From: Deltaproteobacteria bacterium
GTDB lineage: Bacteria; Myxococcota_A; UBA9042; CAIXZC01
Length of the DNA stretch: 64,000 nucleotides
Assembly: GCA_016875215.1 (NCBI GenBank)
Contig: VGRX01000001.1
Span: 11,312 to 75,311 of the forward strand
Reading direction: 5' to 3'
Shown: piece after piece, positions 1 to 64,000 of the stretch
Layout of the letters: every line of letters starts with the position of its first letter
Position numbering within the stretch: the first letter of the stretch is position 1
The notes under the pieces: generated by a model
What the model saw: only the letters and a program-made list of their open reading frames with translations
Database searches by the model: none
Told to the model about the DNA's origin: nothing
Translations under genes and position numbers: made by a program

Positions 1-534
1 TCCCAGGCCGTCCCCCTGCTCGGGCCCCTCCCGCCCCACCATGAGCTTCTGGCCCACGTGCAGGAACTGGGTTACGCCCAGGGTCTCCAGCATGAGCGAC
101 GACATCTCCAGCAGCTCAGGCTCGTCCAGAGAGAGCCCGGCCAGTGCAAATGCACCCATCAGGCAGAAGCCGAACGCGCTGAAACGCTCAGTGGTCAGGC
201 GGGGGAACACGTTGTCCAGAAGCCGGGTCCGATGGTCCTGGATCCAGAATTGGAGTCGGGCATCGGGAGAAGGGTCGGTCGGCGCCATGAACGCCAGGGT
301 CCCCGCTGCCGTGAGTCCCGCGGCCGCCCAGTCCCGGCCATCCCAGTACACCACGCTGACGGTCGTTCCCGCCAGCGAGGAGAAGAAGCGGGGCACGATG
401 TGGGCCGGATAGCGCAGATCGTCCGACTTGTAGAAGGGGCGCCGGGCCTCGTTCCGCACCGCTCCGGCCTGGGTGGCCGCACAACCGGCTGCCACCGCCA
501 TCAGAAGCCCGATCGTCGCCAGCCGCAAGCCCAC
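1..534 (-). CDS. hypothetical lipoprotein, N-terminal part (gene continues beyond window start)
   Basis: Stop-free minus-strand frame over 1..534. GTG start (534) is 7 nt after a GGGGAGG SD. N-terminus VGLRLATIGLLMAVAAGCAATQ is a signal peptide with lipobox. No recognisable family. Confidence 0.4.
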   Translation of the reverse strand, partial: MGLRLATIGLLMAVAAGCAATQAGAVRNEARRPFYKSDDLRYPAHIVPRFFSSLAGTTVSVVYWDGRDWAAAGLTAAGTLAFMAPTDPSPDARLQFWIQDHRTRLLDNVFPRLTTERFSAFGFCLMGAFALAGLSLDEPELLEMSSLMLETLGVTQFLHVGQKLMVGREGPEQGDGLG

Positions 535-669
535 GACGCCTCCCCATCGTTCCGCTCCGTGAGGATAGCGCCACGATTGTCCCCTGTCGACCCGCAAAAA
601 AGAACTTGCAGAGCGCCGCAGCCGGCGGCATGGTTGACACGTCACGGTCCATCGCTCACGGAGGATGCC

Positions 670-777
670 ATGGGAAAGCAGAAGGAAGTCAAGAAAGAGA
701 ACAAGAAGAAGCCGCAGAAGACCGCCAAGGAAAAGCGGCAGGAGAAGAAGGACAAGAAGGCCGGAAAGGGCGCATAG
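670..777 (+). CDS. small Lys-rich basic protein (35 aa: MGKQKEVKKENKKKPQKTAKEKRQEKKDKKAGKGA)
   Basis: ATG at 670 preceded by GGAGGA SD (4 nt spacer). Locally AT-richer than surroundings. Extreme K/E composition; family unknown. Confidence 0.35.
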   Translation: MGKQKEVKKENKKKPQKTAKEKRQEKKDKKAGKGA

Positions 778-914
778 CAGCTGGGTCGTCAGCCCCCCCT
801 CTCATCTTCGCGTTCGGGCAACAGCATGCGCGCTGTCCAGTTCGACTGGACGGCAAGGCTCAGGTATACTGCCGCCACCGTGCACCGGCACAAGCTGGTG
901 CACCCGGAGGTACC

Positions 915-3713
915 GTGTCACTTTCTCCTCTTGGAATCACCGTTCTGTGTGGCGTGCTCGTTCTCCTCGGGGGGTGCGGCTCTGAAAGCAACTGTCCGTT
1001 GCCCTCCTGCCAGGATGCGTCCCGTCAATGTCCCGACGCCGCCTCGTATCCTCCCGTGGGCAAGGATGCGCTGGAGCCCGACCTCCCCGGCGCCGATGCG
1101 ACAGGCATGGACGCCGCCCCGGAAACCGGTGCCGATGGACCGGCAATCGACGTTCCCCCGGCCTATCCCGCCCTCCGTCTGAACGAAATCAACTGCCATG
1201 GCAGAGACTGGATCGAGCTGGTCGGCGAATCGACTGCGGAGAGCGGCTTCCTGGCGGGATACGCAGTGACCGACGACCTCGACGACCCGGACGACCGCTT
1301 CTTCCTGGCCCCGGACGCGCTCCTGCTGCCGGGCGGCCGGTTGGTGCTTTCCCGCCAGACCGAGGATGAGGACGGCTTCCTGTTCGGAATCCGCTGCGGC
1401 CTGGACACGCTCTACCTCGTGGCACCGGACGAAAGCATCGCAGACGAGGTGAGCCCCGGGCTCGCCCCCGAAGGCCGGACCTGGGGACGCCTTCCCGATG
1501 CGACCGGAGGCTGGACCGTCACGGCCGCCACTCCGGGGGACCCGAACGAAGCGGGCCCCGACCTCGACGCCCTGGTCTTCAACATCGGTCGCGTGGCCAC
1601 CATCGACATCACCCTGCCGCCTTCTTCGGTGGACTCCCTGTGGAACGACCCGAGGACCTTCGTCCCGGGAACGTTCACATACCAGGCCGACGACTTCGAG
1701 TCGGGCGAGCTGCCGGTTGCGGTCCGAATCAAGGGGAAGTGGGGGTCGTTTCGCGACCTCAACGGCAAGGCGGCATTCCGGGTGCGCTTCAACTGGGACT
1801 CCCCCGAGGGCAACTTCCTCGGCCTCCAGAACCTGACCCTCAACAACATGGTCCAGGACCCGTCGATGATCCACGAGGTGCTGGCGTACCGCCTGTTCGA
1901 CGCGGTCGGGGTGAACGCACCCCGTACGGGCTATGCCTGGGTGCGGGTCAACGGCGCGGACTACGGCCTCTACCTCACGCTCGAGCGGTACGACGACGTG
2001 TTCCTGACCGGCCACTACCCTACGACGCAGCACCTCTACGAGGGGGAGTACGGAACCGACGTGGTCCCGGGCAACAGCACGGTGTTCGACGTCGACGAGG
2101 GAAGCGTGGAGGACCGGGAAGATCTCGAGACCCTGGCCGACGTGGCGTGGAACACCGAGGATTCCCACTGGATGTCAGCCATGGATGCAGTGGCCGACCT
2201 GGAACAGATGACCCGCATGTGGGCGGTCGAGCAGTTCATCGGCCACTGGGACGGCTACGCTCCTACCATCAACAACTACTTCCTCCACAGCGACGATGCC
2301 GGCCGGTTCGTCATGCTCCCCTGGGGAACGGACCAGACGTTTGCCGACTTCCGTGACTACTTCTCCGGCAGCGGCTACCTGTTCCAGCGCTGCATGGGCG
2401 TCGGCCAGTGCGGGTACACCTTCGTCATGGGTCTTGCACTGATCAGCGACGTGCTTCCCGGACTCGAGCTGGACAAGCTTGCGCAGGACCTGTCGGCATT
2501 GCTGGCACCCTATGCCGAGGCCGACCCGAGAAAGCCCTACTCGTTCGAGCAGGTGGGGCAGCACGTCGAGGCCACCCGGGATTTCCTGGTGAACCGCAAG
2601 ACCAACCTGGACGAGATCCTGGCCTGCTACCTGTCACCAGGCTATGACACGGACAACGACGGCTTCGGCTGCGGTGCCGACTGCAACGACATGGACCCGG
2701 ACATCCACCCTGGCGTGCCCGAGATCTGCGGCGACCAGGTCGACCAGGACTGCAACGGCTGGGTGGACGACGGCTACGACTGTCCCGATTGCAAAGAGGA
2801 GTACCGAGGGACTCACCGATATCTGATCTGTCCCGTCCCCCGGCCGCACTCCATGGCCGTCCAGCATTGCATCGACTATGGCAGTGCCCCCATCGTGCTC
2901 AACGACTTCACCGAGGAGCAATGGCTGCGCAGCCGCCTCCCGGCCTATCCGCTCGATACCCTCTGGCTCGGCCTGACCGACGAGGAAGAGGAAGGACACT
3001 TCGTATGGTGGGGCGGGCTCGAGCCGCCGTACGTGAGCTGGAACCCGGGCGAGCCCAACGACTGGGGTGGAGAGGATTGCGTCCAGCTCCTCGTGTGGGG
3101 CCAATGGAACGACCTGCCGTGCGATGCCGAGCTGCCGGTCGCGTGCGAGGACCCATGCCCTGAAGGGCTCGACATCGACGGCGACGGCTTCGGCCCTTGC
3201 GACCTCGACTGCGATGACGGGGATCCTACCGTGTATGCGTATGCACCCGAGATCTGCAATGATGGGATCGACCAGGATTGCTCCGGTGCGGACAACGACG
3301 CCCCCAACTGCCTGGGCGGCGACGCCAAACCGCTCCAGCCGATCATCAACGGCGACATCTTCTACTACCTGCCCGGCTCCATTTCCAGAGAGCTGGCCCG
3401 CCAGGTTTGCCAGACCCAGTTCTGGGGCGGGGATCTCGCCTGGTTCGAAACCAAGAAGGTCCAAGACCAGGTCCGGGCCGCGCTCGATGCGGTGGCACCG
3501 GGCAGCGAAGTGTGGTTCGGCCTCAACGATCTCGATGTCGAAGGGGCATACGTCTGGGCGGACGGCAAGCCAACGACCTACACCGACTGGGCCAATGGCC
3601 AGCCCAACAACAGCGGAGAGCAGGACTGCGTGCGCATGCTCGGCGACGGAAAGTGGAACGATACCGATTGCAAGAACCAGCATCCCGCAATCTGTCGGAC
3701 GGTGGCCCCGTGA
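915..3713 (+). CDS. secreted CotH kinase-family protein with lamin-tail-like domain, Cys-rich Asp-box motifs and two C-type lectin domains (lipoprotein)
   Basis: GTG 915 after GGAGG; signal/lipobox VLVLLGGCGS. The segment LNEINCHGRDWIELVG is LTD-like. The segment LQNLTLNNMVQDPSMIHEVLAYRLFDAVGVNAPRTGYAWVRVNGADYGLYLTLERYDDVFL matches the CotH family. WLGLTDEEEEGHFVWW...NPGEPNDWGGEDCVQL...CDAELPVACE and VWFGLNDLDVEGAYVWADGKPTTYTDWANGQPNNSGEQDCVRM are C-type lectin domains. The long ORF track start at 606 is rejected in favour of the signal-peptide start. Confidence 0.75.
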   Translation: MSLSPLGITVLCGVLVLLGGCGSESNCPLPSCQDASRQCPDAASYPPVGKDALEPDLPGADATGMDAAPETGADGPAIDVPPAYPALRLNEINCHGRDWIELVGESTAESGFLAGYAVTDDLDDPDDRFFLAPDALLLPGGRLVLSRQTEDEDGFLFGIRCGLDTLYLVAPDESIADEVSPGLAPEGRTWGRLPDATGGWTVTAATPGDPNEAGPDLDALVFNIGRVATIDITLPPSSVDSLWNDPRTFVPGTFTYQADDFESGELPVAVRIKGKWGSFRDLNGKAAFRVRFNWDSPEGNFLGLQNLTLNNMVQDPSMIHEVLAYRLFDAVGVNAPRTGYAWVRVNGADYGLYLTLERYDDVFLTGHYPTTQHLYEGEYGTDVVPGNSTVFDVDEGSVEDREDLETLADVAWNTEDSHWMSAMDAVADLEQMTRMWAVEQFIGHWDGYAPTINNYFLHSDDAGRFVMLPWGTDQTFADFRDYFSGSGYLFQRCMGVGQCGYTFVMGLALISDVLPGLELDKLAQDLSALLAPYAEADPRKPYSFEQVGQHVEATRDFLVNRKTNLDEILACYLSPGYDTDNDGFGCGADCNDMDPDIHPGVPEICGDQVDQDCNGWVDDGYDCPDCKEEYRGTHRYLICPVPRPHSMAVQHCIDYGSAPIVLNDFTEEQWLRSRLPAYPLDTLWLGLTDEEEEGHFVWWGGLEPPYVSWNPGEPNDWGGEDCVQLLVWGQWNDLPCDAELPVACEDPCPEGLDIDGDGFGPCDLDCDDGDPTVYAYAPEICNDGIDQDCSGADNDAPNCLGGDAKPLQPIINGDIFYYLPGSISRELARQVCQTQFWGGDLAWFETKKVQDQVRAALDAVAPGSEVWFGLNDLDVEGAYVWADGKPTTYTDWANGQPNNSGEQDCVRMLGDGKWNDTDCKNQHPAICRTVAP

Positions 3714-3722
3714 TAGGCAGTA

Positions 3723-3796
3723 GACAGTGGGGATATCCCACACAGCCCCGACCACGCAGCAGCGGACAGTGGGGATATCCCACACAGCCCCGACCA
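3723..3796 (+). promoter_or_regulatory. two direct copies of a 34 bp unit, each containing the palindrome GTGGGGATATCCCAC, immediately upstream of mntP; putative twin operator
   Basis: gacagtggggatatcccacacagccccgaccacgc appears twice (3723-3757, 3762-3796). There is an internal dyad around GATATC. Confidence 0.45.
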
Positions 3797-3853
3797 CGCG
3801 GGAGGGGCCCTCTGCGCACCGGCACGAACCGCAGGCTCTGGCAGGGGAAATAG

Positions 3854-4423
3854 ATGGACCTGGGCGCAGTATTCCTGGTTGCGGTGGCTCTCGGCGTGGA
3901 CGCCCTCGCGGTTGCCACGGCCATTGGCGTCAGTCTGGGCAGGATCTCCGGGAGACAGCTCTTCCGGCTCGGCTTTCACTTCGGCCTCTTCCAGGCGATG
4001 ATGCCCGTCCTCGGCTGGCTCGCCGGCGGTGCCGTCGCCGGCTTCGTAGGAGAAATAGACCACTGGGTCGCGTTCTCGCTGCTCGCATTCGTCGCTGGGA
4101 AGATGGGGTGGGAGGCGTTCGGCCACGAGCAGGAGCGACGGACCGATGCGGACCCCACCCGGGGCTGGACTCTCATCCTGCTGTCCGTCGGAACCAGCAT
4201 CGATGCCCTGGCGGTCGGCCTGAGCCTGTCCGTTCTCGGTCTGCCCATCGCGTTCCCCGCCCTGGTCATCGGGATCGTCTGTGCGGTCATGACGGTCGGC
4301 GGCATGCTGGTCGGCAGCCGCATCGGGCTCCGCTTTCCCCTGGCCCGGTTCGCAAACATCCTCGGGGCCCTGATCCTCCTGGGCATCGGCATACGAATCC
4401 TGTTCGAGCACGGAGCCTGGTAG
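3854..4423 (+). CDS. mntP: manganese efflux pump MntP
   Basis: 189 aa, six predicted TM segments. Aligns well with E. coli MntP (DUF204 tandem halves; GVDALAV / SIDALAVG motifs). Confidence 0.85.
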   Translation: MDLGAVFLVAVALGVDALAVATAIGVSLGRISGRQLFRLGFHFGLFQAMMPVLGWLAGGAVAGFVGEIDHWVAFSLLAFVAGKMGWEAFGHEQERRTDADPTRGWTLILLSVGTSIDALAVGLSLSVLGLPIAFPALVIGIVCAVMTVGGMLVGSRIGLRFPLARFANILGALILLGIGIRILFEHGAW

Positions 4424-4718
4424 CTTCCCCGACGCACTGTCGCCTTGCCCCCGGGCGCATCCCCCTCTGGTCCATTTTTTCTACACGAGCGACACCGATG
4501 TCCTGGCCGGATGCGTGCATCGGCCCGTCCCGTGCAGACAGGATTGTCGACCCAGACAGCGAATGCCGCATCACCGCATTGCACAAGGCCCGGCGGCATC
4601 ACGACCACACTCGAGAATCCCCACGTCCGGAAAGTCCGCCTGGGTTGGCACGGGGGTTGCTTCAGGAAGCGGCGGTTTTGGCGGCAGTACACATCAACGC
4701 TCACAGCGGAGGACGGCA

Positions 4719-6323
4719 ATGATGAAGACATTGGCGAAAAGACGGTGGTCTGTCCTGGTGGTTCTGGCGGCAGCGCTGACGCTCACCTCGTGGCTCGGAT
4801 GCGACGGCATCGACCAGGGAGCGCTCGACAACGAGGAGGAGGTGGGGCGGCAGGAGCGCGGCCGCGACACCGGTTGGTACTGGCGTGAGAACGATACCGA
4901 CAGCGCAGGCAACCCGGTCTGGGAGTACCACCCTTTCTACTCCGAGGTCATCCTCTCCCCCGACGGGCTCAACCTGCTGGCCATGGTCCCGGTCCCTGGC
5001 CCGGACAAGGGCTATGACTCGCCCGGCATGATCCTGGCCGTCCAGCCGCTCCCATCGGGGCAGAAGCGGCTCTTCCCCGAGGTCAAGGACATCGCCCGGC
5101 TCAACTTCTCCCCGTCGGGAGACCGGGCCTACGCCCTCGCCAAGGACCTGGGCGGGCTCATCGTGGTGAACCTGCGCAGCTTCGTGCTCGAGAAGAAGGT
5201 GGATCTCCCGGCCCTGTTCGGCGTCGTGGACGTCACCCCCGACGGCAAGTACGCGATCCTCAGCAACCTGCCTGTGGGAGACTGGGCGGAGATGTTCTAC
5301 TCGCCCGATACCCAGACGTGCACTCCCTTCCAGCTCGAAGTCTCGGGCAAGGCGATGAACCACTGCCAGTTCGCGGTCGTCGACCTGGCCACCGGCGAGG
5401 TGAAGACCCACGTCCTCCCCTACCGGCTCCGGGACATCGACTTCTCCCCGGTCGGCGGCGAGGTCCTCTTCACCTACTCCTACTACCAGGAGACCCCGAC
5501 CCTGTTTCTGCCCCACGCGGTCGTGCAGTTCTACTCGCCGTCGCTCAACCAGTTCGTCACCGAGACCGACTTCCCCAACTGTGCGGACGAGCTGGTCATC
5601 GACCCGACCCGCAACGTCGCGCTCCTGAGCCCGACCACCTGCGAAACACCGACCAAGGAGGAGATGGAGCAGAAGCAGCACGACCCCATCTCGGTCATCG
5701 ACCTCGAGACCCGCTCCTTCGTCAAGAACCTGCCCGGCTTCGGGCCCGTAGTCATCGCATCCGACGGCTCTCATGCAGTCGGCTTCACCCGCCGGGACAA
5801 CATGGTCTCCGACTGGGGCTACACGTCCCAGAACACCGAGATCGGCCTCATCGTCGTCGACCTCGAGACCCTCTCGTGGAAGGTCATGGACTACGGAAAT
5901 GACATCCCCACCTATACCCTCTCCCCGGACGGCAAGAACCTGTTCGTCTACGCGGAGACGGACAATGCGCGCCGGCCCATGGGGGACGGACCCGAGGTGC
6001 TCGACCCCTCCGAAGGCATCATCCAGGTCAAGCTCCAGGACCTGTCGTGGAAGACCATCGCCAAGAGCGCCGCCATCGAGATGACCCGCTACGTATGGAC
6101 CGAAGATGGAAGCACCATGTACTTCTTCAGCAAGAAGGGGCTGTTCCGGCTCGACGCCGCAAGCGGCAAGATCAGCCCCATCGCGCTCTACGGGACCCCC
6201 ACGCTCATGAACCTGAGGCCGCAGCAGGACTTCCTGGTCCTCGGGGAGGCCGGGGAGCCGACGTTCTACCTTCTGGACCTCGCAAACGGCATGGAGCAGT
6301 CCTATCTGCCCGTCGGCCTGTAG
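4719..6323 (+). CDS. hypothetical lipoprotein, probable beta-propeller (YVTN-like repeats)
   Basis: ATGATG start after GGAGGACGG; signal/lipobox LTLTSWLGCDG. Repeated SPDG..LxV / YxLSPDGKNLFVY blocks. Confidence 0.6.
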   Translation: MMKTLAKRRWSVLVVLAAALTLTSWLGCDGIDQGALDNEEEVGRQERGRDTGWYWRENDTDSAGNPVWEYHPFYSEVILSPDGLNLLAMVPVPGPDKGYDSPGMILAVQPLPSGQKRLFPEVKDIARLNFSPSGDRAYALAKDLGGLIVVNLRSFVLEKKVDLPALFGVVDVTPDGKYAILSNLPVGDWAEMFYSPDTQTCTPFQLEVSGKAMNHCQFAVVDLATGEVKTHVLPYRLRDIDFSPVGGEVLFTYSYYQETPTLFLPHAVVQFYSPSLNQFVTETDFPNCADELVIDPTRNVALLSPTTCETPTKEEMEQKQHDPISVIDLETRSFVKNLPGFGPVVIASDGSHAVGFTRRDNMVSDWGYTSQNTEIGLIVVDLETLSWKVMDYGNDIPTYTLSPDGKNLFVYAETDNARRPMGDGPEVLDPSEGIIQVKLQDLSWKTIAKSAAIEMTRYVWTEDGSTMYFFSKKGLFRLDAASGKISPIALYGTPTLMNLRPQQDFLVLGEAGEPTFYLLDLANGMEQSYLPVGL

Positions 6324-6426
6324 CGGCCCCCCCCCAAAACAGACCTCTTGAACATTTCGCCTGATGCTGCTAACGATCGGGCGTCATCGGCAGAAACGTT
6401 CACCGCCATCGGCGGAAGGAGGAATC

Positions 6427-7392
6427 ATGGCCGTCAGCTACAAGAAGATCGGGTTGGTCAACACGAGGGAGATGTTTGCCAAGGCCGTTGCGGGCGGCTA
6501 CGCCATCCCCGCGTACAACTTCAACAACATGGAGCAGCTCCAGGCAATCATCCAGGCCTGCGTCGAGGTCAAGTCGCCCGTGATCCTCCAGGTATCGTCC
6601 GGTGCGCGCAAGTACGCGAACCAGACCCTGCTGCGCTACATGGCCGAGGGCGCTGTCGAATTCGCCAAGGAGCTGGGAGGCAACATCCCCATCTGTCTCC
6701 ACCTCGATCACGGTGACACGTTCGAGCTGTGCAAGTCGTGCATCGAGACCGGGTTCAGCTCGGTCATGATCGACGGCAGCCACCACCCCTACGAGAAGAA
6801 CGTGGAGCTGACCCGCCAGGTCGTCGAGTACGCGCACCAGTTCGACGTGACCGTGGAAGGGGAGCTCGGCGTCCTGGCCGGCATCGAGGACGACGTCAAG
6901 GCCGAGAGCCACACCTATACCCGCCCCGAGGAGGTCCAGGACTTCGTCTCCCGCACCGGCGTGGACAGCCTCGCCATCTCCATCGGTACCAGCCACGGCG
7001 CGTACAAGTTCAAGCCGGGCACCAACCCGAAGATCCGCCTCGATATCCTCCACGAGATCGAGAAGCGCATTCCGGGCTTTCCCATCGTGCTCCACGGCAG
7101 CTCTTCCGTGCCTCCGGAAATCGTCGCGATGGTCAACAACTACGGCGGCAAGCTCAAGGATGCCATCGGCATCCCCGAAGAGCAGCTCCGTGAAGCGGCC
7201 CGCAGCGCAGTCTGCAAGATCAACATCGACTCCGACGGCCGCCTGGCCATGACCGCTGCCATCCGCAAGGTGTTCGTCGAGAAGCCTGACGAGTTCGACC
7301 CCCGCAAGTACCTCGGCCCCGCCCGCGACGCGCTCAAGAACCTCTACAAGCACAAGTGCGAGGCCGTTCTCGGCAGCGCCGGAAGGGCGTAG
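6427..7392 (+). CDS. fba: fructose-bisphosphate aldolase class II
   Basis: MAVSYKKIGLVN...HLDHG...GELG... has full-length similarity to class II FBA. SD GGAAGGAGG 6 nt upstream. Confidence 0.9.
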   Translation: MAVSYKKIGLVNTREMFAKAVAGGYAIPAYNFNNMEQLQAIIQACVEVKSPVILQVSSGARKYANQTLLRYMAEGAVEFAKELGGNIPICLHLDHGDTFELCKSCIETGFSSVMIDGSHHPYEKNVELTRQVVEYAHQFDVTVEGELGVLAGIEDDVKAESHTYTRPEEVQDFVSRTGVDSLAISIGTSHGAYKFKPGTNPKIRLDILHEIEKRIPGFPIVLHGSSSVPPEIVAMVNNYGGKLKDAIGIPEEQLREAARSAVCKINIDSDGRLAMTAAIRKVFVEKPDEFDPRKYLGPARDALKNLYKHKCEAVLGSAGRA

Positions 7393-7436
7393 AAGCCGGC
7401 CCAACGCCAGCGACTTGCAAGGCCGGTCTGTTGCTG

Positions 7437-7535
7437 ATGCCGTTGCGGGACACGTCGGACGGCGCCGGTCGGACACGTCGGACACACGAAAGGAAGTCGG
7501 ACTCGTCGGACACGTCGGACGGCGCCAGTCGGACG
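7437..7535 (+). repeat. array of about eight GTCGGAC heptamers (period about 9 bp), organised as two 26 bp direct repeats (gacacgtcggacggcgccRgtcggac) 63 bp apart
   Basis: Read directly downstream of the fba stop; no ORF. Confidence 0.6.
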
Positions 7536-7570
7536 AACGGCCGCTGGTGCGGGGATGAAGACGTACCGTG

Positions 7571-7750
7571 GGTGCGGGCAACCCAACGGCCGATGCGCTT
7601 CCCGGGCCGTGAGTGGCGGACCAGCCCCGGGTTGGCCGGCAGGCCTACCCGGGGTGGAGCAGATGTGCCGCTGGTAAAGGAGGTAGATGGGCCGATGGTG
7701 CGGGCAACCCGACGGCCGATGCGGCGAGACTGACCGTGGGTGCGGGGGAC
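7571..7750 (+). repeat. REP/BIME-like cluster: two full plus one partial copy of the 26 bp unit GGTGCGGGCAACCCRACGGCCGATGC
   Basis: Copies at 7571-7596 and 7697-7722, partial at 7734-7750. The same unit recurs at 12.4, 18.3 and 52.9 kb. Confidence 0.65.
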
Positions 7751-7852
7751 CCCTCGCCACATCCGACTCCGCACTCAGCACGTCATCCTGACGCCCCCGA
7801 CACACGGCCCGCTCCCCTGGCTGTGCCTTTCTGGAGGAGGCGGAAGGACCTC

Positions 7853-8052
7853 GACCTGGGCCCCCGCACGGCCGCAGGTCCAGCGGGCAGTTCCTTCGCA
7901 CGGCCGCAGGTCCAGCGGCCGTTCCTCTGCACGGCCGCAGTTCCAACGGGCAGTTCCCCCGCACGGCCGCAGTTCCAGCGGCAGTTCCTTCGCACGGCCG
8001 CAGTTCCAGCGGCAGTTCCTCCGCACAGCCGCAGTTCCAGCGGCCGTGCGAA
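7853..8052 (+). repeat. tandem minisatellite, about 6 copies of a 31-33 bp unit (cgcacggccgcagKtccagcggScagttccYY)
   Basis: Contiguous units with no intervening unique spacers; non-coding. Confidence 0.7.
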
Positions 8053-8306
8053 CGCAAGAGAGGCCGGGGTCCTTCACTCCCGGCAGGACGGCAGATCTGA
8101 CTTCGCAGGCAGAAGGGCCGGGTCGCTCAGGATGACGTGCCAAGCATGATGGCCGTTTGTTGCCCGCAACCCCAGCCCATCCGAACCTCCTTTGGGACTC
8201 GACCTAAGGCAATGATCCGCCAGATGACGAAGGGGCGGGCAAGGGCCGTTGCGGTCCTTGCCTTCCCAGGCAGCCGGAGAGATACTGTCGTCCAGGGAGG
8301 AAACCC

Positions 8307-10622
8307 ATGTGCACAATCCGGCGGGCTGCGTGTCTGGCGGTGGCGTTGCTTGCGGCTGCGTGTCTGACGTCGTGCTCACAGAGCAGCGGGGGAAGCGGCC
8401 CCCCGGCGGACATCGAGATCGACTCGTCGCGCAGCCCCGATTCCGGTTTGCCCCCGGCCGACGTGACGAAGACCGACGGAGCGCCGGCCGACCTGCAACG
8501 TGGCGAATCCAACCCGGACGCCCCGGTCCAGGACGAAGGCGTCCCTCTGTTCGGCCCGTTCCCGGCGACGCCGGCGGGCAGCCCTCTCCCCCCCGGGATT
8601 GTCTCCTGCCCCGTGTACCGTCAAACCCGGTGTGACGACGGGCTGCTTTCCACCTGCGATCTCTACGACGCCGCGGCAGGGGACTGGGCCGCGTCGCCGG
8701 ACGCGTACGCGGAACAGATCTTCTGGTACGACCGCTACTTCGACCTCTACCACCGGATGGAAGGGCAGCAGTCCGAGTTTCTTTACACCGAGCCCATGCC
8801 GCCCGGCACTCCGGAGAGCCTGTGGGGAGCGGCGGAGAAGGTCCAGACCTATACGGGGCACTGGGATTCGGCCGGGTGGACAGGGACTGCGCTCCAGGCC
8901 GCAGCCGCCCGCTACGCAATGACCGGCACCGAGGCCGACTACGAGCGCATGCTGTCGCAGCTCGAAGCCATGATGTTCATGTACGAGGCCACCGGCGTGC
9001 CCGGACTGCTCATGCGCTGCCACTACGCCATGCTGCCCGAAGGTGCCCCGAACCCGGTCGGCCATCCCGGAAAAGCGCTCATCCCCTATTCCCCACCCGA
9101 GGTCTGGGCTGACCGCAACCCCATCCCCGAGGGCTGCCTGGCCCGCCTGCCGGCCTACTACGCGGATGGCGTCGACATCCAGGGTACCCACTACTCGACC
9201 ACCCCGTTCTGGATGGGGGATGCGTCCCGCGACATGTACGTCCGGTCACTTCCGGGCATCCTCCTGGCGTACGACTTCCTCGGCCAGGGCGAGCGGGAGG
9301 ACAAGATGCGCGGCGACATCCGCACCTACCTTCCCTGCACGCTCAAGCGCCTCAAGAAGCTGCGCATCGTCAACCTCCAGAAGAACTCGGTGATCATGGA
9401 GGCGATTGCCGCGTACTTCGGCAAGAACAGTCTCCACCTCGACCCCGGAGATCTGGACCTGGCCACGCTGGACACGGTGATCGGCTACGTCATGGAGGAA
9501 CCCCGGCCCGACAAGCCCGGCACTTTCGATCCCGCCTGCCCGGACTCGCTTCCCATGGAGGTCCACCCCGACTACGACTTCGATGCTTCGTCCGAGGACT
9601 TCATGATCCGGTTCCTGACCACCATGGCCCGACTGGGCCAGGGCGAGGAGCCCATCGCGTGGATCCTGTTCCCCTCGGTGCGGGGAGGCGATGCGCTCTA
9701 CATGCTTCAATGGGCGCAGACCGGATACTACCTCCTCGGAGATGAGCGGTTCCTGGACTATGCCAGGCAGCTCATGGAGGAGACGGAGTTCTGGCCTGTC
9801 GTGGATACCATGGGCTCGTTCTGGCTGCCGAAGTGGTGCAAGCCGCACTACGGGCCGAGCCTGGCCTATCCCACCTTCTGGAATCTCCAGAACCGCGTCG
9901 ACCGCACGCAGTTCCCCGTCTTCTGGAACAAGCTCGCCACCGCGGTCAGGGAGGAGTACCGCTTCAAGGAGCTCGTCGATGCCAACGACTGCTACTTCGG
10001 CGTCCTGTACGATTCCATGGTGGATGATGCCATCGATCCGGACGCGCATGCCTATGCCTCGGAGATGGTCGCCATGCTGCGGGAGACCGGACAGTACCAG
10101 GTCGACGACCCGTTCGAGCCACGGCGGAGCTACAATACGGACCTGATCGAGAACCCCCCCGCCGGGTTCTCGGTCAAGACGGTGCCGCTTTCGCCGGAAG
10201 ACAAGAAGCTCTGCACCGAGCCGGTCGAGGTCTTCGGGATGAAGTTCGAAATGCAGAAGATGGAGGACGAGCTGCCCCGGGCGGTGAAGGGACTCCCGAT
10301 CCGGTACCGCATCGGCGGGCCGTTCCAGTGGCAGGAGGATCCGTTCCAGCTCCACAAGGACTACGGCGACCGCAACGGCCGTACGCAGTGGCCCATGTCC
10401 GGTCTCAGCGCCGCATACTGGACCGGGAGGCTGCAGGGAACGATCACCGATGGTGCGGGGCTCGTGCTGGCCTGGCGCGAGGATGGCGAGACGTGCCGGG
10501 AACTCCAGGACACGCCCGGGGCCTTCCACCAGGCCGCGGACGGAACCTGGGAGGGGGGTCATGCGGCTCGAGCCCGAGGTTCGCAGGAAGCAGGCAGACG
10601 ATTCCTGGCTGGTCACCGATGA
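8307..10622 (+). CDS. hypothetical secreted lipoprotein (771 aa)
   Basis: Signal/lipobox AACLTSCSQS. Long ORF with coding-like composition; no recognised family. Confidence 0.55.
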   Translation: MCTIRRAACLAVALLAAACLTSCSQSSGGSGPPADIEIDSSRSPDSGLPPADVTKTDGAPADLQRGESNPDAPVQDEGVPLFGPFPATPAGSPLPPGIVSCPVYRQTRCDDGLLSTCDLYDAAAGDWAASPDAYAEQIFWYDRYFDLYHRMEGQQSEFLYTEPMPPGTPESLWGAAEKVQTYTGHWDSAGWTGTALQAAAARYAMTGTEADYERMLSQLEAMMFMYEATGVPGLLMRCHYAMLPEGAPNPVGHPGKALIPYSPPEVWADRNPIPEGCLARLPAYYADGVDIQGTHYSTTPFWMGDASRDMYVRSLPGILLAYDFLGQGEREDKMRGDIRTYLPCTLKRLKKLRIVNLQKNSVIMEAIAAYFGKNSLHLDPGDLDLATLDTVIGYVMEEPRPDKPGTFDPACPDSLPMEVHPDYDFDASSEDFMIRFLTTMARLGQGEEPIAWILFPSVRGGDALYMLQWAQTGYYLLGDERFLDYARQLMEETEFWPVVDTMGSFWLPKWCKPHYGPSLAYPTFWNLQNRVDRTQFPVFWNKLATAVREEYRFKELVDANDCYFGVLYDSMVDDAIDPDAHAYASEMVAMLRETGQYQVDDPFEPRRSYNTDLIENPPAGFSVKTVPLSPEDKKLCTEPVEVFGMKFEMQKMEDELPRAVKGLPIRYRIGGPFQWQEDPFQLHKDYGDRNGRTQWPMSGLSAAYWTGRLQGTITDGAGLVLAWREDGETCRELQDTPGAFHQAADGTWEGGHAARARGSQEAGRRFLAGHR

Positions 10623-10662
10623 CCTGTACACCCGGAATCCGCAGCCCACTCCCGGGCCGGGC

Positions 10663-11502
10663 TCACACCTCGAAGAGGTCGTGGAAAGCGGCGGGACCGT
10701 GGTCGGCCTCCAGACGGGGGGATGCCCGGCGATCGACCAGCTCGCCGCTCTCAAGCTTGGCGGATAGCACCTTCTTCATCGACTCGATCTCGCCATCGGT
10801 GTAGCGCCGGTCCTTTGCCGGCGTAGCTCCCTTCAGATTCATCACGCTTCCCTTCGCCCTGGTGTGCGACAGGCCGAAGAAGTGCCCGAATTCGTGAACC
10901 AGCGTGAACGGCCAGGCGATCGATGACACGATGATCCAGCGCTTGCGAACGTCCTTGCGCAGCCGCCAGTGCACCCCGTAGATCTCGCCGGCCTCGTCCA
11001 CGTTGTCCACCTTGCCCGGGACGAACACGTTGACCACTCCCTTGCGCCAGCGCTTCTCGCCCAGGCGGTCGCGGTCATCCTTCGATACCACGTGGTACTC
11101 CTCCAGCGGCAGGAATTCCACGCTGTCCAGCTCCAGAGCGATGCCCAGCGGCGCCAACCCCTCGTTCGCATGCGCCACCTGCTCCGCCACCCACTCCGGC
11201 TTCTGCACCGGGCCTGTGTCGTCGGTCCCCACGAACAGGGCGATGCCGAGGCAGACGACCTCCCCCTCCCGGCATCCGGGGACGGCCTCGACATAGGCCT
11301 CCCCGCTGAGCCCCGCAACCCCGCCCGCCAGCGCCTCCATCAACTGCACCTCGCCGCTGCCGGCCGGCTCCTCAGGCTGCGCAGACGGCTCAGGCTGCGC
11401 CTCGGCAGCGTCCTCGTGCGCCGCTTCAGCGGCCTTGACTGGCTCATCGGCTTGTTTTCCGGCTGCAACCGCTGCCAGCACCATCATCGCGACCAGGACC
11501 AT
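10663..11502 (-). CDS. secreted zinc metalloprotease, metzincin-type (HEFGHFFGLSH)
   Basis: Start at MVLVAMMVLAAVAAG (GGGGGAGG SD). Extended zinc-binding motif HExxHxxGxxH near the C-terminus. Confidence 0.7.
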   Translation of the reverse strand: MVLVAMMVLAAVAAGKQADEPVKAAEAAHEDAAEAQPEPSAQPEEPAGSGEVQLMEALAGGVAGLSGEAYVEAVPGCREGEVVCLGIALFVGTDDTGPVQKPEWVAEQVAHANEGLAPLGIALELDSVEFLPLEEYHVVSKDDRDRLGEKRWRKGVVNVFVPGKVDNVDEAGEIYGVHWRLRKDVRKRWIIVSSIAWPFTLVHEFGHFFGLSHTRAKGSVMNLKGATPAKDRRYTDGEIESMKKVLSAKLESGELVDRRASPRLEADHGPAAFHDLFEV

Positions 11503-11542
11503 CCTCCCCCCTCGACTCTGTCTCGCTTTCGGGCTTGGTCGC

Positions 11543-11995
11543 CTACTCCCCCCCCACCATGCATAACCTGGGGAACCGCTTGCCGACCTTCTGCACCAGC
11601 CTCCCGTCCGCCGTGAACAGCGACACGTCCATCCACTCGGACAGGGCCAGATACTGGGCATCGTACGCGGACGGAAGCGCCAACTCCCGGCTCAGCACCA
11701 GGGCGCGATGCAGCAGCACCGGATCGTAGACAAGCTCCATGCCAAGCGCCAGGATGTCGTCCAGCGCCTTCTCCGAAGCAGCGGACGTCAACACCCGAGC
11801 CCGTTCCAGCTGGCGAAGAGCGTTGACACACTCGAAGGCCAGGAGAGACGGTGCCAGAACCCGGGTCTGCTCCTCGGTCCACTCCCGCCACAGGGCATGG
11901 ACAGCCTGCTCGCCCGCCCCCCCCACGACCAGCCTCATGACCAGACATGCATCCACGCAGACTGCGGAACTGGCGCTCACCATCTCCCTCCTCAT
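11543..11995 (-). CDS. vapC: type II toxin VapC (PIN domain)
   Basis: About 145 aa. VCVDACLVMRLV N-terminal PIN block and acidic residues spaced as in VapC. Lies immediately downstream of an antitoxin gene. Alternative start at 11983. Confidence 0.65.
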   Translation of the reverse strand: MRREMVSASSAVCVDACLVMRLVVGGAGEQAVHALWREWTEEQTRVLAPSLLAFECVNALRQLERARVLTSAASEKALDDILALGMELVYDPVLLHRALVLSRELALPSAYDAQYLALSEWMDVSLFTADGRLVQKVGKRFPRLCMVGGE

Positions 11996-12039
11996 GGCTC
12001 ATCCGGGACCGGCAACAGCCTGGAGGCGACGCACCAGAC

Positions 12040-12378
12040 TCAACTCAGGTTGTCCAGGAGCTGCTCGTCCCTGTCCCCACGTTCCCGACGAATGAGCTCG
12101 ACGACATCCGGCAGTGGCTTCCCCTTGCGCCTGCGGGCGATGCCCTTGCGAAGAGCCGCCAGCCTCTCCAGCGCATCCGCCCGGGTCGCATGGGCCCCGG
12201 CCGCGGCCAGCCGCTCGTAGCTCTCCATGGACAGGACGACCACCATGGGCTTGCCTCCCCGCTCCACGAAGACAGGCTCACTGCCCTCGACGGCCATGCG
12301 CATCACCTCTCCGAACCGGACCCTCGCCTCGGTCGCGCTGACCTTCCTGCCACCCATGCTTGCCCCCCAATCCATCAA
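12040..12378 (-). CDS. Phd/YefM-family antitoxin
   Basis: KVSATEARVRFGEVMRMAVEGSEPVFVERGGKPMVVVLSMESYERL is the typical Phd/YefM N-terminal fold. Paired with vapC. Confidence 0.65.
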   Translation of the reverse strand: MMDWGASMGGRKVSATEARVRFGEVMRMAVEGSEPVFVERGGKPMVVVLSMESYERLAAAGAHATRADALERLAALRKGIARRRKGKPLPDVVELIRRERGDRDEQLLDNLS

Positions 12379-12432
12379 TCATCGATCAATCAATCCAAGG
12401 CCATTGTGCCACCTGGCCGGCTCGGTGTCAAC

Positions 12433-12600
12433 GCGCGGATCGACATGTCGGGGTTCCATCCATGAGCCGTGGGTGCGGGCAACCCGACGGCCGATGCACC
12501 GAGACGGGCCGGCGGTGCGGGCAACCCGTGGGCCCACGCCATTGACAGGGCCGGCGGTGCGGGCAACCCAACGGCCGGCGAGGGTGCGGCGGGTCCGTCG
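12433..12600 (+). repeat. composite REP/BIME-like cluster A1 (leader cgacatgtcggggttccatccatgagcc plus three REP units)
   Basis: Near-identical architecture to 18272-18420. Confidence 0.65.
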
Positions 12601-12749
12601 GGAAGGCGGTCTTGCCAATGGATTGACCTCATGCGTCCGAGTTCCCGGACCTCGCATTGGCGGTTCCGTTTTCCTTTGGCATTCAAGTATCGACATCGGC
12701 TACACTGACGATGAACATGTCGGTGAGCGGGATGGTTCGAAAGAAGTAC

Positions 12750-14117
12750 ATGTCCACCAAGGCCCTGGCCGGCTGGCATGCTGTCGTCGCGGTCACAGCA
12801 GCGCTCCTCCTGGCCGGTTCCTGTACGAGCAGGGCCGAGAAGTGCGCCAGGATCGATGCGCTCTGCTGCGCGGAGCTGGTGGCCGCGAGCGCGCCGGATC
12901 CACTGTGGCATCCTCTGCTCGGTGTTGCAGTGGGCTACAGCGAGGCGGGCCGCTACGACGATGCGCTGAGACTGGCCCGGGAGTGCAATCGTGACCAGTG
13001 GGTCCTGTTGGCATTGACTGACATCGCCCGGGAGATGGCCTCCGGCGGAGCCGCACAGAGCGTTCTGGAAGAGACCGTGGAGTACGCTCTCGAACAGGCC
13101 ATGGAGACACCGGACTACAGTGACTTGAAGCCACCTACGGCTGCGCTCAATGCCGCCATACAGGCGACCAGCGTTGTCCGACTGGCGTCGCTCCTTCCTG
13201 CCGTGGGAAGACAAGACGAAGTGTCCGCAGCAGTCCGCCACTCCGAGGGACTGATCGAGATGCTGGAAGAGGCGTGGGGAAAGGCCCTTGCCTCGTGCAT
13301 GGTCGGTGCAACCATGTGGGAAGAGGGCTTCATGGAGCCGGCCCGCCGCATGAGGGACGTGTGCATGGGCCTCAACAGTCGCTCAACCGGCCCGGAGTTC
13401 CCGCAGCTGGCAAAGGAATCGCTGTTCGTGACCAACGCAGAGAAGTGGGGCACCGCCGGACACCCCGAATGGGCCCGGGAATTCCTCGATGCCGCCGAGG
13501 ATTGTGACGACGACGGTTCTCTCGTTCGGGGTATGTCGGAGTCAGTCGCCCAGGCTTTCGCCAAGGCCGGCTTGCTCGACGAGTCGGAGGAGTGGATGGC
13601 CCGGATTCCAGGGGCAGCCGGGCAGGTGCGGGTTCTCGTCGCCATGGGGAAGAAGCTGGCCAGCCTCGATCGTCACGAGGATGCCGCCCTGCTCGTGCCG
13701 CGCATCGAGTCCCTGATACGGGAAGCCCGGGACGACCTGGCGGTGGACGACGTGGGATGTGGCGAGCTTCGCGCCTCAATCGAGCTTGCCGAGTTGCTGC
13801 TGTTGCTCGACGAAGCCGGCCGCGCCCGAGATTTGGTGGCTTCGGCGTTGGAACGTACCGGGAACAAGCCGGGATGTGGGGCCATGCTCGAAGTCGTCGT
13901 CACCGTGCAGGTGGCGGAACTCCTGGCCGCGACCGGCGACTTCCTCGCTGCGCTGGAGACAGCAGAGAGCATCCGGGACAATGCTCCGAATCTCAGCGGC
14001 GTGCTCGCACGGATTGGTGTCCAGGCCGCCCGGCAGGGGCACACGCTCACATCCGACGAGACGGCCGTGCTGGGCCGGATCGTGGATCGGTTGGAGAAGG
14101 ACGATGTTCGCAAGTAG
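12750..14117 (+). CDS. hypothetical lipoprotein, alpha-helical repeat-like
   Basis: MSTKALAGWHAVVAVTAALLLAGSCTS signal/lipobox; in frame with the longer ORF starting at 12657. Confidence 0.5.
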   Translation: MSTKALAGWHAVVAVTAALLLAGSCTSRAEKCARIDALCCAELVAASAPDPLWHPLLGVAVGYSEAGRYDDALRLARECNRDQWVLLALTDIAREMASGGAAQSVLEETVEYALEQAMETPDYSDLKPPTAALNAAIQATSVVRLASLLPAVGRQDEVSAAVRHSEGLIEMLEEAWGKALASCMVGATMWEEGFMEPARRMRDVCMGLNSRSTGPEFPQLAKESLFVTNAEKWGTAGHPEWAREFLDAAEDCDDDGSLVRGMSESVAQAFAKAGLLDESEEWMARIPGAAGQVRVLVAMGKKLASLDRHEDAALLVPRIESLIREARDDLAVDDVGCGELRASIELAELLLLLDEAGRARDLVASALERTGNKPGCGAMLEVVVTVQVAELLAATGDFLAALETAESIRDNAPNLSGVLARIGVQAARQGHTLTSDETAVLGRIVDRLEKDDVRK

Positions 14118-14526
14118 GCTGGACGCGTTGCTGCACAGGAGCCGGCTCCTGCGAGGAGTCGGAAGCTTGCTCATCGCGTTCTTCTGGACAGTCATGCTGC
14201 TGTTCGCCCTGGTATTCGGCGGGGGGCTCTACTTCGCATGGAAGAACAGCCGGGGACGTGCCGAGATGGAGGAGCTCTGCCGGAGCTCGGCCGGACAGCC
14301 AATGGCGGAGGTGGTCGAGCACTTCGGATACCCGATTGGCACTGTGAAACGCAACGTCGATGGCCAGTTGTGCACGGACGGGGAACTCGGCAACTGCTCG
14401 GGCTCCTGGGACTGCCCCGTGGCCGACGTGTTCTACCGCTACGGGGCCGTGTGTTTCGTCTGCGTCGGCCGATCATCCGACGGGACCAAGGTCGCTGGCC
14501 AGCGACGTCTCGTCCTGGAGCCGTGA
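14106..14526 (+). CDS. small membrane protein, hypothetical
   Basis: N-terminal TM (LLIAFFWTVMLLFALVFGGGLYFAW). Cys-rich tail. Start overlaps the upstream stop. Confidence 0.35.
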
Positions 14527-14564
14527 AGTGGGTGCGGCGGGGGTGCAACCTGGCCACCCCGACG

Positions 14565-14780
14565 CACGGCCCGCTCCTCTGCCGGCCTTGTGTGCGCTGG
14601 TGCTGGCTGCCTCCTGCGGTGGGGGCGGGAAGAACACCGACGGTTCGGATGCACGCGTCGACCCGGACAATTCGCAGGGTGTGGACCGTGTACAGGGAGA
14701 CGGCCGGGGCACCGATGCAGACGGCGATGCAGCTGCGAAAGGGCCAACAACGAGGGCCCCATCGGCTGGCTGGAGTAGAC
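14565..14780 (+). pseudogene. repeat B1: degenerate copy of an ~80 aa Asp/Gly-rich lipoprotein minigene (ATG lost)
   Basis: About 85% nt identity to 18855-19075. Encodes ALVLAASCGGGGKNTDGSDARVDPDNSQGVDRVQGDGRGTDADGDAAAKG but has no start codon. Confidence 0.45.
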
Positions 14781-14820
14781 CCTCGGGACGTAGCAGAAGG
14801 TCCTCTCGACCGGGATTGCA

Positions 14821-15494
14821 ATGCGGCCCTGTTCGCGCGGAAGTCCGACATCGGAGGAAACGGAAGATGCAATGGGAGAGCGAAGACCGGCTTTCGACCG
14901 ACATGGTGGCACGGGTGGTAGCCCGGAAGATCGCCGAGTCCGCCGGCCCGACAGGCGCCCCCTGGCCGAAGTGATCAACGAGTTCGTCTACCACGAGCGG
15001 GAACGGCTTCGGCGCGAAGAAGACGGCAGCGGAACTTCTCCGGATCTGGCGTTCCCTTCTTCTGTCCGGCGGGATCTTCCCAGGGCCGGGAGAGCACGAG
15101 AGATCGGGCTGCTCACCCGCATCATGGAACGTTATGCGGACGAGATCTGCAGCCACTTCAATCCCCTGGTCTACGCCCTTCGCAGTCGGCCGGAAGAAGA
15201 CCGATTCCCTCTACCAGGAGGCGCTTCGGGAACACTCGACGCTGCTCCTGGAGCAAGGCCGCCACGGTCTCTTCTTCCCGGGAGGGCCGCCGCTCCCGCT
15301 CCAACCGGATCGAAACCACACGCGAAAACGGCATGCTCGGCGTCACCCTCGCAGCGTCTTTCCTGGCCGACTCGGTGGTCTTCCCCAATGCTCCACTCTT
15401 CGAGGAGGTCCACCGCTTCGTGCACCGCGGGGGCGACCCGTCCGTGGCACTCGAGCGGCTCATGCGCATTGCTCCCCATGTGAACGTCCGGTAG
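14821..15494 (+). pseudogene. frameshifted remnant of an acyltransferase-like gene
   Basis: Protein-like segments continue across three frames: EVINEFVYHERERL... in frame 1, LFFPGG... in frame 2, ENGMLGVTLAASFLAD...ERLMRIAPHVNVR in frame 3. At least two frameshifts. The LFFPGG block resembles GPAT/LPLAT motif III; family assignment is weak. Confidence 0.3.
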
Positions 15495-15620
15495 GTAGCC
15501 TGCGGAATTCCTTCCATTCCTCCGTGGATTCCTGTACAAGGTCTGGCATCTTGAATGGGTCCACTCGGGTCGCGCCTCCAGATTGCGGACAACGGCCTGA
15601 ACCCATGAAAGGAGTCGAAC

Positions 15621-16247
15621 ATGAAGAAGTTCCTGGTAGTTGCGGCAATGCTGGCTCTCGGGCTTTGCACCGTCGGTTGCGGCAGCGGCGACAGCAGCAA
15701 GGATACCACCACCCCGAACGACACCACCACCGGCGATGCAGTCGTGCCCACGGACGACACCGTCCCGGCTGACGACACCGTCCCGGCCGATGACACCGTC
15801 CCGGTCGATGACACCGTCCCGGCCGATGACACCGTCCCGGCCGATGACACCGTCCCGGCAGACGACACCGTCCCCGCTGACGACACCGTCCCGGCAGACG
15901 ACACCGTCCCCGAGGAAGTCGTGGTCCCGACCGATGCTTGCCAGAACGCGGCCGACCTCGCCATCATCCAGGCCGATGCCGATGCCATCTCCGCCAAGGC
16001 CAAGGAATGCGGCATGGGCTGCATCGCCGACCCCGACATCGTCACCTGCGCCACCCCGTGCGTCGAGGAAGGCACCGGCCTCACCGCCGCCTGCTCGAGC
16101 TGCTACGTCGGCATCATCGGCTGCACCATCCAGAACTGCATCGCCGAGTGCTTCGCCGACGCCGAAGCTCCCGCCTGCAAGACCTGCCAGGAAGAGAAGG
16201 GCTGCACCGAGGCCTTCTACGCCTGCTCGGGTCTGCCGCAGAACTAG
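15621..16247 (+). CDS. lipoprotein with (DDTVPA)x10 tandem repeat and Cys-rich C-terminal domain
   Basis: Signal/lipobox LGLCTVGCGS. Ten 8-aa repeats. C-terminal 110 aa has 14 Cys. Confidence 0.65.
   Translation: MKKFLVVAAMLALGLCTVGCGSGDSSKDTTTPNDTTTGDAVVPTDDTVPADDTVPADDTVPVDDTVPADDTVPADDTVPADDTVPADDTVPADDTVPEEVVVPTDACQNAADLAIIQADADAISAKAKECGMGCIADPDIVTCATPCVEEGTGLTAACSSCYVGIIGCTIQNCIAECFADAEAPACKTCQEEKGCTEAFYACSGLPQN
15745..15912 (+). repeat. 24 bp coding tandem repeat (about 7 copies) inside the lipoprotein gene
   Basis: gacgacaccgtcccggcNgaY units are contiguous. Confidence 0.7.
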
Positions 16248-16304
16248 AATAGCGCCTCCTTTCTCGTATGGCTGACCGTCATTACCACACCGGAGTAGAA
16301 GACC

Positions 16305-17552
16305 ATGTCGATGAAGAAGATCCCCCTGATGCTGATCCTGGCGGCTCTCGTCCTTGCGGGATGCAAGGGCAACTCGGACGGTACCACCACTGGTGACGTC
16401 CGAACCGGCGACACAACCGTTGCCGACGGCACGACCGACGGCTTCACCACCGACACCACAGCCCGGACCGATTCCGGAGAGACCCCGGGAACCGACATGC
16501 TTCAAGAGTTGTTCCAAGAGAGCCTTGGTCAAGACGCCGAGGCCTCGGACATCCCCCAGACCGACCTTGCCCAGGACACTCCCGACCCGCTCGACCAGCT
16601 CGAAACGCCCGATGGCGAGTCCTCGCTGGACACAGCGTCCGACGTCGAGCCGCAGTCCGGCGTCTGTCCCGTCATCGGCTACGAAGCGTGCGGCGGGGAC
16701 CTCATCGGGAAATGGAAGTTCCTGGACATGTGCCCGGATGACCCCAAGGCAGCCAACGACCTTTGCGAGAGCCCGTTCGACAACCTCCCCGCGTGCATCG
16801 GCGGAGGCAACGACATCCTCTGCGATTCCGTCATCGACGGCACGCTGGAGTTCATCGATTCCGACACGGCCAAGATGGTCTCCGAGCACTGGATCGTGTT
16901 CTCCTGGGTCTTTACCGATGCCTGCCTCGTCGCTGCCGGGCAGCCCGGAGCCGACGCTGAGGCCCGCTGCCTGTCGCTCAGCTCGGAGAAGCTTTCGTGC
17001 ACCTATGCCCCCGATGCCTGCACCTGCTCCGGCGCCAGTTGGAAGGAACCGGACGATACCGAATTCCCCTACACCGCGGCCGGCAGCGAGCTGACCCTGT
17101 TCCAGGACAAAATCAATGCGTCCTACTGCATCACCGGCGACCAGCTCGTCATCGACCACTACTTCTATCATCCGGTGAGCTGGCGCTACTGGGTCCTCGA
17201 GAAGGCCACCGAGGAGCCGCCCCCGCAATCGCTGACGCTCGAACAGGCCCAGGCGCTCCTCCCCGGCGTATGGGAAGGGGTGGCCTTTGCGGACAGCAGC
17301 AACCCCATCGAACCGGTCCCTCCCGGCTTCTTCAACGTCTTCTTCGAGGACGGCAAGTTCACGTTCAAGTGCGGAAAGCCCTCCAACGTCACCTGGAAGC
17401 TCATCGAGAAATGGGGCTTCCCCACCGTGGAGGTCACGCTCAGCCCCGGCTCCGTGGTTTACTGGGTCATCCAGGAGCTCACCGAGACCTCGCTGCACTA
17501 CATCGAGGGCGGGGATTCCTTCTACTACGAGCGCCGAGCGGATTGCCCCTGA
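16305..17552 (+). CDS. hypothetical Cys-rich lipoprotein (415 aa)
   Basis: MSMKKIPLMLILAALVLAGCKGNS lipobox; acidic, Thr/Asp-rich linker; good SD. Confidence 0.6.
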   Translation: MSMKKIPLMLILAALVLAGCKGNSDGTTTGDVRTGDTTVADGTTDGFTTDTTARTDSGETPGTDMLQELFQESLGQDAEASDIPQTDLAQDTPDPLDQLETPDGESSLDTASDVEPQSGVCPVIGYEACGGDLIGKWKFLDMCPDDPKAANDLCESPFDNLPACIGGGNDILCDSVIDGTLEFIDSDTAKMVSEHWIVFSWVFTDACLVAAGQPGADAEARCLSLSSEKLSCTYAPDACTCSGASWKEPDDTEFPYTAAGSELTLFQDKINASYCITGDQLVIDHYFYHPVSWRYWVLEKATEEPPPQSLTLEQAQALLPGVWEGVAFADSSNPIEPVPPGFFNVFFEDGKFTFKCGKPSNVTWKLIEKWGFPTVEVTLSPGSVVYWVIQELTETSLHYIEGGDSFYYERRADCP

Positions 17553-17614
17553 ACACGGTCACGTCCTCCGCCGATCAGCCGGCGATCCTGCCCCGAATCG
17601 TCATCAAGTGAGCA

Positions 17615-17800
17615 TGTGGAACGGCCTGTAGATACCAATAGACCTCCGCGGACCCGTTGTGGCCGAGGTAGGTGGCGAGTTCGGGGATCTCGCGACATCT
17701 GCACCGGCACGGTACCAGTCGATGAGCGTGGCGACCGCGAAGCGGTGGCGTAAGGAGGCTGATCGAAGTTGCTTCGCCAAGTGAGGCCGCAACCGTCGAG
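17615..17800 (-). pseudogene. tyrosine recombinase (phage-integrase family) C-terminal remnant, frameshifted
   Basis: Minus-strand SLRHRFAVATLIDWYRAGADV (box II RH-x-F-A). After a +1 shift it continues REIPELATYLGHNGSAEVYWYLQAVP (LGH...Y catalytic tail). No upstream integrase sequence remains. Confidence 0.5.
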
Positions 17801-18271
17801 ACAAATGGCGAGCGCGCCCGGAGCGACCGACCGAGCCGTACCAGGAGGTACGGCGACCGAGCGAGCGAGGACGTAAGCCGCCAGACGTCCGGTGGATGCG
17901 GTCGTAACGGCGAAGCAATCTTGGGCAGCCTCCTAAGGCACGAAAAGCGGCCCCATGTGCCAAGAACAAGGCATTCCTGGTCCTACGCGAACCCCGCCCC
18001 TCCATCCTCAAGATGCTCCCGTCCAGCGCTCCTGGCGCTACGAACGACACGGGGGAGGACACCCGCCGACCTCACGCTCACCTCGGGGGGGGGGAGGGGC
18101 GCGGATAGTCGGATGGGCGGCACACACTGGGGAAGGGACAAGCGTCTTGTCAACGGTCATACCAGTCGGTGACAAGAACCCCCGCCAGCCCCCTCCCGGA
18201 CGATCTCTTCAACGGCCTCACCGTCTCGGCCGCATCACCGCTGGCGAAAGGACGACCTGTCGTCTTGCTGT

Positions 18272-18420
18272 CGACATGTCGGGGTTCCATCCATGAGCCG
18301 GCGGTGCGGGCAACCCGACGGCCGATGCGGCAGGACAGACCGTGGGTGCGGGCAACCCAACGGCTGATGCACCGAGACGGGCCGGCGGTGCGGGCAACCC
18401 GACGGCCGGCGAGGGTGCGG
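18272..18420 (+). repeat. composite REP/BIME-like cluster A2 (direct repeat of A1)
   Basis: The leader cgacatgtcggggttccatccatgagcc plus three REP units match 12433-12600. Confidence 0.65.
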
Positions 18421-18854
18421 TTCCTGCGGCGGTACCAGTGTGTTGCTGGTTTCGTGCCTGGATGGCGGCCCGGGTGCAGCCTCTCCTCCGTGGAGGAGTA
18501 CCCCGGCGCCACGGGGCGCCGGGGGGAGGTGGCATTTCCGGGCTTCCCCTGGATCGTGGGTCTGCCTGCGCGTAACGGACCCACGGCACATGCAGCGCAG
18601 CGCGGCCCGTCGCTTACGCTCCGGGTGGTGCTGGGGGCAGAGCCGACGGCACATCTGCAACCCGCACTCACGGCACATCCGCACCCGCTCCCATGGCCTT
18701 TCCCCGGACCCCGCCTCTCGGGCACATCCATCTGCACTTTCGCGTAAGGATCGACCCCAGGAGCCACCCACCCCCGTTGCCACCTGCCCCATGCCCGTGT
18801 AGTATCGGTCACCGGGACGATGCAGATGGGGCGATGTGACCATGTCTCGACCGA

Positions 18855-19075
18855 TGCCGGCCTTGGGTGCGCTGGTGCTGGCTGCCTCCTGCAACGGGGG
18901 GGAGGCGGGAAGGGGGCCGACGGTTCGGACGCGCGCGTCGACCCGGACAATTCGCAGGGTGTGGTCCGGGTACCGGGAGACGGCCGAGGCACTGATGCAG
19001 CCGGCGATGCAGCTGCGAAGGGCTCAACAGCGAAGGCGTCATCGGCTGGATCGAGTAGCCGGCAGACACGGAGGA
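18855..19075 (+). pseudogene. repeat B2: second degenerate copy of the Asp/Gly-rich lipoprotein minigene (ATG and lipobox kept, internal frameshift)
   Basis: MPALGALVLAASC then a frameshift into GGGGKGADGSDARVDPDNSQGVVRVPGDGRGTDAAGDAAAKG. Ends at the yjbQ-family start. Confidence 0.45.
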
Positions 19076-19079
19076 GAAG

Positions 19080-19496
19080 ATGAAATCGTATCGCAAGGAG
19101 CTGGTCATGAACATCCCCGGACGGCGAGGGTTCGTCAACATCTCCAACGACGTGAAGGAGGCGCTCAACGAGAGCGGAATCCAGGAGGGGCTCTGCCTGG
19201 TCAACTCCATGCACATCACGGCCAGCGTGTTCATCAACGACGACGAGTCCGGGCTTCACCGGGACTTCGAGAAATGGCTCGAGCAGCTCGCACCGTTCAG
19301 CCCCCAGGGGTACCGCCACAACCTCACCGGCGAGGACAATGCGGACGCGCACCTCAAGCGCCAGGTCATGGGCCGGGAGGTCGTGGTCGCGGTCACCAAC
19401 GGCCACCTCGACTTCGGCCCCTGGGAGCAGATCTTCTATGGCGAATTCGACGGCGGCCGGCGCAAGCGGGTGCTGGTCAAGATCATCGGGGATTGA
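19080..19496 (+). CDS. YjbQ/UPF0047-family protein (secondary thiamine-phosphate synthase-like)
   Basis: 138 aa. [58 protein letters not shown] is the typical YjbQ fold. Confidence 0.8.
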
Positions 19497-19575
19497 CCCT
19501 GTGGGCGGATGCGCTCCGGACTCGCGGTTGCCGGAGGTGGCCCGAGATGGTGGCTCAGGGCCGGGGAGACACCGG

Positions 19576-19603
19576 TTGACACGCCGGAACGAGGGAATAT
19601 AAT
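19576..19603 (+). promoter_or_regulatory. sigma-70-like promoter TTGACA-N16-TATAAT upstream of the SurA-like gene
   Basis: ttgacacgccggaacgagggaatataat lies about 74 nt before ATG 19677. Confidence 0.5.
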
Positions 19604-19676
19604 CCGCCAACGTTCGGTTCTCAACCGGAGCTCTTGGACACGCGAATTGGCAATGGCATATTTAGGGAGGAGATCG

Positions 19677-21071
19677 ATGAGAAACCTCGGATTGCTCGCA
19701 GCGGTACTGGCGGCCCTGGCCCTGGTCCTTTCCGGCTGCAAGGGAGAGGAGAAGAAGAAGGAAGCCCCCAAGCAGAAGAAGGAAGAGCCGGCTCCCAAGG
19801 CCGTTGAGGAGACGCCGCCGCCGGCCGAGGCGGACAAGGAAGAGGCTGCTGAGCCGGCAGAGCCGGCCAAGGAAGCCGAGGCCCCCAAGGGCGAGGAACC
19901 CCCGCCCGTTGCCGCGGAGGAGAAGCCCGCTGCAGAAGAGGATCCCGAGCTCACGCAGACGATCGTCGCCCGGGTCAACGGCAAGGACATCGATGCCGCT
20001 GACTACGTCGAGCGCCTCAAGAAGCTGACCAAGGGCAAGGTCACCCAGTCCATGATCAAGAAGACCGTCGTGGACCGCATGATCAACGACGAGCTGCTCC
20101 GCCAGGAGATCGAGCGCCTGGGGATCACCGTGTCCGACGAAGAGACCGCGGAAGCCATGAACATGGATATGGAGCGCTTCAACAAGCAGAAGGATGCCAT
20201 GGGTGCGCGGATCAATGCGTTCGAGGAGCGCGTCGCTGTGCGCAAGGTGCTCGAGGCCCGCTCTCTTCTGGTCACCCCGACCGACGACGAGCTGAAGAAG
20301 GAGTACGAGCGCCGCTTCGGCCTCAAGATCGATGCCGTGACCTTCCCGCTGGCGGCGGAAGCGACAGCGGATGACGTTGCCAAGGCCGATGCCGAGGCCA
20401 ACGCGGTCCTCGCTGCGGCGAAGTCGGGGCTGACCCTGCGCGAGGCGGTCAAGGACCCCAAGGACGCCACCGGCCGCCGCCTGCTGGTGAAGCCGATGTT
20501 CATCAAGAAGGGGGACGAGCGCCACATCGACATGTACACCGCGGCCGAGAGCCTCCAGGAGAAGGACTTCGCCGGCCCGATCAAGTCCGCGCAGGGGCTG
20601 GTGGTATTCCAGCTTGCCAAGCGGATCGAGCCCCGGCAGTCGTTCGACGAGATGAAGGACAAGCTGGCCAAGTCCGCGCTGAACATGAAGACCGCTCAGG
20701 CCAAGCACCAGCTCCTCGAGGAGCTGCGCAAGAATGCGAAGCTCGAGTACCTGATCGAGTTCAAGCCGACGCCCCAGATCCCGGCACTTCGAGATCTTCG
20801 CGGCGGGGCCCGGCTCGCTCCTGGCATCAACGCCGGCACTCGTGACATACTCCGCGGAGGGGTCGAGATGCGCGGTGCTGCCGCTCCGGTCCCGGCCGAG
20901 GGTGCTGCCGCTCCGGTCCCGGCCGAGGGTGCTGCCGCTCCGGTCCCGGCCAAGGGTGCTGCCGCTCCGGTCCCGGCCGAGGGTGCTGCCGCTCCGGTCC
21001 CCGCCGAGGGGGCTGCCGCCCCGGTCCCGGCCGAGGGTGCTGCCGCTCCGGCTGCTCAGCCGATCCAGTAG
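19677..21071 (+). CDS. SurA-like periplasmic chaperone/parvulin-type PPIase lipoprotein with C-terminal (AAPVPAEG)x7 repeat
   Basis: MRNLGLLAAVLAALALVLSGCKGE lipobox; GGAGGAG SD. SurA_N-like region IVARVNGKDIDAADY...IKKTVVDRMINDELL. Parvulin-like GPIKSAQGLVVFQL. Alternative long-ORF start at 19509 rejected. Confidence 0.65.
   Translation: MRNLGLLAAVLAALALVLSGCKGEEKKKEAPKQKKEEPAPKAVEETPPPAEADKEEAAEPAEPAKEAEAPKGEEPPPVAAEEKPAAEEDPELTQTIVARVNGKDIDAADYVERLKKLTKGKVTQSMIKKTVVDRMINDELLRQEIERLGITVSDEETAEAMNMDMERFNKQKDAMGARINAFEERVAVRKVLEARSLLVTPTDDELKKEYERRFGLKIDAVTFPLAAEATADDVAKADAEANAVLAAAKSGLTLREAVKDPKDATGRRLLVKPMFIKKGDERHIDMYTAAESLQEKDFAGPIKSAQGLVVFQLAKRIEPRQSFDEMKDKLAKSALNMKTAQAKHQLLEELRKNAKLEYLIEFKPTPQIPALRDLRGGARLAPGINAGTRDILRGGVEMRGAAAPVPAEGAAAPVPAEGAAAPVPAKGAAAPVPAEGAAAPVPAEGAAAPVPAEGAAAPAAQPIQ
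20877..21050 (+). repeat. 24 bp coding tandem repeat x7 (ggtgctgccgctccggtcccggccgag)
   Basis: Near-perfect contiguous copies at the gene 3' end. Confidence 0.75.
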
Positions 21072-21095
21072 CTTCCGACCGCCACATACACACCA

Positions 21096-21953
21096 TCAGC
21101 CTGTTGGTCGCTCATCCCGGGATCCGCACTGCAGCAGCTCGGGCCGGTACTCGAAGTGCATCGTGTCGAAGTGGTACCAGCGGCCGCCCCAGATGAAGCC
21201 GTGGCGTTCGAAGGCTTCGACCAGGTCTGCAGGGACCCGGTTCTTCCACGCACGCCTGCCGGTGGCGTCGGGCTTGTTCCATCGCCAGAAGTCGGCCTTG
21301 TCCAGTGCCACGTCGATCGCGATGCCGAAGCTGTGTGCGCTCAGCCGGTCGGTCCCGCGGACCTTGCGCCATGTGTAGGGTCCGGAGAGGTCACACGCGA
21401 GCTTCCGGGTCTCTTCGGGCAGCTTTTCGATGTCCCGGGCGACGGCCTCCAGCTTCAGGTTGACGCGGTTGACCGTGGTTGCCCTGAGGCGGGTCCGCTT
21501 GCAGCCGGCCACCCACTGCACCGGCCCCAGTCGGGCCTCGGCCTCGTGCGCGGTCGAACCGTACATCTTCAGGAAGAACGGCTCGTGGCGGATGCGCCCC
21601 GGGTCGTCGTTCTCCGCCGGGGGCTCCGGCTTGCGGCCCGCAGGATAGGGCTGGGACATCATGTCCTCGAGATCCGCGCCGGCCAGCTTCTCTTCGTGGG
21701 ACTTCTTCTTCCCGTCATCCCAGGGCATCCGGGTTCCGTCCTTCCAGACGATGTGCCAACCGGAGTCGGTGCCGGGTTGCGTCGAGTGCAGAGCACCCTC
21801 CGCACATGGACCTTCGCACCGGGCTCCGGTGCCGAACGGCTCCGCCCCGCTGAGGAAGTCCGGATAGGCCTCGACCAGGCACTTCAGACCGGATGGCCGA
21901 TCCGGCGGATTCGGCGGAGCGAGTGAGAGCAGCAGCGCTGCGAGAAACGGCAT
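21096..21953 (-). CDS. M15-family zinc D-Ala-D-Ala carboxypeptidase-like peptidase (LAS metallopeptidase), secreted
   Basis: Start MPFLAALLLSLA. SAHSFGIAIDV...FIWGGRWYHFDTMHFEY has the H-x6-D ... H motif of the VanY/M15 family. Confidence 0.65.
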   Translation of the reverse strand: MPFLAALLLSLAPPNPPDRPSGLKCLVEAYPDFLSGAEPFGTGARCEGPCAEGALHSTQPGTDSGWHIVWKDGTRMPWDDGKKKSHEEKLAGADLEDMMSQPYPAGRKPEPPAENDDPGRIRHEPFFLKMYGSTAHEAEARLGPVQWVAGCKRTRLRATTVNRVNLKLEAVARDIEKLPEETRKLACDLSGPYTWRKVRGTDRLSAHSFGIAIDVALDKADFWRWNKPDATGRRAWKNRVPADLVEAFERHGFIWGGRWYHFDTMHFEYRPELLQCGSRDERPTG

Positions 21954-21993
21954 GGTGTTCCGTTCTCCCGTTCCGGTTGCCTCTGCCTGAGGT

Positions 21994-24900
21994 CTATGGC
22001 GCCACGTACAGCCACAGATACCGGTTACCCCCGATGTTCTGGGCAAAGCAGTTGGAAGCTTCCCAGCCGCAACTGTTGTTGACGGTAACGTTGGTGCTGC
22101 TTTCGCCGCACCCCCACGGGCCACCCCACCAGCTCGAGGAGGTGTGGGGGTGATTTCCGTCCGCGTAGATTTCGTTGATCCAGCCGGAGAAGTTCGAGTT
22201 GTAGATGAGCCCGTTGACCTGGTAGGCCCCGAGCCCGTCCCTGAACACGTTCTTGTTCACGTCGAGATAGCGGTAGCTGTTCGTATTCGCTCCGCAGACG
22301 ATCCGGATCTTGTTGTAGGCCGCTCCCGTGCAGTCATTGCCCCAGGCCTTTGGGATGTCGTCGCCGCCTGGCTTGTCCAGGTAGCCCTCGCACTGAATCC
22401 AGGCCCCTCCGAAGACCGGCCCGAGCTCACCGGAGAAGCCGGGCACGGTCGGCGTCGTGAGGGTGCAGTTCGGCTCGCAGCCGTCTCCGGCCACGGCGTT
22501 TCCATCGTCGCAAGCTTCGCCGGCCTCGACCTTGCCGTTCCCACAGCACGGGGTGAAGGGGGTGTACTTGCACCCAGTGGCCGGGTCGCAGCTGTCGGTC
22601 GTGCACTTGTCGCCATCGATGCAGGTCACGGCCGGTCCCGGTTTGCACGCGCCCCCGCCGCAGACGTCACCCGCGGTGCATGCGCTGCCGTCGTTGCAGG
22701 CCGCTGTATTGGGGGCGTACGCGCAGCCGGTCTTCGGGTCGCATGAATCGTCGGTGCAGCCGTTCCCGTCGTTGCAGGCGAGGTTGCCGGACCCGGTGCA
22801 TTTGCCATCTCCGCACGCGTCCGTCACGGTGCATGCGTTGCCGTCATTGCAGGGGACCGTGTTGTTGGCGTGCTTGCACCCGGTCTTGGGCTCGCAGGTA
22901 TCCGTGGTGCACACGTTTGAGTCATCACAGCTCACCCAGGCCGTCCCGACGCAGGTTCCGTCCTGGCAGGTATCACCCGTTGTGCACGCGTTCTTGTCAT
23001 CGCAACCACCTGCGACCGGCGTGTGGGTGCACCCTGCCTTGGGATCGCAGGCATCGGTGGTGCAGGAGTTGGCATCGTCGCAGCTCAGCCACTGGGCGGG
23101 CTTGCAGCCGCCGGCCGTGCACTTGTCACCGACGGTGCAGATGTCACCGTCGTCGCAGGGGGCCGAATTGAGCGTGTGAATGCACCCCTTTGCCGGATCG
23201 CACGAGTCGTCCGTGCACGGGGTGTCATCACCGCACGGCAGGGTTCCGGTCCCAACGCACTTGCCCGCACTGCATGTGTCCGTGGGAGTACACTTGTTGC
23301 CGTCGTCGCACGCAGCGGTATTGGGCGTGTGCGTGCACCCTCCCTTGGGATCGCAGGCATCCGTGGTGCACGGGTTCCCGTCGTCACAGCCGAGGGCCGG
23401 TCCTCCCTTGCACTGTCCGGCCACACAGGCATCGGGCCCTGTGCACGGGTTCCCGTCGTTGCACGGGGCCGTGTTCTCCAGGTGGATGCACCCCTTGGCG
23501 GGGTCGCACGAGTCGTCGGTGCAGACGTTGGAATCGCCGCACTCAAGCGCCACGCTGCCCTTGCACGCCCCGCCCTTGCACAGGTCCGACTTGGTGCACA
23601 CGTTCCCGTCGTCGCAGGATGCAGCGTTGTGATTGTGCACGCACCCAAGATCGGGATCGCACGAGTCGTCGGTGCACACGTTCCCGTCATCGCAAGGCAG
23701 CAGGGACGAGCCCTGGCACAGCCCGCTCTTGCACGCGTCCCCGGTCGAGCACTTGTTCCCGTCGTTGCACGGGACCTGATTGAACACGAACTTGCAGCCG
23801 AGCACGGGCTCACACGAGTCGTCGGTGCACACATTCCCGTCGTTGCACGACTGCACCCCTGTCGCCACGCAGGCCCCAAGCTTGCACTGGTCGCCGGTCG
23901 TACACTCGTTCGAGTCGCTGCACGGAAGCTGGTTGGGCTGGTGCACGCACCCTTTGAGCGGCTCGCACGAATCGTCGGTGCACGGATTGCCGTCATTGCA
24001 ATCCTGCGCTTTTCCCGACGCGCAGCTTCCCCCTCCGCACTGGTCCCCCACGGTACACGGGTTGCCATCCTCGCACGCTGCCGTGTTGGGAGCGAACTTG
24101 CACCCGGTCGCTGCATCGCAGGAGTCGTCCGTGCAGGGATTCCCGTCGTTGCAGTTGACCGGCTTGCCTCCGGCGCAGGTCCCGTCGGCGCACGTCTCCG
24201 AATGGGTGCAGGCGCTGCCGTCGCTGCAGGCCTTCCCCTCGGCAGCCGGGACGAACGAGCATTCCCCGGTCAGCGGATTGCACGAAGGAGCCAGGCACTC
24301 CGCCCCCACTCCCTTGGGCGCGGCGCACTCCACGACCGTCTTGAGGTCCACGATGCACTTGTGAGGGAGCTGCTTCGTGTCGCACACGAGCTTGCCGTTG
24401 CAGACGTCACCGTCCTCCAGCACCAGACAGTCGGCAGTGGTCTTGCAGTCGCAGGCGACAGGGTAGCCCCCACACTTGCCCTGGCTGCACACGTCGCTGA
24501 CCGTGCATGGGTCGCCGTCATCGCAATCCGCCTTGTTGAACGAGTACTTGCACCCGCCCGTCGGATCGCACTCGTCCGTGGTGCAGACGTTGCTGTCGTT
24601 GCAGTTGATGCCTGTCCCGAGGCATTCGCCCGACTCACAGTGGTCGGCCAGCGTGCAAACGTCGCCGTCGTCGCATGACGTCCCCGAAAGCGGCTCGTGC
24701 ACGCATCCCGCTTCAGGATCGCATTCGTCCTTCGTGCATCCATTCCCATCATCGCACGAGACGTCGTCCACCTTGTCGTTGCAGTCGTCGTCGACGCCGT
24801 TGCACTCCTCCGCCTGCGGTTCCGGAGCATCGCACGCGGACAAGCCGTCCGGACCGCACGTCCGCTCCCCCTGGCACTGCCCGAGGTCGTTCGCCGCCAG

Positions 24901-25542
24901 GCACAGCGTGGAAAGACCCAGTGCGATCGACTTCGTCGAGCACGAGCAGACCCCGCTGTCGGACACGCACTGCTTCAGCACCGTGCCTTCCGCAGTCACG
25001 GCATCCTTGCACGAGAAACCGAAGGGGCATGCGCCGTTGCACGGCGCCCCGCAGAACAGCCCTGCCGCACCATAGTCCACGCATACGTCCTCCAGGCCGT
25101 TGGGGGACTTGCAGTCCGCACTCGTCTTGCACGGCCGGCACAGGTGGGTGTACGGCGACACGCATGCGAACTGCAGATCCGGTCCGCCCGTCGAGATCTG
25201 CTGGCAGGTCCACCCTTGCGGACACTCCTCGACGCAGGTATCGGAGCACACGTTGTCCCCCATGTGCTCCACGCAGATGCCGGACAGGCAGTCCTTGCCG
25301 TCCGCGCACGGTTCCAGGAAGCACCCCGTTCCGGGCACGCATCCGGAACCCGTGTCGAGCCATTCCTCGACCGTCACGTCCGGGGGCTCGACCGAGGTCT
25401 CCGCCTGGTCGACGCCCACCGTCTCCACCACGGACTCAGCCTGCGCCTGGTCACTCGTGTCCTCCCCGCCGGTCACTACGGTGCCGCCGCCGGCACAGGA
25501 CGCCACAACTCCGCTCACCGCCAGAATCCACAGTCGCCTCAT
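21994..25542 (-). CDS. giant secreted Cys-rich repeat protein A (1182 aa): EGF-like N-terminal module, about 25 CxDGNxCTxDxCDPxxGC repeats, CCGNG Cys-rich repeat, unique about 230 aa C-terminal domain
   Basis: Signal peptide MRRLWILAVSGVVASCAGG. Highly regular about 38 aa repeats. Paralogue of 37748-41590. Confidence 0.8.
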   Translation of the reverse strand: MRRLWILAVSGVVASCAGGGTVVTGGEDTSDQAQAESVVETVGVDQAETSVEPPDVTVEEWLDTGSGCVPGTGCFLEPCADGKDCLSGICVEHMGDNVCSDTCVEECPQGWTCQQISTGGPDLQFACVSPYTHLCRPCKTSADCKSPNGLEDVCVDYGAAGLFCGAPCNGACPFGFSCKDAVTAEGTVLKQCVSDSGVCSCSTKSIALGLSTLCLAANDLGQCQGERTCGPDGLSACDAPEPQAEECNGVDDDCNDKVDDVSCDDGNGCTKDECDPEAGCVHEPLSGTSCDDGDVCTLADHCESGECLGTGINCNDSNVCTTDECDPTGGCKYSFNKADCDDGDPCTVSDVCSQGKCGGYPVACDCKTTADCLVLEDGDVCNGKLVCDTKQLPHKCIVDLKTVVECAAPKGVGAECLAPSCNPLTGECSFVPAAEGKACSDGSACTHSETCADGTCAGGKPVNCNDGNPCTDDSCDAATGCKFAPNTAACEDGNPCTVGDQCGGGSCASGKAQDCNDGNPCTDDSCEPLKGCVHQPNQLPCSDSNECTTGDQCKLGACVATGVQSCNDGNVCTDDSCEPVLGCKFVFNQVPCNDGNKCSTGDACKSGLCQGSSLLPCDDGNVCTDDSCDPDLGCVHNHNAASCDDGNVCTKSDLCKGGACKGSVALECGDSNVCTDDSCDPAKGCIHLENTAPCNDGNPCTGPDACVAGQCKGGPALGCDDGNPCTTDACDPKGGCTHTPNTAACDDGNKCTPTDTCSAGKCVGTGTLPCGDDTPCTDDSCDPAKGCIHTLNSAPCDDGDICTVGDKCTAGGCKPAQWLSCDDANSCTTDACDPKAGCTHTPVAGGCDDKNACTTGDTCQDGTCVGTAWVSCDDSNVCTTDTCEPKTGCKHANNTVPCNDGNACTVTDACGDGKCTGSGNLACNDGNGCTDDSCDPKTGCAYAPNTAACNDGSACTAGDVCGGGACKPGPAVTCIDGDKCTTDSCDPATGCKYTPFTPCCGNGKVEAGEACDDGNAVAGDGCEPNCTLTTPTVPGFSGELGPVFGGAWIQCEGYLDKPGGDDIPKAWGNDCTGAAYNKIRIVCGANTNSYRYLDVNKNVFRDGLGAYQVNGLIYNSNFSGWINEIYADGNHPHTSSSWWGGPWGCGESSTNVTVNNSCGWEASNCFAQNIGGNRYLWLYVAP

Positions 25543-25713
25543 AGTCCGAACCTCCGACTTGGAAGATCAGTAACGGGGCCTATGTTACCACGGTCCCGGT
25601 GCGGACGGAAATGGCGGCAGCGCATGAGGCCGTCCCGTGTCCGGCGCGCTTGCAAAACCGACGCCCCGAATGCAGGATCTTCCCTCGGCGTCGTGTGTCG
25701 AGGTGCAGCAGCA

Positions 25714-27573
25714 ATGGCGAGTCCGGACCCGAAGAAACCCACTGTTCAGGCCTTCCGCCCCGAGGTTCTCGCCCCCGGCGGCAGCCTGGACGCGATCGAG
25801 GCTGCAGTCAACGCCGGGGCCGATGCCGTCTACGTCGGCGTGGGCTTGCTCAACGCCAGGACCCGCGCCGCCAACCTCACGGTCGAACAGCTTCCCGGCG
25901 TGGTGGATCTGGCCCATTCCCGAGGTGCCGCAATTCACGTGGCACTCAATGTCCCGGTAACTCCGACGACCCTGCCCGAGGCCGTCCGCGTCCTGGCGGC
26001 CTCCTGGCTGTCCGGCGCGGATGCGGTCATTCTTCGCGACCCGATCCTGATCGGGCTGGCTGCCCGGGAGCTGCCCGGTCTGGCCCTTCATGCGAGCACG
26101 CAGATGGGGATCCTGGGGCCCGCAGCCGCGAAACGGGCACATGGTCTGGGCTGCACCCGGGTGATCCTGCCCCGAGAGCTGTCGGCCGCGGACATCCGCC
26201 GCATCCGCAAGGCCGTGCCCGACCTGGAGCTGGAGGCCTTCTTCTTCGGCGCTCTGTGCTTCGGGGTATCGGGGCGTTGCCTGCTCGGCGAGGCGGTTGC
26301 CGGCCGCTCCGGAAACCACGGGAGCTGCGCTCAACCGTGTCGCCTGGAGTACTTCGCTGCAGACGGTGCTCCGCTCGGCCGGATCTTCAGCATGCGGGAC
26401 CTCGACCTGTTTCCCCGTATCCGGGAGTTGGTCGATGCCGGCGTGTCCAGCCTCAAGATCGAAGGGAGATTGAAGTCCCCGGCATGGGTTGCGTGTGTGA
26501 CCTCTTACGCGCGCACGGCCTCCCGGAACTGGCGGACGGGCGGCCTGGCTCCGGACGAGCTGGCGGCCTTCCACCGGGACGTGGCGGTCCTGTTCTGCCG
26601 GCCCCGCACCTCCGCGTTCTTCGACGGTTCCACCGACGTTGCGCTGCTCACCTGTCCGGCAAGCTCGGGCCAGGCCGGGCTGGCGATCGAACGCTTCGAT
26701 ACCATGCCCCGACCGCGCAGCCCGACCGAGCGGGCCGGCCGCGTTCTCGGTGAATCGGTCGAGCGCACACGGGAGCGCTGGCAGCGAACCGGAGCCTCCG
26801 GGGCTCTTCCGGGGATCGCGCTCCGCTTCGTCACTCCTGTCGACCTGGCGCTGCGTGACGGCCTGCTCGTCACGACCGCGCTGTCGGGTCCGGGGCAATC
26901 CGAGGCGCTTCCGATCGTCGAGTTGGCGGACGAGAATGGACGGCCGGCAGGCCGGATCCCCGCCGGCAGGGTGGCGGTGGTCACCCTGCCGCTCGACAGG
27001 CCGCCTCTGACCGTCGCCATCCACAGCGCCAACTCCGTCGAGGCCCGCTTCCCGAAGGGGAATCTCCGCCTGTCCCAGGCCAGCCGCAACGGTGAGCTGC
27101 CCGCCCCGAGCGTCACCCGCGTCGTGATGGCCCAAGACCGCATCTTCCTGACCGGGGCGATCGGCCGCTTCCGTACCTCGGCTGAGCTGCCCGTTGCCAC
27201 CGAGCCGGCCCGCAACCAGGGGATGACGCCCGGGATGATGCAGCGCTACTTTCCGGAGGCCGAAGCCGACGTGGCTCCCGATCTGTACGCCAATCCCACG
27301 GAGCTCAAGGCCGTGCGGCGCGCCTTTGCCGCGCAGGGCAGGGAATCCTATCGTGCGGAGCTCGAACGGCTGGCCCGTCGTCTCCTCGATGATGTCCTTC
27401 AAAGCGAGCCCGTATTCGCGCAGGACGATGCCTCGCTGCTCGCCCGAGGTCCGGCCTGCGTATCCCGGGTGACCGGCCTGCCCCCGGGCGAGGTCCGCAC
27501 CTCGGGAGGGGACCGGTTCGTGGTCGAGCCGACCCGCAGGGGCACGGTCGTGCGGGCCGTGCGCCGCCCCTGA
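25714..27573 (+). CDS. peptidase U32 family protein
   Basis: U32 signature EAFFFGALCFGVSGRCLLG and downstream GSCAQPCR. About 619 aa. Confidence 0.8.
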   Translation: MASPDPKKPTVQAFRPEVLAPGGSLDAIEAAVNAGADAVYVGVGLLNARTRAANLTVEQLPGVVDLAHSRGAAIHVALNVPVTPTTLPEAVRVLAASWLSGADAVILRDPILIGLAARELPGLALHASTQMGILGPAAAKRAHGLGCTRVILPRELSAADIRRIRKAVPDLELEAFFFGALCFGVSGRCLLGEAVAGRSGNHGSCAQPCRLEYFAADGAPLGRIFSMRDLDLFPRIRELVDAGVSSLKIEGRLKSPAWVACVTSYARTASRNWRTGGLAPDELAAFHRDVAVLFCRPRTSAFFDGSTDVALLTCPASSGQAGLAIERFDTMPRPRSPTERAGRVLGESVERTRERWQRTGASGALPGIALRFVTPVDLALRDGLLVTTALSGPGQSEALPIVELADENGRPAGRIPAGRVAVVTLPLDRPPLTVAIHSANSVEARFPKGNLRLSQASRNGELPAPSVTRVVMAQDRIFLTGAIGRFRTSAELPVATEPARNQGMTPGMMQRYFPEAEADVAPDLYANPTELKAVRRAFAAQGRESYRAELERLARRLLDDVLQSEPVFAQDDASLLARGPACVSRVTGLPPGEVRTSGGDRFVVEPTRRGTVVRAVRRP

Positions 27574-27780
27574 TCTGCAGAGGATCCGCTGCGGGTCGCG
27601 GTTCCGCAGAACTGACGGTGGATTTGGGGGGCCCCGCGCATTTGACACGCGCCCCGTCCCGTGCTTGACTCAGGGGGAGGGAAGTTCGGTCCGGTCGGGG
27701 GCCCCGCAATGCCCGCCGGAGAAGCCGTGAGCTTCGCTCGACGGGTGGTCGTGGTCAGACTCGTCAGAGGGGGGTGGTTC

Positions 27781-28692
27781 ATGTCCAAGTCCGCTCCGGC
27801 AGCTTCGCCGCTCCAGGGAATGTCGAGGCTTGCGATTGCAGCATTCGGCGTCGTGCTGCTCCTGTGCGTGGCACTGACGATCGCTGTCGTGAAGCTGAGG
27901 GGGAAGTGCGGGGAGTTGGAGCACAGCCACAACGAGCTGACGGCCTGTCGCGACCGGAATGCCAGGCTGGACGACCAGTGCGCAGCGACCGGGCGTGACC
28001 TGGAGGAGACCCGCAAGACGCTGGCTGCCAAGGGGGCCGACCTGGCCGCAACGTCCCAGCGTCTCGCCGATTGCACGAGGCGGCTGGCGGAGGCTCAGGA
28101 TGGTCTTCTGGGGGCCGCTCGACTTCGCGAGGAGCTGGAAGGCCGGAAGTCCGAGCTCGAGAAGGAAATCGACCGGCTGCGAAGCGGCAGCGTCCTTCTG
28201 GAGGCGGAGAACCGCTCCCTCGATAAGCAGTGGAAGACGGCCTTTGCCCAGCTCGACGGGTACGCGGGCTCTCTGGCGAAGCATCCGGGCATCCTCGAGC
28301 AGCTCCCGTTGGGGCTTGCGGTTCGTCCGAGGGCCATCGCCATGCCGCTCGGAAAAGGCAAGGGGTTCCACTTCAAGCTGTGGGTCGAGATCTCGGTGGC
28401 CCGCCAGGCCGATGTGAAGCGGGTCGTCTACCTCCTCAACCACCCGACCATCGTCGAGTCCCGGCGGCTGGAATCCTCGGATCCCACGAACAGCTTCGAG
28501 GTCCAGTACTACGGCCCCCAGGCAGCGGACCGGGTGCTCGTCATGGTGCAGGATGCTCGGGGAGGCCGGCACAGGCTGGCTCTCGACATGCATGCGGATC
28601 TCACGAAGCCCCAGGTGGATTTCGATACCGGCGCCGAGCCTGTACCGCCCGAGAAGGTCCCCCTCATCGACAAGCCCCGGCTCGAGCCATAG
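27781..28692 (+). CDS. membrane-anchored coiled-coil protein, hypothetical
   Basis: N-terminal TM (LAIAAFGVVLLLCVALTIAVV), about 150 aa heptad-rich region, globular C-terminal domain. Confidence 0.5.
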   Translation: MSKSAPAASPLQGMSRLAIAAFGVVLLLCVALTIAVVKLRGKCGELEHSHNELTACRDRNARLDDQCAATGRDLEETRKTLAAKGADLAATSQRLADCTRRLAEAQDGLLGAARLREELEGRKSELEKEIDRLRSGSVLLEAENRSLDKQWKTAFAQLDGYAGSLAKHPGILEQLPLGLAVRPRAIAMPLGKGKGFHFKLWVEISVARQADVKRVVYLLNHPTIVESRRLESSDPTNSFEVQYYGPQAADRVLVMVQDARGGRHRLALDMHADLTKPQVDFDTGAEPVPPEKVPLIDKPRLEP

Positions 28693-28821
28693 GAGGCTGC
28701 CCGGAATTACTTCGCCGATAGCATCCCCGTCCGCTCCGGGTCCTCGGCCCTTTCTTGCCTCGCGGGCGCGCAGAATCTATAATGAGCACGGTCAGGCAAG
28801 CCACGCCTGCAGCAGAGGTGA

Positions 28822-30360
28822 ATGTCGATGAAAGCCGTTGTCTGGACTGCGTGGGTCATGGTCGTGCTGGCAGCGTGCTCGTTCTCCGTGAAGAAACCGG
28901 CTTTCCCGGGTGAGGACGTTGCCGACTCGGCCACCGCCGACGGGGATGGGAGCGAGGACCAGGCGGCTGAAGACCAGACCGGCGATGTTGGAACCCTGCC
29001 GGATGGCTCGGACGACGCTCGACACGATGCCCGCGCCGACGCGGTAGACGATGCCCGCGGCGACGCGATAGACGATGCCGGCAAGGACCTGGCGCCGATC
29101 GACGTGACCCGACCCGAGTGTCAGAACCATTCGGACTGCGACGACCTCGATGACTGCACCGCGGACAAGTGCGCCGCCGGGAAGTGCTTCCACGAGGAGT
29201 TCCCGGGGTGCGGGGAGTGCATCCCCGAGGGGAAGGAGTTCGAGGACCCCAACCCGGATGGCAAGTGCTGCCCTCCCTCCTTACCAATCCCGGTGAAGCA
29301 GGAGATGGGGGTCCCCTGCGCGGACCCGTTCTGCTGGCCCAACTACGACTGTGCGGAAGTCGATTGCCAGTGCTTCGTCTGCGCCCAGTGCGGCGACGGC
29401 AAGTGCAGCACGGGGGAGAACCGGTGCAACTGCCCCGAGGACTGCGAGAAGCCGTTCCCCTGCTCGGAGGCAGGAGGCAACTGCACGCCCGAACCCTTCT
29501 GTCCGGACGGCATGCTGGGCATCTCCCCGTCCGACTGCGGCGTCGACTTGTACTGCTGTCCTCCCGGCGGCGGGTGCGCCAAGGCGGGCGAGCCCCAGGG
29601 GGTGGGGCCCGAGATGATCCCCTGTTGCGACGGGCTCGCTCCGATCTCCTGGGCGGACTGGAATCCCGAGGACGGCTGCGTGGCCATTCCCGGTGACGAC
29701 ATCTGCTCCGACTGCGGCAACACCGTTTGCGACCCATGGGAGAATCCCTGCAACTGCAAGCAGGACTGCCCCGAGATCGGCCAGGAGACCTGCTCCAAGA
29801 ACGGACCCTTCTGCGCTTTCGGCGCTTACTGCCAATCCGAGCCGGGCAAGTGCGTCGATGCCACGGCTCCCGGCGCCTGCGTTCCCGTTCCGGAACAGTG
29901 CCCGCTCCTCTACTCGCCCGTCTGCGGTTGCGACGGGAAGAGCTACGGAAACGAATGTGAGATGGCCAAGGCTTCGATGTCCATGGCCTACAAGGGGGAG
30001 TGCAAGGTCGAGTGCGTCGAGGAAGGAGAGACCTTCGTGGACTTCGACCCGGCGGGCAAGTGCTGTGGCGGCCTTCCTGCCATCGAAGCGTGCAAGCCCT
30101 CAGAGGACAACAAGTCCTGCGTGTGCGACAAGGTGGCGACGCACGTCTGCGTCCATTGCGGAAACAAGATGTGCGGTCTCGGCGAGAGCTGGTGCAACTG
30201 CCCCGGGGACTGCCCCGTCCCTGCCGGCGTAACGTGCCTCACCGCCAAGGGGCAGTGCGTCCCCAAGGACCCTTTCCCCCAGTGCTTGCCCGGCTACTTC
30301 CCCCTTCCGCTGCCGGGATGCAACCTTCCGTTCCCGGCCGCCTGCTGCATTCCCAAGTAG
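28822..30360 (+). CDS. secreted Cys-rich lipoprotein with Kazal-type domain and DDAR-repeat linker
   Basis: Signal/lipobox VVLAACSFS. Kazal consensus CPLLYSPVCGCDGKSYGNECEMAKASMSMAYKGEC. Numerous EGF-like Cys spacings. True start may be ATG 28828. Confidence 0.65.
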   Translation: MSMKAVVWTAWVMVVLAACSFSVKKPAFPGEDVADSATADGDGSEDQAAEDQTGDVGTLPDGSDDARHDARADAVDDARGDAIDDAGKDLAPIDVTRPECQNHSDCDDLDDCTADKCAAGKCFHEEFPGCGECIPEGKEFEDPNPDGKCCPPSLPIPVKQEMGVPCADPFCWPNYDCAEVDCQCFVCAQCGDGKCSTGENRCNCPEDCEKPFPCSEAGGNCTPEPFCPDGMLGISPSDCGVDLYCCPPGGGCAKAGEPQGVGPEMIPCCDGLAPISWADWNPEDGCVAIPGDDICSDCGNTVCDPWENPCNCKQDCPEIGQETCSKNGPFCAFGAYCQSEPGKCVDATAPGACVPVPEQCPLLYSPVCGCDGKSYGNECEMAKASMSMAYKGECKVECVEEGETFVDFDPAGKCCGGLPAIEACKPSEDNKSCVCDKVATHVCVHCGNKMCGLGESWCNCPGDCPVPAGVTCLTAKGQCVPKDPFPQCLPGYFPLPLPGCNLPFPAACCIPK

Positions 30361-30370
30361 GAGGGGACGC

Positions 30371-31609
30371 ATGACTTCGCCGGTCGAGGGAGCACACCGC
30401 CCCAGCCACATGGTCCGCATCTTCCAGACGTCGACAGAGGCTGAGCGCGAGGAGGTCTTCTCGTTCCGATATCGCGTCTACGCCCTGGAGCTGCGCAAGG
30501 GGCTGTCCGGAATCGACCACGCACGCAAACGGTACGTGGATGAGCTGGACGACTGCGGCGTCCTGCTCTATGCGCGCGACATGGTCTCGGGCCAGGTCGT
30601 GGGAACGGTCCGCCGCAACGACCTGAGCAGCGGACGGCTTCCGGACAAGCTCGCTGCCCGGTTGCGCCTCGGGCCCATGATCGAGGCCTTCGGCGAAGAG
30701 CGGGTCAGCTACTCCAGCGCGTTCATGGTCGACCCGACCTTCCGGGGGAAGACGGTCGCCTCCCTCCTCGCAATGGGTTCTTACAGAGACGGCATTTGCA
30801 GGGGAATCGCCCTGGACGTCTGCATCGCGGAGCTGGGGCTCGTGCACCTGTACCACCAGCTCGGCTACCGGACCTACGAAGCCCCGTTCCGCACGTACGC
30901 GGGAGGTGGGTTGCGCGTCCCGCTCGTCCTCGCCCCCTTCGATCAGGCCTGGCTCGAGAAGGTCGAAAGCCCGTTCCGGCACCTGCTGCCTTCCGACAAG
31001 GGGGACGGCGGGGCCACGGCGGTTGCGCTCCGGGGCATCTACCCCGAGTGGCAGGACCCGGCCGTCACGCCGCTGGAGAGCCGGGCACTCTGGGCCGCCC
31101 TTGCCCACCAGGAGCCCGACGGCGCAGCGCAAACCATCTTCGACGGCTTCTCGCAGGACCAGATCCAGGACATTGTCGGCAGTGTGCCCACCGTGAGTCT
31201 CTCCCGGGGAAAACGCCTGTACCGGGGCGGCGAGCACGAGGCCGGCATGGCCTACGTCATGTCCGGGCGGCTCGGGCTCGCTCTCGAGGATTCCAACGAC
31301 CCGCACTTCGTAACGGTGCTGGGTCCGGGCCAGCTCCTCGGCGAGATGTCCGTCCTGACCGGCGGCGACCGCACCTCCACCCTCGTCGCGCTCGAGAAGA
31401 CCGAAGTGCTGCTGCTCCCCGCAAACCTCCTCGACCGGTTGGAAAAGAAGGACCTCCCCAGCGCCTACCGCATGTCGCGGAATCTGTGCTACATGCTGGC
31501 CCAGCGCCTCCACTCCATGAACATCCGGGTGCTCGGGCTCTACGACCGCGTGAAGGTCTCCAACGATGCCTTCGAGCTGACCCGGGAGAACATCCCGGAC
31601 GTCGACTGA
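30371..31609 (+). CDS. fusion protein: N-terminal LuxI/N-acyl-amino-acid-synthase-like GNAT-fold acyltransferase plus C-terminal cyclic-nucleotide-binding (cNMP) domain
   Basis: TAGGAGGGG SD. N-terminal EEVFSFRYRVYALEL...GVLLYAR resembles the autoinducer-synthase/NAS conserved block. C-terminal GQLLGEMSVLTGGDRTSTLVALEKTEVLLL is a cNMP-binding beta-roll. Confidence 0.5.
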   Translation: MTSPVEGAHRPSHMVRIFQTSTEAEREEVFSFRYRVYALELRKGLSGIDHARKRYVDELDDCGVLLYARDMVSGQVVGTVRRNDLSSGRLPDKLAARLRLGPMIEAFGEERVSYSSAFMVDPTFRGKTVASLLAMGSYRDGICRGIALDVCIAELGLVHLYHQLGYRTYEAPFRTYAGGGLRVPLVLAPFDQAWLEKVESPFRHLLPSDKGDGGATAVALRGIYPEWQDPAVTPLESRALWAALAHQEPDGAAQTIFDGFSQDQIQDIVGSVPTVSLSRGKRLYRGGEHEAGMAYVMSGRLGLALEDSNDPHFVTVLGPGQLLGEMSVLTGGDRTSTLVALEKTEVLLLPANLLDRLEKKDLPSAYRMSRNLCYMLAQRLHSMNIRVLGLYDRVKVSNDAFELTRENIPDVD

Positions 31610-31613
31610 CGCG

Positions 31614-34238
31614 GTGGCCATGCCCATCCCGCTCCCCCTCGATTCCGCCCGCGAGGAGATCCTTGCTGCCCTGGCCGTCAACGGCAGCCTCGTGCTCTCC
31701 GCACCGACCGGGTCGGGCAAGTCCACCCGCATCCCCCCGATGCTGCTGGGCGAGGCACGGGGGAAGGTCCTCGTCCTCGAGCCCCGCCGCCTCGCCACCC
31801 GCCTCGTTGCCGCCCGGGTTGCCCAGGAGATGGGCTGCCCCCTGGGCGGGCCGGTCGGCTACCAGACGCGTCACGAGGGCCGGGTCGGACCGGATACGCG
31901 GCTTCTCTACCTGACCCAGGGGCTGTTCCTTCGGATGCTGTTGGACGACCCGCGGCTGGACAAGGTGTCCGCCCTGGTCCTGGACGAGTTTCACGAACGC
32001 CACCTGGATGGCGACATCGCACTGGCCATGGCGCTGCGCCTGCGCCGGACGACCCGCCCCGACCTTGCCGTGGTGGTCATGTCGGCAACGCTCGACACGG
32101 AGACGCTGTCGGACTACCTCGACTGTCCCGTCGTCAAGACCCGGGGACGGGCATTCCCGGTGGAGGTGCGGCACATCGACGCAGCGGAAGACCGCCCCCC
32201 ATGGGAGGCCGCGGCCAGGGCCGTGCGGGAGATCGTGCGGGCAGGAGAAAGCGGAGACATCCTCGTGTTCATGCCCGGCGGCTACGAAATCCGCAGGACG
32301 GTCGAGGCCGTGCGGGACCTGCATCTGCCCGAGCCCCTGACCGCGTTCCCCCTCCACGGCGAGATGCCCGCTGAAGAGCAGGACAGGGCACTGGCTCCCG
32401 CCACGAACCGGAAGGTCATCGTGGCCACCAACGTGGCCGAGACGTCGATCACGATACCCGGCGTACGGCACGTCGTCGATTCCGGGCTGGCCCGAGTGGC
32501 GCGCTTCGATCCTCGCCGGGGAATCAACATGCTGACCGTGCAGAAGATCAGCCGCGCCTCGGCCGAGCAGCGGGCCGGCCGAGCGGGCCGGACCGAACCG
32601 GGCACCTGCCGCCGGCTCTGGTCGCTCTACGATCACCAGGGGCGGTCGGAGCACGAGACGCCCGAGATCGGCCGGGTCGACCTCTCTCAGGCACTACTCC
32701 TGCTGAACGCACTGGGCGTGAACGATATCGGAACGTTTTCCTGGCTCATTCCACCTCCGGATGCGGCGGTCCGATCTGCCCGGGATCTGCTGGCCTCACT
32801 CGGGGCCACGGCCCCCGATGGCGATCCCGCCGATCTGGACCACCGGTTCCCGCCTCCCTCGGGCAATCTCACCGAGCTGGGGCGGCAAATGGCCCGTGTC
32901 CCCGCGCACCCGCGACTCGCCCGCCTGGTCCTCGAAGGGGAGCGCCGCGGCTGCCGTGACGACGCGGCCCTGGTTGCCGCACTGCTGTCGGAAAGGACCA
33001 TTCTGCGGCCGGGACCCAGGAACCCCCTGGCGGCCGCATCCGACGACCTCTCCGATCTCCTCGCCCGCTTCAGCCAGGCCCGGGAACACGGATTCGACGA
33101 TGCCTTCTGCCAAGGCCGCAGCCTCTCCGCATCGGCCGCACGCCAGGTCGACCGGACCTGGCGCCAGCTTCGACAGACCGGGCAGGCCCGGCACCATCGC
33201 ACGGCCCGCGCCTGCACCCACGGTTCGGCCGATGCAGGACGGCCCGCTGGCTCTGCCTCGAATCGAGGGTTGTCTCCCCCGTTTCGGTCCAGTCTCTCCC
33301 CGGACCCCGAACCCCGGACCCTGCCTCTCTGCCTCCTTACCGCGTTCCCCGACCACGTGGCTGCCCGCTCCAGGCCGGGAAGCCCCGTCTTCAATCTGAC
33401 CGGCGGCCGTCGGGCAACGCTGAGCCGTGAGACGCTCTGCACGGATTGCGACCTGGTCCTGGCGTGCGAGATCGCGGAGATCGAGGGAGGCTCGGGCCTG
33501 TCCACCGTCCTGTCTCTGCTCGTCCCGTTGAAGCCGGATGACCTGCTCGAGATGTTCTGCAACCGGATGGGCCTGTCCTCGGAGCTGTCCTGGAACCGTG
33601 AGACCCAGGTCGTCGAGCAGATCGAGTCGACCCGGTTTTTCGACCTCGCCATCGAGGAGACCCGGGGCATTCCAACCGACCGCACCGCCGCTGCCGCTCT
33701 GCTTGCCCGGCGCATCGTGGCGGAAGGGCTCCATCTCTCCGGCTTCGACGACCGGGTCGAGGCCTGGGTCGAGCGGCTCCGCTTCGTCGCAACGACGTTT
33801 CCGGAGAAGGGGCTGCCGGTCTTCGACGACGCGGACCGCCAGCGGGCCATCGAGGCTCTGTGCGGAGAGGACTACCGGTATGCGAAGGTCAAGGATCGTC
33901 CTGCGCTGGAGGCCGTGCGCTCGCTGCTGTCTCCGGCCCACCGTCGTTTTGTCGACGAGATGGCCCCGGAGCGCATCCAGCTTCCCCGCGGCCACCGCAT
34001 ACGTGTCTCGTACCCGCAGGGGCAGCGCCCGACCGGGAGGGCCCGCATCCAGGATCTGTACGACCTTCCTTCGACTCCCCGGATCGCGGGTGGGCGGGTG
34101 CCGCTCCTGCTGGAAATCGCCGGCCCCAACAACCGCCCGCTCCAGGTGACCGACGACCTTGCCAACTTCTGGAAGGTGCTCTACCCCCAGCTCAGGGCCC
34201 AGCTCCAGCGTCGCTACCCGAGACACGAGTGGAGGTGA
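31614..34238 (+). CDS. hrpB: ATP-dependent RNA helicase HrpB (DEAH-box)
   Basis: Walker A APTGSGKST, DEFHERH, MSATLD, QRAGRAGR, and HrpB-type C-terminal domain. 874 aa. Confidence 0.85.
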   Translation: MAMPIPLPLDSAREEILAALAVNGSLVLSAPTGSGKSTRIPPMLLGEARGKVLVLEPRRLATRLVAARVAQEMGCPLGGPVGYQTRHEGRVGPDTRLLYLTQGLFLRMLLDDPRLDKVSALVLDEFHERHLDGDIALAMALRLRRTTRPDLAVVVMSATLDTETLSDYLDCPVVKTRGRAFPVEVRHIDAAEDRPPWEAAARAVREIVRAGESGDILVFMPGGYEIRRTVEAVRDLHLPEPLTAFPLHGEMPAEEQDRALAPATNRKVIVATNVAETSITIPGVRHVVDSGLARVARFDPRRGINMLTVQKISRASAEQRAGRAGRTEPGTCRRLWSLYDHQGRSEHETPEIGRVDLSQALLLLNALGVNDIGTFSWLIPPPDAAVRSARDLLASLGATAPDGDPADLDHRFPPPSGNLTELGRQMARVPAHPRLARLVLEGERRGCRDDAALVAALLSERTILRPGPRNPLAAASDDLSDLLARFSQAREHGFDDAFCQGRSLSASAARQVDRTWRQLRQTGQARHHRTARACTHGSADAGRPAGSASNRGLSPPFRSSLSPDPEPRTLPLCLLTAFPDHVAARSRPGSPVFNLTGGRRATLSRETLCTDCDLVLACEIAEIEGGSGLSTVLSLLVPLKPDDLLEMFCNRMGLSSELSWNRETQVVEQIESTRFFDLAIEETRGIPTDRTAAAALLARRIVAEGLHLSGFDDRVEAWVERLRFVATTFPEKGLPVFDDADRQRAIEALCGEDYRYAKVKDRPALEAVRSLLSPAHRRFVDEMAPERIQLPRGHRIRVSYPQGQRPTGRARIQDLYDLPSTPRIAGGRVPLLLEIAGPNNRPLQVTDDLANFWKVLYPQLRAQLQRRYPRHEWR

Positions 34239-34241
34239 CTC

Positions 34242-36515
34242 ATGCTACGCAATGCAGCGATCCCGGTGTGCATCCTTGCTCTCTCGGCCTGTTCCGGCAA
34301 ATCGGACCTGCCCGATTCCGAAACCGTGGGGGCTGACTCGGCAATGACCGACGCTACCGCGGATCTCACCCTGCCGGACCTCGTTCCGGAAGAGACGGCA
34401 GCCGACCGCGCCTCGGACCCCATCGATCCGCCGGACAGGGCCGTCCCTCCGCTGCCCTCCACGGTCGGCGAGGATCTGGACCTGCAGATTCCTCGCACGC
34501 TCGAATCCTCGTACGTGCTTCCCGACGAGTGGTACGGGGCGCTGGAGTCCATGGGGCTTGCGCTCGACAAGCTCTTCATGCCGGACATCGGGCTCACCGC
34601 CGACTGGGACTTCAGCCGCCTGCACTGGACGGACACGATCCGTCACCAGGGGCAGCTCGCACCCACGTTCGCCTACATGGTCATCGAGGATGTGAATGAT
34701 GCCTTCGATGCCGACGACGTCACCCTGGCCCGCGAGCTGCTCGTCGCCCAGAACACCTACAACACCCGGGATTCCTTCGTGGTGAGCCGCTTCGACAAGG
34801 CGGTGACGCTCCTTTCCGAAGACGGTGTCCTGATGGAGGCGCTGCACCAGTTCTGCATCCGGCCCGGGGTCGCCGGCGAGTGGTCGGGGCCGACGTGCGG
34901 GGAGCAGGAGGCGGACGTCGCCGCTGCAGCGGCCCTCGTGCCGCTGGAGCAGCAGGTCGCCCTCGCCCAGGCGATCTACGGCCTGCTGGCCGCGGTAGAG
35001 CTGCGCCAGGAGGCCCTGCTGGCCAAGGGGAAGATGACCATGGACGACTGGGCCGTGCAGCACTCCAAGATCGTGAACGGCGGCACACCATACGACTCAT
35101 CGGTGCTCGACGGGGCTCATCCGGGCTTCGACTTCGAGCAGATGTCACGGGCGGCGCAGCTCGCGGTGCGATCCGTGGAAAGCCTCCGAGCCGCCCTCAC
35201 CGGCACCGACCCTGTCCCCGGCGCTTCGTTCGAGCTTGTCGGCCCGCTCGGTCGCATCGCAGTGGACCTGACCGACCAGGACAACACGTGGAAGCACGCC
35301 GACGGGTTCCTCCTCGTGGATGGCCACGGCAATGATGCGTACTACGGCCGCGTCGCGGCGAACGCAAGCATCGCCCAGCCCGTCTCCGTGGTCCTGGACC
35401 TGGAGGGGAACGACGTCTATGCACCGACCAAGAAGTGGGAGTTGAAGCAGGACTACCTGGTGGGTGCCCGGCTTCCCATGCAGGGGGCCGGGCTGTTCGG
35501 AGTCGCCATCCTGTCCGATGCGGCCGGTGACGACGACTACGGCTGCCTGACTGCGTGCCAGGGCTACGGGATCTTCGGCGTCGGCGTTCTGCTCGACCAC
35601 GGCGGGACCGACCAGTACAGGGGCTACGACTTCGCTCAGGGAGCTTCGGAGTTCGGGTACGGGCTGCTGGTCGATCGGGGACAGGGGAACGACAGCTACG
35701 AGACGCTCCAGCACAGCCAGGGCTACGGCGGCCCACGTGGGATCGGATGGCTCGTGGACGAGGGGGGGGACGACCAGTACGTCGCCATCGCGGAGCCGAT
35801 CATCTTCGACTGGGCCGGAGAAGGGACCAACTTCTCCGGCTCGCAGGGATTCGCCTTCGGGTTCCGGGGGGGGCCCTACTGGTCCGGCGGCCTCGGAGCG
35901 CTATTCGACCTGGCTGGAAACGATACCTATCAGTGCGCGGTCATGTGCCTCGGCTTCGGCTACTTCTTCGGCACCGGGCTCTTCTTCGACCAGGCCGGAA
36001 ACGACACCTACGTCAACACGCACAAGTACACCCTCGGCTCCGCCACCCACCAGTCCGTCGGGCTCTTCGTCGATGGCGAGGGGAAGGACTCCTACGCCCT
36101 CATCGGAGACGATGAAGCCATCGGGCTCGGCTACGACCACGGCGTCGCCTACCACCTCGACCGAGGGGATCAGGATGACACCTACACGGTCGAGAACATC
36201 GGCGATTTCACCCTCGGATTCGCTCGTCACCCCGCGATCGGAACCCTCATCAACGAGGGGGGAAACGACCACTACGACATCGCCGGCACCGGCGAGGTCA
36301 CCTGCGGCCGGAGCTGGGTCGACCCGGACGACCGCAAAGGCGCCCTCGCCAAGATCATCACACTGGCCGTCTTCCTCGACCTGGGCGGTACCGGCGACAT
36401 CTACGACATCCCCCGCGACGAGGTCGGCAACGGGAAGAGCTGGCACCAGACCGCACCGCTCGGCGGCGGTTGGACCTCTGACCTCGACTTCGCCTGGGGA
36501 CAGGACAGCCAGTAG
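34242..36515 (+). CDS. lipoprotein with about 12 G(N/D/T)DxY beta-helix-like repeats, hypothetical
   Basis: Lipobox ILALSACSGKS; GGAGGTGA SD; start overlaps the hrpB stop. Periodic GNDVY/GDDDY/GTDQY/GNDSY/GDDQY/GNDTY motifs. Confidence 0.6.
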   Translation: MLRNAAIPVCILALSACSGKSDLPDSETVGADSAMTDATADLTLPDLVPEETAADRASDPIDPPDRAVPPLPSTVGEDLDLQIPRTLESSYVLPDEWYGALESMGLALDKLFMPDIGLTADWDFSRLHWTDTIRHQGQLAPTFAYMVIEDVNDAFDADDVTLARELLVAQNTYNTRDSFVVSRFDKAVTLLSEDGVLMEALHQFCIRPGVAGEWSGPTCGEQEADVAAAAALVPLEQQVALAQAIYGLLAAVELRQEALLAKGKMTMDDWAVQHSKIVNGGTPYDSSVLDGAHPGFDFEQMSRAAQLAVRSVESLRAALTGTDPVPGASFELVGPLGRIAVDLTDQDNTWKHADGFLLVDGHGNDAYYGRVAANASIAQPVSVVLDLEGNDVYAPTKKWELKQDYLVGARLPMQGAGLFGVAILSDAAGDDDYGCLTACQGYGIFGVGVLLDHGGTDQYRGYDFAQGASEFGYGLLVDRGQGNDSYETLQHSQGYGGPRGIGWLVDEGGDDQYVAIAEPIIFDWAGEGTNFSGSQGFAFGFRGGPYWSGGLGALFDLAGNDTYQCAVMCLGFGYFFGTGLFFDQAGNDTYVNTHKYTLGSATHQSVGLFVDGEGKDSYALIGDDEAIGLGYDHGVAYHLDRGDQDDTYTVENIGDFTLGFARHPAIGTLINEGGNDHYDIAGTGEVTCGRSWVDPDDRKGALAKIITLAVFLDLGGTGDIYDIPRDEVGNGKSWHQTAPLGGGWTSDLDFAWGQDSQ

Positions 36516-36575
36516 GGGTGGTGCCGCGGTTCGGGGCGAAGCCCACCGGCCGTCATGTCTTGGCCGAAAAGTGGG

Positions 36576-36657
36576 GGCGGTGCGCCCGCGGCGTGATGGG
36601 TCCAGGCTCAGCCTGGCGGTGCGCCTGCGGCGTGATGGGTCCAGGCTCAGCCTGGGT
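36576..36657 (+). terminator. tandem duplicated about 40 bp near-palindromic hairpin between convergent genes (putative bidirectional terminator)
   Basis: gcgccYgcggcgtgatgggtccaggctcagcctgg occurs twice; ccaggctcagcctgg is a dyad. Confidence 0.4.
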
Positions 36658-37555
36658 TCTTCCGCTTCCGCCTCCAGCGGGCGAGACGCAGCAGGCCGTA
36701 GCCGAGCCCGCCGAGGACCAGCAGCCACGGAAGCGCGGCCAGCGCGAGGATGCTGCCCACCTTGATCGCATCCCCCAGTGCCTTCAGCGAGTCCATGAAC
36801 TTGTCGCCGAGCTCCTGGAAGTACGTCCGCTCGACCGGCGGCACGAAGTCGGCCTGAACCGAGATGGTAAGCGTCAGCGTGGAGAATGCTACGCGGTCCT
36901 GGAGCACCTTGAACTGAGCGGTCAGCGTCTCGATCTGCTCGCGGACCCTGGCCAGCTCCCGCTCCACCTCCACGATGTCCTTCAGCTCCCTGGCGCTGGT
37001 CTCCAGGTGACCCAGGAGACGCTGCTCCACCTTCTTCTGGTTGGACAGGCGGGCATCGAGATCGACGTACTCGAAGGTCACGTCCTCGATGTTCATGGAC
37101 TCATTGGTGTAGCTGCCGATGGTCTTGACTTCGCCGACGAATTCATCGAAGCGGTCGGCAGGGATCTTGAGGGTGTACGTCATCTGCCGGACCTCGCTGG
37201 GAGCCAGGTACCGGGCGTGGGGGATCCAGGCTTCGGCCTGCTTGCCCGCGACGTAGCCGTCGTACTTCGTCACCAGCTCGGCAAGCTTCTCCTGCGCCTT
37301 GCCCGCCTCTCCCACGATGAGCGTCAGCGCTCCGGTCTTGACCAGGATGCGCCCCTGGACGGCCGGCCGGGACGGCTCCGCTGCTTCGGCCATCCTCCCG
37401 GCAGAGATCTGTTTGGCCTCGTCGCCGAAGCTGGCTCCCTGCTTGGTCGGCAGCTCCATCGGCCCCCTGCCCTGCTCCAGTTTGGCGCACCCGGCTGCCA
37501 CGAGCAGCGCCGCTGCCACAGCCATCCTCGAAACGAACCGGAGAGTCCCGTTCAT
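36647..37555 (-). CDS. DUF4349-like lipoprotein with C-terminal TM anchor
   Basis: Signal/lipobox AALLVAAGCAK; coiled-coil middle; C-terminal hydrophobic helix and RRKRK tail. Confidence 0.5.
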   Translation of the reverse strand: MNGTLRFVSRMAVAAALLVAAGCAKLEQGRGPMELPTKQGASFGDEAKQISAGRMAEAAEPSRPAVQGRILVKTGALTLIVGEAGKAQEKLAELVTKYDGYVAGKQAEAWIPHARYLAPSEVRQMTYTLKIPADRFDEFVGEVKTIGSYTNESMNIEDVTFEYVDLDARLSNQKKVEQRLLGHLETSARELKDIVEVERELARVREQIETLTAQFKVLQDRVAFSTLTLTISVQADFVPPVERTYFQELGDKFMDSLKALGDAIKVGSILALAALPWLLVLGGLGYGLLRLARWRRKRKNPG

Positions 37556-37747
37556 CTGCCACCTCGCTGTTGGGGCTCGGCATCCCGCCGAACGCAGGTC
37601 GGTCACCGGCCCATCCTACCACCAGTACGGGCCCTGCGAAAGCGTCCCGCCACACCGTCGTGCACCCCCCGCGGATCGTCGGTGCTTTCGGGCAGGGACG
37701 ATCCGTGCTACCATCTGCGGCGGTGGATTCGAATGGGAAGGTCAACG

Positions 37748-40700
37748 ATGAACCGAAAGTGCCTGATGGGATTGGCGGGGCTCCTGGTAGCGTGCTCCGG
37801 CGGAGGGCAGACGCTGCAACCGGACGTACGGGACGTTGCGGACGTGCGCCAGGAGGAGGCCGCAGTGGAGACCGCGACGCCCGCGGAAGTCGACGTGGCG
37901 CCGGTGGATGTGCCTCCGGATCCCGGGGTTCCTGAGACCATCGAGGAGACGACCCCGGCGTGCCAGCCGGGAAGCGGGTGCTTCCTCGACCCGTGTGCCG
38001 ACAGCGGTGATTGCGTGATGGGGCCGTGTGTGGAGCACCTTGGCGGCAAGGTCTGCTCCCAGACCTGCATCGAGGAATGCCCCGGAGGCTGGACGTGCAA
38101 GCAGCTTGCCGGCGAGGGCCGCGACCTGGTATTCGCCTGCGTCTCGCCGTTCACGCACCTGTGCCGTCCCTGCGCGTCCGGGGCCGACTGCAAGTCCGAG
38201 ACCGGCGTCGAGGACGTCTGCGTGATCTACGGCGATGAGGGCAGCTTCTGCGGTGCGGATTGCCAGGATATCCCCTGTCCGCCGGGGTACTCGTGCGTGG
38301 ATTCGGTGACCACCGAGGGGTTCGCCAGCAAGCAGTGCAAGGCGGACGTCGGCCTGTGCGGCTGCTCGGAGCTTTCCCGCAAGCTTGGGCTGTCCACGCC
38401 CTGCGTGGTGACCAACGCGCACGGGACGTGCAAGGGGCAGCGCACGTGCACCGGCCAGGGGCTGTCCCCGTGCAGCGCGCCGGCTCCGGCTCTCGAAGTC
38501 TGCAACGGCCTCGACGATGATTGCGACGGTACGATCGACGGAGAGATCTGCGACGACGGCGATGCATGCACCAAGGACTCCTGCGTGGCCGAGACGGGCT
38601 GTCAGCACGAGCCGCTCACCGGGACCTCCTGCGACGACGGCGACGTCTGCACGCTGGCCGATCACTGCGACGACGGGACGTGCACCGGGTCGGGAATCGA
38701 CTGCGACGACGGCAATCTCTGCACCAGCGACTCGTGCGACCCGACCGGGGGATGCGTGTACACCTTCAACAATACCGCCTGCGACGACTCCGACCCGTGC
38801 ACCGTGGGCGATTCCTGCAAGGAGGGAAGCTGTCAGGGTACCTCCGTCCCCTGTGACTGCCAGGACGACTCGGATTGTGCCAAGCTCGAGGACGGCAACC
38901 TGTGCAACGGGACCCTCTTCTGCGACGTCGAAGGCTTCCCCCAGAAGTGTGCGGTGAAGCCCACGAGCATCATCGAGTGCCCCGCCCCCTCGGGCATCGA
39001 TGCCCCCTGCCTGGTGCCGCTCTGCGACCCGTTCAACGGCCAGTGCTCGTTCGCCGCGGCCAACGACGGGAAGTCGTGCGACGACGGCAAGATCTGCACC
39101 ACCGGGAGCCATTGCGTCGCGGGTACCTGCGCGGGTGGAATCCCCCTCAACTGCGAGGACGGCAACCTCTGCACCGACGACTCGTGCGACCCGGTCGAAG
39201 GGTGCATCCACCTTCCGAACTCGCTCCCGTGCGAAGACGGCAATCCCTGCACCATGAAGGACACGTGCGAAGATGCTGCCTGCTCGCCCGGCCAGCCGGC
39301 CAACTGCAACGACGGCAACCCGTGCACCGATGATTCGTGCGACCCGACCTCGGGGTGCATCCACCAGGCCAACGCGGCACCGTGCGACGACGGGAACGTG
39401 TGCACCACCGGAGACAAGTGCCAGAACAAGGGATGCAAGGGAATCGGCATTCTCCCGTGCAGTGACGGCAACCTCTGCACCGACGACTCGTGCGACCCGA
39501 CTGCGGGCTGCCAGCATGCCAACAACAGCCTGCCTTGCAGCGACGGCAACCCCTGCACTCCCAAGGATGTCTGCATGGACGGCGCCTGCGTCGGCATGGG
39601 AGTCAAGGACTGCGGCGACGGCAACCCCTGCACCGACGATGCCTGCCACCCCACGCAGGGATGCCTCCACCAACCCAACACCGCTGCCTGCAACGACAAC
39701 AACCTCTGCACCACGAGCGACGTGTGCGCCAACGGTGCCTGCACCGGGACGGGCCTTCTCGCGTGCAGCGACTCGAACCACTGCACTGACGATTCCTGCA
39801 ACCCCGCCAAGGGGTGCATCTACACCCCGAACAAGACCTCGTGCGATGACGGCAACGAGTGCACCCTGGGAGATGTCTGCAAGGGCGGCCAGTGCTCGGC
39901 CGGGACCATGAAGGACTGCGAGGACGGCAACCCCTGCACCAAGGACTCCTGCGTGCCGCTCACCGGGTGCATGCACGTTCCAGGAGCCGGGCTCTGCGAT
40001 GACGGCAATCCCTGCACCATCGCAGACAAGTGCGCGGCAGGTACCTGCCAGCCCGGCGCTCCGAAGATCTGCGACGACGGTAACTTCTGCACCGACGACT
40101 CCTGCGGCAAGGAGGGAATCTGCCAGTTCGTGCCCAACAAGGTCGCCTGCAACGACGCCAACTCCTGCACCAACGACGATCTGTGCGCAGATGGGAAATG
40201 CGCCGGAACCCCCATCGACTGCGACGACGGCAATCCGTGCACCAAGGACTCCTGCGCTCCCGCCACCGGCTGCGTGTACACCTTCAGCACCGCACCGTGC
40301 GACGACGGCAACCTGTGCACGACCAAGGATGTCTGCGACAAAGGGGCCTGCACGGGCTCCGTCGCCCTGCCGTGCGACGACGCAAATCCCTGCACCGACG
40401 ACTCCTGCGATCCCAAGGTCGGCTGCCTGCATAAGCCCAACCAGGCTCAGTGCGACGACGCAAACGCCTGCACGCTGACCGACCAGTGCAGCGCAGGATG
40501 GTGCCAGGGCCTGCCGCTCGGCTGCGACGACGACGACCCCTGCACGACCGACTCGTGCAACCCCGCCACCGGCTGCGTCCACACCACCAACACCGCCCCC
40601 TGCGACGACGGGAACCTCTGCACCGTGAACGACACCTGCCAGGAAGGCATGTGCGTGGGCGGGAAGAACGTCTCGTGCAACGATTCCAACGATTGCACCG

Positions 40701-41590
40701 ACGACTCGTGCGATCCCGCCAAGGGGTGCACCCACTCCAACAACAACGGAGCATGCACCGACGCCAACTTCTGCACCGAGGGCGATTCGTGTGTCGGCGG
40801 CAACTGCATCCCCGGCTCGGCCGTCACCTGCAACGACGCCGAGGTGTGCACCACCGATGCCTGCCTGCCCAAGTCGGGTTGCTCCTTCACCCCCGTCCCC
40901 AACTGCTGCCACAACGATGCCGAATGCAACGACGGCAACCCGGCCACCACCGACAAGTGCAGCAACAACCAGTGCAAGCACCTTACCGACCCGGGGCTCC
41001 CGCACAACAGCGCTCCGTTCTCCCCCGAGTACACCAGCAACGGCGGCTGCGGCGACTACTCCAAGTGGTACACCCGCAGCTTCGGCCAGATGACGTTCTC
41101 CCAGTGCGAGGCCAAGGCAAACCTCACCGGCGCCCAGTATGTCGGAGCACCCAACCTGTACGACTACACCGCCCCCTACGCCTCCAGCGAGAGGTGGGTC
41201 GGCGACAAGGACGTCACCAACGGCTACGTCAGCGCCGGCGGGTGGGACTCCGTCGGAACCCGCAACAAGAACGACAACAGCCTCTGCGTCCTCGGCTACG
41301 CCAACGGCAACGCCCCCGGCAACTCCACACTGACCGATTCCAAGGTCGTGAACGGCAGAACCTACCAGTACAAGGACTTCGGCACCATCAGCGAGAAGAC
41401 CTGCTACGACTACTGCCGCGAGTACGGCGCCCGCCCCCTCAATCCTCAGTACTTCGGCGTCTCGGGCGTCACCCACATGGTCGAGAACCACAGCTGCCAC
41501 GGAAGCGTGCAGTACAACGGCAACGGCTACACAACCGACGGCAGCGGTGCCCACACGTACCGCTGCTTCATCGGCTACTACTCGGAATGA
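37748..41590 (+). CDS. giant secreted Cys-rich repeat protein B (1280 aa), paralogue of protein A with a different about 270 aa C-terminal domain
   Basis: Lipobox LLVACSGGG. N-terminal module about 60% identical to protein A. About 27 CxDGNxCTxDxCDPxxGC repeats. The long ORF-track N-terminal extension from 36518 is rejected. Confidence 0.8.
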   Translation: MNRKCLMGLAGLLVACSGGGQTLQPDVRDVADVRQEEAAVETATPAEVDVAPVDVPPDPGVPETIEETTPACQPGSGCFLDPCADSGDCVMGPCVEHLGGKVCSQTCIEECPGGWTCKQLAGEGRDLVFACVSPFTHLCRPCASGADCKSETGVEDVCVIYGDEGSFCGADCQDIPCPPGYSCVDSVTTEGFASKQCKADVGLCGCSELSRKLGLSTPCVVTNAHGTCKGQRTCTGQGLSPCSAPAPALEVCNGLDDDCDGTIDGEICDDGDACTKDSCVAETGCQHEPLTGTSCDDGDVCTLADHCDDGTCTGSGIDCDDGNLCTSDSCDPTGGCVYTFNNTACDDSDPCTVGDSCKEGSCQGTSVPCDCQDDSDCAKLEDGNLCNGTLFCDVEGFPQKCAVKPTSIIECPAPSGIDAPCLVPLCDPFNGQCSFAAANDGKSCDDGKICTTGSHCVAGTCAGGIPLNCEDGNLCTDDSCDPVEGCIHLPNSLPCEDGNPCTMKDTCEDAACSPGQPANCNDGNPCTDDSCDPTSGCIHQANAAPCDDGNVCTTGDKCQNKGCKGIGILPCSDGNLCTDDSCDPTAGCQHANNSLPCSDGNPCTPKDVCMDGACVGMGVKDCGDGNPCTDDACHPTQGCLHQPNTAACNDNNLCTTSDVCANGACTGTGLLACSDSNHCTDDSCNPAKGCIYTPNKTSCDDGNECTLGDVCKGGQCSAGTMKDCEDGNPCTKDSCVPLTGCMHVPGAGLCDDGNPCTIADKCAAGTCQPGAPKICDDGNFCTDDSCGKEGICQFVPNKVACNDANSCTNDDLCADGKCAGTPIDCDDGNPCTKDSCAPATGCVYTFSTAPCDDGNLCTTKDVCDKGACTGSVALPCDDANPCTDDSCDPKVGCLHKPNQAQCDDANACTLTDQCSAGWCQGLPLGCDDDDPCTTDSCNPATGCVHTTNTAPCDDGNLCTVNDTCQEGMCVGGKNVSCNDSNDCTDDSCDPAKGCTHSNNNGACTDANFCTEGDSCVGGNCIPGSAVTCNDAEVCTTDACLPKSGCSFTPVPNCCHNDAECNDGNPATTDKCSNNQCKHLTDPGLPHNSAPFSPEYTSNGGCGDYSKWYTRSFGQMTFSQCEAKANLTGAQYVGAPNLYDYTAPYASSERWVGDKDVTNGYVSAGGWDSVGTRNKNDNSLCVLGYANGNAPGNSTLTDSKVVNGRTYQYKDFGTISEKTCYDYCREYGARPLNPQYFGVSGVTHMVENHSCHGSVQYNGNGYTTDGSGAHTYRCFIGYYSE

Positions 41591-41597
41591 TTGGCGT

Positions 41598-42323
41598 TCA
41601 CTCCTGGGCCTTGCCCGTCATGGGAACGAAGCGGACCGGGTAGAGCTCATGCTCGACGATTCCGCTCTTCGTCTTCCGGTACAGCACGAGATCCTGGCTG
41701 TAGACCCCGACCGGAGCGATCAGCAGCCCCCCCTCCTTGAGCTGCTCGAACAGCGGCCTGGGAACCTCGGCCGGAGCCGCAGTGAGCATGATCTTGTCGA
41801 ACGGCGCCTTCTCCGGCCACCCGGCGTAGCCGTCTCCGATCCGCACGGAAACGTTCCCGTAGCCCAGCTCGGCCAGCGTCTTCTCCGCCTGGAGCCCCAG
41901 CGGCTTGACGATCTCGATCGTGTAGACCTCCCCCGCCAGCTCGGCCAGCACCGCGGCCTGGTATCCGGAGCCGGTTCCGATCTCCAGGACCCGGTCGGTC
42001 GGCTGCGGGTCGAGTGCCTGGGTCATGCTCGCCACGATGTACGGCTGCGAGATCGTCTGTTCGAAGCCGATGGGCAGCGGATGATCCTCGCAGGCCTGCT
42101 CGACCAGCTCCTCCGGCACGAACCGGTGTCGCGGGACCTTCTCCATCGCGGCCAGAACCCGTTTCGACGTGATGTCCCGGTTCGCCATCTGGGTGCGGAC
42201 CATCCGGCTGCGCTCCGCGGCGAACGGATCCGGTGCCGGAGGAGCTCCGTCTGCGTGGGGGGGCTCCCTGCACGACAGGGCTACGAGCGCCACGCACACG
42301 AGCAACGCCGTACACACCGACAT
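41598..42323 (-). CDS. pcm: protein-L-isoaspartate O-methyltransferase with signal peptide/lipobox (exported PIMT)
   Basis: VLEIGTGSGYQAAVLAEL SAM motif and full-length PIMT similarity. N-terminus MSVCTALLVCVALVALSC. GGAGGA SD. Confidence 0.8.
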   Translation of the reverse strand: MSVCTALLVCVALVALSCREPPHADGAPPAPDPFAAERSRMVRTQMANRDITSKRVLAAMEKVPRHRFVPEELVEQACEDHPLPIGFEQTISQPYIVASMTQALDPQPTDRVLEIGTGSGYQAAVLAELAGEVYTIEIVKPLGLQAEKTLAELGYGNVSVRIGDGYAGWPEKAPFDKIMLTAAPAEVPRPLFEQLKEGGLLIAPVGVYSQDLVLYRKTKSGIVEHELYPVRFVPMTGKAQE

Positions 42324-42363
42324 GGCTTCCTCCGCTGGCCGGCTCCCCCTCGCCCGACCCGGG

Positions 42364-42936
42364 TCAGACGGGCTTCCCGCGGGACAGGAGAAACACGTCG
42401 TTCCACCAGTACTGCCGCTGACCGGAACGCCGGGAGCCGAGGGTTCCGCCCTGTTTCTTGAGGGTCTTGAATCCCGCGGAATCCCGGAGCCTGAGCTGCT
42501 TGCCGGTGGAATCGACGACGCAGGTCCAGTGGGAGATGTCGTCGTCGTCGTAGACAACGATCGCTGCACCCTTCTGGTCCGATGTGAGGTGGGAATCGAG
42601 CTCCTTCCAGAAGCTCTGGATCTTCTTGCCCATGCCGCTCCCGGAAAGCCCCCGGCACCATTCCAGATCGAATCCGAGCTTCCGGCGGGCAAACCTGCCC
42701 GCAGTCTCCACCATGGCATTCACGTCCGCCGGGCTGGTTCCGTCCCACACGAACCGGATGCTCTTGCGATCCTGCGGAAGCCGCCGGTACACGGTCCTGA
42801 CCAGCAGGTTGAACAACTCCTGCTGGCGCTCCCGCCCGAACTCGCCGTTGAAGGTCAGCTCGCCGATGGCGTTGACCACCGCATATACGCCGCACAGCCC
42901 GTCCAGGCCGCCCTGGCGTTTCGGGTTGCTCTTCAT
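42364..42936 (-). CDS. papain-like (C39/BtrH-like) cysteine peptidase fold protein, putative
   Basis: Q-x5-LCGVYAV nucleophile block and downstream DISHWTCVV His block; weak. Confidence 0.35.
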   Translation of the reverse strand: MKSNPKRQGGLDGLCGVYAVVNAIGELTFNGEFGRERQQELFNLLVRTVYRRLPQDRKSIRFVWDGTSPADVNAMVETAGRFARRKLGFDLEWCRGLSGSGMGKKIQSFWKELDSHLTSDQKGAAIVVYDDDDISHWTCVVDSTGKQLRLRDSAGFKTLKKQGGTLGSRRSGQRQYWWNDVFLLSRGKPV

Positions 42937-43228
42937 CTTTCGCCTCCCCCGCGCCCATTATGGATCGGGTTCGACGTCCAGGGCAAGCGGCAGTTGCCTG
43001 ACCCGCGCCGGAAGCAGGGGTGAGCCCTCTTTTGCCCCCTGGGCTTCGTCCCCGCCGGCCCGGTCGCAGAGCGTCACTGACGCGCCCCGTGGAACCGCCC
43101 CCCGGAGACCGCCTCCCCCAGTTCCGGTCTGACTGTTCCGACGGAGACCTTGTCGCACGCCGGGCCGGATGCTATTATTGAGGTCGCATTTGTCATATAA
43201 TCGCCGGCGGTCGGCGCAGGAGGGCCAG

Positions 43229-43618
43229 ATGGGCAAGAAGATCCTGATTGTGGATGACGACAGCGACCTCGTTGAATCGACCTCTGCTTTCCTGGTATCC
43301 CGCGGCTACACCACCGTATCGGCCTCGAACGGGACGGAAGGCCTCGCGATGCTCGAGCAGGAGAAGCCCGACCTGATCGTGCTGGACATGATGATGGACC
43401 AGCGGGGGGACGGATTCCTGTTCTCGCGGAAGATGCGCAAGGAACCGGCCTTCCAGAAGACCCCGATCATCATGCTCACCGGAATGCGGCAGGCCACGGG
43501 ATTCCACTTCCTGACCGAAGATCCCCGGCACCCGACCTTCCTGCCCGTCGACGAGTTCATGGAGAAACCCGCGGATCTGGAGGAGCTGGCCAGGAGAGTA
43601 GCCAGACTGATCGGCTGA
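43229..43618 (+). CDS. response regulator, receiver domain only (CheY-like)
   Basis: KILIVDDD...DLIVLDMMM...IIMLTG shows conserved D/D/K positions. Confidence 0.8.
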   Translation: MGKKILIVDDDSDLVESTSAFLVSRGYTTVSASNGTEGLAMLEQEKPDLIVLDMMMDQRGDGFLFSRKMRKEPAFQKTPIIMLTGMRQATGFHFLTEDPRHPTFLPVDEFMEKPADLEELARRVARLIG

Positions 43619-43627
43619 GAAACGTGC

Positions 43628-45019
43628 TCAACCGGGAAGAGGCACGGTGAAACTGAAGGTGGAGCCCTTTCCCGGCTTCGAGCGGACCCAGATCCGGCCG
43701 CCGTGCGCCTCGACGATGTGCCTGGCAATGGCCAGCCCCAGCCCGGTGCCCTCCCGCTCCCGTCCGTCCTGCGCCCTGACCCGGTGGAATTCCTCGAAGA
43801 CCTTCTCGATCTCATCGGCCGGAATCCCGATTCCGGTGTCGGCCACTTCGAATCGAAGGAACCGCCCGTCGACGAAGGCCGTGAGCTTCACGCTCCCGCC
43901 GGAATCGGTGTACTTGACCGCATTGCTCACGAGGTTCTCCAGGACCTGGGAAAGCCGGTCCGGGACACCCTCGATCGAGGGAAGAGCCTTCTCCAGCTCG
44001 AAGCTCAGGGAGATCCCCCTGGCATCGGCAGCCTCCCTGTGATTCTCGGCGGCCTGCACTACCATCTCGGCCGGGTCGACGGGAATCCGGTTCTCCATTC
44101 CCTTGCCGCTCTCGATCGCCGTGATGTCCAGCAGGTCCGTGATCAGGCGTACCTGGGAATCCACCCGGGCCCGCGACCGCTTCAGGTAGGTGACCTGCTG
44201 CTCGCTGAGCGGCCCGACCGCCCGGGCCAGAAGAACGTCGACGTAGCCGCGTACCGCGGCCATCGGCGACTTGAGGTCGTGCGACGCTATGGCCAGAAAG
44301 CGCGACTTGGTCTGGTTGAGCCGGATCAGCTCCTCGTTCTTCCTCTCGAGCGCTGCCTTGAGCTCGACGATCCGCCGCTCCCGGCCCCGGAGCTTCTCCG
44401 TGATCGAGGTCGCTATGTACGAGGAGATCACCAGGGTGGCCGACAGGAGGAACGCCCGGGCCTGCGCAGCCCCCGCAAGGCCGGGACACTCGTACACCAC
44501 GTTCGAGACGAAGTCCGGATGTGGAATCCAACCCGAGAAATGCAGCACGGTCAGCCCGGTGTAGAACACCACCGCCAGCGCCGTCTGCACACGCCCCCCC
44601 CAACGGGGAAGGAGCTTGCTCGAGATGATGACGTGGAAGATGTAGAAGAAGGCAACCGGGCTCTCCGGCCCCCCGGTCAGGTGGACCAGGACCGTCAATG
44701 CCGCGATGTCGATTCCGCTTTGGAGATGGGCGATCAGCCTTGAGCGCCTCATGAACGCAGCCCCATCCAGCCGGCGGGACCTTCGCACCAGCCACAGGAA
44801 CGCCAGGTTGTAGAACGCTATGGTCACAGCCACTGCCCGGATGGGCCAGGCATCGAGACGCATGCCGATCGTGAAATGGGACGCCTCCGGAGAGAGCAGC
44901 ACCGCAACGGCAGCCAGCCAACGCAGCTTGATGAACCACTCCAGGCGCTCACGGAGCTCCGCGTCCCGGGATTCGTCCGGAGATGTCACGCCGTCGGAGC
45001 TGCCGCTCTGACCTTCCAT
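43628..45019 (-). CDS. sensor histidine kinase, polytopic membrane sensor
   Basis: ASHDLKSPMAAVRGY H-box. N/G1/G2 boxes (LVSNAVKYT, DTGIGI, GTGLGLAI). Five to six N-terminal TM helices. Confidence 0.8.
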   Translation of the reverse strand: MEGQSGSSDGVTSPDESRDAELRERLEWFIKLRWLAAVAVLLSPEASHFTIGMRLDAWPIRAVAVTIAFYNLAFLWLVRRSRRLDGAAFMRRSRLIAHLQSGIDIAALTVLVHLTGGPESPVAFFYIFHVIISSKLLPRWGGRVQTALAVVFYTGLTVLHFSGWIPHPDFVSNVVYECPGLAGAAQARAFLLSATLVISSYIATSITEKLRGRERRIVELKAALERKNEELIRLNQTKSRFLAIASHDLKSPMAAVRGYVDVLLARAVGPLSEQQVTYLKRSRARVDSQVRLITDLLDITAIESGKGMENRIPVDPAEMVVQAAENHREAADARGISLSFELEKALPSIEGVPDRLSQVLENLVSNAVKYTDSGGSVKLTAFVDGRFLRFEVADTGIGIPADEIEKVFEEFHRVRAQDGREREGTGLGLAIARHIVEAHGGRIWVRSKPGKGSTFSFTVPLPG

Positions 45020-45305
45020 GCCTCGTTTCCTGTCGCCTGCCCCCGGAAGTGGGTTGCTTTTCGAGTCTAGCCTCGGCCCCCTTCCCACGTCAATCCCGAC
45101 CCCTCCGATTCCGCCTGCCGGAAGGCGGCGCCGCACGCACAGCCCGCACGAACCCCTGGCAACGGTGTGCGGCCGGCGGTCATCCGGAAAAGGAGAGCGG
45201 GGGAATCCGGGGAACCGATGGACACTTGCCAGGTCGACCCCATGTGAGCATACTCCGGTCCGGCGGCGATCCGGCCGTCCCTGGCCCGAAGCAGGTGCTC
45301 CCGGC

Positions 45306-46253
45306 ATGCGATTCCCGATACCGCATCTACTGCTCCCCCTGATCCTGCTCTGCGGCTGCTCCCCGGCCGGCTCTCACGCCGACATCACCGAGGAGGCAGG
45401 CATCTTCCCCTGGGGAGACGTCTCTCAACGACAGGATCACTCCTCCGCCTTCCCGGACCACCCGCCGCACCCGCTGGGCGACTACGTCCCTCCGGACGGA
45501 CTCCAAGTCATCTTCCTTGACGTCGGCCAGGGCGATGCCGTCCTGGTCCGCTTCCCGAAAGGGGCCACCATGCTGGTCGATGGCGGGAAGAACGGCAGGG
45601 GAACCGAGAAGATTCTGCCCGCGTTCGAGAAGCTTGCCCTGGCAGACCTGGACTACATCGTCGCCACCCACGCGGACGCGGACCACTGCGGCGGACTCGA
45701 TGAGGTCGTCGAAGGTGTCGCGGTGGAAGAGGTCTGGGAGAACGGCGTCGGCAAGAATACCGCTGCCTGGTGGGACTTCTCGGATGCCGTGGACCAGCAC
45801 GGCATCCCCCGGGTCACCGTCCAACGGGGAGACGTGCGGGAAATCGACACGTGCCGGGTCGAGATCCTCAACGCGGACGAAGGCTGGGGCGATTCCAACG
45901 GAGACAGTATCGTCCTGTCCATCGAGTGCGAAGGAGTGGCCGTTCTGCTCACCGGCGACGCACATGCCGGGACGCAGGCGGACCTCATCGACGTGTACGG
46001 GGCCGACCTCCAGGCCGACCTGGTCAAGCTCCCTCACCACGGCAGCCCGGACCATGACAGCGAGCTTCCTTCGTTCGTCCTGCCCAAGGTCGCGGTCTGC
46101 AGCGTCGGAACCGGCAACAGCTACGGCCACCCCGACAAGGACGTGGTGGCGGAGTGGAAGGCCGTCGCCCCGGAGTTCTACCGCACCGACCAATCCGGCA
46201 CCGTCACCGTCGACGTCAGGAAGGGAATCCCGACCGTCAGCACCGAGTGGTAG
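45306..46253 (+). CDS. MBL-fold metallo-hydrolase lipoprotein (ComEC C-terminal domain-like)
   Basis: Lipobox LILLCGCSPAGS. VIFLDVGQGDAVLV ... THADADHCGG ... LPHHGS. Confidence 0.7.
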   Translation: MRFPIPHLLLPLILLCGCSPAGSHADITEEAGIFPWGDVSQRQDHSSAFPDHPPHPLGDYVPPDGLQVIFLDVGQGDAVLVRFPKGATMLVDGGKNGRGTEKILPAFEKLALADLDYIVATHADADHCGGLDEVVEGVAVEEVWENGVGKNTAAWWDFSDAVDQHGIPRVTVQRGDVREIDTCRVEILNADEGWGDSNGDSIVLSIECEGVAVLLTGDAHAGTQADLIDVYGADLQADLVKLPHHGSPDHDSELPSFVLPKVAVCSVGTGNSYGHPDKDVVAEWKAVAPEFYRTDQSGTVTVDVRKGIPTVSTEW

Positions 46254-46477
46254 AACTTGGGCGGCCTCGGGGATTGGCCTCGGCCCGGGTTCAACCGGAG
46301 GCCGTTCGATGCCCCCGGCCCCGCTCCGGATGCTGCTTCCGGCTCTGACTCGTGTGTCGCCAGCTTGAGGGTTGCGGGCTTGAACTCGACGTAGTGGTCG
46401 ATCCCATGCAGTTGTGCGGGCTGAGCCAGGGAACGCAGGGGGTGTACCTGGCTGCGGTGAAGGCGCCAAGAAAGGGG

Positions 46478-46506
46478 TTGACAGGATTGGTTGAACCATT
46501 TAGACT
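46478..46506 (+). promoter_or_regulatory. sigma-70-like promoter TTGACA-N17-TAGACT upstream of the epimerase gene
   Basis: ttgacaggattggttgaaccatttagact. SD GGAGGTGG lies before ATG 46530. Confidence 0.4.
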
Positions 46507-46529
46507 GGCGGTTGGTCAGGAGGTGGACC

Positions 46530-47585
46530 ATGGCAAGGAAGAGTAAAGAGGCGAGCCTCGTCACGGGGTCGTGTGGTTTCATCGGCAGTCACATCGTGGA
46601 AACGCTGGCCGCGGCGGGGCACGAGGTCATCGCGGCCGACATCGAGGCAGCGTGGAAGACCGATTCGGTGCCGCAGGCGCGCTATCCCGGCCTCGTCCGG
46701 AAGCTGGCGGCGCGTTGCGAGACCATCGACCTGGCGAAGCCCGAGACACTGAAGGCCCTGCCGACCGAGGTGGACTACGTGTTCCACGTGGCCTCGCTGT
46801 TCACCTACTCGGCGAAATGGGATGCGCTGTACCGGGTGAACGTGGAAGGAACCCGGGCGCTCCTGGCACGGTACGCCGGATCGAAGCGGCTCAAGCGCTG
46901 GCTCCAGATCGGTGCGGGCGGAGTCTACGGTCTTCCTTCGGAACGGCAGAACCGGACGTTCACCGAGGACATGGCCCCGAACCCCAGCAACGACTACCTG
47001 CGCTCCAAGTGGGAGCAGGAATTCGCGATCATGGAAGCCGGGAAGCGGGGGGAGATCAACTGGACGATCGTGCGGCCTACGACAGTCTACGGCCCCCGCG
47101 GCGGGTACGGCTCGCGCAAGCTGTTCCTCGGCATGGATGGAATGGCGGTGGTCGCGGGACCGGCCAACTTCAAAGGGCACATCCCCTTCATCCACGTGGA
47201 GGACCTGGCCCGGGCGTGCCTGCACCTGGCCCAGCACCCCGACGCCGAGAACCAGGTGTTCAACCTCAACGACGACACGGACATGACGAACCTCGAATAC
47301 ATGGAGACGATGGCTCGGCTGCTCCATGTTCCGTTCGTGAAGCTGCCCCCGGTTCCGGCCAGGAAGCTCATCGATGCGCTCATGCCTGCGCTGAAGTTCC
47401 AGCACCGATTCTGCCGGGACGTGCTCAAGAAGCAGTCCCCCATCGAGCCGGACATGATCGCCTACTTCCCGGAGGACTTCCGCTATTCGAACGACAAGCT
47501 GAAGAGGACCGGATTCACGTTCCGCTACCCGGACGCGCGGCTGGCATTCCCGAGCACGCTCCAGTGGTACCGGGACAACGGGTAG
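46530..47585 (+). CDS. NAD-dependent epimerase/dehydratase (SDR family)
   Basis: VTGSCGFIGSHIVETL Rossmann motif; YxxxK region. Confidence 0.75.
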   Translation: MARKSKEASLVTGSCGFIGSHIVETLAAAGHEVIAADIEAAWKTDSVPQARYPGLVRKLAARCETIDLAKPETLKALPTEVDYVFHVASLFTYSAKWDALYRVNVEGTRALLARYAGSKRLKRWLQIGAGGVYGLPSERQNRTFTEDMAPNPSNDYLRSKWEQEFAIMEAGKRGEINWTIVRPTTVYGPRGGYGSRKLFLGMDGMAVVAGPANFKGHIPFIHVEDLARACLHLAQHPDAENQVFNLNDDTDMTNLEYMETMARLLHVPFVKLPPVPARKLIDALMPALKFQHRFCRDVLKKQSPIEPDMIAYFPEDFRYSNDKLKRTGFTFRYPDARLAFPSTLQWYRDNG

Positions 47586-47693
47586 AGGAGGGCGTGAGGG
47601 AGGAACCGACATCGGCAGGGGCCCCCCCACAACCCGGAGCGTCAGCGACGGGCCGCGGGTAGTCACACCTGCCATCGACAGAGAGGAGGCGCC

Positions 47694-48263
47694 ATGGCAG
47701 CCACGAAGACAGGAAAGGACGGACAGGCCAGATACGACCACAAGGCGATGTGCCTGCTGCCGGACAGGATCCTGGAGGAGCTTTTCCAGCGGGGTACTCC
47801 GCCGGAGCGCAGTGCGATCGTCGGCTGGGAGTTCGACGGATACAACACCGGCACGCTGGCCTTTGCGATCCGGAAGTTCCGCAAGGGCTACTATGAAGAG
47901 CCGGCCTACGAGAAGGACGAGTTCGGCGGCTACAACGTGAACATCCGGCAGAGCCGCCTGGACCAGCCCTGGGTCGCCGTGATGAAGAAGGACGGGGAAC
48001 CGCAGAGGCATTCCTACTTCCGGGTCTACGGCGTGCGCGGCAGTGAGCCGGACAACTACTACCCGAACGCGCTGCTGCTCAACTACCACAGTCCCAAGAC
48101 GCCGGCCTGGAATCCGGCCAGCCGGTTGCGTGACTACCTGGTCCAGGTCTACCCCGACAACCCCGACCTGCTGCTGGGCAAGGCCTACGCAGCGCTGCCG
48201 GGCGGAAAACGCCTGTTCGTCTCGTTCTTCGTGCTCCAGCGGGCATGCAAGGGGATTGGCTGA
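47694..48263 (+). CDS. hypothetical protein
   Basis: 189 aa ORF with coding-like composition; no family recognised. Confidence 0.4.
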   Translation: MAATKTGKDGQARYDHKAMCLLPDRILEELFQRGTPPERSAIVGWEFDGYNTGTLAFAIRKFRKGYYEEPAYEKDEFGGYNVNIRQSRLDQPWVAVMKKDGEPQRHSYFRVYGVRGSEPDNYYPNALLLNYHSPKTPAWNPASRLRDYLVQVYPDNPDLLLGKAYAALPGGKRLFVSFFVLQRACKGIG

Positions 48264-48403
48264 GCCCCCCTTTCTGCCTGCGAACCTCAACCCGCGTGTG
48301 ACGCCGTCCGGCTGCGGACCGCACCGTCATTCGCTTGACTTCGCCCCCCGCTTTCGTTTAGTCAGTCCGTGGCTTGACAATCCCCCAGATCGACTGAGGT
48401 GCC

Positions 48404-49684
48404 ATGGGACATCTGACCTACGGGAACTACCGGCGCATGCAGCGCCGCCTCAATCAATACGTACCCGGCAATGCGGATTCCACCTCGCTGTACGAGATCC
48501 TCAAGGTGCTCGTGACCGACGAGGAGGCGCACCTCTGCTCGCTCATGCCGGTGAACCTCACCGCGTCCGCGGACCTCGCCCGGATCTGGAAGATGGCGGA
48601 GTCGGAGGCCGTGTCCGCACTGGACGCGCTCGCACACAAGGGGATCGTGTACGTCTTCGACGCCGGCGGGACCATGAAGTATGCTCTCGCTCCACCGGTC
48701 CTCGGCTTCTTCGAGTTCTCCCTCATGCGCACCGACGGGCGGTTCGACGCGGAAACCCTGTCGAAGCTCTACTACCAGTACAACAACGTCGAGGAGGGCT
48801 TCATCCGTCAGCAGGGGGCTGCGTGGCCCTCGTTCACGAGAGTTCTGCCCCACGAGGACATGCTGGAGGATTTGAGCTCCGAGGTCATGTCGTGGGAACG
48901 GGTCAGCGACGGCATCGACAGCGCAACGTGCATCACGACAGGGCAGTGCTTCTGCCGCCACAAGATGGAGCACATGGGCCTTGCCTGCGATGCTCCAATG
49001 GATGTGTGCCTGACCTTCAATGACACGGCGAAGTACCTCTCCACGCACGGCATCGCACGGGAGATCTCCAGGGACGAGGCACGCCGGATCATCCGGGAGT
49101 GCATGGATGCCGGGCTGGTGCAGATCGGCGAGAACAAAAAGAGCAACCTGGTGATCATCTGCAACTGCTGCGGCTGCTGTTGCGACCTGCTGCTGGGCTA
49201 CAAGAAGTTCGGCCTGACCGACATCGTCAGCCCCAGCAGCTACGTCGCCACCGTCGAGAGTCAGGGCTGCTCACGATGCGGCACGTGTGCGGAGCGCTGC
49301 CCCGTCGATGCCATCACGCAGACCGAAGCGCAAATACCGGTCGTGGGTGACCGCTGCCTCGGCTGCGGCGTCTGCACCCGATTCTGTCCGACCGGCTCGT
49401 GCCGCCTCGCTGGCCGGCCGGAGAAGATCTACGTGCCGGAGGACTTCCTCGAGAAATGGACGCTCGGCGGGATCCACCAGGCCAAGCTCGGCAACTTCTT
49501 CTTCGATGATCAGACCAGCAGCCTCCACCGGATCCTGCGCGTGCTGACGAATGCGACGCTCAGACTGCCGTTCCTGCGTTCGTTCCTGCTCAGCAGGCCG
49601 GTCCGCACGGCCCTCATGTCCGCGATTCGAAACAGCCGGCGCTTCCGGGAGTTCAAGGACCCGGCCCCGCCAGCCGCAGTGTGA
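48404..49684 (+). CDS. 4Fe-4S dicluster domain protein with additional CNCCGCCC cysteine cluster
   Basis: Two CxxCxxCxxxCP ferredoxin motifs (CSRCGTCAERCP, CLGCGVCTRFCP) and IICNCCGCCCD. Confidence 0.6.
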   Translation: MGHLTYGNYRRMQRRLNQYVPGNADSTSLYEILKVLVTDEEAHLCSLMPVNLTASADLARIWKMAESEAVSALDALAHKGIVYVFDAGGTMKYALAPPVLGFFEFSLMRTDGRFDAETLSKLYYQYNNVEEGFIRQQGAAWPSFTRVLPHEDMLEDLSSEVMSWERVSDGIDSATCITTGQCFCRHKMEHMGLACDAPMDVCLTFNDTAKYLSTHGIAREISRDEARRIIRECMDAGLVQIGENKKSNLVIICNCCGCCCDLLLGYKKFGLTDIVSPSSYVATVESQGCSRCGTCAERCPVDAITQTEAQIPVVGDRCLGCGVCTRFCPTGSCRLAGRPEKIYVPEDFLEKWTLGGIHQAKLGNFFFDDQTSSLHRILRVLTNATLRLPFLRSFLLSRPVRTALMSAIRNSRRFREFKDPAPPAAV

Positions 49685-49785
49685 CGGGGGGCGCCGGCCG
49701 CCCCTATCGGACTTCTCCGTGCTTGACGTCTTCCTGAACCTCGCCTAACGTCAGGAAGAACGCAGCATCTGACTGGAGGGTTCGT

Positions 49786-50328
49786 ATGCGGAAACTGTCC
49801 CTGGCACTGTTCCTGTTGCTTGTCTCCTACTCCTCTACCGCCCTGGCCGAATGGCCGGAGGGGGTGACCACGGTGAAAGTCGAGAAAGGAACGACGGTCG
49901 AGGTCAAGGGCAACCTCGACACGGGCAAGCTCATCGAGGACCTGACGTTTGCGTCGAGGAGCAGCGTTGCCTGCTTCCCGGGCACCCAGAACGAGCGTTT
50001 CCGGGGAAACCACGTCTTCTTCGCCACCCGGATCCCGCCCCAGTCCATCATGAAGATCACGGTCGTCCCGGACGATACCTCGGCCGACATGAGCATCTAC
50101 GCATACGAGATCGGCACCACCAACTTCACCCTTCCGCCCGACCTCGCCCAGTGCGTCACCTGCGAAGCCGAGCACAAGTGGGACAGACCCAAGAAGGGCA
50201 AGACGCAGGACCACACCCGCACGGTATCGGTCAATGCGATCAAGAACCCGTACAACGTGGTGATCGGAGTTGCCGGCCCCAAGGACGTCAAGTCCGGTGC
50301 GTTCACCCTCAAGATCGAGCTCCAGTAG
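49786..50328 (+). CDS. secreted hypothetical protein
   Basis: Signal peptide LALFLLLVSYSSTALA. Confidence 0.5.
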   Translation: MRKLSLALFLLLVSYSSTALAEWPEGVTTVKVEKGTTVEVKGNLDTGKLIEDLTFASRSSVACFPGTQNERFRGNHVFFATRIPPQSIMKITVVPDDTSADMSIYAYEIGTTNFTLPPDLAQCVTCEAEHKWDRPKKGKTQDHTRTVSVNAIKNPYNVVIGVAGPKDVKSGAFTLKIELQ

Positions 50329-50504
50329 CATCCCCCATGTGCTGGTTGCCATTGATGTTGCGGTGCGGACCATGTAGGGTATGTGACGGGGCAGCGTGGC
50401 TGACCGGCCCGTTCGACGTCGACTTCGTGAAGCCCGACTACGTCGAGGCCTCCTGTCCGGACCACAAGGTCACCGGCCAGTTCGGCGTACCGGTGTGCCT
50501 ATAG

Positions 50505-51431
50505 ATGGAGCAGACCATGCGTTCGGACATCACCATCGAGAACGGCAAGGCTTACCACATCGGGGTCGCTCCCCACGAGATCGCTCCACGCATATTCCAG
50601 GTGGGAGATCCGGCACGGGCGTTCAAGGTGGCGGACCGGTTCGACCGGGTGGACTTCGAGTGCAGGAACCGCGAGTACGTGACCCTCACCGGTACCCTGG
50701 CCGGCAAGCCGGTCTCGGTCATGGGGACGGGCATCGGCCACGACAACGTGGAAATCGCGTTGCTCGAGGCCTACACGTTGCTGGCCTTCGACCTGTCCAC
50801 GGCAACCCGCAAGACCCGGGTGCCGGAAATCACGGTGATCCGGATCGGCACGTCCGGAGGGGCGCAACCCGACGTCGAGCCCGGCACGATGGGCATCACG
50901 TCCTACGCCATCGGGCTGGACACCACCGGCATCTACTGGGACGTGCCTGTGCCGGACCAGACGGCAGGCAAGCTGGAGATCGTGGCAAAGAGACTCCTGG
51001 ATGATGCCACGGTCCCGGGCTCCCGCTTTGCCGGATGGGTCCGTCCGTACGCCTCCCGCGCCACACCGGAGATGGTGCGCCTGCTGGAGCACTCGGCCCG
51101 CGAGGCCGCTCCCCGCTTCCCCCTCGTGACCGGAGTCACCGTGGCGGCGCCGGGCTTCTATGGTGCCTCGGGACGCCGCATGGAGGGTCTGTCCCTCTCG
51201 GTCCCGGGCATCAAGGAAGTGTGCGCCGGAATCGAGGCCGACGGCCACCGGGTCGTGAACTTCGAGATGGAATCGAGCCTCATCTTCCACCTGGCCCAGG
51301 GCCTCGGCTGGCGGGCCGGAACAGTCTGCCCCATCATCTCGAACCCGAAGCGCCAGGGAAAGGTGATGGACTACCGCCCATGCGTCGAGGCAGCGATCGA
51401 CATTGCGGTGCGGGCCATGGAGCTCGTGTAG
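50505..51431 (+). CDS. PNP/UDP-type nucleoside phosphorylase-family protein
   Basis: VGDPARA...GKPVSVMGTGIGHDN...VIRIGTSGG blocks characteristic of the PNP_UDP_1 family. Confidence 0.6.
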   Translation: MEQTMRSDITIENGKAYHIGVAPHEIAPRIFQVGDPARAFKVADRFDRVDFECRNREYVTLTGTLAGKPVSVMGTGIGHDNVEIALLEAYTLLAFDLSTATRKTRVPEITVIRIGTSGGAQPDVEPGTMGITSYAIGLDTTGIYWDVPVPDQTAGKLEIVAKRLLDDATVPGSRFAGWVRPYASRATPEMVRLLEHSAREAAPRFPLVTGVTVAAPGFYGASGRRMEGLSLSVPGIKEVCAGIEADGHRVVNFEMESSLIFHLAQGLGWRAGTVCPIISNPKRQGKVMDYRPCVEAAIDIAVRAMELV

Positions 51432-51523
51432 GGTTGATGCCGGGCGGGAGAGCTGATGCTCCAGCTCGTCGTCAGAAGTCCTGTGCGCACGGAAGCACAT
51501 CGGGATCGTCGGGTACACGTGCG

Positions 51524-51640
51524 ACAGCGTCCGCAGCCGCGGCGGCAAGACCGAGATCGACCTGGTCGTGCGCAGCCGCAGGAGGACAGCCTTCATCGAG
51601 TGCAAGTGGCGGGCGGAAACGACGGTTCCGTCGAGTGTTA
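51524..51640 (+). pseudogene. duplicated 3'-fragment of the DUF234-type ATPase gene (copy of 54644-54765)
   Basis: About 98% identical over about 110 nt (GKTEIDLVVRSRRRTAFIECKWRAETTVPSS). Truncated and joined to the upstream block of the next gene. Confidence 0.6.
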
Positions 51641-51683
51641 CGACTTGCCGGTCGGCCCCATCCCCCCGCACGCGACATTCCGC

Positions 51684-51710
51684 TTGACTACTTGAAAATT
51701 TCACGATAAT
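51684..51710 (+). promoter_or_regulatory. strong sigma-70-like promoter (TTGACT ... GATAAT) ending 9 nt before the ATG; probable leaderless or near-leaderless transcript
   Basis: ttgactacttgaaaatttcacgataat. A related block precedes the gene at 53525. Confidence 0.45.
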
Positions 51711-51718
51711 CTCAGGTC

Positions 51719-52867
51719 ATGATTGCGAGAGGACTCCGACTTCCGAAGGCAGGCACCGAGACGTTCTTCCTCTGGGGACCGCGGCAGACCGGCAAGTCCA
51801 CGTTGCTTCGGGCGGCTTACCCGCAGGCGCTCTGGATCGACCTGCTCAAGTCCGACGAGTTCCGCCGTTACATGGAGCGGCCCGAGTTGCTTCGACAGGA
51901 AGTCGCTGCGATGCCAGTTCCTCCCCTCGTCGTCATCGACGAGGTGCAGAAGGTCCCCCTCCTTCTCGATGAGGTCCACTGGCTTCACGAGAACCGGGGC
52001 ATGCAGTTCGCCCTGTGCGGCTCGAGCGCCCGCAAGGTGAAGCGCGGCCAGGCGAACCTGCTCGGGGGAAGGGCCATCCGGTACCAACTCCTCGGTCTCA
52101 CTTCCGCTGAGTTGGGGAACGACTGGGATCTTGTACGGATGCTCAACCACGGATACTTGCCGCGGATCCATCTTTCGGACCGGCCAGAGCACCTTCTCAA
52201 GTCGTACGTCGCGGACTACCTCAAGGAGGAGATCGCAGCAGAGGGATTGGTGCGGAAGCTCCCGGTCTTCTCACACTTCCTGGACGTGGCGGCGCTGTCG
52301 GATTGCGAGCCGGTCAACTTCTCGACAATAGCGCGTGATTGCGGCGTGTCCAGCCAGTCTATCAAAGGGTATTTCGACGTGCTGACGGACACCCTCCTGG
52401 GTGTCTGGCTGCCCTCCTATCGCCGCCGCCCGAAGCGACGTGTCCTGGCATCGCCGAAGTTCTACTTCTCCGATGTCGGAGTGGTGAACTTCCTGGCTCG
52501 GCGGGGACAAAAGGAGCCAGGCTCCGAGCTGTTCGGCAAGGCGTTTGAAAACTGGGTCCGGCACGAGCTTGCCGCCTACAACGAATATGCACAGCGCAAC
52601 GCATCGCTCAGCTACTGGCGCCTCACGACCGGTGCCGAAGTGGACTTTGTCGTGAACGACATGGAAGTCGCTGTCGAAGCCAAGGCCACCCGGCGCGTAA
52701 CCAGCGACCACCTCAAGGGGTTGCGACAGCTCAAGGCGGACCATCCGAAGGTCCGCCGGCGGATCGTCGTGTCCCTCGAGGACAAGCCCCTGCTGACCCC
52801 GGACAAGATCGACGTGATGCCCGCTGCCGAGTTCAGCTGCCGGCTCTGGGGGGGCGAGCTGTTCTGA
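51719..52867 (+). CDS. AAA-family ATPase (AAA_14 plus DUF4143 type)
   Basis: Walker A GPRQTGKST; hhhhDE Walker B VVIDEVQ. C-terminal DUF4143-like region. Confidence 0.75.
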   Translation: MIARGLRLPKAGTETFFLWGPRQTGKSTLLRAAYPQALWIDLLKSDEFRRYMERPELLRQEVAAMPVPPLVVIDEVQKVPLLLDEVHWLHENRGMQFALCGSSARKVKRGQANLLGGRAIRYQLLGLTSAELGNDWDLVRMLNHGYLPRIHLSDRPEHLLKSYVADYLKEEIAAEGLVRKLPVFSHFLDVAALSDCEPVNFSTIARDCGVSSQSIKGYFDVLTDTLLGVWLPSYRRRPKRRVLASPKFYFSDVGVVNFLARRGQKEPGSELFGKAFENWVRHELAAYNEYAQRNASLSYWRLTTGAEVDFVVNDMEVAVEAKATRRVTSDHLKGLRQLKADHPKVRRRIVVSLEDKPLLTPDKIDVMPAAEFSCRLWGGELF

Positions 52868-52887
52868 GCGCCCGGCGCGGCAGCAAG

Positions 52888-52953
52888 TGCCGGCAACCCG
52901 ACGGCCGATGCGGCGAGACGGGCAGTTGGTGCGAGCAACCTGACGGCCGATGC
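52888..52953 (+). repeat. REP/BIME-like pair (two units of the GGTGCGGGCAACCCGACGGCCGATGC family)
   Basis: Copies at 52888-52912 and 52928-52953. Confidence 0.6.
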
Positions 52954-53524
52954 GCTTGAGGCGGCTCCGTCAGATTGGCTGCGCTGTGCGCCAGCAGATC
53001 TGTGGCCGCGGGCAATGCCGTACTTGGCTTCCCCCGCTGGGGGAGGATGCCCGGAGGCCCAGGCCTCCGGGCAGGAGGGGGGCTGATAGCTTCCCCAGAT
53101 TCGTGGGCCGACCAGTGACGGTGATTCGGGCGAAACTAGCAGCCCCCCCGCTGCGCCAGCCTCCGCCACGGCGTTGGCGTGGCTTGCTGCCCCCCGGAGT
53201 GGGGCTCCAAGCACGGCAGTGAGAATCCCCGTGACCTGACAGGCGCACAGTGCAGCCGATGCGCCCTCCAGGCGTTCTGCGGCGGCACATCGGGGGCCCG
53301 CGCCCACGGTCGTGCCGACGCCAGGGCCGTCAGGGATCCCGCACCAACGTCAGAAGGCTACCTTGATACGACTTGGCCCTCCGCCCCTTCTTCCCCGATG
53401 GCTACCTTGTGACGACTTGCCGGTCGGGCATTCCCCACTGGCCGCTGCCACGAAGCCAGACGCACCGGTTCTGCTGGCTGCGATTCAACTTGACTTTGGG
53501 CAAGTTGATGTCACGATAGCAGAC

Positions 53525-54979
53525 ATGAGACCGTTCGTGAACCGAACCGCCGAAGTTTCCGCACTGCGCCGCCGGCTCGCAGCCAGGAGATCGTTCGTCC
53601 TCCTGTACGGGCAGCGCAGGACCGGCAAGACATGGCTCCTCCAGCATGTCCTGGAGGGAGACGGTGATTGCCTCTTCTTCACTGCGGACGAGACCACGCC
53701 GAGGATGCTGCTCGAACGTTTCGTAGTCCTGGCGGCTGCCCAGAACCGGCTGCCGGGACAGGTGACACCGTCCGCTGTCGGGGACTGGGGGACGGCGCTG
53801 ACCCTCCTGCTGCAAGAGGCTGTGCTCCGGAAGCGCCGGCTGGTGATCGCTCTGGACGAGTGCCAGTACCTTCTCGACCGGGAGCCGTCGTTCCCTTCGG
53901 TGCTCCAGCGCCTCTGGGACGAGTTCAGACCACGCCTCTCCCTGCACATCGTCCTGTGCGGCTCGGCTCTTGGCACCATGGCACGCCTGGGCGATAGCCG
54001 GCAGCCGCTCCACGGGCGGTTCGACCTGAAGCTGCAGCTCCGGCCCTTTTCCTATGCGGATGCCGGACTGTTCGTTCCCTCGTGGTCTCCGGTGGACAGG
54101 CTCCGGCTCTACGGGATCTTCGGCGGTCTGGCGAGGCACCTGGCCTACGTGGATCCCGGATGCGATCTGGCTTCCAACCTGTGCCAGGTCGTTCTTGATC
54201 CGCTGTCCCCTCTGCACGATGCTCCGCACGACATCCTGCGAACCGAGAGGCTCTCGGCCCCAGCAGAAGCCGATGCCATCCTGGGGGCGATGGCACACGG
54301 TGAAAACCGCTTCAACGCCATTGCGGCACGCACCGGGCTTGCGGCCCCCCGCCTGGACCGCGTCTTGAGCGAGCTGCAGTCTCTGGACATCGTGCGCAAG
54401 GAGGCCCGGATTGGAGACAGCGACGGTTCCCGCTATGTGCGGTACCGATGCGCCGACCCCTTCATGCAGTTCTGGTTCCGCCTCGTCGAGGGAAACCGGA
54501 CTGCCCTGCAATCCACGCCGGCAGCGCGAGTGTACCAGGAGCGTATTCTCCCGCAGCTCGACACCTGCATGGGCAGTGTCTTCGAGTCGATCGTGGAGCA
54601 GGCCGTGCGGCGTGGCGTGCTTTCCGCTCACATGGATCCCGTCGACGAAGTCGGCTCGTACTGGAGCCGCGACGGCAAGACCGAGATCGACCTGGTCGTG
54701 CGCAGCCGCAGGAGGACAGCCTTCATCGAGTGCAGGTGGCGGGCGGAAACGACGGTTCCGTCGAGTGCGTTGTCGCAGCTTCGCGAGCACGCGGCCCGCA
54801 CCCCGTTTGCTGCGCAGGAGGCAATCTACTGCATCGCCTCCGCAGGCAGCTTCTCGAAGGGGCTGCGCCAGTGCGCCGGCGAAGGCAAGGTCGTTCTCAT
54901 AGGGCTGCCCGAGTTGACAGGGCTCCCCGGCACCGAGGCCCGAGACAACATGGGGCCCATGGTTAAGACCTGGTCCTGA
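53525..54979 (+). CDS. ATPase (Arch_ATPase/AAA plus DUF234 type)
   Basis: Start MRPFVNRTAEV. Walker A GQRRTGKT; Walker B LVIALDECQ. C-terminal DUF234-like segment. Confidence 0.7.
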   Translation: MRPFVNRTAEVSALRRRLAARRSFVLLYGQRRTGKTWLLQHVLEGDGDCLFFTADETTPRMLLERFVVLAAAQNRLPGQVTPSAVGDWGTALTLLLQEAVLRKRRLVIALDECQYLLDREPSFPSVLQRLWDEFRPRLSLHIVLCGSALGTMARLGDSRQPLHGRFDLKLQLRPFSYADAGLFVPSWSPVDRLRLYGIFGGLARHLAYVDPGCDLASNLCQVVLDPLSPLHDAPHDILRTERLSAPAEADAILGAMAHGENRFNAIAARTGLAAPRLDRVLSELQSLDIVRKEARIGDSDGSRYVRYRCADPFMQFWFRLVEGNRTALQSTPAARVYQERILPQLDTCMGSVFESIVEQAVRRGVLSAHMDPVDEVGSYWSRDGKTEIDLVVRSRRRTAFIECRWRAETTVPSSALSQLREHAARTPFAAQEAIYCIASAGSFSKGLRQCAGEGKVVLIGLPELTGLPGTEARDNMGPMVKTWS

Positions 54980-55009
54980 ATCCGGCCCAAGTCATCATAT
55001 GCGGCCCGC

Positions 55010-55363
55010 TCAGGCAGTTCCCCGCTTCCGGCCCAGTACAGCGTCCAGCTCACGAAGAACTCTGGCAAGCAGCGCGGGTTTGACCGCACCGAACGAGCGC
55101 AGCACCAGGGTGCGGCTCAGGCTGTAGACCTTGTCGGCACGGACCACGCTGTCCGCTTTCAGGCGACCGCTTGCGAGATCCTTCTGGCGCAGTGGAACCG
55201 CATGGGCTCGTTCTTCAAGATTGGACGTGACCGCCATTCCCAGGAAATCCGGGGAACCGCTGTTGTATGCGTCGCACGAGATGACCAGGACGGGCCTCGT
55301 CTTCTCTGACCTGAGGTTTGAAAACGGAAACGGAATGAGCACGATGGTACCCTGGTCAGGCAT
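55010..55363 (-). CDS. mazF: type II toxin MazF/PemK family endoribonuclease
   Basis: GTIVLIPFPFSNLRSEKTRPVLVIS ... is the classic PemK/MazF fold. Confidence 0.8.
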   Translation of the reverse strand: MPDQGTIVLIPFPFSNLRSEKTRPVLVISCDAYNSGSPDFLGMAVTSNLEERAHAVPLRQKDLASGRLKADSVVRADKVYSLSRTLVLRSFGAVKPALLARVLRELDAVLGRKRGTA

Positions 55364-55592
55364 CGTTCCATACCTCGTCGTCTACCGGGTTGTCCCAGAA
55401 GGCGAGGCTGCTCTCTGCTGCCTTGAGCAGGTCGTCCCCAGGGGGAACATCGCTGTCCAGCCGTTTCGCCAGGCCGTCGAGGACGTAGTCTCCCAGGCTC
55501 ATGTCCCTCTTGGCGGCGGCCACACGCAGCCGCCGCTTGATTTCCGTCGACACGTAGATCGTCAGGCGGGTCTTCTGCGCCGGTTCGCTCAT
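55356..55592 (-). CDS. antitoxin (RHH/MazE-like) overlapping mazF
   Basis: 79 aa, MSEPAQKTRLTIYVSTEIKRRLRVAAAKRDMSLGDYV ribbon-helix-helix. 8 nt overlap with the toxin gene. Confidence 0.6.
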   Translation of the reverse strand: MSEPAQKTRLTIYVSTEIKRRLRVAAAKRDMSLGDYVLDGLAKRLDSDVPPGDDLLKAAESSLAFWDNPVDDEVWNDA

Positions 55593-55666
55593 TTCCGTCA
55601 CCTCCTGCACAAGAATGACAATAGCAACCTGGTGACATGTTGTCAACGGGTCGACGGTCCGTCCCC

Positions 55667-57355
55667 CTACATCCCCCCCGACTTCCGTATCCCCAGCACG
55701 ACCCACAGGGCCACCAGGAACGACGCGGCAAGGCTGGCGGAGGAGAGCCATTCGGGGAACCGGTCGCTGCCTCCCATCCACATGGACGCGGCGACCCCTG
55801 CGCCGGCAAGAACCGCAGCGGCCAGTCGGTTGATGGAAGCGGCCTTCTCGTGAGCCGCAACGAGGGTGTTCTCGTCCTCCACCTTGATCGTCAGGTCACC
55901 GTCGCGTACGCGGCGGACGAGCTGGCTCAGCTCCTTGGGGAACGTACGGCCGAACGACAGCCAGTCGAGCGCCACGTCGACGATCTGGGACGAGTGCTGC
56001 GTCGGGTCGAGCGCACGGTTAAGGAACAGCGAGATGAGATAGGGTTGCACCGCGGCCAGCGGCTCGAATTCGGGGTAGATCTGCCGTGCGAGCCCCTCCA
56101 TGGTCCCGAGCGCCCGCCCCACCATGAGCAGGTCCGACGGCAGCGAGACCTTGTGCCTGTACATCACCTCGACCGACGTCCGGATCAGCTCGTCAAGCCG
56201 GAGCGCTCCGATGCTCAAGGTCGAGAACCGGTCCATCATGATCTCGGCATCGCGCCGGAGGCTGCGGATGTCGGCCGAGGCCGGCACCAGCCCGGCTTCG
56301 TGCAGGCTGTCCACCAGCATCCCGGAGTCGTTCGAAACCAGCGCCACCATGAAGGAGAGCATCTCCTCCATGCGCGCCTCGCTGATGTACCCCATCATCC
56401 CGAAATCGAGCAGGCAGACCTTGCCATCCTCCGCTATGAGGAAGTTCCCCGGATGGGGATCGGCATGATAGAACCTGAACTCGAACACGGACCGCAGCAG
56501 CAGCCTCGTCCCGATCTCCGAGATCTCCTTGGGGCTGAGCGGGAAGATGGTCCAGTCCGTCACGGCGGTGACCTTGGTCCCCTTGAGGAACTCCATCACG
56601 ATGAGGTTCTCGGTGCACAGGTCGTCGAACGTCCTGGGAATCCGGACGTTGGGCTCGCCGACCAGACACGCGGCGAAGCGCTCCATGTTGCGCACTTCGT
56701 TGCGCAGGTCCATCTCCTGGGTGAACGTGCGGGCGAACTCGTCCACGAGCTGCCGGGGGTGCATGTGCTCCACCCCGTCGAAGTTCTCCTCGATGTACCC
56801 GGCGATGTCCCTCAGCACGGCCAGGTCGTCGCGCACCACCTTCTCGAGGCCGGGGCGCTTGACCTTCACCACCACGTCCTCCCCGCTGATCAGCCGGGCT
56901 CGGTGCACCTGTGCGATGGAGGCAGCGGCCAGCGGCTGCCGCTCGATGTCCGCGAACACGTCCCCGGGCACCTGCTTCAGCTCCTGGGCCAGGATTGCCT
57001 CGACCATTTCGAAGGGAAAGGGCGGTACCTGGTCCTGCAGGCGCGCAAGCTCCCGGATCACCTCCGGCGGGAGCAGATCCGGGCGGTTGGCCAGGACCTG
57101 TCCGAACTTGATGAACGTCGGCCCCAGCTGCTCGCACGCGGCTCGAAGCCTGGCCCCGAACGAGGGGGTCGCCCGCTCCTGCCACCGACCCAACGAGACT
57201 GCGCGGCGCACCCCCTTCCAAAGCCGCGACAGACCCGTGCGGGTCGCGACGTCGGCGAACCCGTGCCTCGCCAACACTCCTGCGATGTCCCGATACCGCC
57301 GGAACTTCTTGTAGGACCTCTGCAGCAGGAAGAACCGGTACAGGGAGGAGCTCAT
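55667..57355 (-). CDS. ABC1/UbiB-family atypical kinase
   Basis: Full-length similarity to AarF/ABC1 kinases (ASIAQVH, HADPHPGN motifs). C-terminal TM helices. Confidence 0.8.
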   Translation of the reverse strand: MSSSLYRFFLLQRSYKKFRRYRDIAGVLARHGFADVATRTGLSRLWKGVRRAVSLGRWQERATPSFGARLRAACEQLGPTFIKFGQVLANRPDLLPPEVIRELARLQDQVPPFPFEMVEAILAQELKQVPGDVFADIERQPLAAASIAQVHRARLISGEDVVVKVKRPGLEKVVRDDLAVLRDIAGYIEENFDGVEHMHPRQLVDEFARTFTQEMDLRNEVRNMERFAACLVGEPNVRIPRTFDDLCTENLIVMEFLKGTKVTAVTDWTIFPLSPKEISEIGTRLLLRSVFEFRFYHADPHPGNFLIAEDGKVCLLDFGMMGYISEARMEEMLSFMVALVSNDSGMLVDSLHEAGLVPASADIRSLRRDAEIMMDRFSTLSIGALRLDELIRTSVEVMYRHKVSLPSDLLMVGRALGTMEGLARQIYPEFEPLAAVQPYLISLFLNRALDPTQHSSQIVDVALDWLSFGRTFPKELSQLVRRVRDGDLTIKVEDENTLVAAHEKAASINRLAAAVLAGAGVAASMWMGGSDRFPEWLSSASLAASFLVALWVVLGIRKSGGM

Positions 57356-57621
57356 GTCTTTCCCCCCGGCTTGATGATGCCGCTGACCAACTCGTGCATG
57401 ACCTGAGCGATGAGATCCCGTTCCTTTCGACCGCTTTCTTCCACTTCGGACAGCCGCGCCTCGATGTCGGCCCGCAGCTTCTCCATCTGCTCGGGGGTGA
57501 ACTTCTCGGTCCGGGACAACCGTTTCCAGAGCTCGTCACGGTCCAGAGTGAGCAGCGCCTTGGCCACGGCCGAGCTCAATGCCCGCGACGCGATCTGTTT
57601 CCACAGGAATCGGTACGACAT
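57352..57621 (-). CDS. small hypothetical protein (89 aa), translationally coupled to the ABC1 kinase gene
   Basis: 4 nt stop/start overlap; helical, charged. Confidence 0.45.
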   Translation of the reverse strand: MSYRFLWKQIASRALSSAVAKALLTLDRDELWKRLSRTEKFTPEQMEKLRADIEARLSEVEESGRKERDLIAQVMHELVSGIIKPGGKT

Positions 57622-57674
57622 GGGTCCACCTGCCGCTCGGCGCCGAAGTCGGTTCAGCGTTCCCGGATGGGGGG

Positions 57675-57702
57675 ATTATAGCGCCAAAGGGGGGGAATGC
57701 AA
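57675..57702 (-). promoter_or_regulatory. sigma-70-like promoter TTGCAT-N16-TATAAT on the minus strand upstream of the 57621 gene
   Basis: Reverse complement reads ttgcattccccccctttggcgctataat. Confidence 0.4.
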
Positions 57703-57713
57703 CAGCGGGCGGC

Positions 57714-58145
57714 CTACTCCTCGGCCTTCTCTTCTTCCTTCTTCTCTTCCTTGTCGAGCTTCTTCTCCATGGCTGCCGTGGTCACGTGCTCGGAGCCGAT
57801 GAGCTCGATGATGCCGGTCTCGGCCGCGTCACCGCGGCGCTGACCGAGCGGGATGATGCGGCTGTAGCCGCCGTGCCGGTCAGCAAAACGCGGTGCGATC
57901 TCCGAGAAGAGCTTGGCGACCGCGGCATCGGTGAACAGCGTCTGCGCGGCCAGGCGGCGGGCATGAAGAGTGCCTTTCTTGCCGAGCGTAATCAGCTTGT
58001 CCACTTCCTGCTTGAGCACCTTGCAGCGCCCCAGCGTGGTCTTTATCGAAAAGTTCTCGATGAGGGAGGTCAGGAGGTTCCGGACCAGGGCCTTGCGGTG
58101 CGACGGGTTCCGGCCGAGCCGGTGAATGGGTTTGCGGTGTCTCAT
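57714..58145 (-). CDS. rplQ: 50S ribosomal protein L17
   Basis: MRHRKPIHRLGRNPSHRKAL... Confidence 0.95.
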   Translation of the reverse strand: MRHRKPIHRLGRNPSHRKALVRNLLTSLIENFSIKTTLGRCKVLKQEVDKLITLGKKGTLHARRLAAQTLFTDAAVAKLFSEIAPRFADRHGGYSRIIPLGQRRGDAAETGIIELIGSEHVTTAAMEKKLDKEEKKEEEKAEE

Positions 58146-58156
58146 GGCAACCTCTC

Positions 58157-59158
58157 CTACTCCTTGGGCGCGTTGGGGGCCTTGCCGGGGTCGAAGCCCT
58201 CGAGCTTCATCCCGAGTTGGAGCCCCATCCCGGCCAGCACTTCCTTGATCTCCTTCAGGCTCTTGCGGCCGAAGTTCTTGGTCTTGAGCATGTCCGCTTC
58301 GCTACGCTGAACCAGCTCGCCGATGAAGCGGATGCTTGCGTTCTTGAGGCAGTTGGCGCTGCGGACGGACAGCTCCAACTCCTCCACCGGGCGGTAGAGG
58401 TTGGGGCTGAGGATATCCGCGTGATCCCGCTCTTCGTGGTAGTCGACCGGGACCGCTTCGTCGAACCCGATGAAGATCTGGAGCTGGTCCTTGAGGATCT
58501 TGGCAGCCAGGCCGAGCGCATCCCGGGGGCCGATCGACCCGTCGGTCTCGATCTCCATGACCAGCTTGTCCAGGTCGGTATCCTCGCCGGCACGGGCGTT
58601 GGTGACGCTGTAGTTGGCCTTGATGATGGGGGAGAACAGCGAGTCCACGACCACGGTACCGATGGGGAGCTCACCGAGACGGTGCTTCTCGGCGGGAACG
58701 TAGCCGCGGCCCATGGAAGCGGTCATCTCGACCCGGAGGCGTCCCCCCTCGACCACCGTCGCGAGATAGTGGTCGGGGTTGAGGAGCTGGACCGTGTGGT
58801 CCCCGGCAATGTCCCCGGCATGGACCCGTGCGGGTCCCTTGATGTCGAGGGACAGGGTTCGCGGCTCCCCTTCCGGAACGGTGAGGCGGACCCCCTTGAG
58901 GTTCAGGATGATGTCCGCGACGTCTTCCTGGACTCCGGGGATTGCAGAGAACTCGTGCAGCGCTCCGTCCACCTTGACCGTGACGACGGCCGCTCCGCGC
59001 ACGGACGAGATGAGAATCCTGCGCAACGCGTTGCCGATGGTCACGCCGAATCCGCGCTCGAAGGGCGCGCAGGAGAAGATGCCGAGGCGTCCGCTCCTGC
59101 CGACCTTGTCGGCTTCGACTTCCTTCGGCCTTCTCAGCTTGACCCAATGTCTGTACAT
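58157..59158 (-). CDS. rpoA: DNA-directed RNA polymerase subunit alpha
   Basis: Full-length RpoA similarity ([11 protein letters not shown]-terminal domain [10 protein letters not shown]). Start MYRHWVKL chosen. Confidence 0.9.
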
Positions 59159-59183
59159 GCGCTTCCTCCCCGTCCGTTTCGCC

Positions 59184-59807
59184 TTACTTGGAGTACAACT
59201 CCACGATGAGGGATTCCTGGACCGGCAGGTCGACATCCTCACGTGCCGGCAGTGCCACCACCTTGGCGGTCATCTCCTTGCGGTCCACTTCAAGCCAGCC
59301 GGGGGCTTCCCGGGAGGGGCTTTCCACGCGCACCGACAGGCTGCCGTGGGTCTTGCTGGTTTCCTTGACCGTGACGGTCTGCCCGGCCTTGACGACATAG
59401 GACGGGACGTTGACCATCCGGCCATTCACCAGGATGTGCCGGTGCAGCACGAACTGCCGGGCTTCGGCGCGGCTGGCAGCGAACCCGCATCGGTAGATCA
59501 CGTTGTCGAGCCGGCGCTCCAGGAGCTGGAGCATGTTGGCACCGGTGATCCCCTTCATGCGCACAGCCTTGGCAAAGACGATCCGGAACTGCCGCTCGAG
59601 GATTCCGTAGGTCCGACGGACCTTCTGCTTCTCCCGGAGCTGGATTCCGTAGTCCGACTTCTTGCCACGCGACTGGCCGTGCTGGCCAGGGGCGTACTGG
59701 CGCCGTTCGAGCGCGCATTTCTCGGTGCTGCAGCGGTCTCCCTTGAGGAAGAGCTTGATGCCTTCCCGCCGGCACAGCCTGCACTTTGCTTCGGTATATC
59801 TCGCCAC
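59184..59807 (-). CDS. rpsD: 30S ribosomal protein S4
   Basis: [16 protein letters not shown]... Confidence 0.95.
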
Positions 59808-59824
59808 GTTGCTCCTCCTTGCCG

Positions 59825-60214
59825 CTACACTCTACGACGCTTCTTGGGACGGCAGCCGTTGTGCGGCATCGGCGTGATGTCCCGGATCAGGGTGACCTTG
59901 AGGCCGGCTGCCGCCAGGGCGCGCACGGCAGCCTCGCGGCCGCTGCCCGGACCCTTGACGAGGACGGTCACGCTCTGCATGCCGTGCTCCATGGCCTTGC
60001 GGGCAGCATCTTCCGCGGCGGTGGTGGCTGCAAAGGGGGTGGACTTCTTGCTCCCCTTGAAGCCCTTGACACCGGCGGTGGACCAACTCACGGTGTTGCC
60101 CCGGAGATCGGTCAGCGTGACCACGGTGTTGTTGAAAGTGGACTGAACGTGCGCTACGCCCACCGGGATGTTCTTCTTGATCTTCTTCTTGCCTGCTCTC
60201 GGTGCCTTGGCCAT
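59825..60214 (-). CDS. rpsK: 30S ribosomal protein S11
   Basis: [17 protein letters not shown]... Confidence 0.95.
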
Positions 60215-60224
60215 GGCTTCCCCC

Positions 60225-60608
60225 TTACTTCTTGCCGCCGATCTTCTTCTTCTTGACTGCCGCGCGCCGCGGGCCCTTCCGGGTCCGGGCGTTGGTGTGG
60301 GTACGCTGTCCCCTCACCGGCAGCCCCCTTCGGTGGCGGAGCCCCCGATAGCAGCCGAGGTCCATGAGCCGCTTGATGCTGGCAGCCACGTCCCGGCGAA
60401 GCTCGCCTTCCACCTTCACTTCGGAATCGATGACCTCACGAAGCTTGGCAACTTCGCCGTCCGTGAGGTTGTCCGAACGCACCGAGCCATCGACACCGGC
60501 CTTATGGCAGATCAGATCCGCCTTGAACCGCCCGATCCCGTGGATGGCGGTACGTGCGATGTCGATGCGCTTGCTTCTGGGTAGGTCAACGCCCGCAATA
60601 CGTGCCAT
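60225..60608 (-). CDS. rpsM: 30S ribosomal protein S13
   Basis: [18 protein letters not shown]... Confidence 0.95.
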
Positions 60609-60610
60609 GT

Positions 60611-60724
60611 CTACACCTTCCTAGCCTTGCCGCTGCTTGTGTCGGCGGTTCTCGCAGATGACCCGCACGACGCCCTTGCGCTTGATCACGCGACACTTCT
60701 CGCAAATCTTCTTCACCGACGAAC
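60611..60724 (-). CDS. rpmJ: 50S ribosomal protein L36
   Basis: Reverse complement encodes [37 protein letters not shown]. Not in the ORF track (too short). Confidence 0.9.
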
Positions 60725-60742
60725 GAACCTTCATGACACCAC

Positions 60743-60973
60743 CTATTTCGGTTTCCCGACCGAGCGGTACACGATCCGCCCGCGGGTCAGGTCATAGGGT
60801 GACAACTCGATCTTCACGCGGTCGCCAGGGAGGATCCGGACGAAATGCATGCGCATCTTGCCGGCCACATGAGCCAGGACACGATGGCCGTTTTCCAGCT
60901 CCACCCGGAACATTGCGTTGGGCAACGGCTCGACGACCGTCCCTTCCACCTCGATTCCTTCTTCCTTCGCCAT
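60743..60973 (-). CDS. infA: translation initiation factor IF-1
   Basis: [30 protein letters not shown]... Confidence 0.95.
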
Positions 60974-60982
60974 AGTCCGTCC

Positions 60983-61618
60983 TCAGCTCCCCAGGAGCCC
61001 CTTGACCGCGTCGAACACGGCCTCGGGGGTCTTCCCGGTGCCGTTCACCTCCTTCACACTGCCGAAACGGCTGTAATACTCCACCAGCGGCATGGTCTGC
61101 TGGCGATAGACTTCGAGCCGGTTGCGCACCGTGGCCTCGTTGTCATCGGCCCGTTGCACCAGTGCTCCGCCGCAGGCATCGCACGTCATGGCGACCTTGG
61201 GTACCAGGAACGTGCGGTGATACATGGCCCCGCACTTCGGGCACGTCAGGCGGCCGGTGAGCCGCTCGACGATCTCGTCCGCATCCACCACGATGTTGAG
61301 GACCAGGTCGATGGGCACCCCCATTTCGTGGAGTGCCTCGGCCTGGGCCAGGGTGCGGGGGAAGCCATCCAGGATGAAGCCCCTGGCCATGTCCGGGGCC
61401 TTGAGCCGCTCGGACACGATGCCCACGACGACGTCGTCGGGGACCAGCTCGCCCGCGGCCATGCGGCGTCCCGCCTCGAGCCCGAGAGCGGTCCCCTTGG
61501 CCTTGGCCTCGCGCAGCATGTCGCCGGTCGAGACCTGCGGGATCCCGAGCCGCTCCATGATCTTGCGCGCCTGGGTGCCCTTTCCGGCCCCCGGAGCCCC
61601 CAACAGGATGATCTTCAT
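60983..61618 (-). CDS. adk: adenylate kinase (zinc-lid type)
   Basis: [11 protein letters not shown]-loop; CPKCG...CDACG lid. Confidence 0.95.
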
Positions 61619-62940
61619 ATCGCTCTCCTGCCCTTGATCCGAGGCCCTCGCCCGCCTGCGAAGCCCTCGTAGTTGCGGGAGATGAGGTGATACTCGATCT
61701 GCTGCGCCGTGTCAAGCGCAACGCCCACCACGATCAGGAGCGACGTGCCGCCGAAGTAGAACGGGACGCCGAAGCTCGCCTGGAGATAGGTCGGGAGCAC
61801 GCAGATGGCCGACATGTACATCGCGCCGCCGAACGTGATGCGGGACAGGACCCGCTCGATGTAGTCCGCCGTCCGCTTGCCGGGCCGGATACCGGGGATG
61901 AACCCGCCCTGTTTCTTCAGGTTGTCCGCCACGTCGACGGGGTTGAAGGTGACCGCGGTGTAGAAGTAGCAGAAGAAGACGATCAGCGCCACGTACGCGA
62001 CGTTGTAGACGAGCTGGCCGGGCACGAGCTTGGCATTCATCCAGTTGACCCAGGTCGCTCCGGGAAACAGGTTGCCCAGCGTGCTCGGGAACATCAGGAC
62101 GGACGATGCAAAGATGGGCGGGATCACGCCCGCGCTGTTGACCTTGAGCGGCAGCATCGTGGTCTGGCCGCCGTACACCTTGCGTCCGACGACCCGCTTG
62201 GCGTACTGGACCGGGATGCGGCGCTGGCCCCGCTCGAAGAACACGATGGCGCCGATGACGGCCAGCACGAGCACGCCGATGAGGACGAGGGTGATGGGTT
62301 CGAGCTTGCCCCCTTCGAAGGTGGACAGCTTGAGCGTCTGGATCAGGGCATCGGGCAGGCTCGCCACGATGCCGGCGAAGATGATGATGGAAATGCCGTT
62401 TCCGATGCCCCGCTCGGTGATCCGCTCACCCAGCCACATCAGGAACGCCGTGCCGGTGGTCAGGGCGAGCACGGTCAGCAGCTTGAACCCGATGCCGTGC
62501 GAGAGCACCATGCCCTTGGCCACCGAGCCGGAGAGGCTCTCGAGCCAGGAAGCGATCGCGAACCCCTGGAACAGCGACAGGAGCACCGTGCCGTAGCGCG
62601 TGTACTGGTTGATCTTGCGTCGCCCCTGCTCCCCTTCCTTCTGGAGACGTTCGAGGGACGGGATCACGACCGCCATGAGCTGGAGAATGATGCTCGCGCT
62701 GATGTACGGCATGATACCGAGCGCAAACACCGAGAGCTGGCTCATGGCGCCGCCGGAGAACAGGTCGAACAGGCCGGCAAGGCCCGTGCTGCCAGTCCGC
62801 ATGTACTGGTCCATGATGGTGCGGTCGACGCCTGGCACGCTGACGAACACGCCGACCCGGTAGACGGCCAGCATGAACAGCGTGTACAGGAGCCGCTTGC
62901 TCAGCTCGGGCACACTGCCGATGTTCCTCAGGCTAGCCAC
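61615..62940 (-). CDS. secY: preprotein translocase subunit SecY
   Basis: 441 aa, 10 TM; canonical SecY blocks. Confidence 0.95.
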
Positions 62941-63385
62941 GGGTTACCTCCGCCTTGCCGCCCTTCTCCTCGATCTTGGCGACCGCGGACTTGGAGAAGG
63001 CATCGAGCTTCACGGTGAGCCGCTTCTCGAGAGTCCCCTTGCCCAGGCACTTGACGCCGTCGGGGCGCCCCTTGACCAGGCCGATTGCCCGGAGTGAGTC
63101 CAGGTCCACCACCGCGTCATCATCGAACCGGTTGAGCTGGGAGACGTTGATCCAGACGAAGTCCTCGGCGAACACGTTGTTGAAGCCGCGCTTGGGCAGC
63201 CGGCGGTACAGCGGCATTTGGCCGCCTTCGAAGAACGGACGGACCTTGCCCTTGCCAGCCCGGGCCCTCTGCCCCTTGTGCCCCTTGCCCGACGTCTTGC
63301 CCAGCCCGCTGCCGACGCCGCGTCCGACCCGGCGGCGAGTCTTGGTTGCCCCTTCCGGAGGGGTGAGATTGGACAGCTCCTTCAT
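62933..63385 (-). CDS. rplO: 50S ribosomal protein L15
   Basis: [22 protein letters not shown]. Confidence 0.95.
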
Positions 63386-63387
63386 GG

Positions 63388-63570
63388 TCAGACCTCCTCG
63401 ACCTTCAGCAGGTGGATGACCTTGTTGACCATTCCACGGTTGGCTGGAATGTCCTCGAGCACCCGGACTTCGTGGAGCTTTCGAAAGCCGAGGGAGCGGA
63501 TGCAGTCGTGCTGGACCTTTTTGCCCCCGATGGTGCTCTTCACGTACGTTACCTTGAGCTTCTTTGCCAT
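63388..63570 (-). CDS. rpmD: 50S ribosomal protein L30
   Basis: MAKKLKVTYVKSTIG... Confidence 0.9.
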   Translation of the reverse strand: MAKKLKVTYVKSTIGGKKVQHDCIRSLGFRKLHEVRVLEDIPANRGMVNKVIHLLKVEEV

Positions 63571-63576
63571 GGCAGC

Positions 63577-64000
63577 CTACCTCGTCCGGATCTCTTCCAC
63601 CGACTTGCTCCGCCGCGTGGCCATCTGCTCCGCGGACGTGAGGGTCATGAGCGCCTTGAGCGTGGCCTTGACCACGTTGTGTGCATTGGTCGTGCCGATG
63701 ACCTTGGTCAGGATGTTCTGCACGCCGGCTGCCTCGAGCACGGCACGCATGGCACCACCGGCGATGATGCCGGTACCCGGCCCGGCCGGACGCAGGACCA
63801 CGCGGGCGGCCCCGAATTTCACGAAGGTCTCGTGTGGGATGGTCCCCTTGATGATGGACACCTTCACCATGCTCCGCTCGGCACGCTCGGAGGCCTTCCG
63901 CATCGCCTCGGGGACTTCGCGGGCCTTGCCGACGCCGATGCCGACGCTCCCGTCACCGTCGCCCTTCACGACGATGGCAGCGAAGCTGAACCGACGGCCA
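63577..64000 (-). CDS. rpsE: 30S ribosomal protein S5 (C-terminal part; N-terminus beyond window end)
   Basis: [17 protein letters not shown]... The frame runs off the window. Confidence 0.9.

Follow-up and report, generated by a model that had tools for sequence, protein, structure and literature searches.

Paralogous Cys-rich lipoproteins with unrelated C-terminal tips, candidate stalked adhesins or receptors of a large Myxococcota family

Genes A and B, found in the 64,000-nucleotide stretch of DNA analyzed here (the window), encode giant Cys-rich lipoproteins that are probably stalked cell-surface adhesins or receptors, ancient paralogs holding different ligand-binding tips off the outer membrane. 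Both belong to a very large, unnamed and uncharacterised family of Cys-rich lipoproteins that occurs almost only in Myxococcota.

The ORF list and the translations placed the two giant ORFs at exactly the coordinates given in a preliminary description of this DNA. As also described there, A and B lie in opposite orientation around a block running from a U32-family gene to a DUF4349 gene; their 5′ ends face this block, which measures 12,205 bp. The features are listed below; L083 denotes the locus of an A orthologue and P0093 a foreign member of the family.

21994..25542, minus strand: gene A, a 1182-aa lipoprotein with head, 13-pair Dicty_CTDC stalk, one myxo_disulf repeat and A tail (ORF, translation, GC3 0.84, PF00526)
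25495..25542, minus strand: A signal peptide with lipobox VAS-C16 (translation inspected; LLS-C at the equivalent place in the L083 orthologue)
24229..25347, minus strand: A conserved head, aa 66-438 (identity to B, P0093 and L083)
22549..24228, minus strand: A stalk, aa 439-998, with another 11 double units of 51 aa (repeat parsing, lag-51 autocorrelation, Pfam Dicty_CTDC)
22459..22548, minus strand: single TIGR02232 myxo_disulf repeat of A, aa 999-1028 (NCBIfam, 37.5 bits versus a cutoff of 20.8)
21997..22458, minus strand: A tail, aa 1029-1182, an unnamed C-terminal domain of ~150 aa with 6 Cys
37748..41590, plus strand: gene B, a 1280-aa lipoprotein with head, 14-pair Dicty_CTDC stalk and B tail (ORF, translation, GC3 0.88, PF00526)
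37748..37795, plus strand: B signal peptide with lipobox LVA-C16 (translation inspected)
37958..39076, plus strand: B conserved head, aa 71-443 (58.5% identity to the A head over 398 aa)
39077..40906, plus strand: B stalk, aa 444-1053, with another 12 double units of 51 aa versus 11 in A (repeat parsing; a single 51-aa BLASTP gap)
40982..41587, plus strand: B tail, aa 1079-1280, a predicted C-type-lectin-like domain (moderate-confidence model)
25714..37606, mixed strands: intervening block, not a component of the A and B protein system (Pfam, NCBIfam; missing beside the L083 orthologue of A)
25714-27573, plus strand: U32-family gene
Between the U32-family gene and the next gene listed: two genes without assignment
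30371-31609, plus strand: GNAT plus cNMP-binding gene
31614-34238, plus strand: HrpB helicase gene
34242-36515, plus strand: gene without assignment
36647-37606, minus strand: DUF4349 gene
21096..22124 (maximal ORF), minus strand: M15_4 peptidase gene directly downstream of A (Pfam PF13539)

A and B are clearly homologous, as had been proposed (BLASTP, 988 bits, 49% identity over 1203 columns), and over ~1000 aa their identity is 55-59%. Their Cys content is indeed high, with 153 residues in A and 163 in B (~13%). We took as a bacterial lipoprotein any protein whose signal peptide ends in the lipobox [LVI][ASTVI][GAS]C, judged by inspection of the translations. Both proteins have such a signal, with MRRLWILAVSGVVAS preceding the Cys in A and MNRKCLMGLAGLLVA preceding it in B. 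The C-terminal sequences, LYVAP and GYYSE, include neither a hydrophobic nor an Arg-rich tag. Scanning the window for tRNAs and Rfam families gave no match.

The motif CxDGNxCTxDxCDPxxGC reported for both proteins is real and corresponds to Pfam Dicty_CTDC (PF00526). Whole-protein scores were 262.7 bits over 13 stretches for A and 274.8 bits over 14 stretches for B, against a gathering threshold of 27 bits. The repeat period had been given as 38 aa, but autocorrelation showed that it is 51 aa, the value at lag 51 being 0.41 in A and 0.34 in B, against at most 0.22 at lags other than multiples of 51. In the 51-aa unit, a CTDC half of 26 aa precedes a CxDGNxCTxxDxCxxGxC half of 25 aa, and there are 26 half-units in A (13 pairs) and 28 in B (14 pairs). 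As each unit contains 8 Cys, it probably forms four disulfides. TRF detected no DNA-level tandem repeat array within A or B, the units being too diverged. Unlike A, B has no TIGR02232 match at the cutoff, just a degenerate Cys motif at aa 1054-1078.

The conserved N-terminal part extends over ~400 aa with 59% identity between A and B, rather than forming an EGF-like module of ~100 aa as first thought. This head is composed of a ~195-aa Cys-rich module, ending in CNGVDDDC in A, two CTDC pairs and a 75-aa insert. Searches of Pfam, NCBIfam and PDB with the head, at permissive E-values and with profiles too, yielded no significant family, and no EGF domain was detected with Pfam or NCBIfam. The stalks of A and B are 55% identical, which is nearly equal to the value for the heads.

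The two proteins diverge from residue 999 of A and residue 1054 of B. Complete divergence had been claimed for the last 230-270 aa; the tails are indeed unrelated, but the divergent part is restricted to the last 184 (A) and 227 (B) aa, with globular tails of 154 and 202 aa, respectively. Profile-profile comparison of the tails gave a probability of 0.1%, and neither found the other by tblastn within the window. With both tails, searches of Pfam, NCBIfam and PDB using permissive E-values and profiles returned no significant match. The B tip models as C-type-lectin-like, with a pLDDT of 65 from an alignment of only 5-6 sequences and Foldseek E-values to CTLDs that are not significant. Its top structural match is the C-type-lectin tip of Bd2740 (Foldseek E-value not significant), with 7% sequence identity. 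The B tail has no Pfam Lectin_C match and lacks the Ca/sugar motifs EPN, QPD and WND, which are missing from Bd2740 too. The model of the A tail has a pLDDT of 58, also from an alignment of only 5-6 sequences. In every scaffold type examined the A tip is C-terminal, and both tails are also found C-terminally on quite different lipoprotein stalks elsewhere, the A tail on repeats of ~95 aa (L081) and the B tail on Stig1-like CGxCG repeats (L082). In low-GC organisms, the A tail also occurs as a stand-alone secreted protein of ~190 aa, devoid of scaffold.

A metagenome scan with a profile of the A tail recovered the A orthologue at L083, the closest A-type gene found, with 81% DNA identity across the whole gene. 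Protein identities between the two are 84% for the head module, 87% for the CTDC pairs and insert, 81% for the stalk, 83% for the myxo repeat and 85% for the tail. They have equal numbers of repeats, and A aligns colinearly with its orthologue from end to end and is not a chimera. L083 has kept the order SurA-M15-A; the block and B are absent beside A, and other genes are found where the block would be. The M15_4 gene, whose true start lies near 21960 by comparison with L083, is 72% identical to the gene following the A orthologue, and it also adjoins A-type genes at L084 and L085. In the more distant A-type genes of L085 and L098, the A tail is kept at 64-69% identity, and the aligned part of the stalk is shorter by 102 and 55 residues, respectively.

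The A head is 58.5% identical to that of B, 59% identical to that of P0093 and 84% identical to that of the true orthologue. Because it is no closer to B than to a foreign member of the family and far closer to L083, we regard A and B as ancient paralogs. A metagenome scan with the U32 protein found no orthologous locus, and our searches recovered no contig from the same organism. No B orthologue was recovered, so that tail stability is documented for A only. The best reading is that the tip difference arose by old gene duplication and domain shuffling, and that purifying selection has acted on both paralogs during their vertical inheritance ever since.

Among 50%-identity representatives, a profile of the head module retrieved 5977 proteins with E≤1e-3 and, at the stricter limit of E≤1e-30, 1510 clusters. 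Scanning GTDB gave 93 loci, 80 of which were kept; they come from 55 assemblies, nearly all of them MAGs of Myxococcota, and a single MAG contains as many as 5 paralogs. We surveyed the relatives for other C-terminal variants, as had been suggested, and found their tips to be very diverse: the last 180 aa of 199 full-length relatives with the same head fell into 134 clusters, including 112 singletons. Relatives carry Laminin_G_3 (LamG), Lcl_C, CBM96, FG-GAP, beta-helix, ALK_LTK glycine-rich, FGE-sulfatase, DUF1554 and similar domains as tips, and the tails of 53 relatives contained binding or structural domains only and no toxin domain. The notion of swappable tips thus holds in the weak evolutionary sense of a shared scaffold with different C-terminal tips, but comparison with the A orthologue revealed no tail exchange. 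We found no conserved partner gene for export or anchoring around family members, and the neighbouring genes in the window showed no synteny with the 80 GTDB loci apart from one HrpB.

The preliminary description had compared A and B with polymorphic toxins, in which a scaffold delivers a variable C-terminal toxin that is exchanged with silent cassettes, and an adjacent immunity protein protects the producer. A and B do resemble CDI, Rhs, teneurin-like and SitA toxins in having a conserved N-terminal scaffold with unrelated C termini. Moreover, the toxins of myxobacteria include lipoproteins and teneurin-like polymorphic toxins, some with Dicty_CTDC in their N-terminal region. Nevertheless, no toxin was matched by either tail in Pfam, NCBIfam or PDB, even at E≤10, and the B tail would rather adopt a lectin fold according to its weak model. 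There is no small immunity-type gene downstream of either gene: A is followed by the M15_4 peptidase gene and B, after 8 bp, by a PCMT gene in convergent orientation. tblastn with the tails found the tails alone within the window, with no orphan cassettes. The tail of the A orthologue is as conserved as its head module, a result that holds for A only. The existence of the A tail without a scaffold and the binding or structural nature of the relatives' tails also argue against a toxin, which we consider very unlikely.

Recombination between A and B had also been envisaged, which would flip the 12-kb block and swap promoter and head between the tails, resulting in phase or antigenic variation. 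The geometry fits: the stretches of homology lie inverted to each other on the block side, and both products of a crossover would be intact chimeric genes. However, the nucleotide sequences of A and B are only ~70% identical and share no exact match longer than 25 bp, and the inverted arms are 70-82% complementary over at most 297 nt and thus are not near-identical repeats. RecA recombination needs longer near-identical tracts and drops steeply with divergence. A search for gene conversion between A and B yielded only motif-coding patches of up to 61 nt, with ~90% identity and out of register. Among the genes called between 19 and 45 kb (3 without a match), Pfam and NCBIfam detected no recombinase, invertase or integrase in or next to the block, and the block carries housekeeping-type genes. 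The colinearity of A with its orthologue, and the presence of other genes in place of the block at L083, also count against a switch. Such an inversion is therefore extremely improbable, and the inverted placement around the block is best explained as an accident of genome arrangement.

The suggestion that A and B are adhesins fares better, as the B tail models, albeit weakly, as C-type-lectin-like and the relatives' tips include LamG, Lcl_C, CBM96, FG-GAP and beta-helix domains. In the adhesin or receptor model that we favor, each protein would be held by an N-terminal lipid anchor at the lipobox Cys16, followed by an acidic linker of ~50 aa. The ~400-aa conserved Cys-rich head would adjoin the membrane, the 51-aa Dicty_CTDC double units would form a long, rigid, disulfide-locked stalk, and a distinct globular binding domain would be presented at the distal end. 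The ligand may be a glycan or a surface structure of prey, kin or matrix. We infer surface exposure, which is not readable from the sequence of a lipoprotein, as well as the role of the stalk and ligand binding.

In Dictyostelium, proteins built from CTDC repeats belong to the matrix or the spore coat, and a structural role is thus equally compatible with the stalk. It is conceivable, if rather unlikely, that A and B are structural proteins of an extracellular matrix, a sheath or a spore coat, whose disulfide-rich CTDC repeats would build a cross-linked matrix as in Dictyostelium, and whose lectin-like tips would tie them to the cell's own exopolysaccharide instead of foreign targets. The strong Dicty_CTDC matches, the Cys content, the lectin-like and carbohydrate-binding tips across the family and the size of this family without partner genes would agree with this proposal, and Cys-rich proteins are typically tied to the extracellular matrix (PMC3325183). 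Conversely, a lipid anchor and a conserved head close to the membrane suit a receptor that stays on the cell better than a matrix fibre that is shed, and tips as diverse as these (134 clusters for 199 proteins) are seen more typically in a recognition repertoire than in structural proteins. The two roles are not mutually exclusive.

A and B share their repeat type with the Dictyostelium PF00526 proteins (PsiA/DicA, matrix and spore-coat proteins), which are likewise secreted and disulfide-rich with long tandem arrays. Some of the latter join the repeats to a lectin-like PA14 domain, whereas the predicted lectin-like domain of B is C-terminal and not PA14. A and B also differ from them in being bacterial, in their N-terminal lipid anchor and in their 400-aa head without a Pfam model. 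TraA of Myxococcus xanthus, a surface receptor with paralogs in the genome and a lectin-like domain on a stalk of Cys-rich tandem repeats, provides a precedent for a rigid Cys-rich stalk on a myxobacterial surface receptor (PMC3325183). Its topology is reversed, with an N-terminal PA14 tip and a C-terminal MYXO-CTERM, whereas A and B have an N-terminal lipobox and a C-terminal tip. Pfam and NCBIfam detected no PA14, TIGR04201 or MYXO-CTERM in A or B, and there is no TraB-like neighbour. The mosaic adhesive trimer (MAT) fibres of Bdellovibrio bacteriovorus are surface-displayed paralogs of ~1000 aa with a common scaffold and diverse C-terminal adhesive tips (PMC10769870), among them Bd2740, whose tip is the top structural match of the B tail noted above. 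A and B resemble them as members of a large paralogous family in a delta-proteobacteria-like lineage, with diverse C-terminal tips on a common scaffold. The MAT scaffold is trimeric, several members having a beta-helix and some an S74 domain, while that of A and B is unrelated and made of Cys-rich CTDC repeats, with no S74 or beta-helix family detected by Pfam.

The pair itself is ordinary, being two diverged paralogs that happen to be inverted. What is noteworthy is a ~400-aa head with no relative in Pfam, NCBIfam or PDB, present in >1500 clusters almost only from uncultured Myxococcota, and its fusion to Dictyostelium-type Cys-rich stalks and to binding domains of very many kinds. If these proteins are surface adhesins, they represent a major unexplored part of cell and surface recognition in these bacteria, many of which are predatory or social. 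As a speculative extension to which we give little weight, the head might be the docking or export module of a previously unrecognised lipoprotein surface-display system of Myxococcota. Its head-stalk-tip combinations, hundreds in all and several per genome, would then constitute a recognition repertoire for prey, kin or substrate, comparable in function to MAT fibres or phage receptor-binding proteins, and the A tail would represent a novel fold of the lectin type. The two unnamed tail modules, the A-type with 6 Cys and the predicted lectin-like B-type, are suited to structural characterisation.

Genes A and B are two long open reading frames that lie in opposite orientation and bracket a block of genes, as the preliminary description had it; both point outward, with their 5′ ends facing this 12.2-kb block. 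The G+C content of the window is 64 to 70%, and the third-position values of A and B are as expected for real genes in it. The genes of the locus are as follows:

21096-22124, minus strand: M15_4 peptidase gene (VanY-like peptidoglycan peptidase), immediately downstream of A and on its strand, with SurA-like and UPF0047 genes beyond it
21994-25542, minus strand: gene A, long open reading frame, 1182 aa, third-position G+C 0.84
25714-27573: U32-family protein gene, in the block, next to the A side
Block, in order after the U32 gene: two unknown proteins, a GNAT and cNMP-binding protein, HrpB helicase, another unknown protein
Last gene of the block, minus strand: DUF4349 gene
37748-41590, plus strand: gene B, long open reading frame, 1280 aa, third-position G+C 0.88
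Downstream of B: PCMT gene, convergent with B

A and B are homologous and share one scaffold, aligning end to end as far as their tails (BLASTP, 988 bits, 49% identity over 1203 columns). At the N-terminus of each is a short leader, basic and hydrophobic, with a lipobox at its end (A, VAS|C; B, LVA|C; the cysteine is residue 16 in each), and an acidic linker of low complexity, approximately 50 aa long, comes next. The proteins contain 153 and 163 cysteines, respectively, and Pfam detects Dicty_CTDC (PF00526) in 13 repeat stretches of A and 14 of B, while NCBIfam places one TIGR02232 myxo_disulf repeat immediately before the A tail. The earlier observation of a repeat was real and its arithmetic wrong, since the period is not 38 aa but 51 aa, with autocorrelation maxima at lags of 51 (A, 0.41; B, 0.34) and about 102. 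A unit comprises a 26-aa CTDC half, CxDGNxCTxDxCDPxxGCxHxPN, and after it a 25-aa half, CxDGNxCTxxDxCxxGxCxG. There are 13 such pairs in A and 14 in B, the extra pair of B being the sole 51-aa gap in the BLASTP alignment; two pairs precede and the others follow a conserved 75-aa Cys-rich insert. TRF found no DNA repeats in these regions, the units being too diverged.

Identity between A and B is 59% in the N-terminal module (aa 66 to 262), 59% in the first two pairs plus the insert, 55% in the stalk and 40% in the last Cys motif. The module, described earlier as an EGF-like segment of 100 aa, is indeed conserved, but it has neither that length nor that nature: the head matched no EGF or other family at E≤10, the single hit being to the short MopE-like CNGxDDDC motif with which it closes. 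The tails proper, of 154 aa in A and 202 aa in B, are unrelated, as had been claimed, with a profile-profile probability of 0.1% and 25% identity, which is the noise level.

The B tail was modeled with moderate confidence (pLDDT 65), and its top Foldseek matches were only C-type-lectin-like domains or CTLD-containing receptors, without significance. Its sequence lacks Ca/sugar motifs, as does that of Bd2740 of Bdellovibrio. Homologues of the B tail are found on another lipoprotein stalk, which consists of Stig1-like CGxCG repeats (metagenome contig L082; P0011). The model of the A tail was poor (pLDDT 58), with no usable fold match, and no Pfam or PDB relative of this domain was found. It is well defined, occurring in 37 metagenome loci with six invariant cysteines and a C-terminal position in 36 of 36 extracted ORFs. 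It is carried by the CTDC stalk and head, by DUF4215 repeats or by a lipoprotein whose repeats measure about 95 aa (locus L081). In low-G+C organisms it also occurs by itself, as a secreted protein of about 190 aa that has a signal peptide (contigs L091 and L093, of 32 to 38% G+C; also P0005 and P0006), indicating that the domain is autonomous and has spread across phyla. In L081 (2747-4943) and L082 (148-1382), an apparent assembly frameshift interrupts lipoprotein genes with an A or B tail at their end, and the gene calls there cut one tail-bearing protein into two.

Searching 1.84 billion 50%-identity representatives with a head-module profile yielded 5977 proteins at E≤1e-3 and 1510 at E≤1e-30. 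In GTDB species representatives the module occurs at 93 loci, of which 80 were kept; these belong to 55 assemblies, almost all of them from uncultured Myxococcota, and a single MAG can carry as many as 5 paralogs. Members are called 'hypothetical protein' or 'cysteine-rich repeat protein' where named at all, and the A/B pair belongs to a known kind, that of myxobacterial surface proteins with cysteine-rich repeats. Identity of the A head to B (58.5%) does not exceed its identity to P0093, a member from another organism (59%), and thus the duplication is old. At least 10 CTDC half-units are present in 76 of the 199 full-length members, and at most 2 in 110. C-terminal variants are plentiful: clustering the last 180 aa of these members gave 134 groups, of which 112 contain a single sequence, and none corresponds to the A or B tail. 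Pfam analysis of 53 tails of CTDC-stalk members revealed DUF4215, right-handed beta-helix, Laminin_G_3, ALK/LTK glycine-rich domain, FG-GAP, CBM96, DUF1554, Endostatin, RCC1, FGE-sulfatase, Lcl_C, BNR, LDL-receptor class B and PKD, which are binding or structural modules, and no toxin domain. No conserved neighbour gene lies beside family members. The ALK/LTK-type domain (PF12810), whose fold is otherwise known from animal receptor kinases, ends several CTDC-stalk relatives (L001, L004, L002/P0049 and others). Wider interest is limited to this head family, which is large and has no name, and to the tip domains of A and B, likewise unnamed.

A metagenome scan with an A-tail profile recovered an 18-kb contig, L083, carrying an orthologue of A with 81% DNA identity, colinear across 3406 nt. 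As in the window, the M15_4 gene (72% aa identity) and then SurA (83%) follow it. Upstream, genes for an M48 peptidase and a galactokinase take the place of the U32 block, and B and all block genes are absent from the contig, so that the A-block-B arrangement is not a conserved unit. Similarity to A is uniform, at 84% in the head module, 87% in the CTDC pairs and insert, 81% in the stalk, 83% in the myxo repeat and 85% in the tail. The tail is also kept, at 64 to 69%, in two A-type genes further removed, L085 (head 63%) and L098 (head 51%), which align with 102 and 55 fewer stalk residues, respectively. The conservation of the tail alongside the head indicates that A-type genes are vertically inherited under purifying selection and not subject to cassette exchange.

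The proposal that recombination between A and B inverts the block was not supported. Comparison of the reverse complement of A with B confirmed homology, at approximately 70% DNA identity over the head, but not a usable substrate: exact matches reach 25 bp at most, and the inverted arms detected by a repeat finder are at most 297 nt and 70 to 82% complementary. Homologous recombination depends on tracts that are longer and almost identical, and it drops sharply as sequences diverge, making the pair a very poor substrate. Pfam and NCBIfam searches of the called genes and tRNA and Rfam scans revealed no recombinase, transposase, tRNA or Rfam element at the locus. The uniform similarity of A to its L083 orthologue also indicates that A is not chimeric, i.e., not the product of an A/B crossover.

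Of the earlier suggestion of polymorphic toxins or adhesins with swappable tips, the toxin part was not supported. Neither tail matched a toxin family in Pfam, NCBIfam or PDB, no immunity-type gene adjoins A or B among the called genes of the locus, searches with the tail sequences found no orphan cassette in the window, and between A and its orthologue the tail is as conserved as the head. On an evolutionary time scale, it is fair to speak of adhesins with different tips. From the observed architecture, family and evolutionary pattern, we infer cell-surface adhesins or receptors, in which a lipid-anchored conserved head would adjoin the membrane, a long disulfide-locked and presumably rigid stalk would extend beyond it, and an exposed tip at the far end would bind a ligand. 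The same logic is known from the MAT fibres of Bdellovibrio, where one scaffold carries diverse adhesive tips (PMC10769870). The main rival, a structural role in a matrix, is compatible with the adhesin or receptor reading.

M15_4 genes lie beside A-type genes in three related contigs (L083, 8563-9444; L084, 2001-2741; L085, 147-455), and A and M15_4 may form an operon, which would couple a cell-wall hydrolase with the stalked protein. In the block, the product of 30371-31609 (plus strand) is unusual in fusing a cyclic-nucleotide-binding domain to a GNAT acetyltransferase domain, with weak matches to Pat-type acetyltransferase and exosortase-associated acyltransferase. A 39-bp tandem repeat (2.1 copies, 97% match) lies at 36576-36655, flanked on one side by the gene at 34242-36515 and on the other by the DUF4349 gene at its 3′ end. 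A REP-like dispersed intergenic element with a unit of about 42 bp (GGTGCGGGCAACCCGACGGCCGATGC...), in 2 to 3 tandem copies, occurs in at least four places in the window (7559-7752, 12461-12577, 18292-18408 and 52887-52955) and also in L083, at 9532-9687 between M15 and SurA.

Follow-up and report, generated by a model that had tools for sequence, protein, structure and literature searches.

A putative cyclic-nucleotide-switched N-acyl-amide synthase of a broad bacterial protein family in a lineage-specific four-gene cluster

Our analysis of a 64-kb stretch of DNA (hereafter the window) suggests that the second gene of a tight four-gene cluster on balance probably encodes a cyclic-nucleotide-switched N-acyl-amide synthase, which belongs to a broad protein family and has acquired its packing with three neighbouring genes in one lineage. 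The initial annotation had read this 412-aa protein as a LuxI/NAS-like acyltransferase fused to a cNMP-binding domain, and the fusion holds, with both Acetyltransf_5 and cNMP_binding matching above their cutoffs. The domain content it had assigned to all four genes likewise agrees with Pfam and NCBIfam, with PDB matches and with a beta-helix model. The coordinates of the cluster and its surroundings are listed in Table 1.

Table 1 Features of the four-gene cluster and its borders (positions in the window).
Feature	Position	Strand	Description
Terminator-like hairpin	28738-28750	+	just 5' of gene 1, followed by the promoter match
Sigma-70-like promoter match	28755-28783	+	TTGCCT-17-TATAAT; just 5' of gene 1
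Gene 1	28822..30360	+	Cys-rich lipoprotein, 512 aa; lipobox LAAC; 65 Cys
Gene 2	30371..31609	+	FeeM/NAS-type GNAT + cNMP-binding domain, 412 aa; Pfam, structure, alignments
Gene 2, GNAT N-acyltransferase domain	30410..30940	+	residues ~14-190; Acetyltransf_5/FeeM/LuxI branch
Gene 2, conserved helical linker	30941..31135	+	residues ~191-255 (D191, S200, P201, W241); family-specific
Gene 2, cyclic-nucleotide-binding domain	31136..31555	+	residues ~256-395; beta-roll then long C-helix
Gene 3	31614..34238	+	DEAH-box helicase HrpB, 874 aa; TIGR01970; DEAD, Helicase_C and HrpB_C domains
Gene 4	34242..36515	+	lipoprotein, 757 aa; lipobox LSAC
DUF4349 gene	36647-37606	-	convergent, downstream of gene 4

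The N-terminal half of the gene 2 protein is a GNAT domain of the branch that comprises FeeM, N-acyl-amino-acid synthases, OlsB and LuxI. Acetyltransf_5 (PF13444), one of the two profiles proposed for this half by the initial annotation, is covered over its entire length by residues 32-133 and scores 28.5 bits against a cutoff of 22.4; the other, Autoind_synth, found no match at E <= 10 in gene 2 and none among 81 relatives. The protein also gave no match to Pfam FeeM (PF21926), even at E <= 10. This model is matched by 67 of the 81 family representatives in a Pfam scan (best E = 1.5e-16) and stands among the precomputed Pfam domains of the sister proteins P0012, P0013 and P0015, the match of the last being marked as weak. 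In structural comparison, the fold is nearest to FeeM and LuxI rather than to generic acetyltransferases, and the top matches are small-molecule acyl-amide synthases. Conserved positions of the domain are R33, Y34, R35, Y37, D57, D60, R81, the MVDPxxRGxTxAS loop, E154 and Y161.

Could gene 2 then be a divergent LuxI-type synthase, which turns SAM into an acyl-homoserine lactone or a related signal under cNMP control? Compared with LuxI-type enzymes (TofI, LasI, RpaI, MesI), gene 2 retains the N-terminal residues R, Y(F), D, D and R, but the conserved Trp of the TofI LGW motif is replaced by K43, a Lys that is invariant. Together with the missing Autoind_synth match, the FeeM matches of the relatives and the fact that the SAM domain fused in some of them is an ordinary class I methyltransferase, this makes the LuxI-type reading highly improbable. 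OlsB and GlsB, the aminolipid N-acyltransferases, share the Acetyltransf_5 clan with gene 2, and two relatives (P0030, P0049) show a weak N-terminal match to the OlsB equivalog, scoring 20 against a cutoff of 350. No OlsA/GlsA-like O-acyltransferase partner was seen in the family neighbourhoods surveyed. OlsB, GlsB, LuxI and NAS are grouped together in a review (PMC11631085).

The GNAT domain is followed by a linker that is helical in the AF2 model and has columns nearly invariant across sets of 149 and 81 representatives. Behind it lies a cyclic-nucleotide-binding domain of the CRP/PKA type whose phosphate-binding cassette is intact: residues 275-357 match cNMP_binding (PF00027) with 53.5 bits (cutoff 27.5, E = 2.4e-14), and the cassette reads G324-E325-M...R334-T335-S, its stretch GEMSVLTGGDRTST aligning with GELSIFDPGPRTSS of the CRP-family regulator 4cyd and with related chains. 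Many CRP/FNR-type domains bind ligands other than a cyclic nucleotide. The domain of gene 2 might in the same manner have ceased to bind cyclic nucleotides and serve as a dimerisation module or as a sensor of another ligand, as in CooA and CprK. Such a loss would fit this general precedent, the pLDDT below 50 at residues 329-334 inside the cassette and the lack of a nucleotide cyclase in the window. We nevertheless regard it as very unlikely, given that the Gly-Glu and Arg-Thr/Ser pairs of the cassette are conserved in close homologues (G324, E325 and R334 are invariant among the 15 nearest), that at least 90% of 81 distant family members still have G324 and that cyclase genes directly adjoin family members in two independent lineages.

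With a threshold of E <= 1e-3, an exhaustive profile search placed gene 2 in a family of 2,244 clusters (50% identity), 1,297 of which reach E <= 1e-10. Architectures were called on representatives with our own HMMs, complemented by a Pfam scan of the 81-member subset; among the best 148 of the 2,244 clusters, GNAT-cNMP is the dominant form (75 clusters), next to 45 with the GNAT only and 27 with GNAT-cNMP-methyltransferase. The closest sister proteins of gene 2 carry the additional C-terminal class I SAM methyltransferase, and the window lineage has lost it. The 68 genome loci collected are spread over Myxococcota, Alpha-, Beta- and Gammaproteobacteria, Planctomycetota, Cyanobacteria, Acidobacteriota, Gemmatimonadota, Bacteroidota and one Firmicute. 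Databases name the family only generically, and a look-up of the clusters for names from cultured organisms returned just metagenomic singletons, generic names or none. The architecture had been called undescribed, and a search of the literature on NAS, FeeM or GNAT combined with cNMP indeed found no paper describing the fusion, the lipocone and NAME papers having no bearing on it; what did not stand is the impression of an oddity of this locus, as the family counts more than 1,000 clusters at 50% identity from many phyla. It is large, phylogenetically broad and experimentally uncharacterised, and seems never to have been studied.

Neighbours that recur across the family give hints on its role. 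A methyltransferase is fused or adjacent to family members in several lineages, and cassettes of methyltransferase, GNAT and GAF-cyclase occur at L017, L021, L028, L029 and L034, with a cyclase also adjacent at L051. A gene for a haem-oxygenase-like iron enzyme abuts the GNAT gene at L039, L041, L044, L046, L050, L051 and L074, and a cNMP-patatin is adjacent at six loci from several phyla (L036, L047, L049, L068, L076, L077). Since methyltransferase, haem-oxygenase-like enzyme, cNMP-patatin and GAF-cyclase are the partners that recur, the gene neighbourhoods suggest that the family makes a small acylated molecule or lipid under cNMP control. Within the 64 kb of the window, our search found no methyltransferase, no second family member, no nucleotide cyclase and no cNMP-patatin, and the haem-oxygenase-like enzyme and other pathway partners are absent as well.

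For the natural function of gene 2 we thus have to weigh small-molecule against protein substrates. The weak score against the generic Acetyltransf_1 profile (18.0 bits, under the cutoff of 20.7), the missing FeeM match and the classic GNAT R-G-x-x-x-A loop mean that a protein or another acetyl-CoA-dependent substrate is conceivable. A precedent is the mycobacterial protein lysine acetyltransferase Pat (Rv0998 / MSMEG_5458), which is regulated by cAMP and, like gene 2, carries its cNMP domain and its GNAT on a single polypeptide. The cNMP domains of the two proteins are detectably similar, that of gene 2 matching the Pat chains 4oll and 4onu. The second half of the gene 2 GNAT (residues 101-173) furthermore matches the acetyltransferases Naa30 and PA4794, and its R-G-K-T-V-A loop is similar to the motif that binds the pyrophosphate of CoA. 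Ser/Thr kinases, which adjoin 16 of 71 loci, could also be counted in favour of a protein substrate; we rejected them as functional partners because Myxococcota are very rich in such kinases and those found here all cluster as one family. In Pat, however, the cNMP domain is N-terminal, so that the domain order is reversed, the GNAT is of the Acetyltransf_1 type and the substrates are proteins; against the NCBIfam Pat equivalog, gene 2 reaches only 27.7 bits (cutoff 460) in an alignment confined to the cNMP part. Pfam places gene 2 and its relatives with Acetyltransf_5 and FeeM, the best structural matches act on small molecules, and methyltransferase, haem-oxygenase-like oxidase, patatin and SDR are partners typical of small-molecule or lipid pathways. 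We therefore think it unlikely that gene 2 is a cNMP-regulated, Pat-like acyl- or acetyltransferase that uses acetyl- or acyl-CoA to modify lysines or N-termini of proteins.

According to our preferred reading, that of an N-acyl-amide synthase, the gene 2 product would be a soluble two-domain enzyme. With acyl-ACP or acyl-CoA as donor, its GNAT would attach a fatty acyl chain to the amino group of a small amine such as an amino acid, yielding an N-acyl amide (a lipoamino acid or a signal). The acyltransferase would be switched allosterically when the C-terminal domain binds cAMP or cGMP, by analogy with mycobacterial Pat, the precedent for such control by cAMP. To our knowledge, Pat is essentially the only acyltransferase for which control by cyclic nucleotides has been characterised, and the NAS enzymes known to us are single-domain proteins without a fused sensor domain. 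Compared with NAS and FeeM, the gene 2 family adds the conserved linker, the cNMP-binding domain and often a methyltransferase; identity between FeeM and the gene 2 protein, which misses the FeeM model, is only 11%. The cNMP-binding patatin phospholipases (NTE-like) are another case of a lipid enzyme fused to cNMP-binding domains, with a catalytic domain different from that of gene 2. More tentatively, the GNAT-cNMP family as a whole may represent a widespread and unrecognised route from cAMP or cGMP to an N-acyl amide signal or lipid, often tailored by the methyltransferase or the haem-oxygenase-like oxidase, and the window protein would then belong to the members that lack a methyltransferase. 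A role of its product at the cell surface is conceivable, as gene 2 is probably co-transcribed with genes for two surface lipoproteins.

The setting of gene 2 in the window is compact. ORF coordinates agree with the initial annotation on a tight cluster of four genes in tandem on the + strand (28822-36515), and its first two gaps of 10 and 4 nt were correct; the overlap it had given for the third junction is instead a gap of 3 nt between genes 3 and 4, where GGAGGTGA covers the HrpB stop codon. Ribosome-binding sites are present at two junctions, among the motifs a GGAGGGG located 6 nt 5' of the gene 2 ATG. The promoter match upstream of gene 1 is the sole sigma-70-like match in 27400-38000 (10.6 kb), and since 0.6 such matches are expected by chance, it provides positional support only. 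The transcription unit probably starts at this hairpin/promoter site, and the four genes are probably co-transcribed in the window lineage.

The products of the other three genes are of quite different kinds. Gene 1, which may in fact start at ATG 28828, encodes an acidic repeat linker, three CxxCG[DN]..C..E[NS]..NC..DC modules and one Kazal-like module. The latter (residues ~352-397) is matched by Kazal inhibitors of the PDB in phmmer at E values between 3e-5 and 1e-3; the core is PVCG.DG.(S/T)YGNEC, and the usual Cys 2-3 residues after the Cys of NEC is lacking; against Pfam, the protein gave no match, and no Kazal domain even at E <= 10. Gene 3, with GTG 31614 or ATG 31620 as start codon, is a bona fide, ordinary HrpB equivalog (TIGR01970: 609.4 bits, cutoff 546.15; HrpB_C: E = 1.9e-33). 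In the gene 4 product, a disordered linker is followed by a helical domain (~95-320) and then by a beta-solenoid (~329-757) that has 12 G-x-D-x-Y turns, a fold predicted by a confident model and in line with the earlier description as a beta-helix-like lipoprotein. A peroxiredoxin match at its residues 89-197 (E = 1.7e-4) was dismissed because this region is mostly helical in the confident AF2 model.

Do the four genes form one signalling or secretion-linked system, in which the acyl product modifies the lipoproteins or is exported with them and HrpB serves the same pathway? Short gaps, ribosome-binding sites, the promoter-like site upstream and the convergent gene downstream would fit such a system, as would the whole four-gene arrangement kept in a 78%-identical relative. 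At ~50% identity, L009 still keeps the Cys-lipoprotein, the GNAT-cNMP(-MT) gene and HrpB, with HrpB overlapping the GNAT gene. The survey of neighbourhoods, for which we clustered the ORFs of draft metagenome-assembled genomes ourselves and built a simple NJ tree, argues against it. HrpB adjoins the GNAT gene only in the window, L010, L009, L011 and L006; these loci all fall in a single subclade, and shared descent therefore explains the adjacency. Even there, HrpB is missing from L008, which groups with these loci, and in L006 an opposite-strand gene separates GNAT and HrpB. In the 78%-identical relative, HrpB and gene 4 are 170-370 nt apart. Homologues of gene 1 lie upstream of the GNAT gene in L001/L010 and L009 (38% identity over 273 aa in the L009 copy), the latter being the only further lineage that shares the Cys-rich lipoprotein gene beyond close relatives. 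At about 45 other family loci, neither HrpB nor a homologue of the Cys-lipoprotein or of gene 4 lies within 10 kb, gene 4 homologues of 47-56% identity reside in unrelated contexts, and HrpB itself is an ordinary equivalog. Two candidates for displaced members of the cluster proved not to be homologous, namely the opposite-strand 504-aa gene of L006 as an inverted Cys-lipoprotein and a 454-aa gene downstream of HrpB in L009 as a counterpart of gene 4.

A single system of four genes is thus quite improbable. The initial annotation had proposed the four as a candidate for an undescribed system and gene-neighbourhood conservation as a check; the neighbourhood turned out to be largely unconserved, with only the Cys-lipoprotein, beside the HrpB subclade, reaching as far as L009. 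Judged from gene order, the packing with HrpB and two surface lipoproteins appears to be lineage-specific and not a conserved functional system. A functional link specific to this lineage may still exist, given the tight gaps, the ribosome-binding sites and the trio of Cys-lipoprotein, GNAT and HrpB genes partly conserved in L009.

For the window, the noteworthy unit is one gene, gene 2, and not the four-gene cluster. Its family of more than 1,000 clusters wires an enzyme of the acyl-amide-synthase type directly to a cNMP sensor. The fusion and its recurrent neighbours, a cyclase, a methyltransferase, an iron oxidase and a cNMP-patatin, provide a concrete and testable way of connecting second-messenger signalling with the production of acylated small molecules or lipids.

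Pfam searches located both domains that the initial annotation had read into the 412-aa product of gene 2: a GNAT acyltransferase domain (Acetyltransf_5, residues 32-133, 28.5 bits against a cutoff of 22.4) and a cNMP-binding domain (residues 275-357, E = 2.4e-14). The GNAT domain had further been described as LuxI/NAS-like, and we found that it is indeed not a generic one, since a profile of the family matches TofI, an AHL synthase, across residues 17-82, the N-terminus gives a weak NCBIfam match to TIGR03694 (exosortase-associated N-acyl amino acid synthase family), and 67 of 81 relatives of two-domain size match FeeM (Pfam, best E = 1.5e-16) and 63 Acetyltransf_5; cNMP_binding is found in 75. 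The LuxI/NAS-type N-terminal block (R33, Y34, R35, Y37, D57, D60, R81) is conserved, as are an MVDPxxRGxTxAS loop, E154 and Y161. The protein itself did not reach the Pfam FeeM model, so that family context, and not its own score, places it in the Acetyltransf_5/FeeM branch. No Pfam match to Autoind_synth was found in it, and an invariant lysine occupies the position aligned to the LuxI-family tryptophan. With these observations, we regard a SAM-using LuxI-like synthase as the most improbable of the alternatives.

Regulators of the CRP family, 4cyd among them, align with the cNMP-binding domain, the phosphate-binding cassette GEMSVLTGGDRTST corresponding to GELSIFDPGPRTSS in 4cyd, and G324, E325 and R334 are invariant across the 15 closest homologues. 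Given this conserved cassette, a sensor domain that has ceased to bind cyclic nucleotides appears very unlikely. In CRP, the C-helix mediates dimerisation; the predicted model of the gene 2 protein contains a long C-helix (residues 362-394), which by analogy may serve the same purpose.

How common is this combination? A word-indexed search returned only 16 relatives, four of them two-domain proteins with 78-100% identity and 11 (44-52% identity) carrying an extra C-terminal class I SAM methyltransferase (MT). An exhaustive HMMER search employing a profile of GNAT and linker yielded 2,244 clusters at 50% identity (E <= 1e-3; 1,297 at E <= 1e-10). Inspection of architectures covered the best 150 of these clusters, and among the best 148 we found 75 GNAT-cNMP (~365-400 aa), 27 GNAT-cNMP-MT and 45 GNAT-only clusters, many of the latter being short fragments. 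In GTDB species genomes, scanning located 68 family loci, distributed over Myxococcota, Alpha-, Beta- and Gammaproteobacteria, Planctomycetota, Cyanobacteria, Acidobacteriota, Gemmatimonadota, Bacteroidota and a single Firmicute. In their source records the proteins bear generic names ('cyclic nucleotide-binding domain-containing protein', 'GNAT family N-acetyltransferase', 'predicted GNAT family N-acyltransferase'), and a full-text literature search found no paper on the fusion of a cNMP domain with a GNAT of the NAS/FeeM type. Thus, the architecture is common in sequence space, generically annotated and, as far as the literature found goes, apparently uncharacterised. The initial annotation did not recognise it as a described architecture; it is neither rare nor unannotated.

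Among known systems, Pat is closest in its working, as a single polypeptide in which cAMP gates the GNAT, but domain order, GNAT branch and equivalog score, i.e. all Pat membership tests, place the gene 2 protein outside it. FeeM/NAS, OlsB and LuxI are grouped together in a review (PMC11631085). The catalytic domain of the gene 2 protein groups with them, while sensor fusion and a conserved linker set its family apart from their characterised members.

To survey recurrent partners, ORFs flanking 71 loci (L numbers denote genome loci with family members) were clustered and recurrent clusters annotated. A SAM methyltransferase is fused to GNAT-cNMP in one large clade and is encoded by a neighbouring gene on the same strand in Synechococcus L035, the Myxococcota MAG L043, the planctomycete L042 and the group L017, L021, L028, L029 and L034. 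In that group, a GAF-adenylate/guanylate cyclase follows directly downstream, forming a same-strand cassette of MT, family GNAT and GAF-cyclase (e.g. L028, 794-4940); all but L034 carry a second, fused GNAT-cNMP-MT gene in the same locus. In the alphaproteobacterium L051, a cyclase lies upstream of the GNAT gene. A gene for a haem-oxygenase-like iron enzyme (Haem_oxygenas_2) abuts GNAT(-cNMP) on the same strand in the Alphaproteobacteria L039, L041, L044 and L051, and likewise in L050 (Bacteroidota), L074 (Nevskia, Gammaproteobacteria) and L046 (Planctomycetes), each match lying at ~10 kb in the locus; the two genes form a cassette that is conserved between phyla and lacking in the window. An NTE-like cNMP-patatin phospholipase (~750 aa, two cNMP-binding domains plus a patatin domain; e.g. 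L036, 11092-13347) adjoins GNAT(-cNMP) in L036, L047, L049 (Burkholderiales), L068 (Myxococcales), L076 (Vicinamibacteria) and L077 (unclassified MAG). These partners fit a cNMP-controlled small-molecule or lipid pathway better than protein acetylation, and a Pat-like protein acyltransferase, for all its similarity in gating, is unlikely. The 64-kb window itself lacks a methyltransferase, a cyclase, a patatin and a second family member. As the gene 2 protein is nested among MT-bearing proteins in a neighbour-joining (NJ) tree, it has presumably lost the MT domain. A Ser/Thr kinase gene lies beside GNAT-cNMP(-MT) in 16 of the 71 loci (L004, L008, L013-L016, L018, L022, L025 and others), often convergent and immediately downstream, in genomes with a high background of such kinases.

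The gene cluster consists of four tightly packed same-strand genes, as initially annotated, with gaps of 10, 4 and 3 nt by ORF coordinates; the overlap reported between genes 3 and 4 is the 3-nt gap, and GGAGGTGA spans the HrpB stop codon.

Features of the gene cluster and its flanks
Feature	Position	Strand	Description
U32 peptidase ORF, then pYEATS-like gene	24697-28692	+	upstream of cluster
Terminator-like hairpin	28738-28750		upstream of gene 1
Sigma-70-like match	28755-28783		TTGCCT-17-TATAAT, 3' of hairpin, upstream of gene 1
Gene 1	28822-30360	+	ORF, 512 aa, Cys-rich lipoprotein
Tandem repeat	29013-29079		24 bp, 2.8 copies, within gene 1
Gene 2	30371-31609	+	ORF, 412 aa, GNAT-cNMP
Gene 3	31614-34238	+	ORF, 874 aa, HrpB
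Gene 4	34242-36515	+	ORF, 757 aa, lipoprotein
39-bp repeat	36576-36655		2.1 copies, 97% identity, between gene 4 and DUF4349 gene
DUF4349 gene	36647-37606	-	next gene downstream, convergent with gene 4
Dicty_CTDC lipoprotein	37727-41590	+	~1,287 aa

GGAGGGG lies 6 nt 5' of the gene 2 ATG. The sigma-70-like match is the only one within 10.6 kb, yet provides positional support only, since 0.6 are expected by chance. It is plausible that the four genes form a single transcription unit. A mechanical ORF (36518-41590) was rejected as fifth operon gene because the convergent DUF4349 gene and then the Dicty_CTDC lipoprotein follow gene 4. Each copy of the 39-bp repeat contains the palindrome CCAGGCTCAGCCTGG, and the 24-mer has no further occurrence in the window, where chance would give 0; the repeat may act as a bidirectional terminator or represent a REP-like element that was duplicated. 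The downstream lipoprotein has 14 Dictyostelium-type Cys-rich repeats (E = 1.5e-83). Proteins of this type, accompanied by a Peptidase_M15_4 gene, are found again close to the GNAT gene in L001, L006 and the contig of family protein P0005, and look like a marker of the window's lineage. Upstream, the U32 peptidase gene and the next one, which encodes a coiled-coil protein of 343 aa weakly matching prokaryotic YEATS, are both syntenic in a relative with 78% identity; the former probably has an internal true start, as the gene called in the relative encodes 589 aa compared to 958 aa listed mechanically.

Lipoproteins were assigned throughout by the lipobox rule alone. The gene 1 product (lipobox LAAC) contains 65 cysteines in 512 residues, three CxxCG[DN]..C..E[NS]..NC..DC modules and a Kazal-like module (residues ~352-397) matching solved Kazal inhibitors (E = 3e-5), with no Pfam match even at E <= 10. 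The tandem repeat encodes an acidic DAR(H/A)DA-type linker behind the signal peptide. In the 78% relative the product has 685 aa, 173 aa more, with an extra Cys-rich block, indicating that gene 1 evolves by module gain and loss. Gene 3 encodes, judged by sequence, an ordinary HrpB, which scores 609 bits with TIGR01970 (cutoff 546) and has the domains DEAD, Helicase_C and HrpB_C. It exceeds the 825-position model in length, and a Pro/Ser/Arg/Ala-rich low-complexity insertion (HHRTARACTHGSADAGRPAGSASNRGLSPPFRSSLSPDPEPRT, residues ~520-585) separates helicase core and C-terminal domain.

Neighbourhoods were compared in draft metagenome-assembled genomes by stop-to-stop ORFs and BLAST clustering. 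In the 78% relative (L001-L003, L010), the whole region is syntenic, with 170-370 nt between HrpB and gene 4. At ~50% identity, L009 and the P0005 contig have a Cys-rich gene upstream (L009: product 38% identical to that of gene 1 over 273 aa; P0005 contig: 517 aa) and an overlapping HrpB gene downstream; L011 retains HrpB, in L006 one opposite-strand gene separates it, and L008 and L004 have none. A simple NJ tree of the GNAT-cNMP region places every HrpB-adjacent locus in one subclade, in which L008 also groups, and ~45 other family loci lack all three neighbours within 10 kb. Gene 4 belongs to a family of >150 homologues, three of which (47-56% identity, long contigs) lie in unrelated contexts with neither HrpB nor GNAT nearby. 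The four-gene arrangement is thus inherited synteny within one lineage. Conservation of the neighbourhood, whose absence the initial annotation had named as refuting its reading, is largely lacking, and the undescribed four-gene system does not hold as framed; a genuine lineage-specific system, with which tight packing and synteny among close relatives would agree, is quite unlikely.

What could the gene 2 protein do? We consider it fairly probable that it is a cNMP-gated small-amine N-acyltransferase with methyltransferase tailoring in sister proteins, and that the four genes are no dedicated system. The GNAT domain would acylate an amino acid or similar amine, with acyl-ACP or acyl-CoA as donor of the fatty acyl group, cAMP or cGMP binding to the C-terminal domain would gate this activity, and the fused methyltransferase of sister proteins would modify the product. 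Component domains and regulatory principle are known; their combination is widespread yet apparently unstudied, and the family would reward experimental work.

Follow-up and report, generated by a model that had tools for sequence, protein, structure and literature searches.

The locus is chromosomal, in an uncultured bacterium of the Myxococcota type (locus tags FJ109_). In the 64-kb stretch of DNA that we analysed (the window), comparison with related metagenome contigs identified positions 51432-55666 as a variable hotspot between a nucleoside phosphorylase gene (PNP) and ubiB. The PNP-ubiB interval of the window contains a DUF4143 ATPase gene, a DUF234 ATPase gene and a MazEF pair, together with the repeats and promoter-like regions listed in Table 1.

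Table 1. Features of the PNP-ubiB interval and its flanking genes, in window positions
Feature	Position	Strand	Evidence or remark
Nucleoside/uridine phosphorylase (PNP_UDP_1) gene	50505..51431	+	Pfam E=1.3e-23; conserved left flank of hotspot
Spacer	51432..51534	.	Between PNP stop and F'
F', DUF234 pseudogene fragment (nuclease-core codons), non-coding here	51535..51637	+	98 % identity to 54665-54767
Block 1, truncated 16S-like repeat (TGTTACGACTT plus GCCGGTCGGCCCCATCCCCCC)	51636..51667	+	Exact 16-mer
P1, promoter-like region of DUF4143 gene	51684..51718	+	Homology with L008, L145/L146
AAA_14 + DUF4143 ATPase with PD-(D/E)xK domain, 382 aa	51719..52867	+	PADLOC PDC-S01; NCBI MBM4352213.1
Two 42-nt units of genome-wide REP-like repeat (..GCAACCCGACGGCCGATGCG..)	52879..52954	+	
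MITE-like insertion, ~298 nt, 19-nt terminal inverted repeats	52971..53268	.	Inverted repeat I6, 52974-52992 / 53242-53260
16S-like block, 44-nt unit a, core GGCTACCTTGATACGACTT	53356..53399	+	
16S-like block, unit b, core GGCTACCTTGTGACGACTT plus GCCGGTCGGG (helix-44-like flank)	53400..53443	+	
P2, promoter/operator-like region of DUF234 gene	53486..53524	+	Identical in L001, L002
ATPase_2 + wHTH + DUF234 ATPase with PD-(D/E)xK domain, 484 aa	53525..54979	+	PADLOC PDC-S27; NCBI MBM4352214.1
F, source-type copy of 103 nt inside DUF234 ORF	54665..54767	+	
PemK/MazF-family toxin	55010..55363	-	Pfam E=5.5e-16; MBM4352215.1
Small antitoxin, 78 aa	55356..55592	-	Weak ribbon-helix-helix; Pfam RHH_10 E=0.0023, below curated cut-off
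Sigma-70-like promoter of TA operon, TTGACA-17-TATTGT, extended -10	55618..55646	-	Consensus promoter scan
ABC1/UbiB kinase gene	55667..57355	-	Pfam E=1.3e-69; conserved right flank, adjoins hotspot in L010

An initial annotation had described the two ATPases as orphans of the DUF4143 and DUF234 types. The types agree with Pfam, which detected AAA_14 (E=1.8e-16) and DUF4143 (E=2.3e-28) in the first protein and ATPase_2 (E=1.3e-13) and DUF234 (E=5.8e-15) in the second. However, they are not orphans, as they match the PADLOC families PDC-S01 (PDLC04790, E=1.3e-51) and PDC-S27 (PDLC04984, E=1.1e-33), respectively. The translated DUF4143 protein has a Walker A motif (GPRQTGKS) and a C-terminal PD-(D/E)xK-type motif (EVDFVV..VEAK), and the PDC-S01-type family has been classed as PD-(D/E)XK (PMC3424549). 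There are more than 7000 DUF4143 homologues, and among the 120 matches listed nearly all are 382 aa long and about 70 % identical. The DUF234 protein is 91 % identical to P0001. A MazEF pair had also been reported behind the ATPases, and we found a PemK/MazF toxin with a small antitoxin upstream, weakly supported in its fold, whose ORF shares 8 nt with the start of mazF. The promoter region of this operon is 89 % conserved beside a different small gene in contig L001. The island also carries other repeats. The REP-like repeat has further copies at 7578, 7704, 12479 and 18310-18413 and also in L002, and the MITE-like insertion is absent from the homologous L002 spacer (L002 3320-3362).

Both ATPase genes are preceded by TTGACT and CACGATA, and TTGACT ends exactly 29 nt from each ATG. 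These had been taken for the same promoter placed before both genes. The motifs are present, but their spacing differs (12 nt for DUF4143 and 16 nt for DUF234, with 10 and 6 nt between CACGATA and the ATG), and beyond ATnTCACGATA no significant similarity was found between P1 and P2 (67 of 1000 shuffles scored as well). P1 reads TTGACT, 17 nt, TAATCT (or 15 nt, GATAAT), leaving no more than 2 nt ahead of the ATG. The palindrome of P2 (CAACTTG-N8-CAAGTTG) overlaps TTGACT, and CACGATAG lies 5 nt ahead of the ATG. Moreover, the two regions travel separately. P1 accompanies the DUF4143 gene where the context is unrelated (L008, L145), and its homology (86 % with L008, 73 % with L145/L146) begins in or just upstream of TTGAC (window positions 51683 and 51684), with the distance from the -35 to the ATG conserved. 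P2 moves with the DUF234 gene (L001, L003), and upstream of a 70 % DUF234 homologue in the unrelated context of L003 its 35-nt core is conserved at 83 %. By these comparisons, the two predicted promoters are not a shared module, and each is conserved with its own gene. Their geometry would fit leaderless transcription (-35 hexamer, 17 nt, -10-like hexamer, 6 nt, ATG), Shine-Dalgarno sequences are absent, and the geometry is kept for P1 in L008 and L145; leaderless initiation is geometrically plausible. A consensus promoter scan called neither the P1 nor the P2 site.

The segment upstream of the DUF4143 gene had been annotated as a copy of the 3' end of the DUF234 gene. The duplication is real: on recomputation, 51535-51637 (F') and 54665-54767 (F) align directly over 103 nt with 98 % identity and two mismatches (51542 and 51605). 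The source segment comprises codons 381-414 of the DUF234 gene ('SRDGKTEIDLVVRSRRRTAFIECRW'), which form the PD-(D/E)xK core. Because these codons are internal and lie 212 nt ahead of the stop, the segment is not the extreme 3' end of the gene. In the frame of F', no start codon intervenes between the fragment and the stop upstream of it. The fusion of this copy to a block shared by the two genes was correctly described, as F' lies against the exact 16-mer that is also found before the DUF234 gene. The same fragment/block junction occurs in contig L144, which was assembled independently from another metagenome and is 98.9 % identical to window 51056-53211; therefore the junction is not an assembly artefact and is unlikely to be chimeric. 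The left end of F' is among the rearrangement endpoints that are imprecise or outside the blocks.

A near-identical, non-coding copy close to a gene segment near a 3' end resembles the template and variable repeats of a diversity-generating retroelement. However, F' and F differ at only two positions, with A in F at one and in F' at the other, so the mismatches have no adenine-specific direction, and no reverse transcriptase was found among all the island ORFs. A diversity-generating retroelement is refuted by the mismatch pattern, and we give such a pair virtually no weight. Most likely, F' and the truncated block 1 are a scar, left behind when a second DUF234 cassette was deleted. This cassette would once have preceded the DUF4143 gene, as a DUF234 gene precedes the DUF4143 gene in L002, and would have been lost by two microhomology-type deletions, one of them ending inside the block. 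The scar model is supported by the homology of block 1 to a block of L002, the one directly behind the stop codon of DUF234(470) (none of 300 shuffles scored as well).

The shared upstream block contains the exact 16-mer ACGACTTGCCGGTCGG, which occurs on the plus strand of the window only at 51640 and 53412. The partial further copy that had been noticed was borne out as a tandem copy, since GGCTACCTTGNNACGACTTG is present at both 53356 and 53400, 44 nt apart (0.02 chance matches expected). The block is the reverse complement of 16S rRNA nt 1492-1519, the site of the 1492R primer, and is identical to E. coli rrsH at 24-26 of these 28 positions. Unit b has 24/28 identical positions and an extended 16S similarity. 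With gaps, the similarity between block and 16S reaches helices 44 and 45 (0/200 shuffles scored as well). The repeat is shown to derive from the 16S rRNA 3' end, with flanks of decayed helix-44 and helix-45 sequence. It is a lineage-specific direct repeat with a core of 19-28 nt. There is no 16S gene, nor any other rRNA or tRNA gene, in the 64 kb, and Rfam gave no match for the block. Contigs L133 and L134 terminate at the repeat.

Over 13 copies, conservation is much higher in the 19-nt core (0.97) than in the flanks (0.56-0.62), and the core is perfect in 8/13 compared copies. Constraint on the core is not universal: in the window all cores carry mutations or truncations, and between the window and L001 the DUF234-linked core has diverged at close to the neutral rate. 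We compared about nine block loci from one lineage; a scan of metagenomes was swamped by true 16S genes. At these loci the block occurs at cassette junctions, either singly or in tandem arrays of 44- or 74-nt units, and in relatives it directly follows the PNP stop, including at one almost empty site.

PNP orthologues border a variable region in L008, L009, L010 and L012, and the PNP genes of the compared lineages share 78-86 % nucleotide identity. In L010 the PNP-ubiB interval is nearly empty (PNP, block, one ORF, ubiB). L008 and L009 have PNP, block, a cyclase gene, an array of three 74-nt units and other genes, while L012 has two units and a DUF4143 gene on the minus strand further from PNP. 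An intact 16S-like block lies 28 nt past the PNP stop in L008, L009 and L010, at the position of the window's spacer (51432-51534), which had no significant similarity among all compared segments. Cassettes are found on both strands in L008 and L012. A second hotspot contains three 44-nt units followed by DUF234(459) in L011, and DUF234(459), block, DUF234(470), block and DUF4143(433) in L001/L002. The segment common to both hotspots (block, P2 and DUF234 gene) spans window 53381-54935 and L002 36-1588, with 91.6 % homology to L001/L002. Its left limit lies 19 nt before the unit b core, and its other end in L002 is at most 10 nt from the next block; no significant block follows the DUF234 gene in the window. 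Block-adjoining genes are mutually only 28-30 % identical, and thus different cassettes share the block. The proposal that the ATPase genes behave as cassettes in a variable, defence-type locus is thus supported, as interval content differs among L010, L008 and the window and the DUF234 gene, with its block and promoter, lies in a different hotspot in L001/L002. Overall, the initial annotation had captured the duplication, the shared block and the cassettes, but not the family membership of the ATPases, the internal source of the copy, the separate promoters or the nature of the block.

We consider it probable that the hotspot is a fast-turnover island of one-gene cassettes, in which the junction repeats are sites of cassette gain, loss and movement. 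The island would be built from self-contained cassettes (a PDC-S01-type gene, a PDC-S27-type gene and a MazEF module), each ATPase cassette having its own promoter-like region tight against the start codon. We infer that the repeats take part in recombination: cassettes would be gained, lost and moved by recombination between direct repeats, by a general or short-homology route or by a recombinase encoded elsewhere. No integrase, transposase or other recombinase was found in most of the longer gene-like ORFs of the window, and no recombinase domains were found in genes beside the block arrays in L008, L010, L011 and L012. Several rearrangement endpoints are imprecise or outside the blocks, for example where most of a GFO gene is lost in L001/L002, and much of the pattern could be accounted for by illegitimate recombination alone.

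Alternatively, the blocks might be neutral relics, either the decaying leftover of a former 16S gene 3' end or filler DNA or RNA captured from rRNA during break repair. They would then be copied passively along with nearby DNA and have no part in the rearrangements, while the island changes only by ordinary illegitimate recombination and horizontal transfer. The indel-containing flanks that resemble decayed helices 44 and 45, the damaged window cores, the many imprecise endpoints and the lack of a recombinase among the scanned window ORFs and array-adjoining genes are in line with this. However, a core that stays perfect in most copies, across lineages of such PNP divergence and beside bases conserved at about 60 %, argues against a relic, as do the specific recurrence of blocks at cassette junctions in two hotspots, also as tandem arrays, and the absence of a 16S gene from the window. 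We regard a neutral relic as rather unlikely. The opposite reading, that the 19-mer is a dedicated selected site, is possible but doubtful. In one version, a cassette-exchange system not seen so far would use it for crossover or as a target, and so as a cassette address; in the other, it would have a nucleic-acid role tied to the PD-(D/E)xK ATPases, as a target, decoy or guide-like element matching the ribosomal decoding-centre sequence.

Two other functions of the repeats were considered. If they were protein-binding iterons, the winged-helix/nuclease ATPases would bind or target them, for autoregulation or for selfish homing of the ATPase genes to this sequence. Six of the about nine block loci adjoin a DUF234 or DUF4143 gene, the direct repeats are spaced at 44 or 74 bp, and a templated patch of nuclease gene sits at a broken block, as iterons might predict. 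However, the DUF4143(382) cassette has no block in L008, L145 and L146, neither has the DUF234 homologue in L003, and the palindromes of P1 and P2 are distinct from each other and unrelated to the block. This makes iterons very unlikely. The other possibility is a function at the RNA level. A block transcript would be antisense to the decoding-centre/helix-45 region of 16S, and the other strand would mimic 16S, so it might be a regulator, a decoy for rRNases of the MazF or colicin-E3 type, or a ToxI-like repeat antitoxin for the nuclease-ATPases. Its complementarity to a universally conserved rRNA stretch is perfect, ATPase genes of L011, L002 and the window have tandem repeats immediately upstream, and a mazF gene is nearby. 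On the other hand, the blocks are upstream of the predicted promoters, show no folding signal on either strand (z-scores -0.1 to -1.4) and no Rfam match, and form arrays also away from ATPase genes and 3' of one, while MazEF is missing at other block-bearing loci. An RNA-level function is highly improbable.

Returning to the cassette island, defence islands and hotspots are well known, and their boundaries are usually ascribed to integrase att sites in tRNA or protein genes or to integron attC sites. Here, defence-type one-gene cassettes in two hotspots are punctuated by a 16S-end repeat with a near-invariant core and decaying surroundings. If the repeat is a recombination substrate, it would be a new kind of cassette address and a handle on the movement of the abundant, unexplained PDC-S01 and PDC-S27 genes. 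If the cassette-exchange version is true, the site would allow an exchange of defence cassettes among hotspots, and perhaps also among distant hosts, with one of biology's most conserved sequences as the address. Furthermore, repeats identical to the 1492R primer site break metagenome assemblies.

The window proteins match the family HMMs of PDC-S01 (AAA_14/DUF4143, COG1373) and PDC-S27 (ATPase_2/DUF234, COG1672) strongly and have the ATPase plus PD-(D/E)xK architecture described for both (PMC3424549, PMC12988326). Their neighbours are also of defence type (MazEF in the window; NACHT, TIR and DUF4062-WD40 in relatives). The proteins are indistinguishable from these families, and only the junction repeats fall outside the family definition. 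Both families are candidate defence systems only (PMC12988326), and in E. coli B no protection against T4, T5 or T7 was seen with the one representative tried from each family (bioRxiv 10.1101/2024.09.26.614923). The window ATPase-nucleases are candidate anti-phage genes. The toxin-antitoxin pair resembles PemK-type type II MazEF systems in its PemK-family toxin, overlapping small upstream antitoxin and strong sigma-70-like promoter, but the antitoxin is only weakly RHH-like, and the pair, which L010 and L008 lack, is here a further variable cassette.

Integron arrays, including sedentary chromosomal integrons with defence cassettes, likewise have one-gene cassettes, a recurring short site and the same cassette in different arrays. 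Unlike them, the island has no intI and attI, and its cassettes carry their own promoter regions and lie in both orientations. The block core GGCTACCTTGTTACGACTT lacks the RYYYAAC/GTTRRRY cores of attC, with fold z-scores of -0.1 to -1.4. In comparison with islands that target tRNA or tmRNA genes, and with SCC at rlmH, the repeat comes from 16S rRNA and not from a tRNA, many junctions are imprecise, and the array adjoins the phosphorylase gene with no intact target RNA gene. No integrase or Ccr-type recombinase was found in the island or in the genes beside the relatives' arrays. Similar to these islands, however, the window cassettes are bracketed by direct repeats of a stable-RNA 3' end (16S nt 1492-1519, 19-28 nt, present on both sides of the L008 cyclase cassette), multi-repeat arrays occur, and the repeat is found at an 'empty' site after a conserved gene.

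The island (proteins MBM4352212-17; locus tags FJ109_) is flanked by ordinary chromosome, with a PNP_UDP_1 phosphorylase gene (PNP) on the left and ubiB/ABC1 on the right, followed by the ribosomal-protein-cluster genes rpoA and secY, and G+C content is uniform at ~65 %. Its first ATPase carries the Pfam domains AAA_14 and DUF4143, and the second carries ATPase_2 and DUF234. While the initial annotation described both as orphans, each matches a PADLOC HMM family, PDC-S01 for the DUF4143 protein (E=1.3e-51) and PDC-S27 for the DUF234 protein (E=1.1e-33). These families are ATPase domains fused to PD-(D/E)XK nucleases, and a survey ranked PDC-S01 fourth by frequency among (candidate) prokaryotic defence systems, with experimental validation pending (PMC12988326). 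The assignments together with the survey thus make both ATPases known candidate defence genes. PD-(D/E)XK families include DUF234/COG1672 and DUF4143/COG1373 (PMC3424549), and one PDC-S01 and one PDC-S27 representative gave no protection against T4, T5, or T7 (bioRxiv 10.1101/2024.09.26.614923). The DUF4143 protein has >7000 homologues at E<=1e-80. The 120 listed are nearly all 382 aa long and ~70 % identical; their names span several phyla, and many lie on very short contigs (1-3 kb). The MazEF pair that had been read downstream was recovered by Pfam as a PemK/MazF toxin and an overlapping small antitoxin that matches RHH weakly. In L001, a related contig, the promoter and 5' region of this MazE-like antitoxin are 89 % conserved but precede another small RHH-like ORF beside DUF234(459) (aa length in brackets, here and below); the regulatory region seems to travel from one module to another. 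Elsewhere in the window there is a second type II toxin-antitoxin pair, a PIN toxin with a Phd/YefM antitoxin.

Coordinates of the features discussed, in the window and in compared contigs
Feature	Window (strand)	Compared contigs
DUF4143 gene, 382 aa	51719-52867 (+)	
DUF4143(382) minimal mobile unit, -35 hexamer to stop exactly	51684-52867	L145 5966-7149; L146; L008 18759-19951
DUF4143(382) homology with L008/L009 (promoter and ORF)	51683-52875	
DUF234 gene, 484 aa	53525-54979 (+)	
F, inside the DUF234 gene	54665-54767	
F', copy of F	51535-51637	
Sequence between PNP stop and F', 103 nt	51432-51534	
Segment 98.9 % identical in L144	51056-53211	
Block 1 (AGTGTTACGACTTGCCGGTCGGCCCCATCCCCC)	51636-51667	
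Exact 16-mer ACGACTTGCCGGTCGG	51640; 53412	
GGCTACCTTGNNACGACTTG of the 44-nt tandem unit	53356; 53400	
Segment in common with L001/L002	53381-54935	
P2 palindrome CAACTTG-N8-CAAGTTG	53486-53507	L003 4189-4210
Block flank GACTTGCCGGTC	51642-51653	
DUF4143 Walker-A codons GACCGGCAAGTC	51787-51798	
DUF234 near-match of the same kind	53416-53436 vs 53609-53629	
MazE-like antitoxin promoter and 5' region	55588-55662	L001 1975-2049
PIN and Phd/YefM pair	11543-12378 (-)	
REP-like repeats	7560-7745; 12443-12600; 18290-18420; 52879-52954	L002 3230-3310
~298-nt insertion	52971-53268	
Large predicted proteins	606-3713; 21994-25542	
~170-nt insert		L010 10986-11156
Block near contig terminus		L133 14248-14276; L134 11271-11299
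16S mosaic in viral contig		L006 1-300

Longer contigs carrying PNP orthologues were compared at this locus. In L010, PNP is separated from ubiB-rplQ-rpoA by one unannotated 302-aa ORF, and thus the interval is nearly empty. This ORF may be spurious, since it has no family match and contains a ~170-nt insert (flanks ..CCCCGGCAG / ..GGGGGGCAG) relative to the L008 sequence 3' of the block, the short repeat found at gene junctions. In L008 and L009, PNP is accompanied by a cyclase gene, a 283-aa gene, a DUF4062-WD40 giant, and the DUF4143(382) gene of the window (86 % nucleotide identity), with homology limited to promoter and ORF. L012 and the P0098 contig combine PNP with a CarboxypepD_reg gene, a 209-aa gene, and, on the opposite strand, DUF4143(417), and PNP orthologues further off (73-74 % aa identity) have unrelated neighbours. 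P0001, the protein nearest to the DUF234 protein (91 %), is encoded in a different hotspot. L001/L002 have the order NACHT(-), small RHH-like gene(-), DUF234(459), DUF234(470), DUF4143(433), and L011, from the same second hotspot, has DUF234(459) alone, by a GFO oxidoreductase gene, a sigma-54 activator, and a TIR protein. L011 and L012 could not be demonstrated to be one contiguous region. Genes with junction sequences in common share only 28-30 % identity, and therefore they are distinct cassettes. Together with the varying contents of the PNP locus, this upholds the cassette shuffling suggested earlier. Comparison at the sequence level shows a hotspot with cassette turnover and a block-bounded cassette present in two hotspots.

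The block shared upstream of both ATPase genes was confirmed as a 16-mer with exactly two occurrences in the window, and the further partial copy that had been noticed is part of a 44-nt tandem unit upstream of the second 16-mer (chance expectation 0.02). The block corresponds, in reverse complement, to the 16S rRNA 3' end. Its minus strand matches nt 1492-1519 of E. coli rrsH (AAGTCGTAACAAGGTAACCGTAGGGGAA) at 24/28 positions in the window and 26/28 in L002, and relatives contain perfect copies of GGCTACCTTGTTACGACTT, the binding site of universal primer 1492R (TACGGYTACCTTGTTACGACTT). The 'gccggtc' originally noted corresponds to GACYGGC...AAGTCG. In gapped alignments to GGTAGCC-type 16S the similarity continues, interrupted by indels, into helices 44 and 45, and 0/200 shuffles were as good; this makes it secure that the block stems from a 16S gene or from rRNA. 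The block flank also contains an exact 12-nt reverse complement of the DUF4143 Walker-A codons, with a near-match in the DUF234 gene. An inverted ATPase-gene remnant was considered and rejected: the minus strand reads 'G..PTGKS' (GxxxxGKS) without an ORF, and the likeness is probably a coincidence between 16S-derived AAGTC and GKS codons.

Among 13 copies (from the window, L001, L002, L008, L010, L011, and L012), the mean majority fraction is 0.97 in a 19-nt core against 0.56-0.62 in the flanks, with a sharp boundary, showing that the core is maintained, selectively or concertedly. If the blocks were a functionless relic, neither this sharp conservation nor their association with junctions would be expected, and that reading is weakened. 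A single block lies 28 nt 3' of the PNP stop in L008, L009, and L010, including the nearly empty site. Tandem units of 44 nt occur in the window (x2), L011 (x3), and L002 (x1.5), and units of 74 nt in L008 (x3) and L012 (x2); orientation is uniform among the copies of any one locus. The L008 cyclase cassette has direct repeats of the block plus ~35 nt on either side. The segment that the window has in common with L001/L002 starts 19 nt before a block core, and in L002 it stops 10 nt short of the next block. A role at the RNA level, as anti-16S or 16S mimic, is weakened because the blocks lie upstream of promoters and no RNA structure was found: block-region folds on both strands were no better than shuffles. 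Rfam gave no match in the whole window at gathering thresholds and only chance-level matches in permissive searches of the island. The blocks could also be putative binding sites for the ATPases, a reading weakened by the same cassettes also occurring block-free.

F and F' form a 103-nt direct repeat with two mismatches, found by reading the sequence and by a repeat finder, and so the duplicated segment aligns at nucleotide level on recomputation. Its source is not the 3' end of the DUF234 gene, as had been stated: F is internal, since 212 nt remain before the stop codon. F encodes 'SRDGKTEIDLVVRSRRRTAFIECRW', the D...E.K core of the PD-(D/E)xK nuclease domain. The F' frame has no start codon between the preceding stop and the fragment, and thus F' is a pseudogene fragment; directly 3' of it is ...TGTTACGACTTGCCGGTCGG. 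An independent assembly from another metagenome (L144) carries the identical F'/block junction, which rules out an assembly artefact. Furthermore, block 1 is significantly similar to the L002 block directly 3' of the DUF234(470) stop (AGCGTTGCGACTTGGCCCTCGGCCCCCCCCC; 0/300 shuffles as good), and the window order of DUF234 3' region, block, and next ATPase cassette therefore mirrors L002. F' lacks the final ~220 nt of the DUF234 gene and all sequence 5' of codon 381. In the simplest reading, a second DUF234 cassette copy formerly lay 5' of the DUF4143 cassette and would have been removed by two deletions, the right-hand endpoint falling inside the block, where a 'TG' microhomology is visible (GAGTG|TTACGACTT vs CCTTG|TTACGACTT). 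F' would then be an ordinary deletion scar of a DUF234 cassette at a block. The copy is recent, since F' is 98 % identical to the resident DUF234 gene and 91 % to the L002 orthologue. A DGR pair was ruled out by the mismatch pattern. The sequence between the PNP stop and F' matched no compared segment; its kinship with PNP-downstream or spacer segments of relatives, judged by eye, was not significant, nor was a decayed block seen by eye 3' of the DUF234 gene.

The promoter-like regions upstream of the DUF4143 gene (P1) and the DUF234 gene (P2) had been taken for the same promoter. Their mutual similarity is not significant, so a common origin was rejected; P1 is conserved with DUF4143(382) and P2 with a DUF234 homologue. 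P1 (TTGACT...CACGATAAT...ATG) is kept in L008 and in a 73 %-identical homologue in L145, between aconitase and moeA, where homology begins exactly at the TTGAC hexamer and stops at the stop codon. The L145 promoter has its own palindrome (ACTTGAAA...TTTCAAGT). From the end of the P1 -35 hexamer to ATG there are always 29 nt, and the evolutionarily conserved geometry is -35, 17 nt, -10-like hexamer, 6 nt, ATG, without a Shine-Dalgarno sequence. P2 has a perfect 7-bp inverted repeat overlapping the -35 TTGACT. In L003, the 35-nt core of P2 recurs with 83 % conservation ahead of a 70 % DUF234 homologue, where a ~85-nt leader with a GGGAG motif separates core and start codon; the palindrome is operator-like because it is conserved in this unrelated context. 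A consensus promoter scan called neither P1 nor P2. The geometry fits putative leaderless mRNAs, and the case is weaker for P2 because its best -10 candidate (GATAGC) is too close to the ATG.

Other repeats are also present. Dispersed REP-like units of ~42 nt (..GGTGCGGGCAACCCGACGGCCGATGCG..) are often tandem and in every case here on the + strand; the same 'cgacatgtcggggttccatccatgagcc' segment lies ahead of two arrays, and one array adjoins the PIN toxin pair. Between the two ATPase genes lies a ~298-nt insertion, bounded by 19-nt terminal inverted repeats (ATTGGCTGCGCTGTGCGCC / GGCGCACAGTGCAGCCGAT) and enclosing a 32-nt hairpin. It occurs once in the window, is missing from the homologous L002 spacer, and looks MITE-like. 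Two large predicted proteins are in keeping with a myxobacterial-type genome: CotH kinase, MopE metal-binding, and C-type lectin domains occur in one, and a Dictyostelium-type CTDC repeat with 11 matched stretches in the other.

The block, rare and lineage-restricted, is absent from L003/L004 (context of a 70 % DUF234 homologue), from L145/L146, and from the more distant PNP contexts. Among species-representative genomes, the TTYCRGTG-flanked form occurs only in a MAG labelled 'uncultured Myxococcales bacterium', and the LaPlata MAG has two block arrays, both on one contig. In a metagenome scan with the core, 113 of the 120 matches listed were real 16S genes; one match (L089) is organellar in appearance. 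Two Logan contigs (L133, L134) terminate 10 nt past the core, as expected because the repeat is also present in every rRNA operon, and the L001 end and L002 start are likewise at, or a few nt from, a 16S-like block. Being common to rRNA operons, the block breaks metagenome assemblies and could give rise to mis-joins. The reading of the block as an att site of a phage or plasmid was rejected, as IMG/VR pattern scans gave true or mosaic 16S fragments only, or nothing; annotated phages and plasmids matched neither the arrays nor the island. One viral contig (L006; UViG_3300033170_000395) opens with a 16S mosaic, ~nt 680-800 joined to ~nt 1430-1512, ending ...AAGTCGTAACAAGGTAGCCGCAGG before unrelated DNA; the contig is a chimeric assembly or else an element that became joined to a 16S 3' end.

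The direct repeats of the block may serve as substrates for cassette excision, duplication, and re-insertion, through a dedicated enzyme encoded elsewhere or through general or short-homology recombination. Against a clean site-specific system, no recombinase is nearby and many endpoints are imprecise. Pfam found no integrase or transposase domains in the window ORFs scanned, which were most of the longer ones of gene-like codon usage (all but a few candidates), and no tRNA or tmRNA genes were found in the window. The observation behind the initial annotation stands, and of its interpretation the cassette shuffling is kept, while orphan status, 3'-end source, and common promoter are not. The 16S-derived junction repeat is the unexpected element. 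Nothing relevant on att sites or repeats derived from the 16S end came up in literature searches; these were few and text-based, so they argue only weakly for novelty. The island itself is a typical variable island holding known candidate defence families.
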